Assembly (NCBI GenBank): GCA_963798085.1
Contig: CAWCRS010000002.1
Span: 288,001-352,000, forward strand
DNA: 64,000 bases
Reading direction: 5' to 3'
DNA from: an uncultured Gemmatimonadales bacterium
GTDB lineage: Bacteria > Gemmatimonadota > Gemmatimonadetes > Longimicrobiales > RSA9
In this document: positions 1-64,000 of the stretch, piece by piece
How positions within the stretch are numbered: position 1 is the stretch's first letter
Layout of the letters: every line of letters begins with the position of its first letter
The notes under the pieces: model-generated
What the model was told of the DNA's origin: nothing
Database searches by the model: none
What the model saw: only the letters and a program-made list of their open reading frames with translations
Translations under genes and position numbers: made by a program

Positions 1-203
1 CCGTCCGCGTAGAGCGCGCGGTCGCTGGACGCGACCTTGCGGTCATTGATCGTGACCAGTACGAGGTCCACATCGGACTTCTCCCAGACGCGGTCGTGCG
101 ACAGGCTGCCGCACAGGATGGCGGCCAACACAGAACGGTCCTCCTTCACCTGCTCGATCAGTCCATCGAGCGCGCGCGTAAACTTCTGTTGGGTGCTATC
201 CAC
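1..203 (-). CDS. Nucleotidyltransferase-domain protein (pol-beta superfamily), N-terminal part; runs off the window edge
   Basis: Not in the ORF track. Manual translation from GTG at 203 (SD GGAGGAG) gives [50 protein letters not shown], which has the GS...DxD NTase motif. Overlaps the upstream ankyrin stop by 8 bp. Confidence 0.75.
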
Positions 204-1971
204 TGTCTCCTCCGCGGCGCAGTCTCGCCGCCGCCTCTTTCATGCCCCGTCGGGCCGCCAGGTCCGTGGCCGTCAGCCCCTGCGTGTTGCGCACAGCGGG
301 ATCCGCGCCGTACGACAGCAGCAGCTCGATCACGGCGAGGGCCGCGGTTTCGTCATCGGGCAGCCCCATGAGCGGCGTGTGGCCGTCTTCCTGCACACGC
401 GCCAGCGCGGGCTCCTCGCGGAACAGTTCGCGCAGCCGGTCCAGCCTGCCGGTCACGACCAGGCTCCACACGTCGCGGCTGACGGGACTCAGCAGATCCA
501 CGACGCGCGGGTGCTGCTCGTACACGGCAAAGGCAAGCGGCGTGTTATCCCAGTTCTTCTCGCGCGGGTCGATGGCCGCGCCGCGCGCGAGCAGCAACGC
601 GATGACCCGCAGTGCATTGTTCGACGCCGCGGCGTGCAGCGGCCGAACCGCGCGGTCGTTTTCGACATCGGGCGAAACGCCCAGATCGAGCAGCATCTCG
701 ACGATATCGGCGCGGTCGCGGCGCGCGGCCTCGTGCATTGCGCTGTACGATGCGCGGTACTCCGGGTGTTCCGCGAGCAGTATCTCCGCCTGTGCCCGAT
801 CCAGCCGGAGACACGCGGCCGTGAATGCGTCCTCGCCTTCCAGCACCAGCGGCCTGTGTGGCGTGCCGTACTGCGCCAGCAGCGACGCCAGTTCATCGAA
901 GCCGCGGCGCGCGGCCTCCTCGTACAATGTGTGTTTCCGCTGCACGCGTGCGTGCGGCGGCTGCGCGGGCTCCGGACTCGCGCCGTGCTCGATAGACCAG
1001 CGCGCCAGAGGCAGATCGTTGTTGCGCACGGCCATGCCCAGCACGTAGCGCGCGCCTTTGCCATAGCCGCCCATGTCGATCATCGACCACTCGGGATCCT
1101 GCCAGTCCGCCGCGTGCCCCGCCTTGACCGAATATTCGTGAATACGCTGCATGATCCAGAGCATGTCATTACCGAAGTGCGCATTGTACAGCACCTGGAT
1201 GTCGTACGGGTTGGCGCCGCGTTCGAGCAGCAGCTCGGCCAGCGCGTGCGCGTGCGGATGCGGCGGCGCGTTCTCCTCGCCGGCGCCGAGCACGCCCGTG
1301 AGCGCGGTGTAGCGCGGCCCGAGCGACGACTCATCCACGATGAAGTGCGCATTGGCATCGGCGCCGTGGTCCAGCAGCAGCTGCGCGATGCGCAGCGCGT
1401 GCTCGCTCGCGGACGGCTGCGGCAGCCGTGCATAACACAGGAACATCAGCGGCTCCCATGGCTTGGGGCCGATGCGCGGGCCTCCCGATACGATGGTGGC
1501 GACGCGCTCCGTCGCGGCTTCGGGCCGCTGCGCCACGATGCGTTCGACGTCCGCAAGATCGCCGCATACGACGGCCGTATGGATGCTGTCGTGCGTGATG
1601 GCCGGGTCCTGCTGCAGCAGGCGGGCGGCCGCGTTCATGCGCCGGCTGCGCGCGGCGCCCCCGTTCACAATGACGGCGCAGGCATCTTCGAGGAACCACG
1701 CGACACGCAGCGCGTGCGCATCGTCGCCTGCAAACGTACCGGCTTGCCGGTCTTCGAGGCGATCGCGCAGCGCGGACCAGCCGGGCAGCCCGTACTCGCG
1801 GGCGAGGGCGTGCTGGACATCGCGCAGGCCGGGGGACGCCGGAGCCGCGGGCCACGCCGCGCGCAGCCGGACTCCCGCCTGTTCGTCGCCCGTGCGCAGC
1901 GCCTTGAGCCAGCGCTTCGCTTCTTTCCTGAGGTTGTCGAGGGTGCTCGCGTCGGTGAGCCGGCGGCGCAT
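196..1971 (-). CDS. Ankyrin-repeat protein with conserved N-terminal helical domain (copy A)
   Basis: ATG at 1971 after GGAAGGAAGG. N-terminus [15 protein letters not shown]...[14 protein letters not shown]. Multiple ankyrin motifs ([23 protein letters not shown]). Confidence 0.9.
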
Positions 1972-2097
1972 GGATACCTTCCTTCCGTGATCGCCTGGTG
2001 TCCGCTTGCGTTCAGGCCGGAAGAAGGTCTGTGATGTCACGGCGAACGTCGTCGGGTGGGAGTCCTCTCCCTTGCCGCGGACTGGAGGCGCCCCGTG
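1972..2097 (-). ncRNA. Conserved structured 5' leader RNA, copy A (candidate cis-regulator)
   Basis: Sense strand: CACGGGGCGCCTCCA-GTCCGC-GGCAA-GGGAG agga CTCCC-A-CCCG...ACCTTCTTCCG-GCCTG aacgcaa GCGGAC ac CAGGC gatca CGGAAGGAAGGT atcc ATG. Homologous to three other leaders in the window. Confidence 0.8.
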
Positions 2098-2111
2098 GCG
2101 CACTGGCGGGC

Positions 2112-2140
2112 AATGTTGCGTGACCTCCGGCGACTGTCAA
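2112..2140 (-). promoter_or_regulatory. sigma70-like promoter of leader A
   Basis: TTGACA (2140-2135), 17 bp spacer, AACATT (2117-2112). Same position relative to the leader as in the other three copies. Confidence 0.65.
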
Positions 2141-2309
2141 CCAACGCAGGCGCACGCGGGCCGCGACCCCGTGCCCGGGCGGCCGGCGGAACCCGGCGGA
2201 GCGCCAGCGCAGGCAGTCCGACGGCGGCATGAGACGGTTTCGTCGCCTGCTACATACAATCGGGAAACACATCCAGCCTTTCCATCCCGGCCGCGGAAAC
2301 TCATGGTCC

Positions 2310-2344
2310 GCCGAGTGGTATCAGCGGTCCGCGTCGGCTTTTTT
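2310..2344 (+). terminator. Intrinsic terminator-like hairpin
   Basis: GCCGA-GTGG...CCGCG-TCGGC followed by TTTTTT. Confidence 0.5.
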
Positions 2345-2477
2345 CTTGCATGGGCCGGCGGCAAGCGGCGGCAGACCCGCCCGTTGCGATTCCACCCCCG
2401 CGATCCGGCGATGATGCGGCCACCGATCCGGTGGGTTATCCTTACCTTAGCCACCAACTCATTGAGAGGAGACACCC

Positions 2478-3179
2478 ATGCGTCGTGTACTCGGTTCCGC
2501 GGTTGCACTTACCGCCGTCCTGCTGCTTCCACGAATGGTCGCTGCCCAGGGCGGGATGGATCAGGCCAAGAAGGTCGCGGGCGGCGGCATCTCCGTGGCC
2601 GGCTGGATGGGGATGGTCGATCCGACGGAGACCGGAATGGATGTGAGCGGCGCGAAGTTCGCCAAGGAAGGCGCCGGGTTCCACGTCACGACCGGTCCCG
2701 CAATCACGTACTGGAATCCCGCGAACAAGGCCGCCGGCGACTATACCGTGAAGGCCACGTTCAACGAGCCCAAGTACATGAACCTCAACACTCACCCGCA
2801 CCCGTACGGGATCGTGATCGGCGGGAACGACATGGGCACGCCCAACGCCACGTACCTGTACTGCGCGGCCTACGGCAACGGCAAGTTCATCATGCGCGGC
2901 TTCGGCCCCGCGGCGTTCGCGCTGAACGGCCGCATGGGCGAAGCGAATGATGCGGTGCACAAGGCGGCGGGGCCGGGCGAATCGGTCACGCAGGAAATTG
3001 CCGTGTCGGTCAAGGGCGACAAGGTGGAGTGTTCGGTCAACGGCACGGTCGTCGGCAGCTACGCCAAGTCCGATGTCGTGGGTGCCGGCAAGCTGAAGAG
3101 CACGGATGGCGTGTACGGCATCCGCTTCGCACACAACACGGAAGGCACGGTCTCCGGCTTCACGATGACGAAGAACTGA
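2478..3179 (+). CDS. Secreted hypothetical protein (beta-rich)
   Basis: SD GAGGAG, signal peptide ending in VAA-Q, 233 aa with clear coding bias. Confidence 0.8.
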   Translation: MRRVLGSAVALTAVLLLPRMVAAQGGMDQAKKVAGGGISVAGWMGMVDPTETGMDVSGAKFAKEGAGFHVTTGPAITYWNPANKAAGDYTVKATFNEPKYMNLNTHPHPYGIVIGGNDMGTPNATYLYCAAYGNGKFIMRGFGPAAFALNGRMGEANDAVHKAAGPGESVTQEIAVSVKGDKVECSVNGTVVGSYAKSDVVGAGKLKSTDGVYGIRFAHNTEGTVSGFTMTKN

Positions 3180-3211
3180 CAGCGCATTAGCAGCGCTGCT
3201 CCGGCAGCTCG

Positions 3212-3253
3212 AACCCCGGCGTCATGCGGCATGGTCCGTATGGCGCCGGGGTT
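3212..3253. terminator. Hairpin between convergent genes
   Basis: AACCCCGGCGTCATGCGG...CCGTATGGCGCCGGGGTT inverted repeat. Confidence 0.55.
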
Positions 3254-3287
3254 TCCGTATTCCGTCAGTGCGTATGCGCGCGGATCG

Positions 3288-4742
3288 TCAGCGCTGTGGC
3301 GGCGGCACCGTGACGGCCCAGAGTCCCTGATCGAGCTGCAGGATGTCCTGCGCATCGGCCGCGGTGAAATAGCCGAAGCCGCCGTCGCCCCAGGTCACGC
3401 CCCAGTTGTTGGCGAACTTGAAGCGTGACGTGGCCGGATCGTAGCCGACAATGGTGATCACCGTGCTGCCCAGCGTGGCCTGGTTCGCGCCGGCGGGCTT
3501 TACGAGCCCGGTACGGGTGGCGTCGTCGGTGCTCCACGCTTCGGTCGCAGTGGCCACGGCGAGCACCGGCGTCTTCCTGTCGAGTGTCGCAAGGATCGCG
3601 TCGAGGCCGGGGATCTGCGTCATGGTGGCCTTGTAGTCCGCGGCGGCGTTGTCGAGATCTCGCCAGGTGACGCCGGCGGGCAGACTGCGATTCAGTGCCC
3701 GGTACGGCCAAATCGATTCGGGCGGCGCGCCGAACTGCCGCGCGACGTAGATCGTGGTCTCGAGAAACGTGCCCTCGCCCGTGACTTCGTCGTGGCGCTT
3801 CGCCTTCTCGTAGATGTAGCGCATGGAGAGGCGCAGCGGGCGGCCCTGTGCCGAGAGCGAGGCATCCATCGCCGTGGCACACGCGGCCGCGGCCACCGTG
3901 CCTTCCTGACCGACATCCCTGACTTCGGCCCAGGGTGCGAGGTCGACCGCTCTGGGCGCTGCAACGATCAGCGAAACCGCACTGCCTCTGCGAATCGATG
4001 TCTGCGACGCAGGCTTCTGCTCGAGTACCCAACCCGGTGCTTGCTCGTTGGTCGCCTGTTGCGTGACGTCGCCCACAGCCAGGCCGACGCCGGCAAGGTC
4101 ACGCGTGGCGCGCTCGAGCGTCAGCCCGCTCACATTCGGCACGTTCACGCGCTGACTGCCTGCCCACGTGTAGACGGAGTAACCGCCGGCCGCCAGCGCG
4201 AGCGCCAGAACGACCGCAGCGGATCGCCAGTGGCTGCGCAGCCGTTCCGAGAGCGAGCCGCGCGCTCTGCGCCGCTTGATGTCCCGGCAGAGCCGGCCCA
4301 CATCGTCGTTCCATGAGCCGTCGCGCACTTCCGCCTGCTGCCGCTCGGCGAGAGCGCGGATGTCCTCGGGCAGATCCGCGGCGCCCGGCAATGCCGCACC
4401 GCCGACGAGGACGGGAATGACGAGAAGGCCGTTGGCGAGCGCGGCATGGATCTCGCCGCGCACCCAGTCATCCGCGTTGTCCAGACGACGCTGGCCCGCC
4501 GCATCCGTGAGTGTGGTCCAGTGCCTGCCGATCACGGCCAGCAGCACATCCGCCTGTCGCAGCTGCTGATTCAGCGTATCCGCGTAGTCGTCACCGCGCT
4601 GGATGTCGTCGACATCCATGAACACGGTGTCGGCGCCGAATACGCGGGAGAGATGATCGTAGAGACGGCCGGCGTGACCGGCCGAATCGTCGCGGCGGTA
4701 GCTGATGAAGATTCCGCTCACACTCGATCCGCGCGGTATCAC
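3288..4742 (-). CDS. TIR domain - TM helix - PASTA - inactive papain (C1)-like domain protein (start may be GTG 4721)
   Basis: TIR: IFISYRRDDSAGHAGRLYD...VFMDVDDI...WVRGE. Then a hydrophobic helix, PASTA (VPNVSGLTLERA...VLEQKP), and a C1-like domain (VRDVGQEGTV...IVGYD...NNWG..WGDGGF). Confidence 0.8.
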   Translation of the reverse strand: MIPRGSSVSGIFISYRRDDSAGHAGRLYDHLSRVFGADTVFMDVDDIQRGDDYADTLNQQLRQADVLLAVIGRHWTTLTDAAGQRRLDNADDWVRGEIHAALANGLLVIPVLVGGAALPGAADLPEDIRALAERQQAEVRDGSWNDDVGRLCRDIKRRRARGSLSERLRSHWRSAAVVLALALAAGGYSVYTWAGSQRVNVPNVSGLTLERATRDLAGVGLAVGDVTQQATNEQAPGWVLEQKPASQTSIRRGSAVSLIVAAPRAVDLAPWAEVRDVGQEGTVAAAACATAMDASLSAQGRPLRLSMRYIYEKAKRHDEVTGEGTFLETTIYVARQFGAPPESIWPYRALNRSLPAGVTWRDLDNAAADYKATMTQIPGLDAILATLDRKTPVLAVATATEAWSTDDATRTGLVKPAGANQATLGSTVITIVGYDPATSRFKFANNWGVTWGDGGFGYFTAADAQDILQLDQGLWAVTVPPPQR

Positions 4743-5015
4743 CGTCTGCGGTGGCGGGCCTGCCGTTCGACACGCGACGCGTGGCTCGAAACAGCGGCAG
4801 ACGTTCGTGCGAGGATGGGCTGGCGGCCGGGCTGCGTCAAGATCCGAATCCCGCGGAGCCGTGCCTTCGGATCAGAGCTGGCTCGACGCATACCCGCTGG
4901 CTGGTGTGCGACGCGCGTCGTGGGCCGGTGGGCCGGCCTGCGGGCGCTTTGCCGCCGGTTGCCGCTTCGTCCGTTCGCCGGGAGCCTGCGCCCACGACGG
5001 CACGGGTGGACTGCA

Positions 5016-5882
5016 TTATTTCCCGGCTAACAGCTCGCGAGCCTGACTCAGCGACTGGCCCTGGCTGTAGATGTCTGCCCACACATTGCCGGTGTCCGCA
5101 ATGCGCCGCTCCAGGTTGCGCAGCGTGAACGTCTGCGGCGCGACTTCGCCGCTCTCCAGCTCCTCCCACGTGCACGGCGCAGAAATCGGTGCGCCGGGCT
5201 TCGCGCGTACCGTGTACGTGGCGGCGAACGTGGCGCTGTAATCGTTGCGGCCGGTGTCGACGAGGATGCGTCCGCCACGGTCCGCCTTGCTGAACTCCTG
5301 CGTCAGGTGCACGGGATCGCGCTGCACCATGGCGCGCCCCACCGTGTGTGCGAAACTCGAGACTTCGCCGGTGTGCGCGCTGCCATCGAGCGGAATCGCG
5401 ATGTGGTAGCCCTTCGAGCCCGACGTCTTAACCCAGCTGCGCAGGCCCAGCTCGGCGAGGAAGTCACGCAGGCCGAGCGCGGCGGCGCGCAGCACGGCGG
5501 GCTCGTCAACGAGCGGGTCGAGATCGAACACACAGATGTCGGGGTGCACGAGATCAGGTGCGCGTGACACCCACACGTGTGCTGTGATGCAGTTCTGGTT
5601 GGCGATCCAGAGCAGGCCGCGCGTGTCCGTAATGAGCGGATAGTGCACGATGCCGCGGTTGTGGTGCACTTCCACCCGCTCCAGCCATTCGGGGAAGCCC
5701 TTCTTCACATCCTTCTGGAAGAAGCCTTTCTCACCCATGCCGCGGTGGTAGCGCTCCATGGTCAGCGGCCGTGCGCGGATGTGCGGCAGCATGAGCGGCG
5801 CGATCATTTCGTAATACGCTGCCAGCTCGCCCTTGGTGATGCCGTCCTCGGGGAACATCACCTTGTCCGGGTGCGTGATCAC
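5016..5882 (-). CDS. ligD: LigD primase-polymerase domain (standalone)
   Basis: ITHPDKVMFP, FFQK, PDICVFDLDP, KTSGSKGYH motifs. Confidence 0.9.
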   Translation of the reverse strand: MITHPDKVMFPEDGITKGELAAYYEMIAPLMLPHIRARPLTMERYHRGMGEKGFFQKDVKKGFPEWLERVEVHHNRGIVHYPLITDTRGLLWIANQNCITAHVWVSRAPDLVHPDICVFDLDPLVDEPAVLRAAALGLRDFLAELGLRSWVKTSGSKGYHIAIPLDGSAHTGEVSSFAHTVGRAMVQRDPVHLTQEFSKADRGGRILVDTGRNDYSATFAATYTVRAKPGAPISAPCTWEELESGEVAPQTFTLRNLERRIADTGNVWADIYSQGQSLSQARELLAGK

Positions 5883-5916
5883 GGAGTCTGTCTGAACCGT
5901 GTTGCTGCGGCTGGCC

Positions 5917-7404
5917 TCAACGGAAGGTCAGCCGCGAGAGGGTTTCTGCGCGAAGACCGGACCGCGTCTGGAAGTCCTGAATGCTGGCGAAGGCCTGCGC
6001 GTCACGGGCGCGCATCCAGCCAGTCACCTCGGCTTCGCTGATGCCCGGGACGAGGCGCATCACGCCTTCCTCTGCCGTGTTCAGGTCGAAGGAGAGCGGT
6101 TGCGCGTCACCGAACGCGACCAGCGTGACCGTAACGCCCGGCACTTCGACGCGAATCTGCGGACCGAGATTCTGGTAGAGCACACGCGGATCTCGTGCGA
6201 TCTCCGTCCGCCAGCGCGCACGCGCCGCTTCGATCGCCGTATTGCTTCGCTCGGTGAGATCGAGCCGCAGCGCTCCGAGGTAGTGGTCGCGCCACAGGGT
6301 GCGAGCCTGGCGATCGACGAACACGCCGCGACTCAGATCGCAGAGAAGATCGATGACCTCGTTCGATTCTGCCGGAAAGCGGCGAAGCCAGGCCTCGATG
6401 AACAGCAGCAGGAACGGGTCATCCGGCTTTCGTCTGCCGGGGCCGAGGATGTCGGACAGGGCAGTCAACACCCTCTGTTGCCGGTCGCGAATGATCTGCG
6501 GGGTCGGTGGATCCTGCCCGCGCACCAGCAGGCTGAAGAAGAAGCTGGCGTAGAAACCCTCGGATTGCAGCAGCTGATTGGCGTCGCGCAGGCTGGCGAA
6601 GTCGCGGCTCTTTTCCAGCTGCACGCGCAGATAGTCCGGCCCCTTCCAGGCAGGTGAAAACGCGAAATTGTTCTCGCGCACTTCGTAGTAGCGTGCTACT
6701 GTCTGTGAGAAGCTCAGCAGGTCGCCTGCCGGTCTGTGGAATTCGCCGAGCACGTCCGGAACGCCGAACAGGAACTTCTGATGATGGTACCGCTCCCGGA
6801 GGAACGGATCGGTGGCCAGATGCGCCTCGAGCGTTTCCAGATGAATCGCAAAGCCTTCGTCGAATGCAGTGCCGCGGTCCGTCAGCGCGGCCGTGGTGTG
6901 TGAAATAGCGGCGATCTCCGTCCTTGGAATGCCCTCACCGCCATTCAGCAGCGAGAGCACCACGTGACCGGTTTCGTGAAGGAATGTGGTAGTGAACGCC
7001 CAGTCCTGCGGTGCCAGCATGATGAAGGGCGTGCGTGCGTGATCACCGGGGTTGCGGTCATCCACGAGACGGAATCCCACCGCAGCCTGGTTGCCACCGG
7101 GCTTGAGCGCCACGAAGTAGACCGCGGAGTCTCCACTGCGGCCCTGCGTACTGAGGGCCCATGCCCTGGCGTACAGGTCGAGCGCCATACGCGCAGACTC
7201 ATTATTCAGCCATGCACCGAATGTTCGCAGCCGCGCAGCGTCGGTAACGCGTCGATAGGTCTGCGCACCCTGCACCGCGACGGTATCAGCTGGCTCGACA
7301 AACACGACGCGGACCTTGGCATCCTGGGCCTGTGCCGCCGAGCCCCAGAGCACCCACAGCAGCGGCAATGAACGGGCAATGCTGAAAGGAAACCTCGATC
7401 GCAT
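5917..7404 (-). CDS. Secreted HExxH protein with C-terminal helix-hairpin-helix-like region
   Basis: SD GGAGG before ATG 7404, signal peptide AQA, FLHETGH...FDEGFA motif, C-terminus DLNTAEEGVMRLVPGISEAE. Confidence 0.65.
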   Translation of the reverse strand: MRSRFPFSIARSLPLLWVLWGSAAQAQDAKVRVVFVEPADTVAVQGAQTYRRVTDAARLRTFGAWLNNESARMALDLYARAWALSTQGRSGDSAVYFVALKPGGNQAAVGFRLVDDRNPGDHARTPFIMLAPQDWAFTTTFLHETGHVVLSLLNGGEGIPRTEIAAISHTTAALTDRGTAFDEGFAIHLETLEAHLATDPFLRERYHHQKFLFGVPDVLGEFHRPAGDLLSFSQTVARYYEVRENNFAFSPAWKGPDYLRVQLEKSRDFASLRDANQLLQSEGFYASFFFSLLVRGQDPPTPQIIRDRQQRVLTALSDILGPGRRKPDDPFLLLFIEAWLRRFPAESNEVIDLLCDLSRGVFVDRQARTLWRDHYLGALRLDLTERSNTAIEAARARWRTEIARDPRVLYQNLGPQIRVEVPGVTVTLVAFGDAQPLSFDLNTAEEGVMRLVPGISEAEVTGWMRARDAQAFASIQDFQTRSGLRAETLSRLTFR

Positions 7405-7570
7405 GGTCCTGCCTCCGAACACCGGGCCTGCATTTCAGCCGCATGGAACATGCGTCGGCGCGTGCGCTCTGCGGAATGGGGCACATGTCCTGATATTGCG
7501 CGCCAGCGCGCCATGCCTATTGATGGGAGCGCCGCTGCACCGCTGTACCGCACCTGAAAAGTGACGTGCC

Positions 7571-8995
7571 ATGTCTCTCACCGCGATACTGCTGGCCCTG
7601 CTCGCGTGTCCACACCCGGGACCCGCAGGCCGGAATGCTGGCGGCGAAATGCAGGCCGCCGTCCCGGCCGGCGACACATTGCGGGCGCCCCCCGTTCTCG
7701 AGAACCAGTCGCGTGAGCCGCACACCGTGGAAGTCACGCTCACGGCGAAGCCCACGCGGCTCTCGCTGCTGCCCGGCGTGGAAACCGATGCCTACGCATA
7801 CAATGGCAGCATCCCGGGACCCACACTCGACGTGCACGAAGGCGATCGCGTTCTCATTCATTTCCGCAATGCATTGCCCGAGCAGACGACGGTGCACTGG
7901 CATGGTCTGCACATTCCGTGGGCGACCGACGGCAGTCCATTCAAGCCCATCCCGGCCGGTGCGCAGGCCGATCTCGAATTCACCATCCCAATGGGTACCG
8001 CGGGCACGTACTGGTACCATCCACACGCTCAGGCGCTTGCACGGTCGCAGATGGCAAAGGGACTGTTCGGCGCGATCATTGTGCGCGCGGCGGACGATCC
8101 GCTGCCTGCGATTCCCGAGAAGCTGCTGGTTCTGAGCGACAACCGTTTCCTGCCCGACGGGTCGATCGATCTGCCGGACCGGCAATCGCCGCAGGGAAAC
8201 GTGGATTTCGAGAACGGGCGCGAAGGCAATGTCGTGTTCGTGAACGGGCAGATCATGCCGGCGATTCGACTGCGGCCCGGCGAGACGCAGCGCTGGCGCG
8301 TGGTCAACGCGTCCTCTGCCCGTGTCTACCGTCTCGCGATTCCCGGTCACGAGATGCTGCACGTGGGCGGCGATGGTGGCCTCTTCGAGCGACCCGTAGC
8401 CGTCAAGGAGATCCTGATCGCAAATTCCGAGCGTGTCGAACTGCTGGTGCGCGGCACCGGAGCGGCAGGCAGCCAGACAGTACTGCAGGACCTGCCCTAC
8501 GACCGCTACATCCCGCAGACGCGCCCCGCTGACTGGGAGAGAACGAGCGACCTGCTGAGCCTTGAGTACACGGACGAACCGACTGTTCCGCCCGCCGCGA
8601 TACCGGCCACACTGCGTCGCGTGGAGTGGCTCGACACCACGTCGGTCACGACCCGGCGAGTCATGGTGCTTACGCAGGGTTTCATCAACAACAAGGCGAT
8701 GGACATGAACCGCGTCGATGAGCACGGCTCGCTCGGTTCGACAGAAATCTGGGACATCGAGAATCTCGTCGGCATGGATCATCCCTTCCACCTGCACGGG
8801 TTCCGCTTCCAGATACTGGATCGCAATGGTGTGCGCGAACCGTTTCCCAGCTGGGAGGACACGGTGAATGTGCCGAAGCACGAGTCTGCCCGGATCGTCG
8901 TACGGTTCGAGGACTACCCCGGGAAGTGGATGTTCCACTGCCACATCATGGACCACGAAGAGGGCGGCATGATGGGCATCCTCGAAATCACGTGA
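7571..8995 (+). CDS. Multicopper oxidase
   Basis: HWHG, WYHPH, HPFHLHG and HCHIMDHEEGGMM copper-binding motifs. Confidence 0.95.
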   Translation: MSLTAILLALLACPHPGPAGRNAGGEMQAAVPAGDTLRAPPVLENQSREPHTVEVTLTAKPTRLSLLPGVETDAYAYNGSIPGPTLDVHEGDRVLIHFRNALPEQTTVHWHGLHIPWATDGSPFKPIPAGAQADLEFTIPMGTAGTYWYHPHAQALARSQMAKGLFGAIIVRAADDPLPAIPEKLLVLSDNRFLPDGSIDLPDRQSPQGNVDFENGREGNVVFVNGQIMPAIRLRPGETQRWRVVNASSARVYRLAIPGHEMLHVGGDGGLFERPVAVKEILIANSERVELLVRGTGAAGSQTVLQDLPYDRYIPQTRPADWERTSDLLSLEYTDEPTVPPAAIPATLRRVEWLDTTSVTTRRVMVLTQGFINNKAMDMNRVDEHGSLGSTEIWDIENLVGMDHPFHLHGFRFQILDRNGVREPFPSWEDTVNVPKHESARIVVRFEDYPGKWMFHCHIMDHEEGGMMGILEIT

Positions 8996-9009
8996 AAAAG
9001 AGACGGGAC

Positions 9010-10305
9010 ATGATACGGCATGTGAGCGTTCCGCGATGGAGCCGTCTGTACGTCGCTCTGGCCGCGGTCGTCGCGGCAGTCGGCATGGCCTTCACGGGCG
9101 TCGCGCGGGAGTCCGGCACTGCGAACATCATCCAGGGGCCGGGCGAGGAAACTCGGACGCAGATCGAGGTCAGCCGCCAGCAGCAGATCGAACGCGGCCG
9201 TCAGCTCGTGATCGAAGACGCGTGCAGCTTTTGTCATGGCGGCGTTGTCACCCCGGATCAGGAGGGCTGGCTGGTTGGCGCTACGAAACCGGAACTCGAG
9301 TTCCTGATTGGCCCTTGCGCCCTGCAGGCCGGCGCACAGCCATGCTTCAGGACCCGCCCGCGCAATCTCACGCCGGACAACCTCACGGGCATCGGACGCT
9401 TCACCGAGCGCCAGATCTTCAACGCGCTGCGCTTCGGGCTGCGACCCGAAGAAACGGCGGACGTGGAGATCACTTCCACGACGCCGGGGCAGGGAAACTT
9501 TCCACTGAACCCCAGGTATCTGGCGCCGCCCATGCCGTGGCCCGGGTGGCGCAACATGCCCGATGATGAGTTGTGGGCTATCGCGGCGTACCTCAAGAAC
9601 GGCGTCAAGCCGGTGAGCAGCCGCATTGCCGACAGCGACGGGCCGCCCGATTTCTGGGCGGGTGCCTATCCGGTGGAGTTTATCGGCACCTGGCCGGCTC
9701 CGCCGTTCCCGACCGCCAATGAAGTGATGCCTGCGCGCGCGGCCGACCTCGAGAAGATCCGGCGAGGGCGGCAGCTCGTGCTCCAGCACGAGTGTGGCGG
9801 CTGCCACGGCGGGATGAGCAATCCCGCAGGTAAGGGCTTTCTCGTCGGCGTGACACGTCCCGACGACCTGCTCCCCGTCGGGGCCTGCGCGGTCGAGCCC
9901 GGTACAACGCCGTGCTACCTCATGCGGCCGCGTAACCTCACGCCGGACAATGCCACCGGCACCGGCAGGTACAGCGAACGCCAGATCTTCAACGCGTTGC
10001 GCTATGGCCTGCGACCGAGCACGACGCCGGACGTCGACATCACGTCGGGAACGCCGGGCATGGGCAAATTCCCTGCGAAACCCGACTACCTGGGGCCGGA
10101 CATGCCGTGGCCGTCTTTCCGCCACATGCCCGACAGCGATCTGCGGGCCATCGCCGCGTACCTGAAGCGCGGCCTGCGTCCTGTGAGCAACAAGGTGGAG
10201 GACAGCGACAAGCCACCGGAAGGCTGGGCCAGCGCCTACTCGGTCGAGAACATCGGCAGCTTTCCAGCGCCGGCGTTTCCCACTAACAGAGAGGTCAAGC
10301 GGTAG
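9010..10305 (+). CDS. Periplasmic di-heme cytochrome c with internal duplication
   Basis: CSFCH and CGGCH. Repeated PRNLTPDN.TG.GR..ERQIFNALR.GLRP...MPWP units. Confidence 0.85.
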   Translation: MIRHVSVPRWSRLYVALAAVVAAVGMAFTGVARESGTANIIQGPGEETRTQIEVSRQQQIERGRQLVIEDACSFCHGGVVTPDQEGWLVGATKPELEFLIGPCALQAGAQPCFRTRPRNLTPDNLTGIGRFTERQIFNALRFGLRPEETADVEITSTTPGQGNFPLNPRYLAPPMPWPGWRNMPDDELWAIAAYLKNGVKPVSSRIADSDGPPDFWAGAYPVEFIGTWPAPPFPTANEVMPARAADLEKIRRGRQLVLQHECGGCHGGMSNPAGKGFLVGVTRPDDLLPVGACAVEPGTTPCYLMRPRNLTPDNATGTGRYSERQIFNALRYGLRPSTTPDVDITSGTPGMGKFPAKPDYLGPDMPWPSFRHMPDSDLRAIAAYLKRGLRPVSNKVEDSDKPPEGWASAYSVENIGSFPAPAFPTNREVKR

Positions 10306-10413
10306 CGCAGGCCGGGCTCGACAAGATCGCACGCGCTCGTTCGCAGGACGGCGCTCACGCAGCGGCCGGCGAAAGTCCGACATCAGCACCACCATCGGCT
10401 GCGGACGGTGGTG

Positions 10414-12903
10414 CTACACGCGCCGTTCGACCAGCTCGTTCCAGTCGCGGAAGCCTTCGGTCTCGGCCACCAGCTGGCGGGCACGCTCGAGGCCGAGCAC
10501 GAAACCCCCGTCAGCACCGTGGCGCAGCGCGAGCCGGTCGCGCACGCCCCTGCGCACCGCATCGACGTGATTGTAGCCGGTGTTCCAGGTGCGCAGGTCA
10601 ATGCCGTAGTGGTCGACGATCCGGCGCGCCGCGGCGTCGTCACCGTTGTCATGGGCGGCGACGAAGTCGTCCGCCAGCGCCGCACACTGCGCCAGCGTCG
10701 TCTCGGGTGGCAGGGTTGCGGTGGCTTCGTACGCGCGCAGCACATCGACAATACGCTGGTGGCCGCGGCGGGTGGCCCAGGCCATGGGCGTCGCCCACGG
10801 CGCATCGTCGGGCAGGCTCGTTCGGGCGCCGCGGCGCAGCAGGTATACGACCATGCGCAGCTTGCCGTGCCTTGCGGCATAGCCGAGCGGCGTGGACGAA
10901 TACTCGACATCGCGCACGTTCAGGTCGGCGCCGTGGTCCAGGAAGATGGCTGCGCGCTCAATGTCGCCATTCTGCGCGAAGCGGTGCAGCGGCGTGATGC
11001 GCAGCCAGTCCGGCCGGTTGGGATCCATGCCGTGCGCGAAGAGCAGCTCGTTCGCCGCGCGTGAGCGGCCGGCCACGGTCACGCGCTTCGGCAGGTCGGG
11101 CGCATAGCGCAGCACCAGGCGCAGGAACGGATCGTACCCGGCGGCATTGCCCAGGATGTCGGGATCGTCAGCCCGCGCCGGATTGGCGTCGAACACGGCC
11201 GCGGCCGTGACGAGATCGTCCTCGTGCGCCAGCAGCTGCACCTTGCGCGCCGCGCCGTACGACGCCAGCAGCTCGATCATGCGCTTGTCGCCGCGGCTCA
11301 TGGCAATGGTCAGCGTGTCCGCCGAGCTTTCTACCTCGACGTTCGCATACGCGCCGCGCTCGAGCAGCAGCTCCGCCACTTCGTAGTGCCCGTTGTAGAC
11401 GGCGGAGTAGAGGGCGATGCCGCGCGGTGCAATGTGCTCCTCGGGCAGGTTGGGGTCCGCGCCGTGGTCGAACAGCAGCCGCACGATCTCGAGGTGGCCC
11501 GCCGCCGCCGCATTGCGCAGCGGTGTGCCGGAACAGGCGTAGTAGGTGACGTATTCCGACGGCCTGTTGGCGAGTGAAGCGTCGCCTGCAAGCAGTTCCT
11601 GTACGCGCTCAATGTCGCCGATGTACGAGGCGGTGCAGATGTCGACATACGCGCCGCGGGAACGCAGGTGCTCGATGATCTGGCGCGGCGCCGTCGGATG
11701 GTCGTAGAGCCAGCCGCGGTAGGAGTAGTCGCCGTTGGCCAGCTGGATGGGCCGCGCCCCATCGGCCCGCTTCCCGTTGATGTCCGCGCCCCGTTCCAGC
11801 AGCAGGTCGATCATGGCGGGATTGCGCGTCATGGTCGCCCAGTGGATGGGCAGGTTGGTGGACTCGTCGGCGGCGTGGATCAGCTCGGGCTCTGCGTCCA
11901 GCAGCTGGCGCACCCTGTCCAGGTCGCGGGACCGGATGGCCTCGGCGATGGCGGCGCCGCGCGGCGAGAGGTGCATCGACTCCGCCAGCTTCGCCTCCAG
12001 CAGCTTCTCCATTTCCGTGAAGCCGCGCTCGCGCGCCTCCTCGAGCGGATTGCGGAACGGCTGCGCGCCATGGTCCAGCAGCCAGGCCGCGGCAGCGATC
12101 TGGTTCTCCTGCACGGCAAAGCCCAGCGCGGTGCGGTACTCGTACGCGCTGCGCAGCAGTGCCGGATCCTTCGCGACCAGGCGTTCGAGTGTCGCGATGT
12201 CACCGGTCATGGCAGCGCAGAACATCTCCCATACATCCACGCCCATGCCCGGCGACCAGAACAGCGGCTCGTTCTTCTTCAGCGCTTCCGGCCGGATGAG
12301 CAGTGCGACACGGTCGGCGAATGCCGGCCCGCTCAATGGCCTCGCCGCGTTCAGGTTTTCCTCAATGTCGCTCATGTGTTTCCTCAGCCGCTGTCTCGCC
12401 GAATACAGGCGAGTCTTCACGACATTCGCATTGACGTTCAGGAACTCGGCGATCGCGCTTTGCGAATGATCGCCCATGTAGTAGAGCAGCACGACCTGCT
12501 GCTCCGCTTCCGACAGTGTGCCGATCGCCGCACGCAGCGCGGCGCGCGTTTCCCGCACTTCCAGCGCCGCTTCCGGCGATGGCGCCGTCGAAGCGACATG
12601 CATGGCCGCATCCAGTGCGGTCACCGCGTGCTGCCGGCGCCGCGCGATGCGATCGCAGTGCTTGAACACGATGCTGCGGAACCACGCGGGGAACGCTGCG
12701 GGCTCGCGCAGTGCGCGCAGCTGGCGGTGCGCCTCGACGAACGCCTCCTGCGCCGCATCTTCCGCGAGATGGTAGTCGCCAAGAATCGACGTGGCATACG
12801 CCACTGCGATGTCCTGGAAGCTGCGCACCAGCTCGCCGAATGAGCGGCCGTCGCCCGCCTGCGCCGCGCGCACGAATGCCGTGATCTGCTCCCTGTCCGG
12901 CAA
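10414..12903 (-). CDS. ECF sigma factor fused to ankyrin repeats and a C-terminal helical domain
   Basis: TTG at 12903 after AAGGAGG. Region 2 AEDAAQEAF...FPAWF, region 4 IAEFLNVNANVVKTRLYSARQRL, many ankyrin repeats, C-terminus LERARQLVAETEGFRDW. Confidence 0.88.
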   Translation of the reverse strand: MPDREQITAFVRAAQAGDGRSFGELVRSFQDIAVAYATSILGDYHLAEDAAQEAFVEAHRQLRALREPAAFPAWFRSIVFKHCDRIARRRQHAVTALDAAMHVASTAPSPEAALEVRETRAALRAAIGTLSEAEQQVVLLYYMGDHSQSAIAEFLNVNANVVKTRLYSARQRLRKHMSDIEENLNAARPLSGPAFADRVALLIRPEALKKNEPLFWSPGMGVDVWEMFCAAMTGDIATLERLVAKDPALLRSAYEYRTALGFAVQENQIAAAAWLLDHGAQPFRNPLEEARERGFTEMEKLLEAKLAESMHLSPRGAAIAEAIRSRDLDRVRQLLDAEPELIHAADESTNLPIHWATMTRNPAMIDLLLERGADINGKRADGARPIQLANGDYSYRGWLYDHPTAPRQIIEHLRSRGAYVDICTASYIGDIERVQELLAGDASLANRPSEYVTYYACSGTPLRNAAAAGHLEIVRLLFDHGADPNLPEEHIAPRGIALYSAVYNGHYEVAELLLERGAYANVEVESSADTLTIAMSRGDKRMIELLASYGAARKVQLLAHEDDLVTAAAVFDANPARADDPDILGNAAGYDPFLRLVLRYAPDLPKRVTVAGRSRAANELLFAHGMDPNRPDWLRITPLHRFAQNGDIERAAIFLDHGADLNVRDVEYSSTPLGYAARHGKLRMVVYLLRRGARTSLPDDAPWATPMAWATRRGHQRIVDVLRAYEATATLPPETTLAQCAALADDFVAAHDNGDDAAARRIVDHYGIDLRTWNTGYNHVDAVRRGVRDRLALRHGADGGFVLGLERARQLVAETEGFRDWNELVERRV

Positions 12904-12962
12904 TTGCCTCCTTCTGGTAGATGGACCCGGGCAGTGCTGCAAAGGTGTGAGGTGGCGGGCGG

Positions 12963-13003
12963 TGGAGCGAATGCTGGAACGAATGCTGGAACGAATGATG
13001 GAG
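12963..13003. repeat. 12-bp tandem repeat, about 3.4 copies
   Basis: TGGAGCGAATGC TGGAACGAATGC TGGAACGAATGA TGGAG. Confidence 0.85.
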
Positions 13004-13132
13004 ACCCGGCCGCAAGCGAACGATGGGCGCGAGCGCAATCGCGGAAGGGAAAGCGCGCGGCGCGAGTGCAGCAGGATGCGCTGACCCCGGGCGCGGGTCC
13101 CGGGGCCAGTGGAATCGGATGCGGTTACCCGA

Positions 13133-13678
13133 CTAGTTCCCGCCGCCCTTGCTCGAAGGCGGCACCATCCCGTTCAGCCGCAGGTACGTCACCAGATTGC
13201 CGTAATGCTCGCCGTCGTGCGTGGCATTGATGACGAGCGCGTGCAGCCGGGTCACGTTCTGGCCGAACAGATTGGCCGGCACGCGCACCGCCGCATCCGT
13301 CTGCTGGTAGGCCTTGTCGCAGTATTCGTTGGACTCGCGCATGGCCTGCACCAGACCGGCCTTGGTGGTGACAGCCTTCTCGACCGCATCCTCCGCGGGC
13401 GGCTGCTCGCCCAGCGCCATGGCGCAGAACATTCGCTGCGAGCCGGCCACGTGCCCGATGATCTCGCCGAACGTACGCACTTCGGGCGTCGGCCGATACG
13501 AATACTTGGCCTCCGGCATGTCCTGCGCCGCCTGCAGGACATAACCGCTCATGGACTGCCACTGCCAGCGCACCGCCTGGACCGCGGCGTTGCCCGCACC
13601 GCCTCCGCGCTGCGCCTGGGCGGCGAGCGGCGTGATGGCTACCGACACGAGCGCGAGGACCGGGAAAGCCCGCGACAT
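13133..13678 (-). CDS. DinB family protein (exported)
   Basis: YSYRPTPEVRTFGEIIGH...HDGEHYGNLVTYLR, signal peptide, SD GAGG. Confidence 0.85.
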   Translation of the reverse strand: MSRAFPVLALVSVAITPLAAQAQRGGGAGNAAVQAVRWQWQSMSGYVLQAAQDMPEAKYSYRPTPEVRTFGEIIGHVAGSQRMFCAMALGEQPPAEDAVEKAVTTKAGLVQAMRESNEYCDKAYQQTDAAVRVPANLFGQNVTRLHALVINATHDGEHYGNLVTYLRLNGMVPPSSKGGGN

Positions 13679-13790
13679 GGTCACCTCTCTGAAGGAGTGC
13701 CCGGGGACAGGAAAGCCGAAGTTTGCGCCCCGACGGCACTGGACCGCAAGGCCGGGTGGCGACAACAACGGTTACTCGCGGGCTGGAGCC

Positions 13791-14243
13791 CTATGAGCGC
13801 AAGTCGTCAAGGAACTCGGATGCGGGAGCGACGCCCGTCACCAGGAGGCCGTCGCGCGCACGCGCCCAGGCCACATGAAGCAGATGGCGCTCGGTGTTGT
13901 AGACTTCCTCGAGGTCCGAGTCATCAGTGACAGCGAGAATGGCTGCTGGAGAATGCGCTGTCCCAGATCCCCGGTGAAGAACAGACCATTGCCCGTGTCA
14001 CCAGCCAGTGCGACAAGGAATCGAATCTGCGGTACGCCCAGGTCCTGCGCCTCATCTGCGACAATGTGTTCGAATGGACGCCGACCTGTTTCGCTGTAAT
14101 GCTCTGCGAGCGCACGGTGCATGCCGGCGGATGTCATGAGGCGGCGCGCCGCGAGCATGGCTCGGACACGGTCGAAAACGGCCCATAGCTTCGCGCGCTG
14201 TGCTTCCGGCAATCGTGTCTTCCTCCCCAGTCGCGCGACTTCG
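13791..14243 (-). pseudogene. UvrD/SF1 helicase remnant with internal deletion
   Basis: RLGRKTRLPEAQR...IVADEAQDLG...TGDLGQRILQQPF is joined near 13934, in another frame, to the C-terminus DLEEVYNTERHLLHVAWARARDGLLVTGVAPASEFLDDL*. Confidence 0.8.
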
Positions 14244-14452
14244 CCTTCCCTTGCCAGACCAGCTGCGGGTCGAGGTCACGGTTGCGTCGCTCGTAGGCGA
14301 CGCGTATCGGATCCTGCGCTTCCTTCCTTCTGCAGCACCGACTGGTATTCCGCGGTCGGAATGTTCTTCCGCCTTGCCTCGTCGTGCTGGAGCGTCGCTG
14401 CTTCACAAGGCTTTTTCGTGCCGCGCGCGCTGCCCGGTCGCTTCGTCGCCAT
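14244..14452 (-). pseudogene. 5' fragment of a probable type III-like DNA methyltransferase (Mod), frameshifted
   Basis: HDEARRKNIPTAEYQSVL and, in another frame, RVAYERRNRDLDPQLVWQGK. I recall these as typical N-terminal segments of such methyltransferases; not verified by search. Confidence 0.6.
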
Positions 14453-14462
14453 GTGAAATCCT

Positions 14463-14831
14463 TCAGGAGTTGCGGTGCGCCAGCGAAAGCTCTTCCGCCA
14501 CTGCTGACAATCTGTTATCCCGCGTCCACAGGCTGGCCGTGCCGTTCAGGGCAACGGCCGCGAGCAGATGGACATCGACCCAACCAATGCCACGACCCAT
14601 CAGCGCGTTCCGCTCGAGGTAGACCAGCGCTTCGTCATCCGTTGCGACGGGTGCCGCCGGAAGGCCGCGGATCAGGCCGAGCAGCTCGCGGCGGTTGCGC
14701 AGGTTGCCGCAGGCCAGTTCACCAAGGACGAACGGATGCATCAGGACCCGTCCCGCGTTCAGCTCGGCCGCGAGACCCGGCTCGCGGCCCCGCAGGTGAC
14801 CGATCCACACCGACGTGTCGACGAGAATCAT
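14463..14831 (-). CDS. vapC: VapC PIN-domain toxin
   Basis: MILVDTSVWI...VLGELACG...GIGWVDVHLLA...LWTRD. Confidence 0.92.
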   Translation of the reverse strand: MILVDTSVWIGHLRGREPGLAAELNAGRVLMHPFVLGELACGNLRNRRELLGLIRGLPAAPVATDDEALVYLERNALMGRGIGWVDVHLLAAVALNGTASLWTRDNRLSAVAEELSLAHRNS

Positions 14832-14835
14832 GACT

Positions 14836-15033
14836 TCACGCCGAACGGGCACGCCGTCGCGGCGGCGTAACCACCGCGGGCTCGCTGCCACCGAGGCGGG
14901 CCAGCTGGCGGGCACTCTCGCGCTCGATCAGCGCACGCAGCGCTTCGCGAACGAGCGCCGTCCGCTCCTTCATGCCCGTGAGCTTCTGCGCCTCGCGCAC
15001 CAGCTCATCATCCAGATTGATCGTCGTCCGCAT
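14836..15033 (-). CDS. vapB: VapB antitoxin
   Basis: MRTTINLDDELVREAQKLTGMKERTALVREALRALI, directly upstream of vapC. Confidence 0.9.
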   Translation of the reverse strand: MRTTINLDDELVREAQKLTGMKERTALVREALRALIERESARQLARLGGSEPAVVTPPRRRARSA

Positions 15034-15303
15034 GCGTTCCACCAGTTTCGAGTATGCATGGAATCTACACCATCTGGTGCCGGTACCCATGCCTTTGTGG
15101 GACTCAGACCGGGACGGAACATGGAAACGGAGAGTGGACCGCCGCATGTCCTCGAGGTACTCCAGGCTCAGGTCGACATCCTCGCCGAGGATGCCCGCGT
15201 TGCGCGTGATGGAGGGGCTCCGATGCGGATGTGTTCTGGCAGGCTCGCCCAGCAGGGTCCGCGGCCTGGTGCAACGCGAGGGCCGTGCATCTCCACAAGC
15301 CCT

Positions 15304-16191
15304 TCACCGGCCCATCTCGCGCACGACTTCGTGCGGCGATTTGTCCGGACGCAGCCCGAGCAGTCGGGCGTGGCGCAGCTTGCCGTGCCCGGTCCACTCG
15401 ATGAACGCGACCTGCACGACGAGCTCGGGGCGCACCCAGTGGGCGCGCACGCGCGGCAGGCCCACGGCGCGCGTGAACGGCGTTTTCGGAATCTCCAGCG
15501 CGTCCATGCGCGCGCGCAGGTCGAGCAGCAGCGCCGTATCGAAGCCGGTGCCCACCTTGCCCGCAAACACGAAGTCAGCGCCATCGTAGTAACCGACGAG
15601 CAGGGCGCCGAAGCCCACGCGCTTGCCTTGCGGATCCGTGAATCCGCCCACCACCAGCTCCTGCGATGCTTCGCACTTCATCTTGAGCCAGTGCGGCGAG
15701 CGCCGGTGCTCGTACGGCGAGTCACGGCGTTTGGCGACGACGCCCTCCCAGCCTTCGCGGCACGCACGCTCCCACGGCTGCGCATCGTCCACGCGCTGCA
15801 CGAGGCCGAGCGGCGGCGCGAGGGGCAGCTGCTCGAGCAGTGCGCGGCGTGCATCCAGCGGCAGCTGCGTCACGTCCTGTCCGTTCAGCCACACGATGTC
15901 GAACACATGGTACACGATGCGACCGGCATGGCCCCATATGCCGAGCGCCTCGCCGTCCAGGATCACGTCGTGCACAGGCAGCGCCGCAATGGCTCGCCCC
16001 ACGGCGGGATACGCGCCGTCCTGCGGCAGCCGGTTGCGCGACAGCAGACGCACGTGTGCACCATCCTTGAATGCGAGCAGCCGGATGCCGTCGAGCTTGC
16101 GCTCGAATACCCACTCCGGTCCGGTGAAGCGCTCCTGCGTGAGCGTCGCGGCCATGGGCACGATCCAGTCGGGAAAAGCGCTCTCGGTCAT
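15304..16191 (-). CDS. ligD: LigD-type ATP-dependent DNA ligase domain (standalone)
   Basis: FERKLDGIR (KxDG), EGVVAK, WLKMK, OB-fold GKVGTGF...LRHA. Confidence 0.9.
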   Translation of the reverse strand: MTESAFPDWIVPMAATLTQERFTGPEWVFERKLDGIRLLAFKDGAHVRLLSRNRLPQDGAYPAVGRAIAALPVHDVILDGEALGIWGHAGRIVYHVFDIVWLNGQDVTQLPLDARRALLEQLPLAPPLGLVQRVDDAQPWERACREGWEGVVAKRRDSPYEHRRSPHWLKMKCEASQELVVGGFTDPQGKRVGFGALLVGYYDGADFVFAGKVGTGFDTALLLDLRARMDALEIPKTPFTRAVGLPRVRAHWVRPELVVQVAFIEWTGHGKLRHARLLGLRPDKSPHEVVREMGR

Positions 16192-16543
16192 GGCCCGGCT
16201 AACAGGGTGGATGCGTCGGCTTGCATGGTTGGTGGGCGAGCGGTGAGGTCTGTCGCAACCGCAGACCGGGCTCGAATCGGCCGTGTTTCCGGCGACGACG
16301 GGTGCCCGTTCTTCCGGCGGCAAGCCTACCGCCGGCTCCACCGAGCGTCAACACGGCTCAGGCGCGCGATTCATCACGGTTCCGGTCCCGTTCTTCCCGC
16401 GGCCCTTTCGTGGAGTCACGCAGCCACGCTCCGTGCCTGCCCGCCCGCAGGTTGCGTGGCGCCGGGCCGCGGCGTTACGTACGCTGGCATCCTGCACACA
16501 GCCAGGCGATGGCGCGAACGCACGCGGGGAATCCAGACTCAGC

Positions 16544-17656
16544 ATGAACCGGAACCGCAGTCCCGACCCACAGCGCATTGCGCTCAGGCCGCTCGCGCTG
16601 GGCGCGCTGCTCTTCCTGCTGGGAGCGATGGTCGGCATCGGTGTGCGCGACTTTCCCATGAAGTCGCGCACACCCATGGGCGGTTCACTGCGCCAGCTGC
16701 TGCTGATGACCGTGGGGCCGGATACGGTGAACCTGTATGTGGCCGTGCTCGCCGTCCCGTTCTTCGTCTGGGCCGCGCGCCGCTGGCCGGTCGCGCGACC
16801 CGTCTCGCGCAGAAACTTCCTCGTCCAGACGCTGCTGATCCTGCTCGTGGCGGGACTGGGCGTCGTCGCCTTCTATCTGGTCGTGGACGGACGCAACCCG
16901 GGCATGCGCGTGATGCCCGTGTTCTTCGCCACCTACCGCGCCGCCGCGACCCTTCCCGTGATCGCGGGTGTCGCCATTCTGGGGCAGGCCATCGAGCTGG
17001 GTACGCGGGCGCAGCGCAGTGCGCTGGATGCGGAGCGCCTGCGCGCCCGCCTGGCCGATGCCCGGCTGGCCACGCTCACCGCGCAGCTGCGCCCGCACTT
17101 CCTGTTCAACACGCTGCAGAACGTGTCCACGCTGATGTACGAACGCCCCGCGGATGCTGACGCGCTGTTAGCACACCTGGGCGAGCTGCTGCGCGCATCC
17201 TTCCGCTTTGCCGACACGCGCACCATTCCGCTGCACGAGGAGCTGCGCCTGGTGCGCGACTACATCGAGATTGCGCGCGTTCGTCATGGCGAGCGGCTCA
17301 GCTTCGAGCTGGATGTCGAGGACGCGGCGCTGGCCGAGGCCGTACCACCGTTCCTGCTGCAGCCCATTGTCGAGAATGCCATCGAGCACGGCCTCGACGA
17401 CGAGCTGGCGGGCGTCCACATCGCGATCCGCGCGCGTTTGGCTGCCGGTGCGCTCGCTGTCGCCGTGTCCGACAGCGGGCGCGGCCCCAATGCCGGCGCC
17501 GGCGATAACAGCGGTATCGGGCTGCGCAACACGCGCGAGCGGCTGGTCGAGACGTTCGGTGCGGCGGCCTCGCTCACCCTGCGGCCGCTGCCCGGTGGTG
17601 GCACGATCGTCGAGCTGCGCATACCGCCGCGCAATGCCGACGGAGGAAGCCGCTGA
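16544..17656 (+). CDS. LytS/YehU-type sensor histidine kinase
   Basis: TM helices, AQLRPHFLFNTL, LLQPIVENAIEHG, GIGLRN. Confidence 0.92.
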   Translation: MNRNRSPDPQRIALRPLALGALLFLLGAMVGIGVRDFPMKSRTPMGGSLRQLLLMTVGPDTVNLYVAVLAVPFFVWAARRWPVARPVSRRNFLVQTLLILLVAGLGVVAFYLVVDGRNPGMRVMPVFFATYRAAATLPVIAGVAILGQAIELGTRAQRSALDAERLRARLADARLATLTAQLRPHFLFNTLQNVSTLMYERPADADALLAHLGELLRASFRFADTRTIPLHEELRLVRDYIEIARVRHGERLSFELDVEDAALAEAVPPFLLQPIVENAIEHGLDDELAGVHIAIRARLAAGALAVAVSDSGRGPNAGAGDNSGIGLRNTRERLVETFGAAASLTLRPLPGGGTIVELRIPPRNADGGSR

Positions 17657-18417
17657 GCGCGCGCGTCCTGATCGTCGACGACGAAGCCCTCGTGCGTCGT
17701 CGTATTCGCACGCTGCTGGAGGAGCGCGCTGACATCGTGGTGACCGGCGAGTGCGTGGATGGCCTCGATGCGATTCGCGCGATCCGGCAGGAGCGGCCGG
17801 ACATCGTGTTCCTCGACGTGCACATGCCCCGGCTGGATGGCTTCGGCGTGCTGGCCCATCTGCCTGCGCCCATCCGTCCGGTCTTCGTCTTCATCACTGC
17901 GTACGACGAGCACGCCATCCATGCCTTCGACGTGGGCGCCGCGGATTATGTACTCAAGCCGATTCGCCCGGACCGCTTCGCACTCGCGGTGGATCGCGCG
18001 CTGGGCCGGCTGGATGTGCTCCCCGCGGAGCGTGCCGCGCTGGACGCCGTGCTGCAGAATGCGCGGGCGCACGGCCGTGTGCTCGACCGCTTCGTCGTGG
18101 AACGGCGGGGCCGCATGCAGATACTGCCGGCAAGGTCGGTGCGCTGGCTGGAATCGGTGGGCAACTACGTGCGCGTGCACGTCGAGGATGGCACGTCACA
18201 CGTGGTGCGCACCACACTGCGCGCGCTGGCCGATCAGCTGGACCCGCAGCGCTTCGTGCGCATCCACCGCGCGACCATTGTGCAGGCCACGCGCGTGACG
18301 GCGCTCGAACCGCGCGGCCATGGCGATGCCACGGTCACGCTCGATGACGGCACGCAGCTCGCCGCCAGCCGGGGCCGCGTCGCCGCGCTCAAGGCGCTGG
18401 TTCCGCGCTTGCGCTGA
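17653..18417 (+). CDS. LytTR response regulator (apparent CTG start)
   Basis: Receiver RVLIVDDE lies upstream of the tracked ORF start. FLDVHMP, DYVLKP, FVRIHRATIV. GGAGG is 6 nt before CTG 17653. Confidence 0.88.
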   Translation: MSARVLIVDDEALVRRRIRTLLEERADIVVTGECVDGLDAIRAIRQERPDIVFLDVHMPRLDGFGVLAHLPAPIRPVFVFITAYDEHAIHAFDVGAADYVLKPIRPDRFALAVDRALGRLDVLPAERAALDAVLQNARAHGRVLDRFVVERRGRMQILPARSVRWLESVGNYVRVHVEDGTSHVVRTTLRALADQLDPQRFVRIHRATIVQATRVTALEPRGHGDATVTLDDGTQLAASRGRVAALKALVPRLR

Positions 18418-18453
18418 GTCCTGCCGAACCACAGCGCAGGCGACACTCCGCCG

Positions 18454-19317
18454 TCAACCTCCCTGCGCGCGCAGCCAGGCCGCGACCTCGTCCCGCTTCC
18501 CGTACTCGGCCCAGTCTAACGGCGTGCCAGCATGGGCCTGGTCGCGCGCATCCAGTCTGGCGCCAGCATCGACCAGCACGCGCACGGCATCCAGCGAGCC
18601 GGACCAGACCGCGTGGTGCAGCGGCGTTCCGTGCGCGTAGAGGTCCTCGCTGGGCGCGTTCACGTCCGCGCCCAGTGCCAGCAGGCGCCGGAGTGCTTCG
18701 GCGTTTCCGTTCAGCGCGGCCTGCACGAAGGCCATCTGGCGCTGGCGTGCGTTCGTGGTCTGCGCCAGGGCGGGCAGTGCATCCCACATTTCGAGGCTCG
18801 CCGCAGCAGCCAGCGTAAGCGGCGCGCCGCGCTCGAGCAGGTGCGCGGCCGCATCCCAATGCCCATTGACCAGCGCGGCATCAGGCGAGCCGTCGAGTGA
18901 CGCACCCGCGTCGACCAGCCCATCGATGAGGCCGATCTGCACGCCGGCTTCCCTCGCCACCCCCGACCATGCGACCAGCCGCAGCGTGTAATCGAGCTGC
19001 TCCTGCAGCGTGTCGACACCTGCGCGGCGGGCCGCTTCAATGAGGATGCGCGCGATCTGCGCAATGTTCGCTGGTAATGTGTTGTTGCGGACGGGATCTT
19101 CCGCCACGAACCAGAGCAGGTACGGCCGCGCGAAGAAGCCATCGAGTGCTTCCGCCACCTTGTCACGCAGCCAGGCCCCCGGCCGGTCCAGACGCGCGCC
19201 GAGCAGAACCGGATGCGCGGCCAGCATGCGCTCCAGCTCGGCCGTATTGCCGGCATCGATCGCGCCGACGGCCTCGCGGAAGAGTGCGTCGAGTCGGATT
19301 TCGTCGGTTCCCGGCAT
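18454..19317 (-). CDS. Ankyrin-repeat protein (no leader, no N-terminal domain)
   Basis: GTPLHHAVWSG, LGADVNA, GTPLDWA. SD GGAGGG. Confidence 0.88.
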   Translation of the reverse strand: MPGTDEIRLDALFREAVGAIDAGNTAELERMLAAHPVLLGARLDRPGAWLRDKVAEALDGFFARPYLLWFVAEDPVRNNTLPANIAQIARILIEAARRAGVDTLQEQLDYTLRLVAWSGVAREAGVQIGLIDGLVDAGASLDGSPDAALVNGHWDAAAHLLERGAPLTLAAAASLEMWDALPALAQTTNARQRQMAFVQAALNGNAEALRRLLALGADVNAPSEDLYAHGTPLHHAVWSGSLDAVRVLVDAGARLDARDQAHAGTPLDWAEYGKRDEVAAWLRAQGG

Positions 19318-19346
19318 CGGTTCCCTCCAGATGGGAATGCAGCCTG

Positions 19347-21158
19347 TCAGCGGTACCCGGCGGCCTGCAGCTCGAAGAGTTGCGCGTAACGGCCATTCGC
19401 TCTCAGCAGCTCCTCGTGCGAGCCCAGCTCGGTGACTCTGCCATCGCCGATCACCGCGATGCGGTCCGCGATGCGCACCGTCGAGAAGCGATGCGAGATC
19501 ACAATGCCAATGCGGCCGCGCAGATTCTGCTTGAGTTCCGCGAAGATGCCCGCCTCCGCTTCGGGATCGAGCGATGAGGTGGGCTCATCGAGGATCCAGA
19601 TGTCGGCGTCGCGGTACATCAGGCGGGCCAGCGCCAGCCGCTGCCATTCTCCGCCCGACAGGTCGTGTCCGCCCTCGAAGAGTCGGCCCACGCGCGAGTC
19701 CAGGCCCTTCGGCATCTTCTTCACCAGCCAGTCGCTGCGCGCATCGCGCAACGCGGCGAGCACGCGATCGTCCGCGACCACGCCATCAGGCCGGCCGATC
19801 ATCACGTTCTCGCGCACCGAAAGCTCGTAGCTCATGTAGTCCTGGAACAGCACGCCAATGCGGCGGCGCAGCGCGTGCGGATCCAGGTTGCGCACGTCTT
19901 CACCGCCCACGCGTATGCTGCCGTTGTCCGCATCGTAGAAGCGCAGCAGCAGCTTGACGAGCGTGCTCTTGCCCGCGCCATTCTCACCCACCAGCGCGAT
20001 CAGTTCGCCGCGTCGTATGTCGAGATTCAGACCGCGCAGTGCCGCTTCCGGCGTGCCCGGGTAGCTGAACGTGACGTCGTCGAACACAATGCTGTCGATG
20101 GTCGACGGCAGATCGTGCGCATGCGGCGGACTCGTCACCAGCGGCTCAATGGCCAGGAACGAGAAGTAGTCATCGAGGAACGTCGTGTGCTGATCGACAG
20201 CCACGAACGTGCTCGACAGATTGCCCAGTGTGCCTGACACCGACGTGAACGCGCCGATCACCAGCACCACACCACCCGGATCGATCTGCCCGGTCAGGCC
20301 ACGCGCGGCCACGAACAGGTACGCCAGCGCGAGGGTGGTGCCGGTCACGAGCCCGGTCAGGATCGAGATATTCGTGCCCGAGCGGTACATGCGCTCGCGC
20401 TCCGTGAAGAGCTGCTCCGTCAGGCAATGGTGTCTCCCCAGCAGGTACTCCGCCAGCACGTACGCGCGCAGCTCTTTCGTGTTGCGCGGCTGCACGAGCA
20501 GATCGCCCAGATAGTCGCGTTCGCGTTCTTCCGGCGTCTCCTTGTAGAAGAATGCGTACAGCTTCGCTGTCACCCGCCGCTCGAGCGTGAGCGAGATCAC
20601 GGCGGCGGCAAGGGCGAGGATGACGAGTACCCAGTGGAGACTGGCGAGCAGTGTCGCCATCAGCAGGATGGTAACAACGTTGTTAGACAGGCCCAGCACG
20701 GACCAGGTGAGGTCGCCGGGGCGCCAGGAAACATCGCGTTTGGCGCGGGCCAGCCGGTCGTGCCAGTCGGAATTGTCGAAGTGACCGAGGTCGACGCTCG
20801 CGGCCTTGGCCAGCAGCCGCCGCTCCGCCTCCAGCTGCACCCGCCGTACGAACAGGTTGCGCCCGTAGCCGGTGTATGCGCCCAGCGCGCGCTGCACACC
20901 AGCCGTGATCCACAGCCCAATGACGACCGGCAGAATGTCGCGCAGCGTGAGCGACTGCGCCCTCGCCTGGGCAATGCGATTCACGAGTTCCGCACCCAGC
21001 CAGACGGCGAGTGGCGTCGTCGCCGCACTCACGACACCCAGCAGTGTGAAGCGCACGAGTGCGCGCGGCAATGCCGCCCATGCGAGCGCCAGACCCTGCC
21101 GCAGGTTTTTCCGGACGCGGCGGGCGCGCCCCATGGCTGGCGGAGGAGCTTCTTCCAT
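19347..21158 (-). CDS. ABC exporter, fused permease/ATPase
   Basis: GENGAGKS, LSGGEWQR, ILDEPT, SHRFSTVR. Confidence 0.93.
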   Translation of the reverse strand: MEEAPPPAMGRARRVRKNLRQGLALAWAALPRALVRFTLLGVVSAATTPLAVWLGAELVNRIAQARAQSLTLRDILPVVIGLWITAGVQRALGAYTGYGRNLFVRRVQLEAERRLLAKAASVDLGHFDNSDWHDRLARAKRDVSWRPGDLTWSVLGLSNNVVTILLMATLLASLHWVLVILALAAAVISLTLERRVTAKLYAFFYKETPEERERDYLGDLLVQPRNTKELRAYVLAEYLLGRHHCLTEQLFTERERMYRSGTNISILTGLVTGTTLALAYLFVAARGLTGQIDPGGVVLVIGAFTSVSGTLGNLSSTFVAVDQHTTFLDDYFSFLAIEPLVTSPPHAHDLPSTIDSIVFDDVTFSYPGTPEAALRGLNLDIRRGELIALVGENGAGKSTLVKLLLRFYDADNGSIRVGGEDVRNLDPHALRRRIGVLFQDYMSYELSVRENVMIGRPDGVVADDRVLAALRDARSDWLVKKMPKGLDSRVGRLFEGGHDLSGGEWQRLALARLMYRDADIWILDEPTSSLDPEAEAGIFAELKQNLRGRIGIVISHRFSTVRIADRIAVIGDGRVTELGSHEELLRANGRYAQLFELQAAGYR

Positions 21159-21200
21159 TCCGCAAAGGTACGGGAAGGCGCGCGTCCGGAAAACGTGCGC

Positions 21201-21602
21201 TCACAGCGCGCGCGTCCACTCCTGGCCGAATCCCAGAACGTGACCATCCGGATCGCGCACCGCGAATTCCTTCATGCCGTAGTGCTGGACGACAGGCGGG
21301 TACACCACCACCGCACCCTTCCCCGACAGCTCGGCGAAGAGCGTTTCCGCATCACGCACCCAGAAGAACACATCCCACGTGCCACCCTGCCGCTCGTTCG
21401 GGCAGATCAGGCCTGCCTCCGCGACACGCCGTAACATGATCGGCGATCCGTCCCGGCTGTACACCGCAAATTCCGGCGGCTCGCCCGCTGCATACTCGCA
21501 ACGAAACCCCAGCACTTCCGCGTAGTAGCGTCCCGTCGCCGCGACGTCCGGAACCGGAAAGTATGGCGCCGCACGAATGAAATCCGCCGAACCCGCCGAC
21601 AT
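21201..21602 (-). CDS. VOC/glyoxalase-bleomycin resistance family protein
   Basis: VPDVAATGRYYAEVLGF...YGMKEFAVRDPDGHVLGF. Confidence 0.9.
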   Translation of the reverse strand: MSAGSADFIRAAPYFPVPDVAATGRYYAEVLGFRCEYAAGEPPEFAVYSRDGSPIMLRRVAEAGLICPNERQGGTWDVFFWVRDAETLFAELSGKGAVVVYPPVVQHYGMKEFAVRDPDGHVLGFGQEWTRAL

Positions 21603-21894
21603 GCCGCACCTCCCACCCGGATGGCAAGCTGCTCTGTGCAGTCGCCAATCCTCAGACCCGGCCGCCACCACGCAAGCCGCCTGTGGCCGACAGCCGCCAC
21701 AAGCCCGGTCACGCGCTGCAATGTCCTGTTATTCAATCCGTTGAACATGCCCGGATCCGTTCCGTCGCGGAGCAACTGCGCGCAGTTGCAGGCAGGCGCA
21801 GCGAATCCGCCGGCTTCCGTTCTCGGTTCACCCCGTTCAGGGAAGGCTTCCGGTCCGAGAGCGAAGCGGCGACCAACGCGGCATGGCCCGGGCG

Positions 21895-21924
21895 TTGCCG
21901 GCAGGCCCGCTGCGCGACTATCTT
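21895..21924 (+). promoter_or_regulatory. sigma70-like promoter of leader B
   Basis: TTGCCG, 18 bp spacer, TATCTT. Confidence 0.6.
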
Positions 21925-21934
21925 GGCCGCAGGC

Positions 21935-22061
21935 GTGCAGGACGCCTCCCGTCCGCGGGCAGGACCGAGTCCACCTGTGCTGTGCGTTGTACGAACGGTT
22001 CGAACGAACCTCCTTTCGCCCGTCGCCAGCGGACCCGGGCATTCACCACAGGAGGCTCGCC
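21935..22061 (+). ncRNA. Conserved structured 5' leader RNA, copy B
   Basis: GTGCAGGACGCCTCCC-GTCCGC-GGGCA-GGAC cga GTCC-A-CCTGTGC...GAACCTCCTTTC-GCCCG tcgcca GCGGAC c CGGGC attcaccac AGGAGG ctcgcc ATG. Confidence 0.8.
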
Positions 22062-23306
22062 ATGTCTGCTCGCCAGTTTCCATCCCATCCGGATCCGCGT
22101 CAGCTCAAGCACCAGGCAAGGGATCTGCTGCGTGCATTCCGCGCACTCGAGCCGGGTGCGTCCGCGGAATTCCGTGCACACCATCCGTATCCTGATCGCA
22201 CCGGCCCCGCGAATGCCATTCTTGCCAATGCGCAGCTCGTGCTCGCCCGCAGTTACGGCGCCTCGAGCTGGACGCAACTGATCACAGCGTGCCGCCTGAT
22301 CCACGCCCTGCAGCACGACGACCTGGATAGCGTGCGCGAACTCGTGGCGGCGCATCCCGCGTTGACGCAGGACCGCGGCGCGCGTGACGATGGCGGCTGG
22401 CGCACGGCTGCGGCGGCGGCCGCGAGTCTGGCGCTGCGCCGCGTCGTCGACATGCTGCGCCAGCGCGGCGCCCGCGACATCGCGAGCGTGTCGGCCCGGC
22501 CCGAGCTGCGCCCATGGCTGGACACGCTGCGTCTGCTCGGCCGCGTCGGCGCGCGCTTCCCCTTCGACGCGGTTGGTGGCGCGGTCGAACTGCTGGATGG
22601 CGACAATTTCGCCTTCATGATCGAGATCGGCGGCGCCATCGAGGATGAGCGCGGCGACTGGCGCTCGCGCGTGGCCCTCGCCCTGGAAACGTACACGCGC
22701 CATCCCGCGGGCAAACACCGTGTTCTCGAGACCATGGCCGCGCATGGCATTCCCCTGCCCGACTCGCCCGTCATGGCGCTGCACCGCGGGCGCATCGATC
22801 TGCTGGAAGCACACCTGCAACGCGATCCGGCGCTGCTGCGGCGCACTTTCGTACACGCCGAGATCTATCCGCCCGCACTGGGCTGCCACGCGGAGCAGGC
22901 GCTGGCGCTGCACGGTGCGCCGCTCGATGGCGCAACACTGCTGCACATCGCGACCGACTTCGAGGAACTCGAGATCGTGCGCTGGCTGCTCGACCGCGGC
23001 ATGGACGTGAACGCGCGCGCCCGCATCGATGCGACCGGCTTCGGCGGGCACACGGCGCTATTCAGCTGCGTCGTCTCGTACAACGCCGGTCGCGGGACGG
23101 ATCCGGTCGCACAGCTTCTGCTGGAGCGCGGCGCCAATGCCAATGCGCGTGCGTCCATCCGCAAGGGCCTCGCCTTCGCGCGCGATCCTTCCGTGCACGA
23201 GTATCGCGCTGTCACGCCACTGGGCTGGGGCCGCCGGTTCCATGACCCGTCGTACGTCTGTCAGGCAGCGCTGCGTGCAATCGCAGCGCACGGCGGACAG
23301 GAGTGA
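22062..23306 (+). CDS. Ankyrin-repeat protein with conserved N-terminal helical domain (copy B)
   Basis: N-terminus [17 protein letters not shown]...[14 protein letters not shown]. Ankyrin motifs [28 protein letters not shown]. Confidence 0.88.
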
Positions 23307-23452
23307 TATGCTGTAACGCCCGTGGCGGAACGGGAGACATCGTCATCCCGCTCCCGGGCCAGGCGATACCCGGCTGGTGGAGAAAATGGCCAGTGCGGCG
23401 CTGCACTCGCCCGGTATGGATCGACAGAACGTTCATGCGCATGGAGAAAGCA

Positions 23453-23851
23453 ATGGACATCAGAAGGAGCGGCTCGCAACCCTCGGGCAGGGGACCCGCG
23501 GAATGGTTCACAGGCATCGTTCGCATCGACCCGCTCTTCCAGGCCCCCGATCCGGCGCGCGTACGCGCCGCCAGTGTCACATTCGAGCCCGGCGCTCGAA
23601 CGGCGTGGCACACGCACCCGCTGGGCCAGACGCTCATCGTGACGGCCGGCTGCGGCCTCGCCCAGCGCTGGGGCGGTCCGATCGAGGAGATCCGGCCTGG
23701 TGACGTGATCTGGTTCCCGCCCAGTGAGAAACACTGGCACGGCGCGACATCGAGCACAGCCATGATGCACATCGCGATTCAGGAAGAACTCGGCGGCAGG
23801 GCCGTGGACTGGCTCGAGCAGGTCAGCGATGACCAGTACCAGACCCGCTGA
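23453..23851 (+). CDS. Cupin domain protein
   Basis: [20 protein letters not shown]...KHWHGA. Confidence 0.92.
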
Positions 23852-23883
23852 TCGCACGAGCAGGCAAGACATCAGGAGGAACA

Positions 23884-24390
23884 ATGCAGATGCGATGGCC
23901 TGGCAGCAGCGGCCTGCAGCGAAGACGCGTCGCTTGGCAGCGTCACGCCCATCTGGAAGGCGTAGTTCGAGTCATGGCGTATCCCGCGTGGTCAAGCCGA
24001 TTCGAGCCCGGCAACTGGCGCGCAGCTGATCCACGACGTCGGTTTCGATTCTGTGGATGCCGGGCCGTTGCGGATCGCACGCTACACCGAACCGTTCGCA
24101 CTGCTCATCGGCCAATTGGCGTACGAGGGAGACGCAGGACCGGAACTCGCGTACCGCTTCGTGCGGTTGGGAGAGTGAGTGTCAGGATGGCGGAACTCGA
24201 TGGCTGGGAGAGCTTCCATCTGATCGTCGGCGCCGCCGCGGGCGCTCTGATCGGATTGCAGTTCGTCGTAATGACGCTCATTGCAGAAGGACCACCGGAA
24301 CGGGCGGCGGAGGCCAATGCCGCATTCGGCAGCCCGACGGTCGTGCTGCGCGCGAAAGCAGACGCCGAGCGGCGTCGGCGGGATCCCTGA
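23884..24390 (+). pseudogene. Fused remnants: possible aldo-keto reductase start, NADP oxidoreductase C-terminus, membrane protein N-terminus
   Basis: AGGAGG + MQMRWPGSSGLQ. Then ~24020-24178 IHDVGFDSVDAGPLRIARYTEPFALL. Then 24187-24390 GWESFHLIVGAAAGALIGLQFVV, truncated. Confidence 0.6.
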
Positions 24391-24464
24391 CAGACCGGAG
24401 ACCGGACTGCCGCGACACACGCCGCGGCAGCACGGTCTCCTGAGCGCCAGTGGCCGGGCGCCCG

Positions 24465-25208
24465 CTAGGGCTCGTTGTGAATCGTCACGTGCCAGGTGGT
24501 GGTGCCGGTGATCACACCACTGGGCAGATGGATCTGGGCCATCAGGCTGTACGATCCGTTCGGGTAGCCGGGATTGCCCGCGGTATCGCGAGCCGCCGTG
24601 TCCAGTGTGCAGACCTGCTTCGCCTGGCCCAGCGGCACTTCACCGCACGGCACCTTCGGGCCCGCCCCCGCCACCAGGCGCAACCACATGCCGGCGTCTA
24701 TGACGATGGTCTCCATGTGCACATCCACGACACCGTGGATGTCCGCGGTGTCCACTTTCGTCGTTGTCCCTGCCTCGGTAATGCTCGTGATGGCGACTGT
24801 GGGCGGCGGGTCCCTGAGGATCTGGGCCACCTGCACGCGCACGCTGTCGCTCGCGGCCGGTCGCGCGGAAGACACGGCCACCACGGTCGCCCTACCCGTC
24901 TTCACACCCTGCAGTCGCGCTTCCGTACTGGACAGCGGCGTCACCAGCACGATGGACGGATCGCGCGAGAGGAACGTGACGCCGCGATCCGTGACCGTGT
25001 CGGCGGCGTGCAGCTGCACCGGCAGCGTGACGCTGTCACCCACGCCCAGGCTGATCTGCTCCGATTCGATGACGACCTCGAACGGGATTTCCTCGCCCGC
25101 GGGAATGCGCGTGATCGCGTCCGAACAGCCTGTCAGCAACGCTACGGTACCTCCAACCGACAACGACAGCATTACACAGGGAACGACATTTCGAACGTTG
25201 AGGCGCAT
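24465..25208 (-). CDS. Putative lipoprotein with Ig-like beta domains
   Basis: SD AGGAG, lipobox LTGC, Ig-like VTFLSRDPSIV. Confidence 0.7.
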   Translation of the reverse strand: MRLNVRNVVPCVMLSLSVGGTVALLTGCSDAITRIPAGEEIPFEVVIESEQISLGVGDSVTLPVQLHAADTVTDRGVTFLSRDPSIVLVTPLSSTEARLQGVKTGRATVVAVSSARPAASDSVRVQVAQILRDPPPTVAITSITEAGTTTKVDTADIHGVVDVHMETIVIDAGMWLRLVAGAGPKVPCGEVPLGQAKQVCTLDTAARDTAGNPGYPNGSYSLMAQIHLPSGVITGTTTWHVTIHNEP

Positions 25209-25377
25209 TCGGGTTCTCCTTTCGCCGGCACGCGTGCGAGGCCGGGCCTGAAGGGTTGACGCACAGATGGGCCCGGGGGAAGGTCGGGCGCAGCGGTGTG
25301 AGTGTACCGCGAAGATGCGTCGACTCGCGGCCGTGATCAAGGAACTCGTCAGCCGCCTGTGGAAACTCCGGCCTAAC

Positions 25378-26823
25378 TCATTTGTTAACGGGCAGCTGCG
25401 CCCGCGCCTCGGCGGCGTCCCGCGCACCCGGGGCGGCGCCGGCCAGCAGCTCCAGGCCAATGCGGTCGGCGCCGCGCCGCACGGCAAACGCCCTGCCGTT
25501 CGCGACGACCACCGCGATGCGATCGAGGTTGTTGATGTCCGCCAGCGGGTCGGCATCGAGCAGCACCAGATCCGCGACCATGCCGCGCGCGATGCTGCCC
25601 AGCGAGTCCTGGGCACCGAGGAAGCGGGCGGGTTCGATCGTCGCGGAACGCAGCGCAGCGAAGGGCGTGAAGCCGGCGCGCACGAACCAGCGCAATTCTT
25701 CGTGCAGCCCGAAGCCGGGCGGACTGTTGCGCAGCGGGGCATCGGTGCCGGTCATGACGTGCACGCCCGCACGGTGCATGGCACCCACCACTGCCACGCG
25801 TTTCTCGAACAGCGCCAGGCCCACGCTGTCGGCGCCGGGCGGCACATCGGGCGGCATCGGGAAGATGCCTCCGACGTAGTCGCGCAATGCCTGGGGCAGG
25901 TAGCGCGCCAGCGTGTCGCCCGGCAGATCCCGCTTCGGCCAGCGCGCCACTTCCAGCTGCGCCACGAGCGTGGGTACCATCCACGTGTCGTTGCGCACGA
26001 AGCGCGCGAACAGCGGGGCGGGGTCTTCACTGCTGCAGCGGCCCAGCGCACCCTGCACGGAATAACGCGGTGTCAGGGCCACGCTCTCCTGCGGCGTGCA
26101 CAGGTTGGGAATCGTCAGCAGGTGCTCGATGCTGTGCTGCCCGGAGTCCGACGCTTCCTCGGGACGCACACTGCGCGGCACGTGACCGGCGAACGTGATG
26201 CCCCTCGCCCGTGCCGCGCGCGTGATGGCGAAATACGTCGCGCGCGTCAGCTGGCTGTGCACTTTCACGAAGTCGACGCCCAGCCGCAGGAGCGAATCCA
26301 CCGCCGGTTGCGCATCCGCAGGCAGGCGCACGAGCAGGTGCGGAATCGGCACATCGCCACCTTCGAGGTAGGGACCCGACAGCACCATGCGCGGCCCGAT
26401 ACGCGTCCCTGCCATGATCTCGCGACGCCAGGTCGTGAGCTGCTCCCAGTCACCCGCCATGTCGCGCACACCCGTGACGCCGTTCGCGACGTACAGCGGC
26501 AGCACATCCTCGCCGCCCGGCATCGTCGTGTGCACGTGCATGTCCCAGAGCCCGGGGATCAGATATTTCCCTCGCGCATCGATGACACGCGCACCAGCAG
26601 GCGGCCGTCCGGAATTCGCGGACGTGACCGCCACGATGCGGTTGCCGCGAATCACGACGCGCTGGTCCGTGCGCGGCTGCTCGCTCGTGCCATCGACCAC
26701 GGTCACGTGATCGAAGACGAGCGACGGCGGCACGGTCGTGTCGATGGTGCAGCCCGTCAGGACGATGGCGAGACCAATGAGCGCAACGACTGGACTACGC
26801 CTGGCGTCGGCGCGCACGCGCAC
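25378..26823 (-). CDS. Amidohydrolase family protein
   Basis: IDARGKYLIPGLWDMHVH, GTDAP, GSIARGMVADLVLLDADPL. Confidence 0.92.
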   Translation of the reverse strand: MRVRADARRSPVVALIGLAIVLTGCTIDTTVPPSLVFDHVTVVDGTSEQPRTDQRVVIRGNRIVAVTSANSGRPPAGARVIDARGKYLIPGLWDMHVHTTMPGGEDVLPLYVANGVTGVRDMAGDWEQLTTWRREIMAGTRIGPRMVLSGPYLEGGDVPIPHLLVRLPADAQPAVDSLLRLGVDFVKVHSQLTRATYFAITRAARARGITFAGHVPRSVRPEEASDSGQHSIEHLLTIPNLCTPQESVALTPRYSVQGALGRCSSEDPAPLFARFVRNDTWMVPTLVAQLEVARWPKRDLPGDTLARYLPQALRDYVGGIFPMPPDVPPGADSVGLALFEKRVAVVGAMHRAGVHVMTGTDAPLRNSPPGFGLHEELRWFVRAGFTPFAALRSATIEPARFLGAQDSLGSIARGMVADLVLLDADPLADINNLDRIAVVVANGRAFAVRRGADRIGLELLAGAAPGARDAAEARAQLPVNK

Positions 26824-26925
26824 GTCCTTTCACGATTCGGGAAGCGGGGCAGCAACTAGGCGAGAGGCTACGCTACCCAATGGCGCCGGGCAGCGCCAGC
26901 GGCGCAGCGCCCACGGCCGTCCGCT

Positions 26926-27753
26926 TCAGCCGCCGCACCTGCGTTCGAGGGTTGCCAATGCGCTCAAGGCGGGCTGTACAATGGTGCTGTCGCCTGCGCT
27001 CGCGCCCATCAGCGCCTTGCGCATCCTCCTCAGCTGGTCCGGCTGCACCGCCTGCGACACAGCCTCGTCGCCGCACAGCGGTTTCCCGGCATCAACGCCG
27101 TCAATGCCTTCCAGTGTGGTACGCACGGTTTCCAGGGCCTGTGCGCGATAGGCGCCTGCGGGATGCGTCTCCAGATAATGCCCTGTTGTGAGCAGCAGCG
27201 CGCCCATGTAGCAGCCGGCGATCCCCTCGCACTCGCCGGGAATGCCGGCGCTGGCCGCCTGCCATGCAATCTCGTCGGATACCCTGACGCCAGGATAGCG
27301 GTCGTGCAGCTTCCAGTACACGTCCGAGGGAACGAGCCAGTTCGCGCCCGGCTCGCTGAACGCGATGTCAGGATGCGACTCCGTCCAGGCCCTGGCGCCC
27401 GGCGGCGGCGGCGGCTCACGCGACAACGAAGTGTAGGGGCTGAATCCGTCCATGCCCGGCGTCTTGCTCACACGGTCGATTGCGCGCAGGCGAAGCAGCT
27501 CCAGCTCGGCCCGCACTTCGTCGTCACCTGTCCATTGCTGCACCGCACGTTCAATGAATGCGACCCGCGTGGTCTCCGCTGCGAAATCCGCCACCGGCCG
27601 CTGCAGCGAATCGCGGATCGCGGGCGCCGGGCTGGCGGGCGGCACCGGCGCCGGGCGGCCACACGCCAGGGCGAGCAGCGCCGGCATCATTGCGACGCAG
27701 CAGACACCTCTCGCCCTCGCCCGCTGTTGCCGGGCACACTGTGCGACTGGCAC
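26926..27753 (-). CDS. Hypothetical lipoprotein
   Basis: GGGAGG before GTG 27753, lipobox LALAC. Start uncertain. Confidence 0.6.
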   Translation of the reverse strand: MPVAQCARQQRARARGVCCVAMMPALLALACGRPAPVPPASPAPAIRDSLQRPVADFAAETTRVAFIERAVQQWTGDDEVRAELELLRLRAIDRVSKTPGMDGFSPYTSLSREPPPPPGARAWTESHPDIAFSEPGANWLVPSDVYWKLHDRYPGVRVSDEIAWQAASAGIPGECEGIAGCYMGALLLTTGHYLETHPAGAYRAQALETVRTTLEGIDGVDAGKPLCGDEAVSQAVQPDQLRRMRKALMGASAGDSTIVQPALSALATLERRCGG

Positions 27754-27880
27754 TCCGAGCCTCCCGCAGTTGTGCATGCCGAACCGGTCCGTCGCGTCAG
27801 TGAGTATCGGCCCCCCAGTTCGTTGTTGCGCCACACCGGGTGCACGCACGCCGGGCCGGGTGGCGAGTCGCATGAGTGTG

Positions 27881-28420
27881 TCAGCCGGATCGTTGGGCCG
27901 CAGCACGCGCGGTGAGCAGGTCGACATACGCGACATCGATCAGCGTGGCAGTGTCCAGGTCCAGCACGCGCAGCAGGGCGTGCGCGATGCTCTCGCCTTC
28001 GGCCGGCGACTGCTCGTCCGACAGCACGACCTCCAGCTCGAGGAACGAGCCCAGCCCCTCCACAGCGTCCAGGTGAACACGCGTGTTCGCAATCCGGTAG
28101 AGCCGCCTGTGCTTGCGCACGCGACCCGCCGTGCCCAGTGCGCGCGCGAGAACGTCGCGCAGTGTGTCCGGCGCCTGCGTGGGCGCGATGCTGTACCGGG
28201 ACAGCTTCGGGCCCGTCGTGTCCGGCCTCTCGTACGCGATCAGCTCCCCGCGATCCGGCGTGAACTGACGCAGCTTGAGCCGGCCCGCGGCGCACGCGAA
28301 GAACGTGTCGTCCTGCTCCAGTTCGAACGGGCCCGAATCCGCGAGTGCTCTGACTTTCGCCTCGAGTACGGCCGGATCCGCCACTGGCAGCTTCACTTCC
28401 ACATTGCGACCCAAACTCAT
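27881..28420 (-). CDS. CYTH domain (class IV adenylate cyclase-like) protein
   Basis: NVEVK, QDDTFF, RLKLR, VRKHRRLY, HLDAVEGLGSFLELEV. Confidence 0.9.
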   Translation of the reverse strand: MSLGRNVEVKLPVADPAVLEAKVRALADSGPFELEQDDTFFACAAGRLKLRQFTPDRGELIAYERPDTTGPKLSRYSIAPTQAPDTLRDVLARALGTAGRVRKHRRLYRIANTRVHLDAVEGLGSFLELEVVLSDEQSPAEGESIAHALLRVLDLDTATLIDVAYVDLLTARAAAQRSG

Positions 28421-28562
28421 CCCCTTTTGTTATCAGTTGCATCGCTGTGCCGCGGGCGCCATCTCTCTGCATTCCGCGATCGCGGCGGGTTGCGCGCTGC
28501 ACTGGCCGGCCGAATACTGCGCACTTCGCCCCTTCGCGCCATCCACACCGGAGCACGGACGG

Positions 28563-30545
28563 ATGTGCAGGCGACGATTCTCCTTCACGCTCGCGTCGGT
28601 CTTCTGCCTCACCGGCGCATCCTCCGCCTTCGCGCAGGCGACAACCTCGGGGCCGCTGCGCCTGCCGAAGCTGTTCGCGGACGGCATGGTGGTGCAGCGC
28701 GACACGCGCATCCCCGTTCGCGGCTGGGCTTCGCCTGGCGCCGACATCAATGTGACGTTCAACCGCAATGTCCAGCATGGCTCCGCCGCCAGCAATGGGG
28801 AGTGGCAGGTGACATTTCCAGCCATGCCCGCCGGCGGCCCGTACGAGCTGACGGTCGAGAGCGGCGCCGAGCGCATTACACTGCACAATGTGCTGGTCGG
28901 CAATGTCTGGATCGCATCAGGGCAGTCCAACATGGAGTTGCGTGTCGCGGAGGCGAACAATGCGGCGCGCGAAATCGCGAACGCGCACGACCCGCAGCTG
29001 CGCCAGTTCAAGGTTCCCGATTCCTGGTCGTGGACGCCCGAATCCGACCTCGCCGGCGGCTCATGGACCGTCGCTGACCCGCAGCACGCGGGCGATTTCA
29101 GCGCCGTGGCGTACTACTTCGCGCGCGACCTGCGCACCACCATCCATGTGCCCATCGGTATCATCAACACATCGTGGGGCGGCAGCGCCATCGAGCCGTG
29201 GATCTCGCGCGCAGCGCTGGGCCTGGGCGACAGTGCATGGTCCGCCGTCGTGGACGGCGAGCGCGCATTTCAGGCCAGTGTCCGGGCTGGCCTGGAGGCG
29301 AAGCTCGGTGGACTGCCCGCGGCGGACAGCGGCCTCGTGAACGGCACCGCAGTCTGGGCCGATCCTGCGTACGATGATGCTGCCTGGACGATGCTGCCTG
29401 TGCCCGGCGCCTGGGAACGCGCCGGCTACCCGGGCCTCGATGGCGTTGCGTGGTACAGGACCACCGTCACGCTCTCCGCCGACGAGGCCGCACAGGGCGC
29501 CCGCCTGAGCCTGGCCACCGTCAATGATGCCGACATGACCTGGGTCAACGGCACACTCGTCGGCCAAACAGAGCGTTATAACCTGCCTCGGCTGTACGAC
29601 GTGCCTGCTGCCGCGCTGCACGCCGGCCGCAACGTGATCGCTGTGCGCGTGACCAATGGCGGCGGCAATGGCGGCATTATCGGACTGCCGTCGCAGGTCT
29701 TCCTCGAAACCGGTGTCGGGCGGCATGCGCTCGACCCGCAGTGGAGGTTCCGGGTGGCCCTCGTCTCCATCCGCGAAGACGGCCAGCACATCAACAAGAT
29801 TCCCACGATTCTCTACAACCGCATGCTTCACCCGCTGCTGCCCTTCCCCATTGCCGGCGTCCTCTGGTATCAGGGCGAGTCCAACGCCAACAACAATGCG
29901 CAGGCCTCCGCCTACCGCGCGCAGTTCGCCGCACTGATCACCAGCTGGCGCAACGAATGGCAGGGTGGCAGCGGCGGACGCGGCGGGCGGAAGGACTTCC
30001 CGTTCCTGTGGGTGCAGCTGCCCAATTTCGGCGCCGTCGACTCGGTGCCGCCGCTGCACGCCGCCTGGGCCACCATGCGCGCGTCGCAGAGCGCCGCGCT
30101 GGCGCTGCCCGCCACCGGCCAGGCCATCACCATCGACATCGGCGACCCCGGCAACATCCACCCGCGCGACAAACAGGATGTTGGCAAGCGCCTCGCGCTG
30201 CTCGCACGCGCCGTGGCCTACGGGCAGGCCGTGGAGTCCCGGGGCCCGACCTACCGCCGCCACAGCATCAGCGGCGGCCGCGTCACCATCGAGTTCGACC
30301 ACAGCGCCGGCGGGCTCGTGTCGCATGCGCCGGATAACACACTGCCAGGATTCGCCATTGCCGGCGCCGATCACAACTTCGTGGCGGCGCAGGCCCGGAT
30401 CGAAGGAAATCGTGTCGTCGTGTGGAATGCGAGTGTGCCGCAGCCGGTGGCCGTGCGTTACGCCTGGAGCAACAGCCCGCCGAACGCCAGCCTCTACAAC
30501 CAGGCCGGTCTGCCGGCGCCGCCCTTCCGCACCGACACGTGGTGA
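28563..30545 (+). CDS. Sialate O-acetylesterase family protein
   Basis: VWIASGQSNME, WGGSAIE, WYQGESNA, IHPRDKQDVG, VRYAW. Confidence 0.92.
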   Translation: MCRRRFSFTLASVFCLTGASSAFAQATTSGPLRLPKLFADGMVVQRDTRIPVRGWASPGADINVTFNRNVQHGSAASNGEWQVTFPAMPAGGPYELTVESGAERITLHNVLVGNVWIASGQSNMELRVAEANNAAREIANAHDPQLRQFKVPDSWSWTPESDLAGGSWTVADPQHAGDFSAVAYYFARDLRTTIHVPIGIINTSWGGSAIEPWISRAALGLGDSAWSAVVDGERAFQASVRAGLEAKLGGLPAADSGLVNGTAVWADPAYDDAAWTMLPVPGAWERAGYPGLDGVAWYRTTVTLSADEAAQGARLSLATVNDADMTWVNGTLVGQTERYNLPRLYDVPAAALHAGRNVIAVRVTNGGGNGGIIGLPSQVFLETGVGRHALDPQWRFRVALVSIREDGQHINKIPTILYNRMLHPLLPFPIAGVLWYQGESNANNNAQASAYRAQFAALITSWRNEWQGGSGGRGGRKDFPFLWVQLPNFGAVDSVPPLHAAWATMRASQSAALALPATGQAITIDIGDPGNIHPRDKQDVGKRLALLARAVAYGQAVESRGPTYRRHSISGGRVTIEFDHSAGGLVSHAPDNTLPGFAIAGADHNFVAAQARIEGNRVVVWNASVPQPVAVRYAWSNSPPNASLYNQAGLPAPPFRTDTW

Positions 30546-31840
30546 CCAGGCCTGGCATGGTGCTGCTCGCGCACACGCACGGCGCCCGATCGCATTCCAG
30601 GCGACGATACGGCCTCGGCCGCCGCACCCTCTGCCTGCGCATCGCTCTCTTTGCCATCCTGCTGGCGGCCGCGTGCGCACGGCCGCAGACCGGCGCCACG
30701 CAGAACACGCGCTGGATCGCCACCTGGGAGGCGCCGCCGCAGCTGACGGAAACGCGCAACCTGCCGCCTCCGCCCGGTCTCGCCAACAGCACATTACGGC
30801 AGCGCCTGCACGTGTCGCTGGGCGGACCGCGCGCTCGGCTGCGCCTGTCCAATGAGTTCGGCGATGGCCCGCTCACCATCGCCGCCGCGCGCATGGCGCT
30901 GCCCGCGGGCGCCGGCGCCATCCAGCCCGGCAGCGACCACGCCCTCACCTTCGGCGGGCAGGCCGGCATCACGATTCCGGCCGGGACCGCCGCCACATCG
31001 GACGCGTTCGACTACGACATTGCGCCACTGTCCGACGTCGTCGTCAGCCTGCGCATCACCGTCATGCCTGCCGCCGTGACGGGGCACCCGGGCTCGCGCA
31101 CCACTTCGTTCCTGCAATCGGGCGACTGGTCCGCAGCCCCACAACTGCCATCCCCCGCGACCACCGAGCACTGGTACGTGATCAGCGGACTCGAGGTGCT
31201 CGCGCCGGCCCGAGCCAGAGCCATTGCAGTACTCGGCAATTCGATTACCGATGGACGCGGCTCCGGCACCGACCGTGATGATCGCTGGCCCGATAACCTG
31301 TCGAGGCGCCTGCAGAGCGACGCGCGTACCCGCGACATCGCCGTGCTGAATGCCGGCATTGGCGGCAATTGCGTGGTACAGGGCGGACTCGGGCCCACCG
31401 CGCTGCAACGATTGGATCGCAATGTGCTCGAACAGCCCGGCGGCCATTGGCTGATCGTGCTCGAGGGCGTCAACGACATCGGTACTGCCGGGCCGGGCGA
31501 TGCGTCCGCTCGCGTGGCGCAGGACCTGATCGCCGCGTATCGCCAGATCATCGACCGTGCCCATGCGCGAGGTCTGCGCGTCTACGGCGCGACCATCCTG
31601 CCCTTCGGTGGATCCTTTTACGACAATCCCGACCACGAGGCGGCGCGTCAGACCGTCAACCAGTGGATCCGCACGAGCGCTGCATGGGACGCGGTCATTG
31701 ATCTGGACGCGGTGGTGCGTGATCCCGCCGCGCCCGCGCATCTGCTCGCCTCGGCCGACAGCGGCGACCACCTGCACCCCGGCGAACAGGGCTATCGCAT
31801 GATCGCGGACGCGATCGACCTCGGCCTCTTCGTCGACTAA
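30542..31840 (+). CDS. SGNH/GDSL hydrolase
   Basis: LGNSITDG, NAGIGGN, LEGVND, DHLHP. GTGA overlap with the upstream stop. Confidence 0.9.
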   Translation: MTRPGMVLLAHTHGARSHSRRRYGLGRRTLCLRIALFAILLAAACARPQTGATQNTRWIATWEAPPQLTETRNLPPPPGLANSTLRQRLHVSLGGPRARLRLSNEFGDGPLTIAAARMALPAGAGAIQPGSDHALTFGGQAGITIPAGTAATSDAFDYDIAPLSDVVVSLRITVMPAAVTGHPGSRTTSFLQSGDWSAAPQLPSPATTEHWYVISGLEVLAPARARAIAVLGNSITDGRGSGTDRDDRWPDNLSRRLQSDARTRDIAVLNAGIGGNCVVQGGLGPTALQRLDRNVLEQPGGHWLIVLEGVNDIGTAGPGDASARVAQDLIAAYRQIIDRAHARGLRVYGATILPFGGSFYDNPDHEAARQTVNQWIRTSAAWDAVIDLDAVVRDPAAPAHLLASADSGDHLHPGEQGYRMIADAIDLGLFVD

Positions 31841-31906
31841 CCAGCCGTTTGGCCCGGCCACCGGCCAGCCCGGCGGCCCGCCGGTTCAATCACGCCGGGC
31901 CCGCCC

Positions 31907-32488
31907 TCAGCGCTGGCTCCAGGGCGGCACCACCCGGTTCATGCGGGCATACGCGATGGCCTGGCCCAGGTGTTCGTGCATGTCGTTGGCCATCAGCGTG
32001 AAGGCTGTGCCCAGGTCCACGTTCAGCCCGAAAAAGCTGACCTGGCGCGCGCGATCGGCCGCGCTCGCACCCCGCACGATACCCAGCAGGCTGCCGAAGG
32101 AACGCTCGACCTCGGTCGCCATCCGGGCGCGCGTCAGTCCCCCAATCCTCGCCTGCTCGGCGTTGAATGATGGGTCGGGCACCCAGCTCGGCTTGTCGAA
32201 CTTCCACATGGTGGGAAACAGCGTGGCTTCATTCACGATCAGCGTGAACACCTCACGCACCGAGCGCACGCCTTCCATCGGGCGCCAGTCGTACGTGCTG
32301 TCCGGAAAGGCCTTCGCCAGCGCCAGGAACTTGTCGCGCAGCTGCTCGATGTCCGCCACCTGCGCCTCGGCGGACGTCCTGGTGCCGCCGCCCATGTACT
32401 GGGCCGCTGCCGGCGAGCGCACGCCTGCCGTTGCCGCCAGCGCTGCCGCCGCCCACCACTGCCATCGGAACTGAATCCGGCTGGACAT
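31907..32488 (-). CDS. DinB family protein (exported)
   Basis: YDWRPMEGVRSVREV...MHEHLGQAIAYAR. Confidence 0.85.
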   Translation of the reverse strand: MSSRIQFRWQWWAAAALAATAGVRSPAAAQYMGGGTRTSAEAQVADIEQLRDKFLALAKAFPDSTYDWRPMEGVRSVREVFTLIVNEATLFPTMWKFDKPSWVPDPSFNAEQARIGGLTRARMATEVERSFGSLLGIVRGASAADRARQVSFFGLNVDLGTAFTLMANDMHEHLGQAIAYARMNRVVPPWSQR

Positions 32489-33045
32489 CGTGACCTCCGT
32501 GCGCGTTCCCGTTCCTGCGGGTGCGCCTGTATAACGCACCGTTGCGTGTCATGCGGACGCGCAGTGTCGGGCCCCGGTGCGCGCACGGGCAAAGCCCCAG
32601 TGACGAGTGCGGGGCGGGATCATGCCGGATCTCCGCCCGCCGTGACGGGCCGTTGCCGCGCGCAAGACAGTGTTGTGGCGAATCGCCGGCCAATGGCGAG
32701 GCGGTCAGGGCCAGATCGTGCGCCAGTGCTCCCGCGCCGGATGAACGGCCGCGCCAATCACGCCGCCGACGGCGGCGCCCACGCCAAAGCCGATGGCCAG
32801 CGCCCGGCCCGGCTTGCACGCTGCGCCGCACAGAAACGCGTTCCCCAGCAGCGCGAGCAGACCGAAAGGGCACGCCGCCCTTCAACCAGCGAATGCACAG
32901 GCGCTGCTCTGCGGATTGCTGCTGCGCCCGCACGCTCAATGCGGGCGGCCTCCTCGCCGCCGCATTCGAGCCGGCAGCGCAGCAGCCGGCAGCCACGCGG
33001 ATGCCGCCACGCAGCACCAGCGAGCCTGTGACCGGGCGCGCAAGA

Positions 33046-33831
33046 TCAGTGCGGCACCGGGCTGCGCGGCCGCGCCGCGCCGTACGTCTTGAACGACAGC
33101 GCGCGCAACTGCGTGCCTGCGCCGGTACCCGGGTCAATGCGCAGCAACACGCCGTTAGGAACACTGATGTTTGCCCCGTCCGTGAGTCCGTACAGCTGAC
33201 CGTCCACGAACACCAGACCCCAGACGTTTGGATAGCCAATGTTCCCGGCGCTGCCTGCGGGCGTTGCCTCACCCGTCGTCGTATTCACGGTCACCAGCAT
33301 GTCCGGCGTGCCCACGCCGAGTATCGTGGCGTACAGCGTGCCATTCGCTGCGTAGGCAATGTCGCCGCTGGAGAGCAGCGAATGGCCGTAGTTGCCCACC
33401 AGTGTCGCCAGGCCGGTCACCGTGTCGATCACGGAGAGGCTGCCCGCCAGGCCCGCGCCCATCAGCTGGCCATTGGGCGCGAACGTCAGCGCGTTCATGT
33501 CGGTCGCGCCCAGCGTGCCAATGCGCGTCGCCAGTGCGGTCGCCGGGTCGATCCGGTACAGCTCCTCGGATGTAACGGCCCATAACCCGCCGTTGGGCGC
33601 GAGCGCAAGGTCGGTCAGCTGCAGGTTGACGCCAGCCGACGTGTGTATCGGCGCAATCATCGAATCCGTGCCGGTCGCGCTGAGCGGCACGCGGTAGAGG
33701 ATCGAGAGAAAGCCGCCGACGGCGTAGATGGCGTTGCGTGGCTTCTGCGACTGGCCGGGGCCGGTCGAGTCCTTGCAGGCACTCGTGAAGGCACACGCCA
33801 GCAGGATTGCAAGGGAAACGGGACGCCGCAT
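33046..33831 (-). CDS. Beta-propeller-like lipoprotein
   Basis: Lipobox TSAC. Repeated LYRIDPATALAT / IDTVTGLAT / VNTTTGEAT blades. Confidence 0.75.
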   Translation of the reverse strand: MRRPVSLAILLACAFTSACKDSTGPGQSQKPRNAIYAVGGFLSILYRVPLSATGTDSMIAPIHTSAGVNLQLTDLALAPNGGLWAVTSEELYRIDPATALATRIGTLGATDMNALTFAPNGQLMGAGLAGSLSVIDTVTGLATLVGNYGHSLLSSGDIAYAANGTLYATILGVGTPDMLVTVNTTTGEATPAGSAGNIGYPNVWGLVFVDGQLYGLTDGANISVPNGVLLRIDPGTGAGTQLRALSFKTYGAARPRSPVPH

Positions 33832-34107
33832 GGGAAAACTCCAGATCAGGGTTGAACGCTGCTCCGGCAAGCAACCCTATAGTGCGCGTTCCGGTTCCTG
33901 AAACCGTCACGACCCACACTTCGCCGGAGCGCTGCGCTCCGTCCCCTGCCCTGCCGGCCATTCCGCCGGAGGCTTCCGCCTGCTGGCGGCCGCGCACGAG
34001 CCCGCGACGCCATGACTGGCCGCGGCCGGGCTCACGGGCAACGCGCCCCAGGTCGAAGAGCGCGGCTCGGCGCGCGCACCGGCACGTTCCATATAGTCAG
34101 CGGGGCA

Positions 34108-35484
34108 TCAGTTCGCGTCTTTCCGCGTGTGCATTCCGGACAGCACCTCATCTACCCAGGCTTTCATCTCCGGGTACGCGTCGACGCGGGCGCCAAGCGC
34201 AATGAGCGCTCGCACAACAGCGGGATAGTCGATACCGTCGACCGGCGAGTGGACCGCGAACCACAGGGTGCTGTCCAGCACCGTGCCGCCGTAGCGGTTC
34301 AGCGTTTCCAGTGACGCGCCGTGCGCGATCAGCTGGCGCACGAGGTCGAGTCGCCCACGGGCGGCGGCCGTGTGGAGCGCGGTCATGTCTCCATCCGCGC
34401 CGGCTGCATCGACGCCCTTCCGCAGCAGCAGTTCGACGACGTCGCCACGACCGTAGCGGCAGGCCCATGTCAGCGCGTAACCCAGATGCACGGCGGGATC
34501 CTGCGGCAGGTGCGGCCACGGGACATCGACCAGAGGCGAGCCCGGCAACAGTCTGCCGTTGTCGTCGACGAAGCGGTCCACGAGATCAGCACGACCCATG
34601 GCCGCGGCCGAGATCACGTTGTCGGTGCGCGCGCCGCGCAACACCAGCGTTTCAGCTGCCCGCGGATACCCGAACATGAGCGACGTCATCAGCGGCGAGC
34701 CGTCGTCCGCCACGCCGTTGATCGCCGCGCCATGGTTCAGCAGCACCTCGACCAGTGCGCTCTGCACGCCCACAGCGTGCGGATGCACGCTCGACACCAG
34801 CATCTCCATCGTGGTGCACTGGTGGTCGTACATGCTGGCCAGCGCATCCGCCGCGGCGCCGGCCTCGAGCAGCACCGTCGCGATCGCGACGGCGTTGCGC
34901 GGCGAGCGCTGGCGGAAGCCCTCGTGGCCGTTGGCTGCGGTGTAATGCAGCAGTGTGGCGCGGTGCTCGCGTGTCGACCTCGCGTGCACGAGTCGCGGGC
35001 TTGCGTCGATCAGGCGCTGCACGGTCGCCAGGTCACCCGTCACAATGGCGTCGGCCGCTGTTTCGAAGTCCGACACCGCGGACCCCGGCTGGTCGCGCGA
35101 TGCAATGTGCTTCACGAACTTCGGCCAGGACTCAAAACCATGCAGTCGCGCGATGACGAGCTGTGCCTCGGAGAGCTGCAGTCGTGCCGGCGCACCGTCC
35201 GCCGGCAGCAGGCGTGAGCGACGCACGTCTTCCACGACTGCGTTCGCTTCGCGATCCATTCTTGCCGCGTCCGGTTCGCTGGCATGGCTGCGCCCGACCC
35301 ACGCCGGCGGCGCGCTCGCTGACTGTAACCGGGCGAGTCGCCGGATCCATGCCGCGGCCCAGGCGAGGACCGCACCGGCATCGCCCGTGTGCGCTGCCCC
35401 GAGCAGATCCCTGGCCAGTGTTCTGTATTGCGCGAGATTCGGGCGAGGTGCGAGCGGGATGGCGTCGGTGAAGCGGGTCTTCAT
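34108..35484 (-). CDS. Ankyrin-repeat protein with conserved N-terminal helical domain (copy C)
   Basis: N-terminus PRPNLAQYRTLARDLL...LSEAQLVIARLHGFESW. Ankyrin motifs ATLLHYTAA, TALHTAAARG. Confidence 0.9.
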   Translation of the reverse strand: MKTRFTDAIPLAPRPNLAQYRTLARDLLGAAHTGDAGAVLAWAAAWIRRLARLQSASAPPAWVGRSHASEPDAARMDREANAVVEDVRRSRLLPADGAPARLQLSEAQLVIARLHGFESWPKFVKHIASRDQPGSAVSDFETAADAIVTGDLATVQRLIDASPRLVHARSTREHRATLLHYTAANGHEGFRQRSPRNAVAIATVLLEAGAAADALASMYDHQCTTMEMLVSSVHPHAVGVQSALVEVLLNHGAAINGVADDGSPLMTSLMFGYPRAAETLVLRGARTDNVISAAAMGRADLVDRFVDDNGRLLPGSPLVDVPWPHLPQDPAVHLGYALTWACRYGRGDVVELLLRKGVDAAGADGDMTALHTAAARGRLDLVRQLIAHGASLETLNRYGGTVLDSTLWFAVHSPVDGIDYPAVVRALIALGARVDAYPEMKAWVDEVLSGMHTRKDAN

Positions 35485-35608
35485 ACGAAGCTCCTTTCAG
35501 GGAAATCGCCTGGAGTCCGCACAAAGCAGGCTGAAAGAAGTTTCGTAACTTCGGCTGTTGTGCTTCCGGGTGGGCACGGCCCTTTCCGCGGACTGGATGC
35601 GCCCCGAG
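35485..35608 (-). ncRNA. Conserved structured 5' leader RNA, copy C
   Basis: CTCGGGGCGCATCCA-GTCCGC-GGAAA-GGGC cgt GCCC-A-CCCGG...CTTCTTTCA-GCCTG ctttgt GCGGAC tc CAGGC gatttccc TGAAAGGAG cttcgt ATG. Confidence 0.82.
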
Positions 35609-35618
35609 CGCTGCGCTC

Positions 35619-35647
35619 AAACTGGCATCGCGGGGCGGCCCGGACAA
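35619..35647 (-). promoter_or_regulatory. sigma70-like promoter of leader C
   Basis: TTGTCC, 17 bp spacer, CAGTTT. The -10 is weak, so support is mainly positional conservation. Confidence 0.45.
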
Positions 35648-35713
35648 GGCACCTTCACACGCAACGTGCCGCTGCACGGATGGCCTGGCGCGCAAGCCCG
35701 GCGTGCGCGTGAC

Positions 35714-36616
35714 TCAGGTCGTCTGCCAGAGCGCGTACGCCACCACCGCGATCACCCAGCCCGCGAGCACAATGTTGAACGCGATCATCAGCCCAAGACC
35801 GCTCCCGATCGCACGCCCCCAGCGGTGCCGGTACGCCCGCCGCAGTGACAGGATCAGGTGTAGCAAGGCAGCCAGCGTGAGGAACCCGACGACATAGCGA
35901 TCGACGGCAACCGGCAGCAGTCGCTCGATGCCCATGGCGAGCATGAAAAACGCGATCCAGTTCAGGGCGAATACCAGGTGCAGCAGTGGCGGATGCCTCG
36001 GGCTGAACAGGAACAGCGCCAGGGCAAAGGCCAGAATCGAACCGATCATGAAAGGCGGCAGCCCCTGGCTGACCGCCGAGCGGAAACGCTCCCGGAACAG
36101 ATCCGGCGATACTCCGCGCGCGGAAAGCGCCGCCAGCTGCTCCGTCGAGATGCTCTGGAACGTCTTTACGCTGCTCAGCGAACTGACGATCTGATTGTCC
36201 GGCGTAACCTGAACGAACGGACGGAGCGAGTTGGCAAGGAAGAAGACGGCCGCAGCCAGCAGGTACAGCTGCAGCGGCTGCATGTAGCGCGCGCGCCGTC
36301 CTCCCAGGAACGCGACCGTCAGCTCGCCAGGTCGAAACACGAGATCGAGCAGACTGCGCACCGGCCGCGAGCGGATGTCGAGCACGTCGCTCAGCGACTC
36401 GGCCAGGAACGCTCTCAACGAATTGCCGCCGCGCTCCGCGCCCTGACCGCACTGATGGCAGAACGGACCCAGCAGCGCTGCGCCGCAACTGGCGCAGCCG
36501 GCAGCGGATTCCTCACCCTCTCCGAATGGCGTGTTAGCAGGACTGCTTTGTCGTGACACGTCAGCGCGTCCAGCTGGCGCAGCCCGGGCGGTACGTCCAC
36601 GGCGACTGCCCGCCAC
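35714..36616 (-). CDS. DUF3667-like membrane protein with zinc ribbon (start may be GTG 36559)
   Basis: CASCG...FCHQCGQ, RPGELT.AFL.GRRARY..P.QLYL, TM helices. Confidence 0.8.
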   Translation of the reverse strand: MAGSRRGRTARAAPAGRADVSRQSSPANTPFGEGEESAAGCASCGAALLGPFCHQCGQGAERGGNSLRAFLAESLSDVLDIRSRPVRSLLDLVFRPGELTVAFLGGRRARYMQPLQLYLLAAAVFFLANSLRPFVQVTPDNQIVSSLSSVKTFQSISTEQLAALSARGVSPDLFRERFRSAVSQGLPPFMIGSILAFALALFLFSPRHPPLLHLVFALNWIAFFMLAMGIERLLPVAVDRYVVGFLTLAALLHLILSLRRAYRHRWGRAIGSGLGLMIAFNIVLAGWVIAVVAYALWQTT

Positions 36617-36736
36617 AGCCGACGTCCCCCCTGGCGATGTTCATGGCACACACCTCAGAGGCAAACGCGTTCAGCCACCAGACCTCCTTCGGGTCGGCCA
36701 GTGATTCGATGGCCAGGCGCTCGTGTGGAATGTGCA

Positions 36737-38116
36737 CTATTGCGGCGCCTCGCGGGCAGAGTCAACCACGGGCTGGCTGAACATCAGCTCGATACCATCC
36801 GGGTCGCGGATGCCGAACTCGCGCTGCCCGTAGAAAGCGGTGTGCAGGTCCTGCGTGAACCGTATCCCGGGACCGGATGGCGACGCCGCTCTTCCCGCAT
36901 GCTCCCGCTCGATCTGCCGGCGCCTGAGCGTCGCGTACAACGCATCGAGCCGGTCCGTGCGGATCCACAGGCTGAGCGCCGTGGTGGCGCCTCGCCAGGG
37001 ATCGCTCGACGGCACGAACATGATGTTGGCGGCACCGAAAGACAGGTGCGCCCAGTCCAGCCGGCCGTCCTCCGCGTGGCTGTCGCTCAGCACGAATCCG
37101 ATCGCCTGGTACCAGTCCACCGTGGCCGCCATGTCGCGCACACCCACCATGGGCGTGAGGCCGCCCACTGATGCGGCCAGGCTCGCCGCATCCACACGCG
37201 GCGTTGCGGGTGGCTCGGGCTCGGTTGCGCCCGCTTCGCGCAGCAGACGCATGGCCTCGCGGTCCCCGCGCAGCATCGCGATCTCGAGCGGCGTGCGTCC
37301 CTTCGCATCGCGCGCCTCCACGTCCGCACCCAGCGCGAGCAGCAGCTCGAGCGTGTGGTAGTGCTCGCCCGTGCGGAACAGGCCGCCCACGAGTCCGTCC
37401 GGCGGCGCGATCACGTAGTGCAACGCCGTCTGCTCCTGCTCGAAGCGTGACAGCCGGCGGCGAATGGCGTTCGGATCGTGGGCGACGACGCTCTTCACGA
37501 TCCCGGCTTCGCCCATGGCAATCGCCGAGAAGATGTGGTGGCGCGCACCGCGCGAGACGAGCAGTGCCACCACATCGCGGCGCGCCTCTCCGAACACGGT
37601 GGCGGCTCCGATCACGTCCAGCTGATGCACATCGCCGTACCCGTGCACATCCGACCCGCCGTCCAGCAGTGCGCGCACGGACTCGATCGGCCCGTGTCCA
37701 GCCGCGCCGTGCAGCGGCAGCGCATGGTCGCCGGCATCGCGCGCGTTCGGGTACGCGCCCCGCTCCAGCAGCAGCTGCACCGCGTCCGGGTGGCGCACCG
37801 CCAGGTGCAGTCCGGTGGTGCCTTCGCGACTGCGTGCCGTGACGAGGTGAGGATCCTGATCGAGCAGAGCACGCAGCGCAGCGGTGTCGCCTGCGACACA
37901 CGCCGCGAACCACGCGTCCTGTGCGGGAACATTGCGACGGTCCAGCTCGGCCTTCAGTGCCCGCCAGCTCGGAAATCCGTGCTCGCGCGCAACGGCCCGC
38001 TGCGCTTCGCTGAGACGCGCCGTCGGTTGCGTCGCGCGCAGCTCGCGCAGCCGTTCCTTGGCCAGCTTGCGCAGGTACTCGAGGGATGGACGTTCAGGAA
38101 GATCGATGCCCGGCAT
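36737..38116 (-). CDS. Ankyrin-repeat protein with N-terminal helical domain and C-terminal VOC domain (copy D)
   Basis: N-terminus PERPSLEYLRKLAKERL...AQRAVAREHGFPSW, ankyrins, C-terminus VRDMAATVDWYQAIGF...YGQREFGIRDPDG. Confidence 0.9.
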   Translation of the reverse strand: MPGIDLPERPSLEYLRKLAKERLRELRATQPTARLSEAQRAVAREHGFPSWRALKAELDRRNVPAQDAWFAACVAGDTAALRALLDQDPHLVTARSREGTTGLHLAVRHPDAVQLLLERGAYPNARDAGDHALPLHGAAGHGPIESVRALLDGGSDVHGYGDVHQLDVIGAATVFGEARRDVVALLVSRGARHHIFSAIAMGEAGIVKSVVAHDPNAIRRRLSRFEQEQTALHYVIAPPDGLVGGLFRTGEHYHTLELLLALGADVEARDAKGRTPLEIAMLRGDREAMRLLREAGATEPEPPATPRVDAASLAASVGGLTPMVGVRDMAATVDWYQAIGFVLSDSHAEDGRLDWAHLSFGAANIMFVPSSDPWRGATTALSLWIRTDRLDALYATLRRRQIEREHAGRAASPSGPGIRFTQDLHTAFYGQREFGIRDPDGIELMFSQPVVDSAREAPQ

Positions 38117-38240
38117 GATACCCTTCCTTCCGTGGTGCCCGGTGTCCGCGTTGCTCGGGCTGGAAGTCAGGGTCGCTGACCGATGATGACGTCATCCGGG
38201 TGGGTTCAACCCTTTACGCGGACCGACGGCCGCCCTGCCG
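38117..38240 (-). ncRNA. Conserved structured 5' leader RNA, copy D
   Basis: GGCAGGGCGGCCGTCG-GTCCGC-GTAAA-GGGT tga ACCC-A-CCCGG...ACCCTGACTTCCA-GCCCG agcaac GCGGAC ac CGGGC acca CGGAAGGAAGGGT atc ATG. Confidence 0.8.
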
Positions 38241-38250
38241 GCCGGCAGTG

Positions 38251-38280
38251 AATCTAATCGACGGTTCGATCCGCGGGCAA
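38251..38280 (-). promoter_or_regulatory. sigma70-like promoter of leader D
   Basis: TTGCCC, 18 bp spacer, TAGATT, starting immediately after the permease stop codon. Confidence 0.6.
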
Positions 38281-40968
38281 TCATTCGCTCTCGTGCAGGG
38301 CTCGCGCGGGTGGCACACGGCTGGCCCGCAGCGCGGGCGCGAGCGCGGCAAGCAGCGCCACCAGCATCAGCGTCGCCGGCACCATGGTCAGCACCAGAAC
38401 GTCACGGGGAGGCGTGCGGAAGAGGAAGCCGCGCAACGCAGGCGCGGCAAGCGCCGTGATGGCGGTCCCGGCAAGAGTCGCCGCACCGGCAACCATGGCG
38501 TTGGTCCGCAGCACGTCCAGAAGAATGCCGGCGGGCCGCGCACCCAGCGAGTTGCGAATGGCGAATTCGCGCGTCTGCCGCACCACGCTGAAGGAAACGA
38601 CACCGGTCACGCCCACCGCGGCAATGATCAGCGCGAGCGCGCCGAAAACGGACAGCAGCGCCGCCAGAAAACGCTCTACTGCCGTGCTCGCGCGCAGCAC
38701 GTCGCGCATCGTGGTCGCAGGACCCACCGCCACACCCGGATCCATGGCGGCAACGACGGCGCGCACCGCAGGGAGCACGGTTGCCGGCGCATTCGCTGCC
38801 TGCAGCACAACGGTGAGATTGCGCACCCAGCCGGCACTGAACGTGGCAACCTGTGGCAACGACAGGAGAATCTCGGGTGCTGCTTCGGCGCTCAGGCTGC
38901 TGCTCCGCACATCGTCATACACGCCCACAATGGTGATCAGGCCGAACGCTGGGGGTGCGAATGTCGCGCGCACCCGCCTGCCGATGGCCGAAACGCCCGG
39001 CCAGAGCATGTGCGCCGCCGAACGATTCACCAGCGCGACATTCATGCTGCCGGCGCGATCGCCCGCCGCGAGATCGCGGCCTTCCGCCAGCGCAATGCCC
39101 AGGGTCCGCAGGTATCCGGCGGATGCGGCCTGCACTGCGACGCCCACGCGGTCTTCGCGATCCACCGCGTCCTCACGCACGACGTACTCGAAGCGCTGCG
39201 CGTCGCGCAGCGGCAGGCCGCGCACGACTGCAATGGCGCGCACCGCGTCCATGCTCTCGAGGCGCTGCTGCAGCGCGTCATAGAAGCCCGTGATGGCGGC
39301 TGCGTTCGCGTAGCGCGTCACCGGCAGCGTCAGATCCAGCACTGCGCGCGACGCGGCATCCAGCCCCGGATTCACCGCGTTCAGCGCGAGCAGTGAACGC
39401 ACCAGCAGCGACGCGCCGGCCAGGAGGACCGTGGCCAGCGCTACCTGGCTCGCCACCAGCACACGCAGTCCGTGCGAAGCACCTGTCCGCCCGCGACCCG
39501 AGCTGCGCAGCAGGACGGACGGATCCTGCCGTGCCGCGTGCCACGCGGGTGCGAGCGTGAACAGCACGCCTGTCAACAGCGACAGCGCCAGCGCGAACAG
39601 CACGACGCGCGCGTCCAGCATGACGCCCCCCGTGCCCGGCAGATCGCGTGGCGCCAGTCGCAGCATGAGCGGCATCCCGCTCCCGGCCAGCAGCAGACCG
39701 ACCAGACCCCCCGCGCACCCCAGCACCACACCTTCCAGCAGCACCGGCCTCGCCACGCGTGCGCCGCTGCCACCCAGCGCGATGCGCACACCCACCTCCG
39801 ACCGGCGGGTCTCGCTCCTCGCTAACAGAAGATTGGCGACATTGGCACAGGCCAGCAGCAGCAGCAGACCGGACGCGAAGCAGAGCAGCACGGCGACCCG
39901 GCGCGCCGAGCCCAGCACGCGGTCACCCAGCAGCGCAATCTGCGCATCGTGCCCGTCCAGGCCGAACGAGTGCTGCCCCGCATAACGCCGAGCCCACACG
40001 CGCTCGAGGTTTTCCAGCTCGGTACGCACGGCCCTGACCGGAACACCCGGCCGCAGCGAGGCGATCGCCACCAGGCCGTGACCGGACCGGTCCGTGGCCC
40101 AGGACGCCGGGTCCAGGACAGCGTGCACCCAGACGTCGGCCGCCACGCCCGGCAGGTGCACGTCAGGCGCCAGCACACCGATGATGGCCACGGTCCGCGA
40201 ACCTGCTGTTAGCGTGCCTCCCCGCACAATGCCGGCATCGCCCCCGTACGCGGACTGCCAGAGCCCGTGCGAGATCAGCGCCACGGGCGGTGCTCCCACG
40301 ACGTTGTCGCTCGCACCCGGCAGTCTGCCCGCCGCCGTGCGCGCGCCCACCAGCCGGTAAATGTCCCCCACCGTGTTCGCCACCGTCACAACGCGCGCAG
40401 GGCCGCCCGCCACCGGCTGCAGCAGCAGCGATCCGGGAAACCAGCCACCCGTGTGCTCGAAGCTCTTCACGTCCCGGCTCAGGTCCGTGAATTCCGCCGC
40501 CGAAACCAGAAACGCCTGTCCCGGCTGCCGCTCGAACGTGCTCCAGATCGAGACCAGGCGATCCTCGTCCGGCAGACCGAGTCCGCGCAACACCGTCGCG
40601 TCCACCACCGAGAACACCGCGGTCGTGGCGCCAATGCCCAGCCCCACCGTGAGGATGGCGACCGCGGCAAAGCCCGGACGCCGCCGCAGTCCGCGCAGCG
40701 CCACGCGCACGTCTGCTGACAGCCCTGTCAGCAGGCCCCGGGACACGCCCGGCTCCACCGCCAGCGGAGACACCGGATCTCCCGTGACACGTACCACGAC
40801 CGCAGTCCAGAGGACATCGCGGAGTGCGCGCAGCACCAGCCACCCGCGCGCCGGCCAGGCGGATTCTTCCCACTGCTCCTCGAACATGCGCGCCATCTCA
40901 TCGCCGTACCGGCGACGGAAACGGCCCGGCAGAAGCCGCAGCAGAACGCGATAGACGCCGCCCATCAC
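38281..40968 (-). CDS. ADOP-type duplicated MacB/FtsX ABC permease
   Basis: GLGIGATTAVFSVV, LACANVANLLLAR, REFAIRNSLGA. No ATPase domain. Confidence 0.9.
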   Translation of the reverse strand: MMGGVYRVLLRLLPGRFRRRYGDEMARMFEEQWEESAWPARGWLVLRALRDVLWTAVVVRVTGDPVSPLAVEPGVSRGLLTGLSADVRVALRGLRRRPGFAAVAILTVGLGIGATTAVFSVVDATVLRGLGLPDEDRLVSIWSTFERQPGQAFLVSAAEFTDLSRDVKSFEHTGGWFPGSLLLQPVAGGPARVVTVANTVGDIYRLVGARTAAGRLPGASDNVVGAPPVALISHGLWQSAYGGDAGIVRGGTLTAGSRTVAIIGVLAPDVHLPGVAADVWVHAVLDPASWATDRSGHGLVAIASLRPGVPVRAVRTELENLERVWARRYAGQHSFGLDGHDAQIALLGDRVLGSARRVAVLLCFASGLLLLLACANVANLLLARSETRRSEVGVRIALGGSGARVARPVLLEGVVLGCAGGLVGLLLAGSGMPLMLRLAPRDLPGTGGVMLDARVVLFALALSLLTGVLFTLAPAWHAARQDPSVLLRSSGRGRTGASHGLRVLVASQVALATVLLAGASLLVRSLLALNAVNPGLDAASRAVLDLTLPVTRYANAAAITGFYDALQQRLESMDAVRAIAVVRGLPLRDAQRFEYVVREDAVDREDRVGVAVQAASAGYLRTLGIALAEGRDLAAGDRAGSMNVALVNRSAAHMLWPGVSAIGRRVRATFAPPAFGLITIVGVYDDVRSSSLSAEAAPEILLSLPQVATFSAGWVRNLTVVLQAANAPATVLPAVRAVVAAMDPGVAVGPATTMRDVLRASTAVERFLAALLSVFGALALIIAAVGVTGVVSFSVVRQTREFAIRNSLGARPAGILLDVLRTNAMVAGAATLAGTAITALAAPALRGFLFRTPPRDVLVLTMVPATLMLVALLAALAPALRASRVPPARALHESE

Positions 40969-41318
40969 GGGCCGGCACCCTCGATCAGCGCGGAAACGTC
41001 CGCCGAACTCAACAGCGACGCGAGCCGCCTCGCCTCCTCCGCCAGCAACGCCTCGCCTGAGGGCGTCAACGTGTAGAACACTCCCCGCCGCACGTCCTCC
41101 GCCTGCAGCGCCGGTGCCTTCACGGTCCGGATCACACCCCTCGCCTCCAGCCGTGCGATCAGCCGGTACAGCCCGCCGGCATCGAGATCGATCCGCCCTT
41201 CCGAGCGCGCCCGCACTTCCTTCTTAATGCCGTACCCGTGCAGTGCGCGCCCACGCAGCGACAGCAGCACGAGGAACGTGTGCGGCGGCAGCGGCAGCAG
41301 ATCGTCGGTCGATTTCAT
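40965..41318 (-). CDS. PadR family regulator
   Basis: LHGYGIKKEV...GGLYRLIARLE...YTLTPSG. GTGA overlap with the permease. Confidence 0.9.
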   Translation of the reverse strand: MKSTDDLLPLPPHTFLVLLSLRGRALHGYGIKKEVRARSEGRIDLDAGGLYRLIARLEARGVIRTVKAPALQAEDVRRGVFYTLTPSGEALLAEEARRLASLLSSADVSALIEGAGP

Positions 41319-41325
41319 GGCAGTC

Positions 41326-41360
41326 GTCGTCTGATATATGTCAACGTCATATAAGACGAC
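41326..41360. promoter_or_regulatory. Inverted repeat, putative PadR operator
   Basis: GTCGTCT ga TATATG tcaacgt CATATA AGACGAC, just upstream of padR. Confidence 0.6.
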
Positions 41361-41631
41361 GTCAGCATACCCTCTCGCCGCGCCTGCGTCAAGACTGATC
41401 GTGGGGAAAGCCGTCGTCCGGAAGGCGGATCGGCAGGGACCGAGTCCGCAGGTCACGCACGCACGCGCCACACGCCATCGGGCGCGAGGCGCCGGTGTGT
41501 GTCGTCTGCTCGCGCCGTACGTGCGGACGCGACGAGTGTGACTGCCGGACGCCTGGCCGCGCCCGGGCCCACGAACGCGGCGTTGCCGCAGCGGCAACCG
41601 CATCAACACGGAGTTAGAGGCTGGCCCTCGC

Positions 41632-42450
41632 TCAGCGCGCGTCAAACGCGGTGTTGATTTCCGCGAAGGGCAGCGCGTGCGCCAGGCTCGTGAACGTTCC
41701 CTGCGCGGCGATCTCGCCCGCCGCGTGCAGGAAGCCGGCCCAGGCCGCGCGCGCCAGTGCGCCGCCCACACTGATGCGCCGCACGCCCAGATCCGCCAGC
41801 TCGGCCACCGTCGTGAAGTCGCTGCCCACCAGGACGTTCACCGGCTTCGGCGCCACGGCGTTCACGACCGCTGCAATATCGGACTTCGACCGGATGCCGG
41901 GTGCGTACAGGCAGTCCGCGCCCGCCTCGGCATACGCCGTGAGTCGGCGCAGCGTCTCCCCCAGATCAGGTCGCCCGGCAATAAAGCCTTCCGATCGCCC
42001 GGTCAGCAGGACACGCCCGCCCTGGTCCTCGATCGCCTGCCGCGCGGCCTGCATGCGTTCGACGGCGAGGTCGAACGCGAACAGCGGATCCAGCGAATCG
42101 CCCGTCGAGTCCTCGATCGAAAGCCCCGCCACACCCGTCGACACCGCGGCTGCGACATTCGCGTACACCGCCTCCGGCGCCTGCGCGAAACCGCCCTCGA
42201 AGTCCGCGTTGACCGGCACGCGCACCGCGTCCGCCACCTCGCGCAGCCAGACCAGCGTTTCCTCGAGCGACATGTGATTGTCCGCCCGGCCTCGCGACCA
42301 GGCAAATCCCGAGCTGGTCGTAGCCAGCGCCTGGAAGCCCAGTTGTTCCAGCAGCCGCGCACTGCCCACGTCCCAGGGATTGGGAATCACGAAACACCCC
42401 GACTCGTGCAGCACGCGAAACGCCTGGTACCGGTCGGCGGCCGCTGTCAT
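41632..42450 (-). CDS. Isocitrate lyase/PEP mutase family protein
   Basis: PNPWDVGSA, ATTSSG, VNADFEGGF, SIEDSTG, AGADCLYAP. Confidence 0.92.
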   Translation of the reverse strand: MTAAADRYQAFRVLHESGCFVIPNPWDVGSARLLEQLGFQALATTSSGFAWSRGRADNHMSLEETLVWLREVADAVRVPVNADFEGGFAQAPEAVYANVAAAVSTGVAGLSIEDSTGDSLDPLFAFDLAVERMQAARQAIEDQGGRVLLTGRSEGFIAGRPDLGETLRRLTAYAEAGADCLYAPGIRSKSDIAAVVNAVAPKPVNVLVGSDFTTVAELADLGVRRISVGGALARAAWAGFLHAAGEIAAQGTFTSLAHALPFAEINTAFDAR

Positions 42451-42642
42451 CTGTAAGCCCCTGTTGGGTTCGATTTCCCGCGCGCAACGCAGAACACCCG
42501 TCGTCGCCAGTCATCGGTTTCAGTACCCGGCAGCCCACGCGCCGGCTCACACGTCACACACGCACGCGTGACCCTGCGTGCCTGTGGGCGTCCTGCCGGC
42601 GGCCAGCGCTGCAGGTTGCGGCCGCTGCGGGCAACGCCGGTC

Positions 42643-42695
42643 TTGACGGCGATAGGTAGACATTCTATTCATGATAGTAAGACTTTCGACCTATC
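42643..42695 (+). promoter_or_regulatory. Promoter with palindromic putative PadR boxes
   Basis: TTGACG-17-TATTCA. Boxes TAGAcatTCTA and AAGActtTCGA. Outer inverted repeat GATAGGTAGA/TCGACCTATC. Confidence 0.6.
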
Positions 42696-42710
42696 ACGCC
42701 ACTCACCCGG

Positions 42711-43061
42711 ATGATCGTCGTGGCCAGCACACCACCCGCCCGCAACGAGCTGCTGCGCGGCACGCTCGACATGCTGATCCTGCAGACGCTCAGCGCGCAG
42801 CCGCTGCACGGCTACGCCATTGCGCAGCAGATCGAGCGCCTGTCGCAGGAAGCGCTGCGTGTGGAGCAGGGCTCGCTGTATCCGGCGCTCGAGCGGCTGC
42901 AGAAGAAGGGCTGGGCCACCTCGAAGTGGGGTGAGTCGCCCACCGGCCGGAAGGCGAGGTACTACACGATCACGGCTGCAGGCAAGCGACGGCTGGGCGC
43001 GGAAATCTCCAGCTTCGATGACATGCTGGTCGCGATCAACCGTGTTCTGCGCCGGGCGTAA
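42711..43061 (+). CDS. PadR family regulator (acidobacterial type)
   Basis: LLRGTLDMLILQTL...HGYAIA...QGSLYPAL. Confidence 0.92.
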   Translation: MIVVASTPPARNELLRGTLDMLILQTLSAQPLHGYAIAQQIERLSQEALRVEQGSLYPALERLQKKGWATSKWGESPTGRKARYYTITAAGKRRLGAEISSFDDMLVAINRVLRRA

Positions 43062-43064
43062 CGT

Positions 43065-45779
43065 ATGTCGCTGCTGGATGGCCTGCGTCACCGTCTCGCC
43101 GTATTCCTGCGCCAGTCGAGGTACGCGCGCGAGCTGGATGAGGAGCTGCGTTTCCATCTGGACATGGAGACGCTGGAGCGGCAGACAGAGGGTCGGGGCA
43201 CGCTGACACCGGCGCAGGCCCGGGCCGCGGCGCGCCGGCGTCTGGGCAACGAAGTGGCGATAAAGGAGGAGACGCGGCGCGCTGCCGGCCTCGGTCTGCT
43301 GGATGGCGTGCGCCAGGATCTGCAGTTCGCGCTGCGCACGTTCCGCCGCACGCCCACGTTCACGGTCGTTGCCGTGCTCACACTGGCCATCGGCATCGGC
43401 GCTAACACGGCGATATTCAGCGCGGTCGACGCGCTGCTGCTGCGCCCGCTTCCGTACCCGGAGCCGGACCGCCTCATGACGCTGAGCCTGACGGTGCCGG
43501 GGCACGGTGACCGGCCGGCGCGCGATGACGTGACCTGGTCGTATCCCAAGTTCGTGGCGCTGCGCGAATCGCAGCGTATTTTCTCCGATCTCACGCTCTG
43601 GGTGTCGAGTGAGTTCACGCTGCGCAACGGCGCTGATGTGCTGCGCGTTTCGGGCGAGTACATCGATGCGCACTACCTGCCCACGCTCGGTGTGCGCGTG
43701 CAGCTGGGCCGCGGCTTCCAGCCGGCGGATGACGCGGATATGGGCGGCGCGCGCGTAGCGGTGATCAGCGATCCGCTGTGGCGTTTACTGTACAACGCGG
43801 ACCCGGCCATTCTGGGCGCGATGCTCGACGTCGATGGCCGGCCCTATACGATCGTCGGTGTGGCTGCGCCCGAATTCCGCGGCCTTTCCGGGCAGGCGAC
43901 GTTCTGGATGCCGATTGCATCCTCTCCCCCCGGCTGGAATGTGACGGTGCCGTGGAATCACAACTATTTCGCGGTCGCGCGTCTCGAGCCGGGCGTGTCG
44001 GTGGACCGGGCGAAGGCGGAGGTGCAGCGGCTCGGCACACTCGTCGATGCCGTCTATCCCTCGCCTGTAGTCGCCACGGAGCACTGGGGTGCGGTGGCGC
44101 ACGAGCTGGATTCCGCGCGCGTGGATGCGCGCGTGCGGCGCACGCTGCTCATTCTTTTCGTCGCCGTGGGCCTGGTGCTGTTGATCGCCTGCGCCAACGT
44201 GGCGAACCTGTTTCTCGTGCACGCGGCCGGGCGCCGCGCGGAGATCGCGGTTCGCCTCGCCATTGGCGCCGGCCGGCGACGCCTGGTGCGGCAGCTGCTG
44301 GCGGAGAGTCTGCTGCTGTCGCTGTCAGGTGGCATCGCCAGTCTGGTCGTCGCATGGGTCGGCGTGCACGTACTCGCCGATGTCCAGCCGGCGCGCGTGC
44401 TGCGCCTTCAGGACGTTGCCGGACTGGGCGCATTGAATTTCACGGCGATCCGCCTGGATGGCGCCGCGCTGTCGTTTACTGCCGCACTGGCGCTCACGAC
44501 GGGAATACTGTTCGGGCTCGTGCCGGCCCTGCAGGCCACGCGCCCATCATTGACCCATGCACTGCAGGAGCAGCGCGCGGCACGCACTGGTACGCTGCGC
44601 CGGCTGAACAGTCGCAATGTTCTCGTCGTCCTGGAGATCGCGCTGGCGGTGGTGCTGCTGGCAGGTTCCGGCCTCATGCTGCGCAGTCTGGGACACCTGC
44701 TCGAGGTGAGGCCCGGGTTCACGCCCGAGCGTGTGCTGTCGCTGCGCGTGAACCGCGCGCCCGCCTGGGCCTTCGACTCCATCGCGCGCTTCTATGATGT
44801 CGCTGTGGAACGGCTCTCCGCATTGCCGGGCGTCACCGACGTCGCGCTGGAAGACTGCCCTCCGCTGCAGTTGTGCGCCGCCACCGACGCGGCCCTGCCC
44901 GATCGCCCGCCTGTGCCTCGCGGCACGGAGCCCGTGGTGGGCGTGCACTGGATCACACCCGCGTGGCCCGCGGTCATGGGCGTGCCGCTGCTGCGCGGCC
45001 GTCTTTTCGACACTCGCGACCGCAGGGATGGCCGCAAGGTGGTGCTGGTCAGCGAGACGGCGGCGAAGCGACTGTGGCCCGGCGAAGACCCGATCGGCCG
45101 GCCCCTGCTCATCGACGGCGCGGTTTTCGAGCACGACACCGCGTACGTCGCCGGCGTCGTGGGTGACGTGCTCTACGAAACGCTCGACCAGCCGCCGCGA
45201 TCGGACGTCTACGTCTCGTACTATCAGGCGCCGTTCAGCTACCGCATGATGCTGTTCCTGCGCACGCGCGGTGAGCCTGCCGGGCTGGTGCGCGACGCGG
45301 TGCGCGCAATGCACGAGGTCGCGCCCGGATTTCCCGTCTACGACATCGACACCATGAGCGGCCGCATGGCCAGCTCGACCGCGTACGCGCGTTTCAGCGC
45401 GCTCGTGCTCGGCCTCTTCGCAGCGCTCGCCCTGGCGCTGGCCTGCATGGGCACGTACGGCGTGATCTCCTACGGCGTCGCGCAGCGCACGCGTGAGATC
45501 GGCGTGCGCACCGCGCTGGGCGCAACACGCGGCGATGTCGTGGGCCTCGTGGTCGGGCAGGGCATCACGCTCGCCGCAATCGGCGCCCTCCTCGGCCTCG
45601 CGGGCGCGCTCGGCGCCACACGGGCGTTGCGCTCACTGCTCTACGATGTGCAGCCCGGCGATCCATTGACGCTCGCGAGCATCATCGGCGTGCTGCTCAT
45701 CGCCGTGCTGGTGGCGTGCTTCATCCCGGCCAGGCGAGCCGCCACCGTGCCGGCAATCCAGGCGCTGCGCAGCAACTGA
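43065..45779 (+). CDS. ADOP-type duplicated ABC permease
   Basis: ELDEELRFHL, LAIGIGANTAIFS, LIACANVANL, RTREIGVRTALGA. Confidence 0.93.
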   Translation: MSLLDGLRHRLAVFLRQSRYARELDEELRFHLDMETLERQTEGRGTLTPAQARAAARRRLGNEVAIKEETRRAAGLGLLDGVRQDLQFALRTFRRTPTFTVVAVLTLAIGIGANTAIFSAVDALLLRPLPYPEPDRLMTLSLTVPGHGDRPARDDVTWSYPKFVALRESQRIFSDLTLWVSSEFTLRNGADVLRVSGEYIDAHYLPTLGVRVQLGRGFQPADDADMGGARVAVISDPLWRLLYNADPAILGAMLDVDGRPYTIVGVAAPEFRGLSGQATFWMPIASSPPGWNVTVPWNHNYFAVARLEPGVSVDRAKAEVQRLGTLVDAVYPSPVVATEHWGAVAHELDSARVDARVRRTLLILFVAVGLVLLIACANVANLFLVHAAGRRAEIAVRLAIGAGRRRLVRQLLAESLLLSLSGGIASLVVAWVGVHVLADVQPARVLRLQDVAGLGALNFTAIRLDGAALSFTAALALTTGILFGLVPALQATRPSLTHALQEQRAARTGTLRRLNSRNVLVVLEIALAVVLLAGSGLMLRSLGHLLEVRPGFTPERVLSLRVNRAPAWAFDSIARFYDVAVERLSALPGVTDVALEDCPPLQLCAATDAALPDRPPVPRGTEPVVGVHWITPAWPAVMGVPLLRGRLFDTRDRRDGRKVVLVSETAAKRLWPGEDPIGRPLLIDGAVFEHDTAYVAGVVGDVLYETLDQPPRSDVYVSYYQAPFSYRMMLFLRTRGEPAGLVRDAVRAMHEVAPGFPVYDIDTMSGRMASSTAYARFSALVLGLFAALALALACMGTYGVISYGVAQRTREIGVRTALGATRGDVVGLVVGQGITLAAIGALLGLAGALGATRALRSLLYDVQPGDPLTLASIIGVLLIAVLVACFIPARRAATVPAIQALRSN

Positions 45780-45793
45780 ATGAAGGTCGATTG

Positions 45794-46126
45794 ATGCAGG
45801 ACAACTTTTCGCCTGTTGCCCGGCAGAGCCTGCCGGACAAGCTGGCCAGACAGATACGAGACGCCATCCAGGCGGGCGCCTACAAGGAAGGCGACCGGCT
45901 GCCTTCGATCGGTGAGCTGGCCCAGACCTTCGGTGTCGCGCCACCCACCGTGCGCGAAGCGCTCACGCGTCTCGAGACGCTGGGTCTCGTGGAGGTGCGC
46001 CACGGCGTTGGCGTCTACGTGGGTAACACCGTTTTAGCCGAGCTGCTCGAGGCCGTGCGCGCCATGCTGCAGGCGGCAGCGCCGGCACCTCCCCCCGCAC
46101 GGCCTGCCCCGGTCGTGACCGTGTAA
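45794..46126 (+). CDS. GntR-family HTH protein, effector domain missing or truncated
   Basis: GDRLPSIGELAQTFGVAPPTVREALTRL. Ends at 110 aa with a Pro/Ala tail. Confidence 0.7.
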   Translation: MQDNFSPVARQSLPDKLARQIRDAIQAGAYKEGDRLPSIGELAQTFGVAPPTVREALTRLETLGLVEVRHGVGVYVGNTVLAELLEAVRAMLQAAAPAPPPARPAPVVTV

Positions 46127-46133
46127 CCCGGAG

Positions 46134-47405
46134 TTACCGCGTGCTGCCCAGGAAGTGCATGAGCGCCGATGGCGTGGTTACGCGCCAGCTCTGGTACTCG
46201 TGTCCACCGGGGAATTCCGAGTAGGCCACGTCGTAGCCCTTCGCGTTGAGCACATCGCGGAAATGCCGGTTGACATCGACCTGGCCGGGACTGTTGCCGG
46301 CGGTGCGGTCGATCTCGAAGGTGCCCACTTCGAGCCAGTAGCGCACCGCCGTTTTCGGCTGCTTCGCCACCAGTCGCGCGAGATACTCCGGTTCGGGATC
46401 GCTCGCCGGACTCCACCAGAGTGACGCCGACTGCGAGATGACGTTGCCCACTACTTCGGGGTGCGCGATCGCCATCCAGTCCGCGGCCAGGCCGCCGTGA
46501 CTCGAGCCCATGACGATCGTGTGCGCTGCATCGCTGGCCAGGCCGTACCGTGCGCGCACGAAGGGAATCAGCTCGCCCGTCACGTACTCCGTGAAGCCCG
46601 GATTGGGCGCAAGCTCGACCATGCGATTGGTCTGGTTCACGAACACCGCGACGACCGGCGCGATGCGGCCGGCCGCAAGCAGATTGTCCAGGATATCCGG
46701 AACGCGCACGGTGGACCGGTAGGTCGGCCCGTCGAACACCACCAGCAATGGCAGTCCCGCGAGCGCGGGCACCGGCGGCGTGTAAACACCAAAACGCCGG
46801 CGTGTCCCCAGCGCGCGGCTGTCGATGTCCAGATTCTCGATCTTGCCGTGCGCAACATCGGATTGGGGTTGCGACCACGTGTCCGGCCGCGCGCGCGGTC
46901 CGAGCAGCAGTGAGCGACGATTCTGCGCCGAGTCCACACGCGGATTGAACGGATCCGGCCGGTTCTGCGCCCAGCGTCTTCCCTGATTCGGCTCCAGTGC
47001 CCAGGGAATCAGGTCATCGTTCGCGCGGAACACGTACCCGAGGCGGATATCCGCCGGCACCGCGACCGTGATGTGCCAGATGTCGGTTCCGGGCACGCGC
47101 TCCAGCTGGTTCAGGATGTACGCCCAGCCGTTGACGCCGTTCTCCAGGACGACGTTCTGGATGGTGTCGCTGCGGTAGACGAAGCTCGCCAGGATCTTCG
47201 TGGTGTCGTCCGGCAGCGGATCCATCAATGGCGTACCCCTCGCCACGATCGAGTCCCAGAACGCCTGCACGCTCGCAGCATCACCCGCGTGTACACGAGA
47301 CAGCAGTCGTGCCAGCGTGGGGCCCGGTTCCTTCTGCCGCTGCGCGCTCGCTGCCACCGGCACCAGCAGCAGAGCGGTCGTTATCAGGAGTCGCCTGCAG
47401 CGCAT
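46134..47405 (-). CDS. Exported enterochelin esterase-like alpha/beta hydrolase
   Basis: LLVVFDG, GSSHGG nucleophile motif, SQSASLWW, FPGGH, signal peptide. Confidence 0.88.
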   Translation of the reverse strand: MRCRRLLITTALLLVPVAASAQRQKEPGPTLARLLSRVHAGDAASVQAFWDSIVARGTPLMDPLPDDTTKILASFVYRSDTIQNVVLENGVNGWAYILNQLERVPGTDIWHITVAVPADIRLGYVFRANDDLIPWALEPNQGRRWAQNRPDPFNPRVDSAQNRRSLLLGPRARPDTWSQPQSDVAHGKIENLDIDSRALGTRRRFGVYTPPVPALAGLPLLVVFDGPTYRSTVRVPDILDNLLAAGRIAPVVAVFVNQTNRMVELAPNPGFTEYVTGELIPFVRARYGLASDAAHTIVMGSSHGGLAADWMAIAHPEVVGNVISQSASLWWSPASDPEPEYLARLVAKQPKTAVRYWLEVGTFEIDRTAGNSPGQVDVNRHFRDVLNAKGYDVAYSEFPGGHEYQSWRVTTPSALMHFLGSTR

Positions 47406-47533
47406 TGTGGTGCTCTCGCTTTCTGTGTTCTCCTGTGCTTCCCGTGACCACGGCTTGCGCGCAAAAGACCGATGCTGCGCACCCGGCGGCGCGCAGCATA
47501 CTGCAACGCGTCCGGCCCTGCCACCGGATGCCG

Positions 47534-47559
47534 GTCACATTTGTCCTGCGGGAAGCGTC
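47534..47559 (+). promoter_or_regulatory. ECF41-type promoter
   Basis: GTCACA-N16-CGTC directly upstream of the ECF41-like gene, matching the known TGTCACA-N16-CGTC consensus. Confidence 0.75.
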
Positions 47560-47594
47560 ATTGGTACGGAACAACACCACGGGAGAAGCGACGT

Positions 47595-48470
47595 TTGGAT
47601 CACAGTGAATGGCTGGCCGCACGGTTCGAGACGCATCGCGCCCGTCTGCGCGCTGTGGCCTGGCGGATGCTCGGTTCGCAAAGTGAAGCCGACGATGCCG
47701 TTCAGGAATCCTGGCTCCGCCTCAACCGCTCCGCCGCCGACAGCGTCGACAACCTGGGCGGATGGCTCACGACCGTGGTCGCGCGCGTCTGCCTCGACAT
47801 GCTGCGCTCGCGCAAGGCGAGGCGCGAGGAACCCATCGCTGCGCCACTGCCCGAGCCCGCCAGCGATCCGCACGACGCCACCGGGCCCGAGCGGGAGATG
47901 CTGCTGTCCGAGTCGCTCGGTCTCGCGTTGCTGGTTGTGCTCGAAACGCTGTCACCCGCCGAACGCGTGGCGTTCGTGTTGCACGATCTGTTCGCTGTGC
48001 CCTTCGACGAGATCGCGCCCATCGTGGGCCGCACTTCGGCCGCCGCGCGCCAGCTCGCGAGCCGCGCCCGGCGCCGCGTGCGCGGAGCCGCTGCCGTGCC
48101 CGACGATTTCAACCGGCATCAGGAAGTGGTCGCCGCCTTCCTCACGGCCTCGCGCGGCGGCGACTTCCAGGCGCTGCTCGCACTGCTCGACCCGGATGTC
48201 CTGGTCCGCGCCGACAGCAGTGCCGTCCAGCTCGGTGCGGCGCGCGAAGTCCGCGGTGCCGCCGCCGTGGCCGGCACCTTCGCCGGACGCGCCCGCGCCG
48301 CGCAGCCCGCGCTCATCAACGGCGCCATGGGCCTCGCCTGGGCTCCGGGCGGACAGCCTCGCGTCGTCTTCAGCTTCACGATCACCCGCGGCAGAATTAC
48401 CGCAGTCGACGTCATCGCCCGCGCCGACCACCTTCGCAACCTCGACCTCGTGCTCCTCGACAATCATTGA
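47595..48470 (+). CDS. ECF41 (SigJ-like) sigma factor with SnoaL-like C-terminal extension
   Basis: TTG start after GGGAG. EADDAVQESWLR, WLTTVVARVCLD, LSPAERVAFVLHD, LLDPDVLVRAD. Confidence 0.9.
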   Translation: MDHSEWLAARFETHRARLRAVAWRMLGSQSEADDAVQESWLRLNRSAADSVDNLGGWLTTVVARVCLDMLRSRKARREEPIAAPLPEPASDPHDATGPEREMLLSESLGLALLVVLETLSPAERVAFVLHDLFAVPFDEIAPIVGRTSAAARQLASRARRRVRGAAAVPDDFNRHQEVVAAFLTASRGGDFQALLALLDPDVLVRADSSAVQLGAAREVRGAAAVAGTFAGRARAAQPALINGAMGLAWAPGGQPRVVFSFTITRGRITAVDVIARADHLRNLDLVLLDNH

Positions 48471-48505
48471 TCCGTCCCGTGTGCGTCGGGCCGCGGGCCG
48501 CGGCA

Positions 48506-48557
48506 TTCCCCTTGCGAACCAAGGTATGCGACCCTAGCTTCCCCTTGTGAACCGGGG
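48506..48557 (+). promoter_or_regulatory. Two repeated imperfect palindromes, putative PadR operators
   Basis: TTCCCCTTGCGAACCAAGG (48506-48524) and TTCCCCTTGTGAACCGGGG (48539-48557), 33 bp apart. Confidence 0.65.
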
Positions 48558-48563
48558 GGAGAC

Positions 48564-48908
48564 ATGCCGCGCAATGTCATTGACGCCGTTCAGGGCACAC
48601 TCGATTTCCTGATCCTCAAGACGCTGTCATGGGGCGCCATGCACGGCTACGCGATTGCCAACTGGATCGGCGAAGCCACGGAGGCGGAGCTGCGCATTGA
48701 GGAGGGCACGCTGTATCCGGCGCTGCACCGGCTCGAGCATCGCGGCCTCATCGAGGCGGACTGGGGCGTGTCGGACAACAACCGGCGCGCGAAGTTCTAC
48801 CGGCTGACCACGACGGGCCGGCGCGAGCTGCGCGCGCGCACGAAGGACTGGGAGCGTTACGCGCGCGCGGTGGAGCGCGTGCTGACGCTGCGGCCTGGAG
48901 GATCCTGA
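48564..48908 (+). CDS. PadR family regulator (acidobacterial type)
   Basis: QGTLDFLILKTL...HGYAIA...EGTLYPALHRLE...NNRRAKFYRLT. Confidence 0.93.
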   Translation: MPRNVIDAVQGTLDFLILKTLSWGAMHGYAIANWIGEATEAELRIEEGTLYPALHRLEHRGLIEADWGVSDNNRRAKFYRLTTTGRRELRARTKDWERYARAVERVLTLRPGGS

Positions 48909-48909
48909 G

Positions 48910-51546
48910 TTGCGCGGCCCGCGCACGCCGTTCTGGCGCCGCACCCGCGGTCTGTGGCAGGCCGACCCGCGCGCCGACATCGAGGACGAGCTTTCCTTTC
49001 ACCTGGAATCGCGCGTCCGCGATCTCATGGCGCAGGGCGTGCCGGAGCCGGCCGCACGTGCCCAGGCGCAGCGGACCTTCGGCGACGTGGTGCGGATACG
49101 GGAGGAGTTGCGACGCATGGACAGCCGGCATCTCGCGCGAACACGGCGTTATCGACTGCTGCAGGACCTGCGTGCCGACCTGCGTCTCGGCTTCCGGTTG
49201 CTGCTGCGGCGGCGGCTGTTCGCACTGGCGGTGATCGCGACGCTGGCGCTGGGCATCGGGGCCAGCACCACGATCTTCAGCGTGGTGCACGGTCTGCTGC
49301 TGCGGCCGCTGCCGTGGCCGGGAGGCGACCGGCTGGTCGTGTTGTGGGAGCACGACGTGCCCCGCGGCAAGGCCGGGAATGTCGTGTCAGTGCCCAACTT
49401 CGAGGCGTGGCGCGAGCGCTCGCGCAGCTACACGGGGCTGGCCGGACTCATGCCTGCCCGCTTCACGGTTACCGGCGATGCGCCGGATCGCATCTACGGC
49501 GGGGCGGTGTCACCGGAGTGGTTCAGCATCGTGGGTGTCGCGCCCGAGCTGGGCCGCGGCTTCACGCTGGAGGAGGCCCGCGCCGGTGATGTGATCGTGC
49601 TCAGTCACGCGCTGTGGGAGCGCCGTTTCAGCGCCAACCCGGCGTTAGTCGGGCAGACCATCACACTGGAGGATCGACCCTTCCGCGTGCTGGGCGTGAT
49701 GCCCGCCGGTTTCGACGCGCCGCGCTTCGGCTGGCTGGAAAAGCAGGATTTCTGGGTACCGTTTCTGCCTGATGCCGGGAACCGGAACTGGGGTCGCTTC
49801 CTGCTGGTGCTGGGGCGGTTGCGCGAGGGCGTGTCGCTGCCGATGGCGCAGCAGGAGCTGCGCGGCGTGGCGGATCAGCTGGCACGGACGGATCCAGCGG
49901 ATCGCGACTGGACCGCCGATGTCGTGACGCTGCAGGCCGAGCTGACCGGCGATCTGAAGACACCTCTGCTCGTGCTGCTCACGGCGGTCATCCTGCTGCA
50001 GCTCATCGCGGTTGTGAACGTGAGCAGTCTGGTGCTGGCGCGCGCCCAGGAGCGCGACCTCGAGTTCAGCGTGCGTGGCGTGCTCGGCGCCGGTCGCACG
50101 CGACTGCTGCGGCAATTGCTGGCGGAGGCGTTTGTCCTCATCTCGATCGGCGGTCCGCTGGGTCTGCTGCTCGCCATCTGGAGCACGTCGGCATTGCGGC
50201 CGCTGCTGCCGGGCGGTCTGCCGCGCATCGAGGCCATCCGCGCCGATGCGCCGGTGCTGTTGTTTGGTGGCCGTCTGGCATTGATCACATTCCTTGCCAT
50301 CGGGCTGGTCCCGATCGCGCGTCTGCTGCGCAGCTCGCTCGGGTCGATGCTGCGGGCGAGTGGCGGCCGCGTGACGCGGGCTCGCGGCGGCAGCGCGGTG
50401 ATGGTGGCGGAGATTGCGCTCGCGCTGACCCTTACCATTGCCGCCGGCCTCACCATGCGCAGTTTCGCGACGCTGCAGCGCACGCCCCTCGGCTTTACGC
50501 CCGAGCATCTTGTCGGCATGCGCCTCACGCTCGGGCACCCCCAGTACGACAGCGCGGCCAGTCGGGCCGCGTATTTCGCGCGCGCGATCGAGCAGCTCGA
50601 GTCGGTGCCGGGCGTGCAGTCCGCGGCCGCCATCAATGCGCGGCCGCTCTATGACGGCTCGCCGGCCACTGCCGTGTACCTCGCCGGCACGAAGCTCGAC
50701 CTGCCGCCCGTGGCGACCGTGCGCATCATCACGTCGAATTACTTTCGCACGGTCGGAACGCAGCTGCTCGAGGGCCGGGCGTTCACGGCTGCGGATCGCG
50801 CGGGTTCGCCTCTCGTCCTCATCGTCAGCCGTTCCCTGGCCCGCACACTGGTGCCGGACGCGAGCATCACAGGCCGACGCATTATCGTCGCCCTGAATAA
50901 TGGCATGAACGGCGAAGTGGTCGGCGTGGTGGACAATGTGCGCTTCGGCGGCCCCGCCGCGGCGAGCAGGCCGGCCGTGTACATCGCGCACGCGCAGTGG
51001 CCCATGGAAGCGATGGATGTAATGGTGCGTTCGACGCTGCCCCTCGCGCGTCAGGCGGACGCGCTCCGCGCCGCCATCTGGTCCGTCGACGCGGCCATCC
51101 CCATCCAGAACCTGCAGCCGATGTCGGATGTGGTCGCCGCGGCCATCGCGCAGGACCGGGTCAACATGCTGATCCTCGCCTTCTTCTCCGTAATCGCGCT
51201 GATTCTGGCGGGCACCGGTGTTTACGGCGTGTTAGCCATTGACGTCGGCCGGCGGCGGCGCGAGCTGGGCATCCGCATCAGCATGGGCGCGGCGCCCGCA
51301 CAGCTGCGGCGCATGGTGCTGACGAGGGCGCTTGCCACTGCCACCCTTGGCGTGCTGATCGGGAGTGCGGCCGCGGCGGCGGCGGCGCGCGCCATGCGTT
51401 CCATGCTGCACGGCATTTCGCCGGTTGATGCGCGCACGTTCGGGGGTGTCGCCCTGCTGATGTTCGCGCTGGCGCTGCTGGCCGCCTTCGTCCCGGCGTG
51501 GCGAGCCACCCGCATCGATCCGCTCCTGGCCATGCGCAGCGACTGA
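48910..51546 (+). CDS. ADOP-type duplicated ABC permease
   Basis: DIEDELSFHL, LALGIGASTTIFSVV, RRRELGIRISMGA, PAWRATRIDP. Confidence 0.92.
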   Translation: MRGPRTPFWRRTRGLWQADPRADIEDELSFHLESRVRDLMAQGVPEPAARAQAQRTFGDVVRIREELRRMDSRHLARTRRYRLLQDLRADLRLGFRLLLRRRLFALAVIATLALGIGASTTIFSVVHGLLLRPLPWPGGDRLVVLWEHDVPRGKAGNVVSVPNFEAWRERSRSYTGLAGLMPARFTVTGDAPDRIYGGAVSPEWFSIVGVAPELGRGFTLEEARAGDVIVLSHALWERRFSANPALVGQTITLEDRPFRVLGVMPAGFDAPRFGWLEKQDFWVPFLPDAGNRNWGRFLLVLGRLREGVSLPMAQQELRGVADQLARTDPADRDWTADVVTLQAELTGDLKTPLLVLLTAVILLQLIAVVNVSSLVLARAQERDLEFSVRGVLGAGRTRLLRQLLAEAFVLISIGGPLGLLLAIWSTSALRPLLPGGLPRIEAIRADAPVLLFGGRLALITFLAIGLVPIARLLRSSLGSMLRASGGRVTRARGGSAVMVAEIALALTLTIAAGLTMRSFATLQRTPLGFTPEHLVGMRLTLGHPQYDSAASRAAYFARAIEQLESVPGVQSAAAINARPLYDGSPATAVYLAGTKLDLPPVATVRIITSNYFRTVGTQLLEGRAFTAADRAGSPLVLIVSRSLARTLVPDASITGRRIIVALNNGMNGEVVGVVDNVRFGGPAAASRPAVYIAHAQWPMEAMDVMVRSTLPLARQADALRAAIWSVDAAIPIQNLQPMSDVVAAAIAQDRVNMLILAFFSVIALILAGTGVYGVLAIDVGRRRRELGIRISMGAAPAQLRRMVLTRALATATLGVLIGSAAAAAAARAMRSMLHGISPVDARTFGGVALLMFALALLAAFVPAWRATRIDPLLAMRSD

Positions 51547-51616
51547 CAGGACACGGACCCGTTCCCGGCCGCGAGGCGGGCGGCCCGCGGGTGGACCGCC
51601 CGACCCCTGGCGCGGC

Positions 51617-52150
51617 TCAGCGAACGCGCGGGTTCATTGGCGCGAACACGCCATCGGGGTTGAAGCGCCAGACCCAGGCATGCAGCGTCCAGAGGCCAAA
51701 CGTCGTGTTGTGATCCCACTTGTCCTGGTTGCCGACGAAGCCATCGGGCGCGTGCGCGACCAGCTGCAGCGGCACCACGTACTCGACCGCGACCCGCTCG
51801 GGATGGCGGCCCGGCGTGTATACGAGCAGTTCCGGATGCTCCAGATCGAACCTGGCATCGAGCACACTGGCGCGCATGAAGTGCTGTCCCATGTCAGGCA
51901 GCACGACGTGAATGTCCGCCTATCCGTCCTGCACCGCCTTCTCGATGTCCTTGTAGCGCGCGGTGGCGCTGCGCACACGCTCGAGCTGCTCTTCCAGCCG
52001 GCGATCGGTGACGCCCGGGTCGTTGTTATCGGGCACGCGGTCCGCTGCGGGCGCGGTGGGAGTGTCGGGCAGCGTCGTCGCGGGCTCGGCCTGCGCACAG
52101 GCAGCCAGCGCCAGCACCATGCCGGCGGTCTTCCAGATCCTGTGGGTCAT
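51617..52150 (-). pseudogene. Lipoprotein interrupted by one in-frame TAG
   Basis: LAAC lipobox...ATARYKDIEKAVQDG*ADIHVVLPDMGQHF...PELLVY...LHAWVW, one continuous frame with TAG at 51922-51920. Confidence 0.8.
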
Positions 52151-52339
52151 GGCAGTTCCTCAACTCACTGTTGGCGTATGATCGGGGGAACGACGAGCGC
52201 CGTCCGGCCTCGCGTCCTTCTTCTCGACGCGGCATGGGAAAGCGCCTCGCATGAAGGTTCGTTCTTGCCGCGAGGGAATGATGGCGCGGGCAGAGGGGCG
52301 CCCGCATCGGCGGTTCTGCCTGTTCTGGCGAGGTGTGCG

Positions 52340-53271
52340 GCCGATCTTCGTCGCCGCTGTCGGCAAGTGCCGTCGCGTGTTCGTACGGGCAGCCCACGCG
52401 TTCCCAGGCGAGCGCGCCGCCGCGCCAGTCGCCGCTGATCTGCCTGGCATACGGCTCGGCAATGTGCCGGGCGGCAACTTCGAGCGCCCCTGCCCGCCAC
52501 AGCCAGAAGAACACCTCGCCCCGTTCCCACGGATCTCCCAAACGGATCGTTAGATCGATCCAGGCAGGCCGCGCGCGCTGTTGCTTCCGCATCACCGGCC
52601 AGCCAGGCCGCCTCCGCCCCGCGCCGCGGCAACCGGCGCAATGCGCTGCACTTCGCCGGTCGGCAGCGCCAGATCGAGGGCTTCGTCGAGGAGCGCGCTG
52701 ACATGCTGAAACTGGAATCGGCTTCGAGCAGCACCGCGAGCACGCGACGATGCAGCTCCTGGCGCCGTGCGGTTGGCAGCGAATCCTCCACGGCACGCCT
52801 CGCAAGCTCGTGCCGGAACGCGACACCTCCGTCCTCCAGGCGCACCATGCCCACCGAAGAACGGGTTGCCCGCCGTGGCGGCGTGAATGCTCTCGGCGGA
52901 ACGGCCCGTGCCCCGTGTCAGTGTTGCAACGGCAGCCTCGGACAGCGCCGGAAGATGCGTGCGGATCGTCGCTGCGGAAGGGAGATAGCCCAGCGCCACA
53001 CGCAACGGATGGTCGGTCGCAACTTCGTCATCACGGTATGTGGCAATGGGCAGGCATGCCGTGCGCTGAATGCGGCGCCCGGCAAAGCGCAGCAGATCCA
53101 GCGTGGCACCGTCCGCCCAGTGCATGTCTTCCAGCACGACAGTCGTCGGCGAGCAGCGTTCCAGCTCCGCCTGGAATGCGTCGAACACGCGCTCGCGGGC
53201 GGCCGCGCCGCACGCGCCAGCGCCTCGCTCAGGGTGTCAAGAAACGGCTCGCGCTCGAGCAGCTGCGCCAA
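52340..53271 (-). pseudogene. Degraded AAA-ATPase/LuxR (MalT-like) regulator
   Basis: Fragments across frames: LLERE, LEDMHWADGATLDLLRF, TYRDDE, TAGNPFF, FRHELARRAV, GCPYEHATALAD. Confidence 0.75.
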
Positions 53272-53815
53272 CGAGCGCGTTCGTCCGCCAATGCCTGAAT
53301 GTGCATCGCGTCCAGAGCGGTTGATCGCGGCAGGATTCGACATCGTTTCTCACTCGCACGCGGCCTCGGGGGTTATGGTCTCTGCCGCGTCGCAACCGAC
53401 CACCACAAAACCGGTACAGCCAAATTCAAACGCGCAGGCACGGGTTCCGCTGCGACCGGCACGCATTGGCGCGCGCGAATCTGAAAACCTGCGCCGCGGA
53501 ATGCGATCCGTGGAAATACACGGAGGCCAATGCGTGCTCACACGACAATGCGGCCCCGTGCTGTGCAGGCGTGTCGCCACCCATGGCAATACCGGCGTTT
53601 CACAGCATCAAGCGTACCCCTCCATCGGCACAGGCCATGAGTCGGACTGGCCCGGCAGCGCCTGCATCACATGTCGCTTCGCTGCCTGTGCTCGCGCCTG
53701 AACTGGATGGCCGACGGCTGCTTCGACCGGAAACGAGTTCCGGAATGCACACACGGCTGCCACTCCGCGCCCGCGCGCGTGGAACGGCTCGAGCACTCAT
53801 GCGCTGGAGGATCCA

Positions 53816-54367
53816 ATGACACGTAAATCGCTGTTGCCCCTGGCCACGTTGACCCTGTTCGCCGCGGCCTGCGCACCCGGCGTTACCGTGCACAACGACT
53901 TCGACCACGATGTCGCCTTTGCACAGCTGCACACCTTCGACTGGGCGCCGGCGCCCGGGCGCTCCACAACGGGTGACCCGCGCACCACCAATCCGTTTCT
54001 GGAGCGGCGCATCCGGCAGGCGATCGAAGCGAACCTGCAGGAACACGGCTACCGCAAAGCCACCGATGCAGCGCCCGACCTGCTCATCGCGTACTACGCG
54101 GCCGTCGAAGCCAAACTGGACGTTAGCACGGTCGATCAGTACTACGGCTGGCGCGGACCCTGGACGCGCACGGCGACCGAAGTCCATCAGTACGACGAAG
54201 GCACCCTCGTCATCGACATCGCCGATGCGCGAACCCGTCGCGCGATCTGGCGAGGCTGGGGCCAGGGCGCGGTCACCCGCTCCAGCAACCCGGCCACCAA
54301 CGAACAGCGGTTGCGCCACGCGGTCGACAGGATCCTGGCCAGCTTTCCCGCCTCAGCGGGCAACTGA
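53816..54367 (+). CDS. DUF4136-like lipoprotein
   Basis: AAAC lipobox, YDEGTLVIDIADARTRRAIWRG. Confidence 0.85.
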   Translation: MTRKSLLPLATLTLFAAACAPGVTVHNDFDHDVAFAQLHTFDWAPAPGRSTTGDPRTTNPFLERRIRQAIEANLQEHGYRKATDAAPDLLIAYYAAVEAKLDVSTVDQYYGWRGPWTRTATEVHQYDEGTLVIDIADARTRRAIWRGWGQGAVTRSSNPATNEQRLRHAVDRILASFPASAGN

Positions 54368-54692
54368 GCCCGCGATCACTCAAGCGCTGGCAGTCGCCGG
54401 CCCGGTCGCTTGCGCCACCGCCACGCGTCGGTGGTGCGATCGGGCCGGCAGCACCGCATTGCGCCGCCGGTCGCCGCCCTGCAGGCGCACCGCCATCCGT
54501 CCCCGTCGCGGCTGCCCGTGAGCGCATCACGCTGTGCGACACGCTCGTCCCAGAGCAGTGCCCCCCTCCGCCAACTATTCTCAACTTGGTAATACTCGAC
54601 GATCGCCGTCGATGCGGACGCCGCTTGCGCGCAGGCAGGACGCGCTACGCTGCGCCGCTGACGGGGCCGACATGCAGCATGGGGAGGAAGCC

Positions 54693-55310
54693 GTGCGTGA
54701 GCGTTTCTGTGTTGTGGCCGTTGCTCTGCTGGCGTTGGGCGCAGGTTCGGCGGCGGGCCAGGGCGGGAATCCACCGCCGCCCGCGCCGCGGGCGGTCCAG
54801 CTGCCGGACACGATGGGCGCCAACTTCGCGATCGCGGATTCTGCGACGGCCACGAGCAGTCCGGGGGATTTCGATTTCCTGATTGGTGTCTGGCACTTCA
54901 CTTTTCAGCAGCGGCGGCCGGACGGCCTGTTCAATCCGCCGTTCAAGGGTCACTGGGTGTTCGATAAGAAGCGCGCCAACGGTGCCATGATCGAGGATCA
55001 CTGGCGGGCGGATGCAGCCGGGCAGACGTATGACAGCGGCACCTGGACGTATCGGACATTCAATCCGCAGCGGAAGTTGTGGGAGATGGAGGGTGTGAAC
55101 ACGGCGGGCGGCGCGTGGGCGCCGGGTCTGATGTGGTCGGACAGCAGCAGCCGTTATCTGGTGCAGCACTATGGCAGCACCATGGTTCGCTTCCGATATT
55201 TCGCCATCACGCCCGACCATTTTCTCTGGCGCGCCGACCAGAGCGCGGATGGCGGCAAGACCTGGCTCCGCGACTGGTGGACCATGGACGTGACCCGCAT
55301 CGCGAAGTAG
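54693..55310 (+). CDS. Secreted hypothetical protein (DUF1579-like)
   Basis: SD GGAGG + GTG, DFDFLIGVW, SADGGKTW. Confidence 0.7.
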   Translation: MRERFCVVAVALLALGAGSAAGQGGNPPPPAPRAVQLPDTMGANFAIADSATATSSPGDFDFLIGVWHFTFQQRRPDGLFNPPFKGHWVFDKKRANGAMIEDHWRADAAGQTYDSGTWTYRTFNPQRKLWEMEGVNTAGGAWAPGLMWSDSSSRYLVQHYGSTMVRFRYFAITPDHFLWRADQSADGGKTWLRDWWTMDVTRIAK

Positions 55311-55476
55311 CCCCGCATTCTCGCGTCGCGGCGCGCCGGCCGGCGGTGACGGTTTCCGCTGCGCTTTGACGCACTGCCAGTCGGGAGCCAGTCCGCGAGC
55401 GTTCGTCAGTCCGACGCACGCTCGCGGCGCGTGCGCCGTTTGCGGCGAAGGCTCATGGAACTGCGAGGGAGGCGGC

Positions 55477-55947
55477 ATGCGTTCAGCGCGAATCGTCACC
55501 GGTCTCATTGCGCTGGTGCTGGCGGCAGGCTGCAGCTCGGGCGATGGGGTCAGCGATCCGGCCAAGGACCTCGCCGTCGGCACCATCGTCGGCACGATTG
55601 ACGGAACGAGCTGGAGTACCAGCAATGCGATCGCTATTTACGCGGGCGGGCGGCTGGTCGCCGCGGGCACGGGAAGCCAGAACCTGACTTTCGGCCTTGG
55701 TGTCGGCGCTCTCTCGCCGGGAACGTACACGACTGGCGGCAGTGGCAGCGCATCGGCATCGATCGCGGATGGCAGCGGCTCGGTGTGGGAGGCTGCGGCA
55801 GCGGGCGGCAGTGGCACACTGACCATCACGAGTTCCGGCTCGAATGAAGTCGCCGGCACTTTCTCCTTCACGCTGGTGCGCACCGGTGGATCGGGCACGC
55901 CAACGACCCGAGCCATCACGAGCGGCCGCTTTCACCTCCGCTACTGA
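55477..55947 (+). CDS. Hypothetical lipoprotein
   Basis: SD GGAGG, AAGC lipobox, GTFSF...ITSGRF. Confidence 0.75.
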   Translation: MRSARIVTGLIALVLAAGCSSGDGVSDPAKDLAVGTIVGTIDGTSWSTSNAIAIYAGGRLVAAGTGSQNLTFGLGVGALSPGTYTTGGSGSASASIADGSGSVWEAAAAGGSGTLTITSSGSNEVAGTFSFTLVRTGGSGTPTTRAITSGRFHLRY

Positions 55948-56084
55948 AGGGCACGTCCGGTCCTGTCGACAGCCACCAGCACAGCAGCGCGCTGCTGACA
56001 ACCGGTGTCAGCACGACCAGCCCGGCGTGATTGTCATTGCCTCCACCCCGTCGCTAACACGAGGCTTTCCGCTGACGTGTGGAC

Positions 56085-56639
56085 TCACGACGTGGCGGAT
56101 ACCCGCTTCGCCATGAGAATGTCGTGGCGGCCGGGCCCATCGACATCCGGGAAGATGCCCGTCACCGCGTAACCCAGTCGCTGGTAGAACGTGTACGCGT
56201 GACCGGACGCGGGCTCGAGTTCCTGCAGGCGCTCGAGCACGCGCGGATAGAGGTCGACACCGAAGAGGTTCGTGCCGCCATAGTCGTCATCCGCCCCGAG
56301 CCACATGGTCAGAACGCCCTCCGCACGCGCGGCGTCTTCCAGCGCGCCGACGAGCCGCGTGCCCCAGCCGCAACGCTGATGCGGCGGATCCACGACGAGG
56401 GGATGCAGTTCCCAGGCAAACGACGACTGGCGGATCGCGCCGATCCAGCCGCGGAGTTCGCCGTCCTGAACCGCGGCCAAGCCGATGCGGTCCGCAGCGC
56501 CGAGGAACAGCCCGACCTCGGCGCGGGCACTTTCGACCGAGTGCCATGCGCAGGGAACGTGAGCCAGCGCATCCCGGAGAATGACGGCTGCCTGCTCGAC
56601 CAGGGAGGCCGGCAACGTGTGAAAGCCAACGATCGCCAT
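56085..56639 (-). CDS. GNAT acetyltransferase, aminoglycoside AAC(6')-I-like
   Basis: GWIG...WELHPLVV...GWGTRLV...WLGADD...FYQRLGY..TGIFPD..GPGRHDILMAKRV. Confidence 0.78.
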   Translation of the reverse strand: MAIVGFHTLPASLVEQAAVILRDALAHVPCAWHSVESARAEVGLFLGAADRIGLAAVQDGELRGWIGAIRQSSFAWELHPLVVDPPHQRCGWGTRLVGALEDAARAEGVLTMWLGADDDYGGTNLFGVDLYPRVLERLQELEPASGHAYTFYQRLGYAVTGIFPDVDGPGRHDILMAKRVSATS

Positions 56640-56805
56640 GGGCAAAAGGCTACAGCGGGGAAGCAGCCCGTGCAACAGCATTGTTCGTGACGGTCTGACT
56701 GCCTTGGGGCGGGCCTTGTGTCTGCTGCCGGCCCGCGGTGCCGGCCAGCACCCTCGACTGGCACGTTCATAACGGATGGTTAGGCAGGCGATCTGGCGGC
56801 TGCGG

Positions 56806-57393
56806 TCAGGGCGACCCGCGCATCTGGACGCCTTGCGTTTTCAGGAATTCGCGCCACTTCGCGGCCCGCTGCGCGGGCGTCATCGACAGCGCTGTCCGCC
56901 ACGCCGACGCGTAGTCGTACAGTCCCTTGCGCGCGCTCTCCACCCGGATTTCCTTGTCGGCGAAGGACTGGCCATAGAGCCGGACCCACGCGTCGTAGAG
57001 ATACAGGAACAGCACCGGGTGGTCGTCCTCGCCTTTGCGGAAGAATCGCCCTTCCAGCCTGTGCCCGAGCTCGTGCATCATTGCCGCTTTCCTGTCGTCA
57101 GGCGAATAGCTGGCGCGCAGCCGCATGGGGATATCGCGGAACCCCGACGAACTTGCCCCTTCGAACACGATGGCCTGAATGTCATTCTCCTCGAAGTGCA
57201 GGCCACTCACCGCTTCCAGAGCGTCGGTAATGCGGTCGCCTTCTGCTTCCCAGAAGCGTCGGTACTCGTCGGCGGCAGGCGCAAAACGTGTCGACTCGGG
57301 TGTGAACGTGATCCGGAGTCTCGGCGTTTGCGCCTCTGCCCGCAGCGCGCATGACAGACTCACCGCTGCAACCAGCATCAACTCCCATCGCAT
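56806..57393 (-). CDS. Secreted HExxH protein
   Basis: SD GGAGG, signal peptide AEA, MHELGH. Confidence 0.7.
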   Translation of the reverse strand: MRWELMLVAAVSLSCALRAEAQTPRLRITFTPESTRFAPAADEYRRFWEAEGDRITDALEAVSGLHFEENDIQAIVFEGASSSGFRDIPMRLRASYSPDDRKAAMMHELGHRLEGRFFRKGEDDHPVLFLYLYDAWVRLYGQSFADKEIRVESARKGLYDYASAWRTALSMTPAQRAAKWREFLKTQGVQMRGSP

Positions 57394-57526
57394 GAGTGCC
57401 TCCGCCGAAGATCGAAGTGCCCTTTTGCAGGGCTGCCCGTATCCCTTCGACGTGCGGACGCGAGGAAGCGTTACCGAATCACGGAAATGGCTCGAGGCAG
57501 GGCGTGCTGCTGTCTGCGCAGGATGC

Positions 57527-58463
57527 TCAACGGGATCGCGACCCGCCCCGGCCACGGCCGCGGGCTCCGGGACGCGGCGGCTCCAGCCCGCTGCGCACAT
57601 CCTGCAACGTTCCTTCGACGAGCTGGCCCTTGAAGCAACCGAGCGTGTACGGATACTCGCGTGTGATGCGGTACGCATACGCGTACGTCCGTCCCTCGAC
57701 CGTCACCCGTTCGGCGCGTCCATGACACGCGTCCAGATCGGCGTTGCTGAGCCGTGCGCCTTGCGCGTCCTTCATGCCCAGAATGGGAAAGCCGTCGAGG
57801 GCCCAGCCCACTGTCTGGTTTGCGTCGACGCCCGGTATGCAGGGTGACCCGTTGTGGTAGTGGTACTGCGAGTTGGCCTGCGGGTGGCCATCGCAGAGAT
57901 CCTGAATCTCATGCGCTGCCGCGTCCCGCCCCGCCGCATCGAGTGCGTTGTACAGCGCGACTCCGGTCACAGTGAAGCCGATCATGCCCATGGGCAGACA
58001 GCCGGGTTCCGCGGCGAAGGTCGGATGGGCGGGGATGGCGAAGCGCAGATGCTGCGCGGCGATCCGGTTCGGATTCGTGTCGTACCGGTAGACAGAATCG
58101 ACCCGCGCGATCGGGAAGATTCCCGTCGGCTCGTGTACGGGCAGGCCGTTCCCCGTGAAGGCGAGTTCGTTCGTGTCCGGCATCAATGTGAAAGCCGCAT
58201 TCGGGCCACAGCACGCTGCCCGCGACATGCGGCTTCTCCGCAGGATTCCAGGTTTCGCCGTGGAACCAGGGACCGTCATGACGGGCGCCACCACCGCGGA
58301 ATGTGGAGTTGCAGGCATACACGTTGCCAGCTGCGGGGTCGTGGGTCACCCGCCCATCGCCGACAGGCAGTTCCTGTGCGCGTGCAGCTCCCGCCATGAC
58401 AAATGCGAGAAGCGCCGCCGACATGATGTTCCCGACCCTTGCGGCCGACAACTGTATCTTCAT
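57527..58463 (-). pseudogene. YHYH-domain protein with a +1 frameshift near 58202
   Basis: N-terminus MKIQL...AGSVLWP continues in another frame as NAAFTL...DLCDGHP..QYHYH...GWALDGFPI. Confidence 0.8.
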
Positions 58464-58695
58464 CAGCCTCCCCTTGCCGAACGAAGCAGGCTGCAGCCAA
58501 CCCATCTCTGACGAAGGGACGCCACCGGACGCAGGTTCGTTAGACCGTGTTAGACCCCCGCTTGCGCTGAACGGCTCGCACCAATCGGGTGGCGAGCACA
58601 ACGCGAGCTGGCTGGCCAGGGCTCTCGCGTGCGCACCCATGAGCGGACGCGTAGAATGGAGGCAGGATCCCGCACCTGATCACGGAGGAAGATCG

Positions 58696-59118
58696 ATGGG
58701 CGCGACTTCGCAAGGGTACAAAGCCACCAGCGGTAACTGGAAGGCCTACAAGAATGCGACGGGAACCGTGACGTCCACCGGGAAGTCGGCCGAATCACAC
58801 GCCGAGCGCCTGGCGTATACGGGCTTCGGCAACATCCAGGACAACCCGCTCCTTCTGGTGCAGGACGCCTTCCCCTGCTTCGACAAGTGCCACGCGTTCT
58901 TCAAGAACCTGTCCAAGGCCGGCAAGAGTGTCATTATCAAGGTCACCGCGGACAACACCTACGACGCCGCCAGCTACGCCGCCGATGGACTGATCACGAA
59001 GCCCTACGCCTTCCCGTACTATATCTACTACCACGGCGGCGCGGCCACGATTTCCAACGCGTCACCGCCGGTGTCGCCGGGCGGTTTTCCGGTGCATCCA
59101 GCGCCCATGGCGGTGTGA
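58696..59118 (+). CDS. Small zinc-dependent deaminase-fold protein
   Basis: SD GGAGG, TAGAAT at 58652, SHAERLAY...QDAFPCFDKCH (HxE...PCxxxC), 140 aa. Confidence 0.7.
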   Translation: MGATSQGYKATSGNWKAYKNATGTVTSTGKSAESHAERLAYTGFGNIQDNPLLLVQDAFPCFDKCHAFFKNLSKAGKSVIIKVTADNTYDAASYAADGLITKPYAFPYYIYYHGGAATISNASPPVSPGGFPVHPAPMAV

Positions 59119-59155
59119 CGCTGCGGTTTTCTGCGATGTGCTGTCGAACCATGGC

Positions 59156-59857
59156 CTAGCTTCCATCCGAGGGCAGCTCGCGGGGTGGTGTTGCCGTGCG
59201 CAGCGCAAGTCTCGCGACAATGCCTTCCATTTGACTGCGACGGGTGCGCACCCAGCGCGGCAGGCGCATGGCGCCCATTCCGAACGTGCCGAGGCCGATC
59301 AGCCCGAGGCTGCCCAAGGCGCTGATATCGACGGCACCGGTTCTCGCCAGTGCGGCCACTGCAGTGACTGCGGCCATGCCAACGAAAGCGAGCCCCACCG
59401 TCATCAGGCGCTGCGAATCACCCTTGACTGTCCTCAGCCGGAGCCGTTGTTGTCCACCGGCCGTCGGCTCGAGCAATGCCTGCAGATTTCCGTTCGTCCA
59501 CTGGCGGAAGGATCCTTCCGCGCTGACGCGACCACGCGCGTCGAATGTCTCGCGCAGATCAACGACCAGCTGCTCCCATTCCTCTTCCGACAACCGGCGC
59601 CCCAGTTCGATGGTGCGACCCACACCGATCGGCATGCCCAGGAAGCGGCGCCCTGCCGGTTCTGCGGTTCGATCCAGCGATCGCGCGGCGTCCGCAACCG
59701 CATCGGCGGAGAGGCCGACCTCGCGTCCAATGTCCTGCAGATCAGCCAGCGTCATACCGGACCCCGATGTCACCTGGCGCCGGCCGACCTTGTCGCTGTC
59801 CGCAGCACGACCGAAGATCTCGGCCGCTTCGCCTTCACTGTAGCGTCGCTCGCTCAT
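59156..59857 (-). CDS. Hypothetical membrane protein
   Basis: RRYSEGEAAEIFGRA...GMTLADLQDIGREVG, two TM helices. Confidence 0.75.
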   Translation of the reverse strand: MSERRYSEGEAAEIFGRAADSDKVGRRQVTSGSGMTLADLQDIGREVGLSADAVADAARSLDRTAEPAGRRFLGMPIGVGRTIELGRRLSEEEWEQLVVDLRETFDARGRVSAEGSFRQWTNGNLQALLEPTAGGQQRLRLRTVKGDSQRLMTVGLAFVGMAAVTAVAALARTGAVDISALGSLGLIGLGTFGMGAMRLPRWVRTRRSQMEGIVARLALRTATPPRELPSDGS

Positions 59858-60385
59858 GTCAGCCGCCATTGCGCGCCTGCATGTCCGTGGCGTTCACCGC
59901 GCAGCCCGTCACCGGTGAAACGTGTCCCGGAAATCTAGTCGAACGGAACGGCTCTGAGAACGCCCTGCCGCATACCCTCCCCCTGAACGGGCTGGACGAC
60001 GACGCCTGACCATGCCGCTGCCGGCGCGCCGGCACTGCGTTTCGTGCCACGGTCCGCACCGCAGCACTGTGCTGCGCACGGAGGACGCCGGCCGAACACG
60101 CTCCACACCCGGCTGCTCACGCCGCCCTCGCCTAACCCCTGGTTATATCCGCGTGCGGATCGCCGGACCTGTGATGCTTGCGAGTGCGATGTGGAGCCGT
60201 CGTCGCCCTGAGCACTGCCGGGCGGTGAGAAGAAAACGGCCGACGCTGCGTGACACGAGTCGCCGGTCACGCAGTGGGGCCAGTCGTTCCCGCCGCTGCG
60301 CCGGCCGCACCGGGCCGGTTGCGGGCGCTCACGGCAGAGCACCGCCGGACGGACGTGACCCTGAGATCAGGAGGATAGCACCAGG

Positions 60386-61042
60386 ATGCGCAGCGTATTC
60401 GCAGCCGCCGCTGCAGCTCTGCTCATTGTTGTTCCCGGCGCGCAGGCACAGCGCACCGACCACCGCCCGGCCAACTGGGTGCCGCAGACTCTGGGACTCT
60501 CGCTGGGCGCGAACCCGATGATCGCGACTGGACTCACGATCGCAGGTCCGGGCATGCGCGGAGAGCTCAAGACCAACATGGGTGAGGGCGCGGGCGTGCA
60601 GGTGGCCTGCGGCTTCACACCACAGTTCACCGTGTTCGCCAGCGCCGGCGTGGCCAAACAGGCAACAGACATGGACGGCTTCGACGGCAGCACGGGCCTC
60701 GCCCACCTCGAAGTGGGCGGTCGCATGAATTTCCCGCAGCCGGGGAAGCGCACGGTGCCTGCATCACGGCGCTCTACGGCAAGTGCGGCCTGGGGGCGCG
60801 CTCCACCGGCGGCGGGGTGTCCGCGACCATGCATATCACCGGTACCGAGCCGGGCGCGGGCGGGGGCGGGGGGCATCCTGTACGCGCTCTCGCCCGTGCT
60901 CTCGCTGGACGCGGGCGTGATCGGCAGCCGCGGCAAGTTCACGAACATCACGGTCACCGGTGACGTGCACAGCGACGGCCCCATTGATGTCGACAATACC
61001 ACCAGCCTCCGCCTCAAGGTTGGTTTCCTCTGGCACCCGTGA
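60386..61042 (+). CDS. Outer-membrane beta-barrel protein with a compensated internal frameshift
   Basis: Signal peptide AQA, terminal LRLKVGFLWHP. Segment ~60761-60873 reads better in another frame (ITALYGKCGLGARS...). Confidence 0.65.
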   Translation: MRSVFAAAAAALLIVVPGAQAQRTDHRPANWVPQTLGLSLGANPMIATGLTIAGPGMRGELKTNMGEGAGVQVACGFTPQFTVFASAGVAKQATDMDGFDGSTGLAHLEVGGRMNFPQPGKRTVPASRRSTASAAWGRAPPAAGCPRPCISPVPSRARAGAGGILYALSPVLSLDAGVIGSRGKFTNITVTGDVHSDGPIDVDNTTSLRLKVGFLWHP

Positions 61043-61507
61043 TGCCGGAGCCCCTCTAACTACCTGTTGGAAACCGGCGGAGGATCACGATGACACGCAA
61101 CGCAATGCTGATCCTGGCGGCCGCGCTCGCGGCCGCGCTGTACGTGGATGATCGCGTTCCCGGCTTGGGGCCGGCGCTCACGTTCTCCAGCTGAACATGG
61201 CGGATATCGACGCGAGCAAGACGCCAACCGCACGCCCGCAGCCGCGCGAGCGTGGCTTCGCCAGCTTCAACGATGCCGTCAAGGTGCGGGGCGCGTCGAC
61301 GGCCTGTTTCCGGATCAGTGGTGCGGGCCGGCCGGCCACGGCGATCCGCGCCAGTGACGTCGGTGGCGCAAACCTTCCCGGGACCATGCGCCTGTGGATT
61401 CTTCGCCTGCAGTGAGCCACCGGCGGGAGCCGCGCGCGTCCGCGGCTCCCGCTGCTGCACGCTTCAGCACAACCGGTCGAGTTCCCGCACGATTCAGCAT
61501 GCTTGCC

Positions 61508-61970
61508 TCAACCAGCCTCGACGAGTGCTGCGAGTTTGGCAAGTGACGAATGCCAGCCCGCCTCGTTATCCGAGGGCGGCACGCCCGGCGGGACGCCGTC
61601 GTGCACCGCCACGAGATCCGTGCCGCCGCCACCGGCATCCGTCAGCGTGAACGTGATCGTCATCGCGCCGCGCAGGGCGGGGTCCGTCGTCTCGAACTCG
61701 ACCACCTCGATCACCTGCTCGTCCGGCACCAGCCGCACGAAATGGCCGTGATACGTGTCCGTGTGTGCGCTCGTCTTCCCGGTACCGGTCGGCGTGTCGT
61801 ACGTGAGGGAAACGCGGAACACGCCGCCCTCCCGGGCATTCGAACGCGTGCACCTGGCTGGTCATGCCTGCCGGTACCATCCAGTTCGCGACCGCGCGCG
61901 CATTGATAAGCGCACGATAGACCGTCGCGCGCGGCGCGTTCATATGGCAGCTGATGCGCGAAGAACTCAT
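61508..61970 (-). pseudogene. SRPBCC/AHSA1 family protein with a +1 frameshift near 61839
   Basis: MSSSRISCHMNAPRATVYRAL...WMVP continues in another frame as REGGVFRVSLTY...GWHSSLAKL. Confidence 0.8.
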
Positions 61971-62020
61971 GCCCGACCCTGCCTGTGAAGTGGTGCTCGT
62001 ACAGCGCCGGAGCCACCAGC

Positions 62021-62404
<384 letters not shown>

Positions 62405-62736
62405 GATTTGTGAGATTCAGAGGGTGGCCGTATTGCGTGAACGGTACGCAGAACAGCAACGCGCTTCGGCCGCGAGATGACGTGCAGCGCCGCGCGGCCC
62501 CGCGCATCGACCTGCGTCGACAAACGATACTTCGTCCTGTCGGCCCGAACAAGGAAGTGGCGCACCGCAGCCGATCGAGGCGCAGATGAGTCGCCCGCCT
62601 CTGAGACCCGACCGAATGCAGCGCGCGAGTCGTGTACTGCGCTGGCACCCTCCCGTGTAACGTCCGCTGAACGCGAATGGACTGACAGGAACAGCATCCG
62701 GCTCGCTCGTACGAAGCGCCGGCTGCCGCCAACCGC

Positions 62737-63246
62737 TCAGCTGCCGTAGGGAGGCATCTGCTTGCGATGGTGACGCGCGTGAATTTCCTGGAACCGCGCA
62801 AAGTCCGCTACGCTGACACTGCCGAAGACCGTGCTCGGCACGCGCTCGCCACGCGCGGCTCGCTCGCGACATGCCTTCTCGAACTCTGCCAGCGCTGCCT
62901 CGAGTCGTGCACGACCCTCCGCGGGTGTGGCCGGTCCGCTCAATGGATCCAGCGGCTTCACCGTCCTGGCCTTGGGGAAGGCGCCATTCCGCAGCACCCT
63001 GTTGAAGAAGAGCGCTCTCACGATCGGGCGCACGACACCCGGTAATGTGGGGAATTTCGACGGCACGCCCGCCACCACATGGGCCGATTCTTCCAGGGCC
63101 CGCGCAACATGCTCGACCACCTGCGATGGCGACCACTTTCCCGAAGCCCGCGGCGTCGTCCACTCGGATCCCGATGCGTCAGCCGCCGCAGCGAGGTCAC
63201 TCACCGCTGTGCGAGTGGCGCTCAGCACCTGGCCCGTCTCTGCCAT
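62737..63246 (-). CDS. DinB family protein
   Basis: KWSPSQVVEHV...HARHHRKQM. Confidence 0.8.
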   Translation of the reverse strand: MAETGQVLSATRTAVSDLAAAADASGSEWTTPRASGKWSPSQVVEHVARALEESAHVVAGVPSKFPTLPGVVRPIVRALFFNRVLRNGAFPKARTVKPLDPLSGPATPAEGRARLEAALAEFEKACRERAARGERVPSTVFGSVSVADFARFQEIHARHHRKQMPPYGS

Positions 63247-63557
63247 GCGAACCTCTCGTTCCGAATCTGATTTCCGACCGTACCGTCTTTCCAGTGGACG
63301 AGCAGCCTCACAATGCGCCGGAAAGCTGGCGTTGCGTGAATCCTCGGCGCCCGTGAGCGACCGGCCCGGGCCTGCGGTCGCGAACCTCGTGTTAGGCGAC
63401 TTTGCCGCCGCCGCAGCGCTGCCGCCGGGATTCGCTGTGCCGTCGGGCTGCCGGGGCGCTCGGGACAAGGATTGTCCGACGCAGTTCGCGCCACCGGGAA
63501 GCTACCGCGCGTACATCTCCCGGGCTACCCGGAACACCGACCGACCCGCATCGTTCC

Positions 63558-63926
63558 ATGGCGAACAGCACGCGCGACAGCGCCGGCGTGCTGCTGGTCG
63601 AGAACCGGCATGCCCGCTGGAACGGGAAGAACGCATGGCGAGTCGACACGCCGGCGGCACTCTCACGGCGCAACAGATCGAGCGATGAAGGCAAAGCAAA
63701 GGGCCTGACGTCGGGCGCGGACCACGTCTCGCCATTTGGCGAGACATTGTCGAAGCCAACGGCGCAAGCGATCGAGCTGCGTTTCTTCCATGAGCGCGGC
63801 CGCTTCCTGCGCGCGGTCGGACGGCGAGCCGCCGGGCCGGGGGAATTCGTCCCGGTGAACAACCTGTTTCATGCCGCCGGCGATTCCCTGCTGGTCGTGA
63901 GCGGTATGGCAGCCGGATCACGCTGA
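63558..63926 (+). pseudogene. Probable remnant of a 6-bladed beta-propeller protein
   Basis: RDSAGVLLVEN and LRFFHERGRFLRAVGRRAAGPGEF segments without an intact frame or signal peptide. Confidence 0.4.
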
Positions 63927-64000
63927 TGGATACACCTCCCGTTCGAGAGGACACGACTTCGTCAACTGCTGTCAGGAGGTTGGGCCACGCGCCGGCTGTC

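Follow-up and report, generated by a model that had tools for sequence, protein, structure and literature searches.

Four genes for ankyrin-repeat proteins in the window, the whole stretch of 64,000 nt analysed here, are preceded by similar leader sequences, which raises the question of what this leader is, which part of the downstream genes it is tied to and what it may respond to. A model built from the window's four leader copies only (R1) recovered all of them where they had been described before, mapping at 1969-2101(-), 21932-22064(+), 35484-35612(-) and 38114-38242(-); their lengths are close to 130 nt (A, 133; B, 133; C, 131 to the ATG; D, 129). Their elements, taken from alignment A6 and the sequence, are the following:

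1969..2101, minus strand: leader A (R1 114.9 bits); P0 2097-2101/2087-2091, P1 2092-2095/2053-2056, Pa 2084-2086/2074-2076, 5' strand of the kiss, GUCCGC, 2077-2082, P2 2068-2071/2058-2064, linker 2026-2052, anti-SD 2019-2025, P4 2013-2017/1993-1997 with loop GCGGAC 1999-2005, SD 1978-1982, ATG 1971-1969.
21932..22064, plus strand: leader B (R1 113 bits); P0 21932-21936/21942-21946, P1 21938-21941/21974-21977, Pa 21947-21949/21957-21959, GUCCGC 21951-21956, P2 21962-21965/21969-21972, linker 21978-22009, anti-SD 22010-22016, P4 22018-22022/22036-22040 with loop GCGGAC 22029-22034, SD 22051-22055, ATG 22062-22064.
35482..35612, minus strand: leader C (R1 116.5 bits; R2 gives 35482-35612); P0 35608-35612/35598-35602, P1 35603-35606/35567-35570, Pa 35595-35597/35585-35587, GUCCGC 35588-35593, P2 35579-35582/35572-35575, linker 35540-35566, anti-SD 35533-35539, P4 35527-35531/35508-35512 with loop GCGGAC 35514-35520, SD region 35493-35497, ATG 35484-35482.
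38114..38242, minus strand: leader D (R1 116.6 bits); P0 38238-38242/38228-38232, weak P1 38233-38236/38197-38200, Pa 38225-38227/38215-38217 (U.U at the middle pair), GUCCGC 38218-38223, P2 38209-38212/38202-38205, linker 38169-38196, anti-SD 38162-38168, P4 38156-38160/38137-38141 with loop GCGGAC 38143-38149, SD 38123-38127, ATG 38116-38114; the kiss can be extended to 8 bp, GUCCGCGU:ACGCGGAC.

The pairings listed in the earlier note can be read in these sequences, for P2 (GGGAG:CTCCC, GGAC:GTCC, GGGC:GCCC and GGGT:ACCC), for P4 (GCCTG:CAGGC in A and C, GCCCG:CGGGC in B and D) and for P1 (CGGG:CCCG in A and C, CAGG:CCTG in B and a weak AGGG:CCCG in D); GTCCGC and GCGGAC, as well as a paired SD, are present in all four leaders. 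The 5' hairpin P0 and the helix Pa had, nevertheless, been overlooked and, once both are included, P1 becomes an H-type pseudoknot, in which the P0 loop pairs with a CCYG 3' of P2, and the proposed long-range pseudoknot GUCCGC:GCGGAC, whose pairing holds, becomes a loop-loop kiss. The order is thus P0 hairpin, P1, Pa (2-3 bp, with GUCCGC in its loop), P2 hairpin, a variable linker of 19-36 nt without structure, P4 hairpin and anti-SD:SD helix, with the P4 loop GCGGAC kissing GUCCGC above the latter. The leader would form a compact double pseudoknot, P4 being stacked on the anti-SD:SD helix.

This fold is demonstrated at the level of covariation, in 28 pairs of 100 aligned sequences (99 distinct; the unpublished genomes G015 and G016 supply 6 of them). 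Pairing was observed in 95.2% of cells, against 85.2 ± 0.3 over 500 shuffles, none of which attained the observed value, and both-side changes in 23 pairs, against 13.7 in shuffles, although such shuffle statistics overstate independence because the aligned sequences are related. Sliding the partners by 1-3 columns lowers pairing to 36.8-57.0% of cells. The kiss and Pa, both outside the model that made the alignment, are paired in 98.7% and 86.9% of cells, respectively, and the kiss shows independent compensations (AUCCGC:GCGGAU, ACCCGC:GCGGGU, GCCCGC:GCGGGC, GGCUCGC:GCGAGCC, GGUUCGC:GCGAACC and GUCCAC:GUGGAC); the Pa pair 18-32 is CG in 88 sequences, UA in 4, AU in 3, GC in 2 and other in 2. 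In 73/100 sequences the P0 stem has 4 bp or more, with 20 different 4-bp types, and its mean best stem is 4.24, compared with 3.05 for permuted partners (maximum 3.41 in 200 permutations). G31, C28, C30 and A36 are conserved in 100% of the sequences, and GUCCGCGG and GCGGAC in 89-100%; most of the invariant bases sit in helices and few conserved nucleotides are unpaired.

The four copies are real and exceed what chance would give, but they are not the total of the genome, which contains six canonical leaders, sharing one common core, and a seventh, divergent one. When searched with R1, the genome itself yielded two further copies (53 and 41 bits), and 60 related genomes yielded 40 places in 16 genomes, so that the covariance-model search suggested earlier did find additional copies, linked to genes with the same N-terminal domain (NTD). 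The family extends over about a dozen phylum-level groups, judging by the record titles of the loci chosen through the protein domain, and among these groups the core is almost invariant. As anticipated in the earlier note, the leader matches no family of Rfam 15 (4227 models): the whole window gave no match at the gathering threshold, leader A, searched at E<=10, retrieved snoTBR7 (14.8 bits) and osmY (11.8 bits) alone, each well short of its threshold, and six loci from other phyla gave no match across the leader at E<=1. A published description of the leader family was not found in the literature searched.

We noticed putative promoters upstream of the four leaders, identified from sequence and from family phasing:

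2112..2140, minus strand: putative promoter of A; TTGACA 2140-2135, 17-nt spacer, AACATT 2117-2112.
21895..21924, plus strand: putative promoter of B; TTGCCG 21895-21900, 18-nt spacer, TATCTT 21919-21924; unflagged by a strict sigma-70 consensus scan.
35619..35647, minus strand: putative promoter of C; TTGTCC 35647-35642, 17-nt spacer, CAGTTT 35624-35619.
38251..38280, minus strand: putative promoter of D; TTGCCC 38280-38275, 18-nt spacer, TAGATT 38256-38251; directly past the TGA (38283-38281) of an upstream FtsX/MacB-type permease gene (Pfam).

In the family, a TAnnnT starts 14-12 nt upstream of model position 1 in 56/100 sequences and a TTG 37-35 nt upstream in 54/100, and both motifs at a spacing of 16-19 nt were observed in 68/100 sequences (shuffle mean, 1.7). 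According to this phasing, the mRNA has the element at its 5' end, with the transcript predicted to start at the P0 base; the leader would then be a 5' untranslated leader of approximately 126 nt, beginning with the first base of P0 or an adjacent one.

That this structured 5'-UTR element hides the SD, as had been proposed, is borne out by the alignment. A separate anti-SD strand is the partner of the SD (columns 115-119 and 184-188); 91.2% of the cells of this helix are paired, 5/5 pairs show changes on both sides, and cognate anti-SD:SD duplexes are stronger (mean -13.3 kcal/mol) than permuted (-9.1) or shuffled (-6.7) ones. Duplex-energy comparison revealed no alternative structure that would free the SD: an anti-anti-SD pairing was not detected (cognate -8.6 versus permuted -8.7 kcal/mol). 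With its ribosome-binding site kept paired by the fold, the leader is very probably a translational off-switch, the direction of control being deduced from the sequences and the pairing itself being firmly established.

The genes downstream of the four leaders encode, as previously noted, ankyrin repeats (Pfam) and one common N-terminal domain:

196..1971, minus strand: gene A, 591 aa; NTD in residues 1-77 (1741-1971) and ankyrin repeats (Pfam Ank_2, 3.2e-21; domain HMM 81.6 bits).
22062..23306, plus strand: gene B, 414 aa; NTD in residues 1-82 (22062-22307) and ankyrin repeats (Pfam; domain HMM 96.1 bits).
34108..35484, minus strand: gene C, 458 aa; NTD in residues 10-132 (35089-35457), with a long insertion (aligned in A4), and ankyrin repeats (Pfam; domain HMM 59.8 bits).
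36737..38116, minus strand: gene D, 459 aa; short-form NTD in residues 1-63 (37928-38116), ankyrin repeats and a C-terminal VOC/glyoxalase domain (Pfam Ank_2, 2.4e-22; Glyoxalase, 5.1e-08; domain HMM 70.7 bits).

A cupin gene (23303-23851) overlaps the stop of gene B. The two ankyrin genes without the NTD (10414-13038 and 18454-19317) lack a leader, in agreement with the earlier reading; in the window minus the four leaders, the best R1 match (10.4 bits, E=1) lies away from both.

The constant partner of the leader is the NTD and not ankyrin. The leader had been described as always paired with ankyrin proteins, which does not hold, since leader and NTD also precede HEAT, Clp_N, GspF/PilC-type, VOC/glyoxalase and DUF1835 bodies and small domain-only proteins; the proposed tie to the shared domain, in contrast, is sustained from both sides. 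The analysis spoke neither for nor against the earlier suggestion that the ankyrins act as sensors. Among 114 loci found through the RNA, 111 have an NTD gene, directly downstream in 109 and as second gene in two, where it begins 2 nt past a DinB_2 gene; one of the others lies at a contig edge and two have none. Conversely, R1 detected a leader at 79 of 80 loci chosen by the protein domain alone, and the three named records tested also have one (3/3). In the genome of the window, seven NTD genes correspond to the six canonical leaders and the divergent one, which precedes the most divergent NTD. RNA and domain are therefore linked nearly one-to-one. The linkage could be partly passive, because the NTD is always N-terminal and domain swaps at the 3' side retain the 5' end. 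In one genome (G139, 100% complete) the 5' half of the RNA is intact and no NTD gene is present; this RNA may be a recent wreck, since the pilC-like frame behind it has no evident start codon.

The NTD is a basic domain of about 75 residues, starting at residue 1-10 in most of the top 150 representatives, with a median pI of 9.9 and a net charge of +4 (n=95), whereas outside the NTD these proteins have a median pI of 5.6 (n=62). It is absent, as a domain, from Pfam and NCBIfam, where NTD proteins matched Ank, HEAT, Clp_N, T2SSF and VOC and no RNA-binding family or ribosomal protein; no match in a PDB profile search fell below E 0.2, Foldseek had no hit at E<=0.001, and VIA-align reached at most a Z of 4.0. 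PADLOC 2.0 retrieved for NTD proteins only generic ankyrin-repeat matches (PDC-M72A, Ankyrin) across the repeat region. We considered PF20066 (Glyoxalase_8) and rejected it: no match in the window exceeds 20.7 bits, against a cut-off of 23.7, and the top one covers profile positions 4-59 of 143 only, while two actinobacterial proteins above the cut-off match only positions 6-57 and 9-55 and have neither the LPxRP...AK start of the NTD nor a leader.

What, then, would the leader respond to? The leading candidate, in our tentative view and judging from sequence, is the NTD encoded immediately downstream, acting by autogenous feedback. Accumulated protein would bind the folded leader through its NTD, the near-invariant kissing helix being the likeliest site, and would lock the leader in the state with a sequestered SD. 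The fold, the SD sequestration, the promoter phasing, the linkage of leader and NTD, independent of the body that follows (Ank, HEAT, Clp_N, GspF-type, VOC or DUF1835), and the charge of the NTD were counted for this reading. Pseudoknotted leaders are known as autogenous translational operators in E. coli rpsO/S15, the alpha-operon/S4 and rpmI-rplT/L20, in which the encoded basic protein binds the leader fold and represses its own translation. As in those operators, the leader forms one or two pseudoknots that include the ribosome-binding site or lie next to it, and it is inherited together with its proposed protein binder, but the downstream proteins are not ribosomal (Pfam), a portable N-terminal domain fused to many bodies would be the binder, and the RNA spans about a dozen phylum-level groups, most r-protein leaders being conserved much more narrowly. 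Against the NTD as effector stand the lack of a recognisable RNA-binding fold or family, the possibly passive linkage, the G139 5' half without an NTD gene and the near-invariant core across phyla and six paralogous leaders, a pattern that one would sooner expect from a small-ligand aptamer than from a protein operator and that would force cross-talk among paralogues.

The same core conservation favours a true riboswitch, a reading that we regard as a weaker but still substantial possibility. Here P0/P1/Pa/P2 and the docked P4 loop would form an aptamer for a small molecule or ion, the ligand would stabilise the kiss, and with it the helix that sequesters the SD, and turn translation off, and the NTD, with a similarly limited likelihood, would be the protein part whose function relates to the ligand. 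The covariation-supported fold does display what generically characterises riboswitches, a conserved structured aptamer and an expression platform in the 5' UTR; two subdomains joined by a variable unstructured linker recall the layout of known riboswitches with ligand-dependent pseudoknot docking, one core in six canonical paralogous leaders is as expected for one common signal, and a genome that lacks an NTD gene still has the 5' domain intact. However, the gene association is with a single domain on protein-binding scaffolds (Ank, HEAT, LRR, Clp_N) rather than with pathway enzymes or transporters, so gene context provides no candidate ligand; the scarcity of unpaired conserved nucleotides and the undetected anti-anti-SD pairing also argue against a ligand.

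None of the known riboswitches compared coincides with the leader. The ZTP riboswitch (pfl motif, RF01750) likewise has two subdomains docking through a pseudoknot, a variable linker and a platform at the 3' subdomain, but the leader docks through a loop-loop kiss and its 5' domain already forms an H-type pseudoknot on its own; RF01750 gave no match even at E<=1 to 10, the conserved sequences differ, and the downstream proteins are NTD-scaffold proteins and do not belong to purine/folate metabolism. SAM-II, preQ1-II and preQ1-III are SD-occluding pseudoknot riboswitches, with which the leader shares the H-type pseudoknot logic and translational control by a buried SD and, with preQ1-II, a hairpin embedded in the pseudoknot loop; they were rejected, as there is no Rfam match and the SD lies here outside the pseudoknot and belongs to a helix of its own, beneath the kissing hairpin. 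In the Guanidine-IV (mepA) riboswitch the ligand stabilises a kissing loop of two hairpins, and the riboswitch controls a terminator and switches ON. The decision would similarly rest on a kiss between aptamer and platform hairpins, but in the leader the platform is the SD helix, the kiss is expected to favour OFF, the 5' domain is much more elaborate, and again there is no Rfam match.

Another trans-acting factor (a different protein, an sRNA or the ribosome), with the NTD linked only as the first-encoded part, seems improbable: an N-terminal position alone would keep the linkage through 3' domain shuffling, and no nucleic-acid-binding family or fold was detected in the NTD, but the linkage outlasts insertion of the DinB_2 gene, no leader found through the RNA heads an NTD-less operon besides the partial or degenerate L190 and L193, and the most divergent NTD of the genome has the most divergent leader. 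It is likewise unlikely that the element is ligand-independent (mRNA-end protection, a low constant translation rate or a temperature response) and, just as unlikely, that it is kept because NTD proteins must be made sparingly. In its favour, 5'-terminal stems stabilise bacterial mRNAs, the transcript is predicted to start at the P0 base, and the SD is paired in the default fold with no SD-freeing alternative found; but known stabilisers and RNA thermometers are far simpler than a double pseudoknot whose kiss of 6-7 bp is near-invariant, and translation damping alone should require no sequence invariance across phyla.

Autogenous feedback through the NTD, our preferred reading, could be common to the paralogues of one genome. 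The leader itself is a widespread, uncatalogued folded RNA and probably a new gene-control switch.

The four leaders that the earlier note had described in the window, each of about 130 nt and located before an ankyrin gene designated by the same letter, were re-examined by reading and alignment, and each listed helix, the P2 and P4 variants and the invariant GTCCGC and GCGGAC were recovered as described, with the SD paired in every copy. A covariance model built from the four sequences (R1) places them as follows:

1969-2101 (-): leader A
21932-22064 (+): leader B
35484-35612 (-): leader C
38114-38242 (-): leader D

Ankyrin repeats were identified with Pfam in all four downstream proteins, as had been proposed, and gene D encodes, besides the repeats, a C-terminal VOC/glyoxalase domain. 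The two ankyrin genes devoid of the N-terminal domain (NTD) encoded downstream of the leaders (10414-13038 and 18454-19317) are also devoid of a leader, since no other credible match to R1 is present in the window (next best 10.4 bits, E=1). The neighbourhoods of the four genes are heterogeneous and we saw no conserved partner among their neighbours; the following features were observed elsewhere in the window:

3288-4742 (-): 484-aa protein with N-terminal TIR_2 and PASTA, and weak PADLOC matches to ThsB-like TIR and PD-T4-6 models
5016-5882 (-): LigD primase-polymerase gene, adjoining the TIR_2/PASTA gene
7571-8995 (+): multicopper oxidase gene
8926-10305 (+): multi-haem-type cytochrome c gene, back to back with the oxidase gene, the pair being located between leader gene A and the following fusion
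10414-13038 (-): 874-aa fusion of an ECF-type sigma factor (Sigma70_r2, r4) and a long ankyrin-repeat array, without a leader
23303-23851 (+): cupin-domain gene, probably co-transcribed under leader B since it overlaps the stop of gene B
31907-32539 (-): DinB_2 gene, without a leader

The NCBIfam model MzaA (anti-phage-associated sigma factor) gave weak matches on the ankyrin-repeat regions of four of the eight proteins scanned, the sigma factor-ankyrin fusion not being among them.

Single-sequence folding of the four leaders is unexceptional (z -0.2 to -0.6), and the case for the fold thus rests on comparative evidence. Inspection of 33 and then of 100 aligned copies added two helices, P0 and Pa, to those previously listed. 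P0 is a hairpin formed by the first ~15 bases, whose 5-7 nt loop contains the 5' strand of P1, so that P0 and P1 constitute an H-type pseudoknot. A script that seeks the best stem found at least 4 bp of P0 in 73 of the 100 copies, the mean stem being 4.24 bp, whereas reassigning the 3' arms at random to other sequences gave 3.05 bp (at most 3.41 in 200 permutations); 20 different 4-bp combinations are present, e.g., GCGC:GCGC, GCGU:ACGC, GCGG:CCGC, GCCG:CGGC, GCAC:GUGC and GCAA:UUGC. Pa is a helix of 2-3 bp (alignment columns 17-19 with 31-33; middle pair CG in 88 copies, UA in 4, AU in 3, GC in 2 and unpaired in 2) that closes the loop presenting GUCCGC, which makes the long-range pairing of GUCCGC with GCGGAC a kiss between two loops, those of Pa and P4.

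When all helices but P0 are counted (28 pairs, 2628 cells), 95.2% of the cells are paired, a value that none of 500 shuffles reached (85.2 +/- 0.3% after shuffling); these shuffle counts are not to be read as probabilities, since the sequences are related. Changes on both sides were observed in 23 pairs (13.7 when shuffled), and sliding the partners by 1-3 columns lowered pairing to 36.8-57.0%. The individual helices are paired in 95.2% (P1), 86.9% (Pa), 98.7% (kiss), 99% (P2), 91.2% (anti-SD:SD) and 96.5% (P4) of their cells; the model that produced the alignment held P1, P2, anti-SD and P4, whose counts consequently lean towards the structure, and was devoid of Pa, the kiss and P0. In this larger alignment of 100 sequences, of the kind that the earlier note had asked for, the covariation score is 0.331, against 0.146 after shuffling. 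The kiss is nearly invariant and yet, as read in the alignment, carries independent compensations.

Variants of the kiss and the loci in which they were found
AUCCGC:GCGGAU: L037, L040
ACCCGC:GCGGGU: L059, L068, L090, L092
GCCCGC:GCGGGC: L085
GGCUCGC:GCGAGCC: L095
GGUUCGC:GCGAACC: L081
GUCCAC:GUGGAC: L078
GCCCGC:GCGGGU: L033, from an unpublished genome (G015)
one mismatch: L020

The whole element spans 115-136 nt (median 126). Its linker of 19-36 nt shows no conserved structure (MFE -2.87, compared with -2.98 for shuffled linkers). Comparison of the copies shows that the SD pairs with a pyrimidine strand located upstream of it; the helix so formed lies immediately below P4, and the 5' domain holds the P4 loop. 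This arrangement suggests an off-switch, in which formation of the kiss would rigidify the stack of P4 and the anti-SD:SD helix and so block binding of the 30S subunit. We found no conserved alternative that frees the SD, and a duplex between the anti-SD strand and the purine-rich stretch of the aptamer gave no signal (-8.6 kcal/mol for cognate and -8.7 for permuted pairs); given the lack of such an alternative, the "on" state is probably just an undocked, breathing hairpin.

Upstream of the element, 56 of the 100 copies have a TAnnnT whose start precedes model position 1 by 14-12 nt, and 54 have a TTG whose start precedes it by 37-35 nt; the combination of a -10-like nAnnnT and a TTG 16-19 nt further upstream was identified in 68 copies, whereas after shuffling of the upstream regions it was present in 1.7 on average (maximum 7). 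A sigma-70 scan of 21700-38400, based on a strict E. coli-type consensus, flagged none of the three leader promoters in that interval. From these promoter-like motifs, the mRNA is predicted to begin approximately at the first base of P0. We considered whether the leader could be an N-terminal extension of the protein, and this was ruled out by an in-frame stop in 62 of the 93 leaders that end at the start codon.

The covariance model of the four copies led to two further copies in the window's genome (53 and 41 bits) and to others in related genomes. Of 60 related genomes, 16 have matches to R1, at 40 places in all (17 of 61 genomes with the window's own), distributed over three families as 13 of 36, 0 of 12 and 3 of 12 genomes, the window's genome left out; two unpublished genomes, G015 and G016, account for 16 of 46 places, and the tally without them is 15 of 59 genomes. 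With a second model built from 100 sequences (R2), the leader was identified in 41 of the 151 genomes sampled from the window's phylum; in the class to which a Burkholderia genome belongs, 7 of 151 genomes contained it. Judged from record titles, whose phylum assignment is our own, the leader is present in about a dozen groups at phylum level; the titles of the loci retrieved through the NTD include Acidobacteriota, Gemmatimonadota, Verrucomicrobiota, Planctomycetota, Armatimonadota, Actinomycetota, Chloroflexota, Deinococcota, several classes of Pseudomonadota and Poribacteria, Eisenbacteria, Eremiobacterota and Dormibacterota lineages. Cultured hosts on record are Variovorax paradoxus VAI-C, Methylosinus sp. 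C49, Paraburkholderia sp. GAS41, Jiangella and Kutzneria. All three named records tested contain the leader, namely a plasmid of Methylosinus sp. C49, a 2.5-Mb replicon of V. paradoxus VAI-C and "Pseudomonas phage Y11" (UNVERIFIED), and two of five pattern matches in a viral contig collection (viral_contigs) are real leaders. The Y11 record (OQ572412.1; locus L209, 3883-5230, +) carries a leader of 53 bits and an NTD-DUF1835 gene, flanked by genes for an OYE-type flavin oxidoreductase, an alpha/beta hydrolase and a family-2 glycosyltransferase. Because of these flanks that part of the record looks bacterial rather than phage, and we do not claim a phage association.

The constant partner of the leader is the NTD and not, as the earlier note had it, an ankyrin protein that carries this domain, since the bodies that follow the domain also include HEAT, Clp_N, GspF-type, VOC and DUF1835. 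Tabulation of the downstream genes of 114 loci found through the RNA (sets of 33, 28, 40 and 13) tied the leader to NTD genes in nearly all of them. In the set of 33, 31 proteins start with the NTD by reading (26 of them aligned) and two start with a signal-peptide DinB_2 protein; the NTD HMM was positive in 27 of 28 loci (the remaining contig ends after 14 matching residues), in 38 of 40 (L192 weakly) and in 13 of 13 loci from other phyla. The two DinB_2 loci (L011, 413-1623, -, and L023; G028:C213 and G001:C162) are no exception, since the DinB_2 gene lies between the leader and an NTD gene of the same operon, whose start codon is 2 nt past the DinB_2 stop in these two related genomes. Both negatives (L190 and L193) are partial RNAs. 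L193 has lost the kiss strand and the 3' strand of P4. L190 (601-679, +, of G139:C2) has an intact 5' half (P0, P1, Pa and P2; 51 bits) and a typical promoter, lacks the kissing hairpin, the SD helix and the NTD, and precedes a pilC/gspF-like frame without an evident start codon; no NTD gene was found anywhere in genome G139, and the locus may be what a recent deletion has left of an NTD-GspF fusion such as that of L078, or a 5' domain that is used on its own.

The linkage also holds in the opposite direction. Among the best 80 of at least 569 NTD relatives in one-per-species genomes, a leader ends at the NTD start codon in 79, and the remaining locus (L100) has kept only the 3' half. Seven NTD genes were detected by HMM in the window's genome, six of which have canonical leaders; the seventh, outside the window (L212, C2:239197-239853, -), encodes the weakest NTD (32 bits) and follows a divergent leader (17.2 bits), in which we recognised by eye the same architecture, with the kiss now GCCCG:CGGGC and the promoter TTGACA/TCATTC retained.

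The NTD itself comprises about 75 residues with the consensus LPxRPsLEqLKKqAKxLL...(variable)...LaDAQxViAREYGFxSWxxLKxHVE; residues K18, R34, Q48 and W60 (numbering of alignment A7) hardly vary. No family of Pfam (E<=10) or NCBIfam covers it; a resemblance to PF20066 is confined to the first ~60 positions of that profile and the second half of the NTD, and scores below the cut-off. The cut-off is exceeded by two proteins from actinobacteria, over the first ~57 profile positions only and without the LPxRP start, and we rejected PF20066 as the NTD; PF20066 proteins are present in 2 of 41 genomes of an actinobacterial order, neither of which has the leader. A PDB profile search returned no sequence relative, and the AlphaFold2 model (five helices, pLDDT 81.6, from an alignment of 9 rows) has no convincing structural neighbour by Foldseek against the PDB or by VIA-align wide (best VIA-align Z 4.0). 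The ESM Atlas returned only unnamed "hypothetical protein" clusters, and PADLOC only repeat-level matches on NTD proteins. The family amounts to 9,631 cluster representatives at E<=0.001 (4,568 at E<=1e-10), and the domain begins at residue 1-10, frequently in 2-3 tandem copies, in most of the top 150, whose fusion partners are Ank (27), Clp_N (5), LRR (5), FliM (3), FliG_C (2), ClpX zinc finger (2) and GGDEF (1), many having none. Tandem NTDs of 2-4 copies are frequent (proteins P0036, P0048 and P0083; loci L162, L168, L169, L172-L174 and L195), alternating in P0083 with ClpX-type zinc fingers and Clp_N repeats. The NTD is basic (median pI 9.9, net +4, n=95), in contrast to the acidic remainder of the proteins that carry it (median pI 5.6, n=62).

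We tentatively favour the NTD as the effector of the leader, since the linkage is nearly one-to-one in both directions whatever the C-terminal body, it survives insertion of a gene between leader and NTD gene, the seventh pair co-diverges, and the domain is basic. A small-ligand riboswitch comes close to this reading and is a serious, if somewhat less probable, candidate: the invariance of the core spans phyla, paralogues have a common core, and the NTD carries no RNA-binding signature. A constitutive structural role or another trans factor share the probability left by these two. Beyond feedback by the NTD, leader and domain may form a portable RNA-protein cassette, which we regard as unlikely, the NTD being then a new RNA-binding fold for the double pseudoknot. 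The nascent NTD would bind in cis to the 5' end of the very mRNA that encodes it, and the RNP so formed would provide an RNA scaffold to which exchangeable protein-binding bodies (Ank, HEAT, LRR, Clp_N, ClpX zinc finger, FliM/FliG pieces) are tethered; in another version of this reading, the leader would mimic a cellular RNA that is the real target of the NTD.

In its proposed working, the leader most resembles the pseudoknotted autogenous operators of ribosomal-protein operons or the two-subdomain pseudoknot riboswitches. It is a member of neither class, since no Rfam model matches it, which leaves the novelty proposed earlier standing, and since, in contrast to the ribosomal-protein operators, the genes downstream encode neither ribosomal nor known RNA-binding proteins. 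A full-text literature search found no description of the leader family; a preprint (10.64898/2026.10.21.760802), whose supplements could bear on priority, reports a leader cluster before glyoxalase/monooxygenase/NmrA genes, in a passage that makes no connection to the present leader; the cluster looks unrelated. The leader is a real and widespread RNA, apparently undescribed, and is coupled to a protein domain that is likewise undescribed. It is rare to find a structured leader with so wide a distribution and such backing by covariation. With a small molecule as its ligand, the leader would constitute a new class of orphan riboswitch, placed before a large family of scaffold proteins that await explanation; with its own NTD as the ligand, it would define a new RNA-binding domain and, besides, the first autogenous operator to move as a cassette with a domain and not with an entire gene.

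Follow-up and report, generated by a model that had tools for sequence, protein, structure and literature searches.

The stretch of DNA analysed here, referred to below as the window, comprises 64,000 nt (contig CAWCRS010000002.1, positions 288,001-352,000 of the forward strand; assembly GCA_963798085.1, an uncultured Gemmatimonadales bacterium). Positions 21895-22061 hold one copy, leader B, of an uncatalogued and widespread family of 5' leaders about 130 nt long, which are predicted to form two pseudoknots and a hairpin over the Shine-Dalgarno (SD) sequence, a structure backed by compensatory changes. The features of the locus and the other leader copies of the window are listed below, with the basis of each assignment in brackets.

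TTGCCG 21895-900, 18-nt spacer, TATCTT 21919-24, + strand: putative sigma-70-type promoter (sequence)
21931-21947, + strand: 5' hairpin P1, AGGCGU/ACGCCU with loop GCAGG (register-free test)
21937-21978, + strand: pseudoknot 1, P1 loop (G)CAGG 21937-41 with CCUG(U) 21974-78 (covariation)
21948-21958, + strand: small CC/GG hairpin, whose 7-nt loop shows GUCCGC (21951-56) (covariation)
21962-21972, + strand: hairpin GGAC-cga-GUCC, the P2 of the original prediction (covariation)
21979-22004, + strand: variable, weakly structured linker, 17-32 nt over the measured columns (folding energy)
22005-22059, + strand: long hairpin with a 13-nt apical loop, over the SD (swap test, folding)
22029-22034, + strand: GCGGAC in the apical loop, predicted kissing partner of GUCCGC, forming pseudoknot 2 (compensatory variants)
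22062-22292, + strand: N-terminal basic helical domain of about 75 aa, candidate RNA-binding partner (model, conservation)
22062-23306, + strand: gene B, 414 aa, helical domain and then ankyrin repeats (domain matches)
1960-2108, - strand: leader A, before a domain-ankyrin gene (1971 to 196) (profile search, covariance model)
35470-35619, - strand: leader C, before a domain-ankyrin gene (35484 to 34108) (profile search, covariance model)
38105-38249, - strand: leader D, before a domain-ankyrin-VOC gene (38116 to 36737) (profile search, covariance model)

Six ankyrin-repeat genes are found in a 38-kb part of the window (196-38116), four of them with a leader, and the two that lack the N-terminal domain have none; the leaders are just 49-59% identical, and the genes form a local cluster of old paralogues. 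An ECF-type sigma factor fused to ankyrin repeats is encoded at 10414-13038 (-) with no leader upstream, and the helical domain may recur in degenerate form at its C-terminus (two-sequence search: 9.6 bits, E 1e-4). Other observations in the window include an ORF at 3288-4742 (-) matching TIR_2, PASTA and papain-like peptidase, an unusual combination, and several PadR-like and MacB/FtsX permease modules at 38281-51546.

The motifs on which the original prediction was built are all present in leader B: GTGCAGG (21935-41), CCTGTGC (21974-80), GTCCGC (21951-56) and GCGGAC (22029-34), together with the stem arms GGAC 21962-65 / GTCC 21969-72 and GCCCG 22018-22 / CGGGC 22036-40; B also lies on the + strand, and copies A and C on the - strand. 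Long ORFs overlapping leader B were set aside; a conserved start codon at 22062 follows the SD. Single-sequence folding of the four window copies gave results no better than shuffles (z 0.02 to -0.52), as expected for a pseudoknotted leader, and the case for the leader therefore rests on comparison. The exact 8-mer GTCCGCGG occurs in the window at chance frequency (13 vs 11.4 expected).

A consensus promoter scan called no site at B (8/12 matches, under the cut-off of the scan). A TAnnnT motif located 30-35 nt 5' of GUCCGC was found 79 times in 96 homologous loci, a spacing that makes it likely that the RNA begins at P1, with transcription of B presumably starting near 21931. The P1 hairpin, which the original prediction missed, has at least 4 bp in 91 of 101 leaders by a register-free test whose 500 swaps averaged 61 and never exceeded 72; in the model alignment it is out of register in roughly one third of cases and 63% paired. 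The 7-bp stem to which the name P1 had first been given has pseudoknot 1 (4-5 bp) as its core, but does not hold at full length: at least seven contiguous pairs occur in just 5/101 leaders (4.0 in swapped controls), the conserved part is 3-5 bp long, and the hairpin AGGCGU/ACGCCU conflicts with the outer pairs. In an alignment that was not fitted to the structure, one column of pseudoknot 1 is A-U in 18, G-C in 18 and broken in 0 of 36 leaders, and another is G-C in 31 and A-U in 4; the entire helix is substituted in three leaders (L197, L200 and L202).

An unguided scan ranked highest five pairs that are all complementary, one of them previously unsuspected; the C-G pair of the small hairpin is among these top five (C-G 89, U-A 4, A-U 3, G-C 2, U-G 1 and broken 1; n=100). 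The strongest covarying pair belongs to the GGAC/GUCC hairpin (E about 0 in the tree-based null, 98% of cells paired). The linker that follows has a mean folding energy of -2.6 kcal/mol and a G+C content below that of the 5' core, and may serve as a ribosome standby stretch.

In the long hairpin, CCUCCU 22009-14 pairs with the SD AGGAGG 22050-55, and GCCCG with CGGGC. The duplex formed by a leader's own arms has an energy of -21.2 kcal/mol, versus -16.3 kcal/mol for swapped arms (n=100); the unpaired probability of the SD is below 0.3 in 50 of 56 leaders, and freeing the SD through the start codon costs a mean of 11 kcal/mol. The apical GCGGAC is complementary to the GUCCGC loop: among 129 distinct leaders, left after two fragmentary or misaligned matches and one spurious match had been dropped, the hexamers pair 6/6 in 124 and 5/6 in 4, with 1 misaligned, although many of the 115 invariant cases had been selected by that very pattern. 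Support for pseudoknot 2 comes from distant members, with the compensatory variants GCCUGC:GCAGGC, GUCCAC:GUGGAC, AUCCGC:GCGGAU and GCCCGU:ACGGGC, and not from the simplified tree-based null, in which the hexamer pair has an E of about 15, a weak value because the hexamers hardly vary and power is low. The loop holds 3-7 nt on the 5' side of GCGGAC in 115/129 leaders and 0-3 nt on the 3' side in 124/129, lengths compatible with a kissing contact while the two hairpins remain closed, a reading which draws on general knowledge of 3'-stacked RNA loops.

Two alignments were used to assess the family as a whole. In a structure-free MAFFT alignment of 36 leaders (29 selected by way of the protein plus the seven of this genome), three helices are 94% paired, compared with 34-46% in slid controls, and 66 two-sided changes were counted versus 23.5 in shuffles (0/500). 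In an alignment of 101 leaders, whose model held nested stems only and about three quarters of which were picked by a pattern that fixes both hexamers, 35 pairs are 88% paired and two-sided changes were found at 28 of them. Seven helices covary, many including G-U pairs; the simplified tree-based null gave E below 0.1 for two pairs and 0.17-0.42 for three others. Comparison thereby shows the predicted helices, the SD they would hide and, as detailed below, a near one-to-one tie with the N-terminal domain. An HDV-like ribozyme, which also has a nested double pseudoknot, was considered and rejected: there is no Rfam match, and the covarying helices come in a different order, with the helix order of HDV as the yardstick.

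A profile search with B recovers C, A and the fourth copy, D, which the original prediction did not name, and the covariance model matches exactly four places in the window (A-D) and seven in the genome, with pairwise identities of 0.43-0.60 among the seven. The compensatory changes reported for B relative to A and C are there: A21939-U21976 is G-C in both other copies, the GGAC:GUCC stem has A-U versus G-C, and GCCCG:CGGGC has C-G versus U-A. The covariation is a property of the whole family and not a trait of B itself, and B is not its most diverged copy as had been proposed. The gap is marginal (B-A 0.54, B-C 0.50, A-C 0.58), D is equally distant (0.49-0.59), another copy of the genome, C2:239797-239942, is farther still (0.43-0.54), and 29 leaders of other genomes are on average more similar to B (mean identity 0.61) than to the remaining copies (0.45-0.59). 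The family is real and widespread and its partner is an uncharacterised domain, and the claims particular to copy B were mostly wrong.

The most diverged copy of the genome (L155:1744-1889, - strand, the same as C2:239797-239942; 42 bits) shows, by eye, GCCCGA:UCGGGC and GAGGG:CCCUC, and stands before a gene for a non-ankyrin protein of 204 aa; L203 seems to belong to the same subtype. At another leader copy of the genome (L152, C2:375506-376138) the gene has 166 aa in frame and ankyrin-like sequence goes on in another frame, which suggests a frameshift or an assembly error.

The structure model of the N-terminal domain of B contains four helices (pLDDT 87). In 97-100% of 59 sequences each of positions 16, 20 and 63 is K or R, and a search with the domain matched 10,787 protein clusters (50% identity). 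The Pfam search with the domain of B gave no match, Glyoxalase_8 (PF20066) included; among relatives of the domain, 14/59 match PF20066 at E up to 1 (best 1.7e-5), 1/68 full proteins pass its cut-off, and a profile comparison of one domain member with Glyoxalase_8 gave a probability of 95%, so the domain is regarded as a distant relative of Glyoxalase_8 and not as a member. The best match of the domain sequence in the PDB has an E of 0.06, Foldseek with the domain model found nothing at E 0.001 or better, the best VIA match had a Z of 3.7, and the ESM Atlas returned unnamed clusters only, below 0.9. The parts C-terminal to the domain are diverse: 50 of the 68 proteins scanned, out of 106 extracted, have ankyrin repeats, and the others methyltransferase, LRR, Clp_N or no known domain. 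Many proteins carry two or three copies of the domain or a degenerate C-terminal copy.

The leader and the domain are found together from whichever side the search is started. At 112/118 pattern-selected loci the domain is encoded directly downstream, 48 of these loci having seeded the domain profile; the six exceptions comprise two false positives of the pattern without a model match, two cuts at contig ends and two weak matches. Loci selected through the protein have the leader in 30/30 cases and, for two other protein classes, in 18/22 (E 0.031 or better); of the four misses, one match lacks a start, one is weak and internal, one is a fragment at a contig end, and the fourth has a variant leader that can be recognised by eye. 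The genome itself has seven leaders for seven domain genes. Among 61 genomes of the phylum, leader and domain occur in the same 13, a count that is partly circular for the positives, the RNA model having been partly built from them; outside the genome under study, 18/18 RNA matches adjoin a domain match. Two domain genes in the phylum have no intact leader: L246 is internal to an operon, and L247 is missing the leader core. In the latter (L247:290-350) a shortened variant keeps the promoter-like site and P1, and the part from the core through the SD is gone, the remainder being joined to the start region.

The conserved partner of the leader is accordingly this N-terminal domain, and not the ankyrin repeats or the VOC-ABC neighbours. 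A VOC gene, an ABC-ATPase gene and an ankyrin gene do lie divergent from leader B, as had been described, and the description of a conserved structured leader RNA with covarying stems stands; the hint of a response to toxic compounds, drawn from that divergent operon, does not. Among 109 homologous loci from other genomes (flanks of about 1.5 kb), a VOC match and an ABC match were found at 1 locus each, and at 0/19 of the loci most like gene B, so the operon is uninformative on the signal of the leader. A weaker route to stress remains, through the fusion of the domain in some genes to VOC, Clp_N and similar sensing or binding modules.

The leader is common. The exact degenerate pattern gave 120 loci from 4/64 parts of the GTDB collection, corresponding to an estimated 2,300 stretches or so overall, in about eight phyla; the record titles include Acidobacteriota, Actinomycetota, Pseudomonadota and Gemmatimonadota, and further Planctomycetota, Methylomirabilota, Polyangiaceae and Eisenbacteria. 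The phage collection gave no match to the domain of B; the plasmid collection, searched with the domain of a paralogue, gave six records, several of which are large replicons. Rfam 15 at gathering thresholds gave no matches in the whole window; leader B drew only weak chance matches (E 1.8 or worse), and the leaders of 20 homologous and sister loci drew none. In the libraries searched, neither the leader nor the partner domain has an Rfam or Pfam entry of its own. The leader is not described in the literature searched, in the main texts of PMC11109978, PMC5737381 and PMC8632094 or in one supplementary file of the last; other supplementary data of these papers could list the motif.

Two related domain families have leaders of their own. 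At 13/15 Alphaproteobacteria Glyoxalase_8 loci there is a different leader with the same plan and the long-range pair GCUCGC:GCGAGC (94% paired, 44 two-sided changes vs 16; no Rfam match for any of the 13), and at the fourteenth the leader lies about 115 nt farther upstream; a PF20066 match without the helical part (L177) has no leader. The GCUCGC:GCGAGC pair is also used by one ankyrin-type leader (L201). Four PRK05973 loci have a third leader, where CCCUCC (in three) or CUCUCC (in the fourth) stands opposite a GGAGGG that occupies the loop of an SD-covering hairpin; these four sequences are too alike for a covariation test, and the similarity of the domain to the start of PRK05973 is weak (50% probability). 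Model R1 misses the sister leaders (L169-L182, Glyoxalase_8-type; L208-L211, PRK05973-type), and R2 misses the ankyrin-type and PRK05973-type leaders; kinship of the sisters therefore rests on their layout and on the homology of the proteins.

We consider the chances about even that the leader is a translational operator bound by the helical domain, which would damp the synthesis of its own protein. The GUCCGC loop would kiss the apex of the SD hairpin with both hairpins staying closed; free protein would clamp the compact leader, so that a ribosome on the linker could not melt the SD hairpin. The level of free protein would depend on the C-terminal part, which varies (ankyrin, LRR, Clp_N, VOC or methyltransferase), much as that of ribosomal proteins depends on rRNA. 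That the domain binds, that it represses and that the C-terminal part brings relief are inferences. This autoregulation is supported by the joint occurrence of leader and domain with a varying C-terminal part, by the near-invariant basic residues and a loop geometry that suits two closed hairpins, and by the two related domain families with leaders of the same layout; the structure is conserved, stands 5' of the gene of the candidate binder and covers the initiation region. Several points weigh against it. The domain has no solved relative showing RNA binding, the additional or degenerate copies in many proteins suggest that it may do another job, an adjacent leader and domain would be inherited together whatever the mechanism, and L246 and L247 are domain genes without an intact leader.

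A broader form of autoregulation can be put forward tentatively, as a possibility that we hold to be less than probable. The domain and its cognate double-pseudoknot leader would make up a portable one-component regulator acting at the RNA level, which has co-diverged into at least three subfamilies and been bolted onto thousands of sensor or sponge proteins, with occupancy of the C-terminal part setting the protein's own translation. The subfamilies would differ in their kissing codes: GUCCGC:GCGGAC (ankyrin), GCUCGC:GCGAGC (Glyoxalase_8) and CCCUCC:GGAGGG (PRK05973).

An orphan riboswitch, with a metabolite or ion recognised by the conserved 5' core and the signal relayed to the SD hairpin through the kissing contact, seems unlikely, though it deserves to be taken seriously. 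The compact core of several helices has near-invariant bases, the SD hairpin covaries, and the element is widespread and lies directly after a likely promoter, all of which suits a riboswitch; an aptamer-like conserved core is indeed joined to an expression platform, the SD hairpin. However, the element is tied to one protein domain and not to a single pathway, the C-terminal parts are unrelated, the downstream genes lack a common metabolite theme, and the sister domains come with an altered core sequence. Swap tests, which are blind to switching by tertiary docking, found no conserved alternative pairing that would free the SD: the purine run against the anti-SD gave z -2.3 to 0.3 and the linker -3.1 and -1.5; the closed hairpin, by comparison, reaches -16 to -18. 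This weighs against a strand-exchange switch and not against a ligand that stabilises docking.

Still less probable is control without a ligand, by a dimmer based on S1/30S standby (tisB-like) or by an activating pseudoknot that opens the SD hairpin (repZ-like). When the SD is forced open, GUCCGC:GCGGAC pairs fully in the predicted folds of B, C and D and partly in that of A, a point in favour of this reading; the tie of the RNA to one domain across phyla and its three subfamilies are left unexplained by either version. Cleavage or release of the leader to give a stable RNA that remains on the protein, as a subunit or inhibitor, is very improbable: the compact double-pseudoknot fold and the strict pairing with one domain would suit a dedicated RNA-protein complex, but the SD is the centre of the 3' hairpin and the two covary, a sign of control in cis, and no terminator-like site was found in the region. 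A DNA operator with GTCCGC/GCGGAC as inverted half-sites for the helical and basic domain, the stems being incidental, is scarcely credible, since the hexamers do form an inverted repeat but change together and stay complementary, their spacing varies by tens of bases, and seven helices covary with many G-U pairs.

If the domain binds the leader, autoregulation here would mean a new RNA-binding domain and widespread translational feedback outside the world of ribosomal proteins, and the portable regulator, if true, a set of possibly orthogonal protein-RNA switches; if the leader binds a small molecule instead, it would be a common orphan riboswitch. The family is well worth a bench test.

Among known RNAs, the leader resembles the SAM-II, preQ1-II/III and ZTP riboswitches, where a compact conserved core lies beside a hidden SD, and differs from them in having no Rfam match, shared metabolic theme or conserved alternative fold. 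COMPASS cluster #630,527, a structured motif located directly upstream of genes with glyoxalase, flavin monooxygenase or NmrA-like annotations (bioRxiv 10.64898/2026.10.21.760802), may be a Glyoxalase_8-type sister leader, judging by a text description that gives no sequence; the available text of that preprint names no shared N-terminal domain and does not contain the word "ankyrin", and the ankyrin-type family may be among its 20,149 clusters. The nearest counterparts in anatomy are tisB (PMC7708055) and IncI repZ (PMC8383071), where the ribosome-binding site is sequestered and preceded by a 5' pseudoknot or a long-range pairing; these are toxin and plasmid genes governed by antisense RNAs; unlike these, the leader has two pseudoknots, pairs at the apex of the SD hairpin and tracks a protein domain. 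The precedent for autogenous control by a leader, and the nearest match in mode of action, is provided by the pseudoknot operators of E. coli S15/rpsO (RF00114), S4 (RF00140) and L20 (PMC3616713), where a pseudoknotted leader likewise stands before the gene of the (here presumed) binder and control is translational, at the initiation region. The present family departs from them in its lack of an Rfam match and in a binder that is only a candidate, and in having up to seven copies per genome and, as partner, a non-ribosomal, portable N-terminal domain with many cargos.
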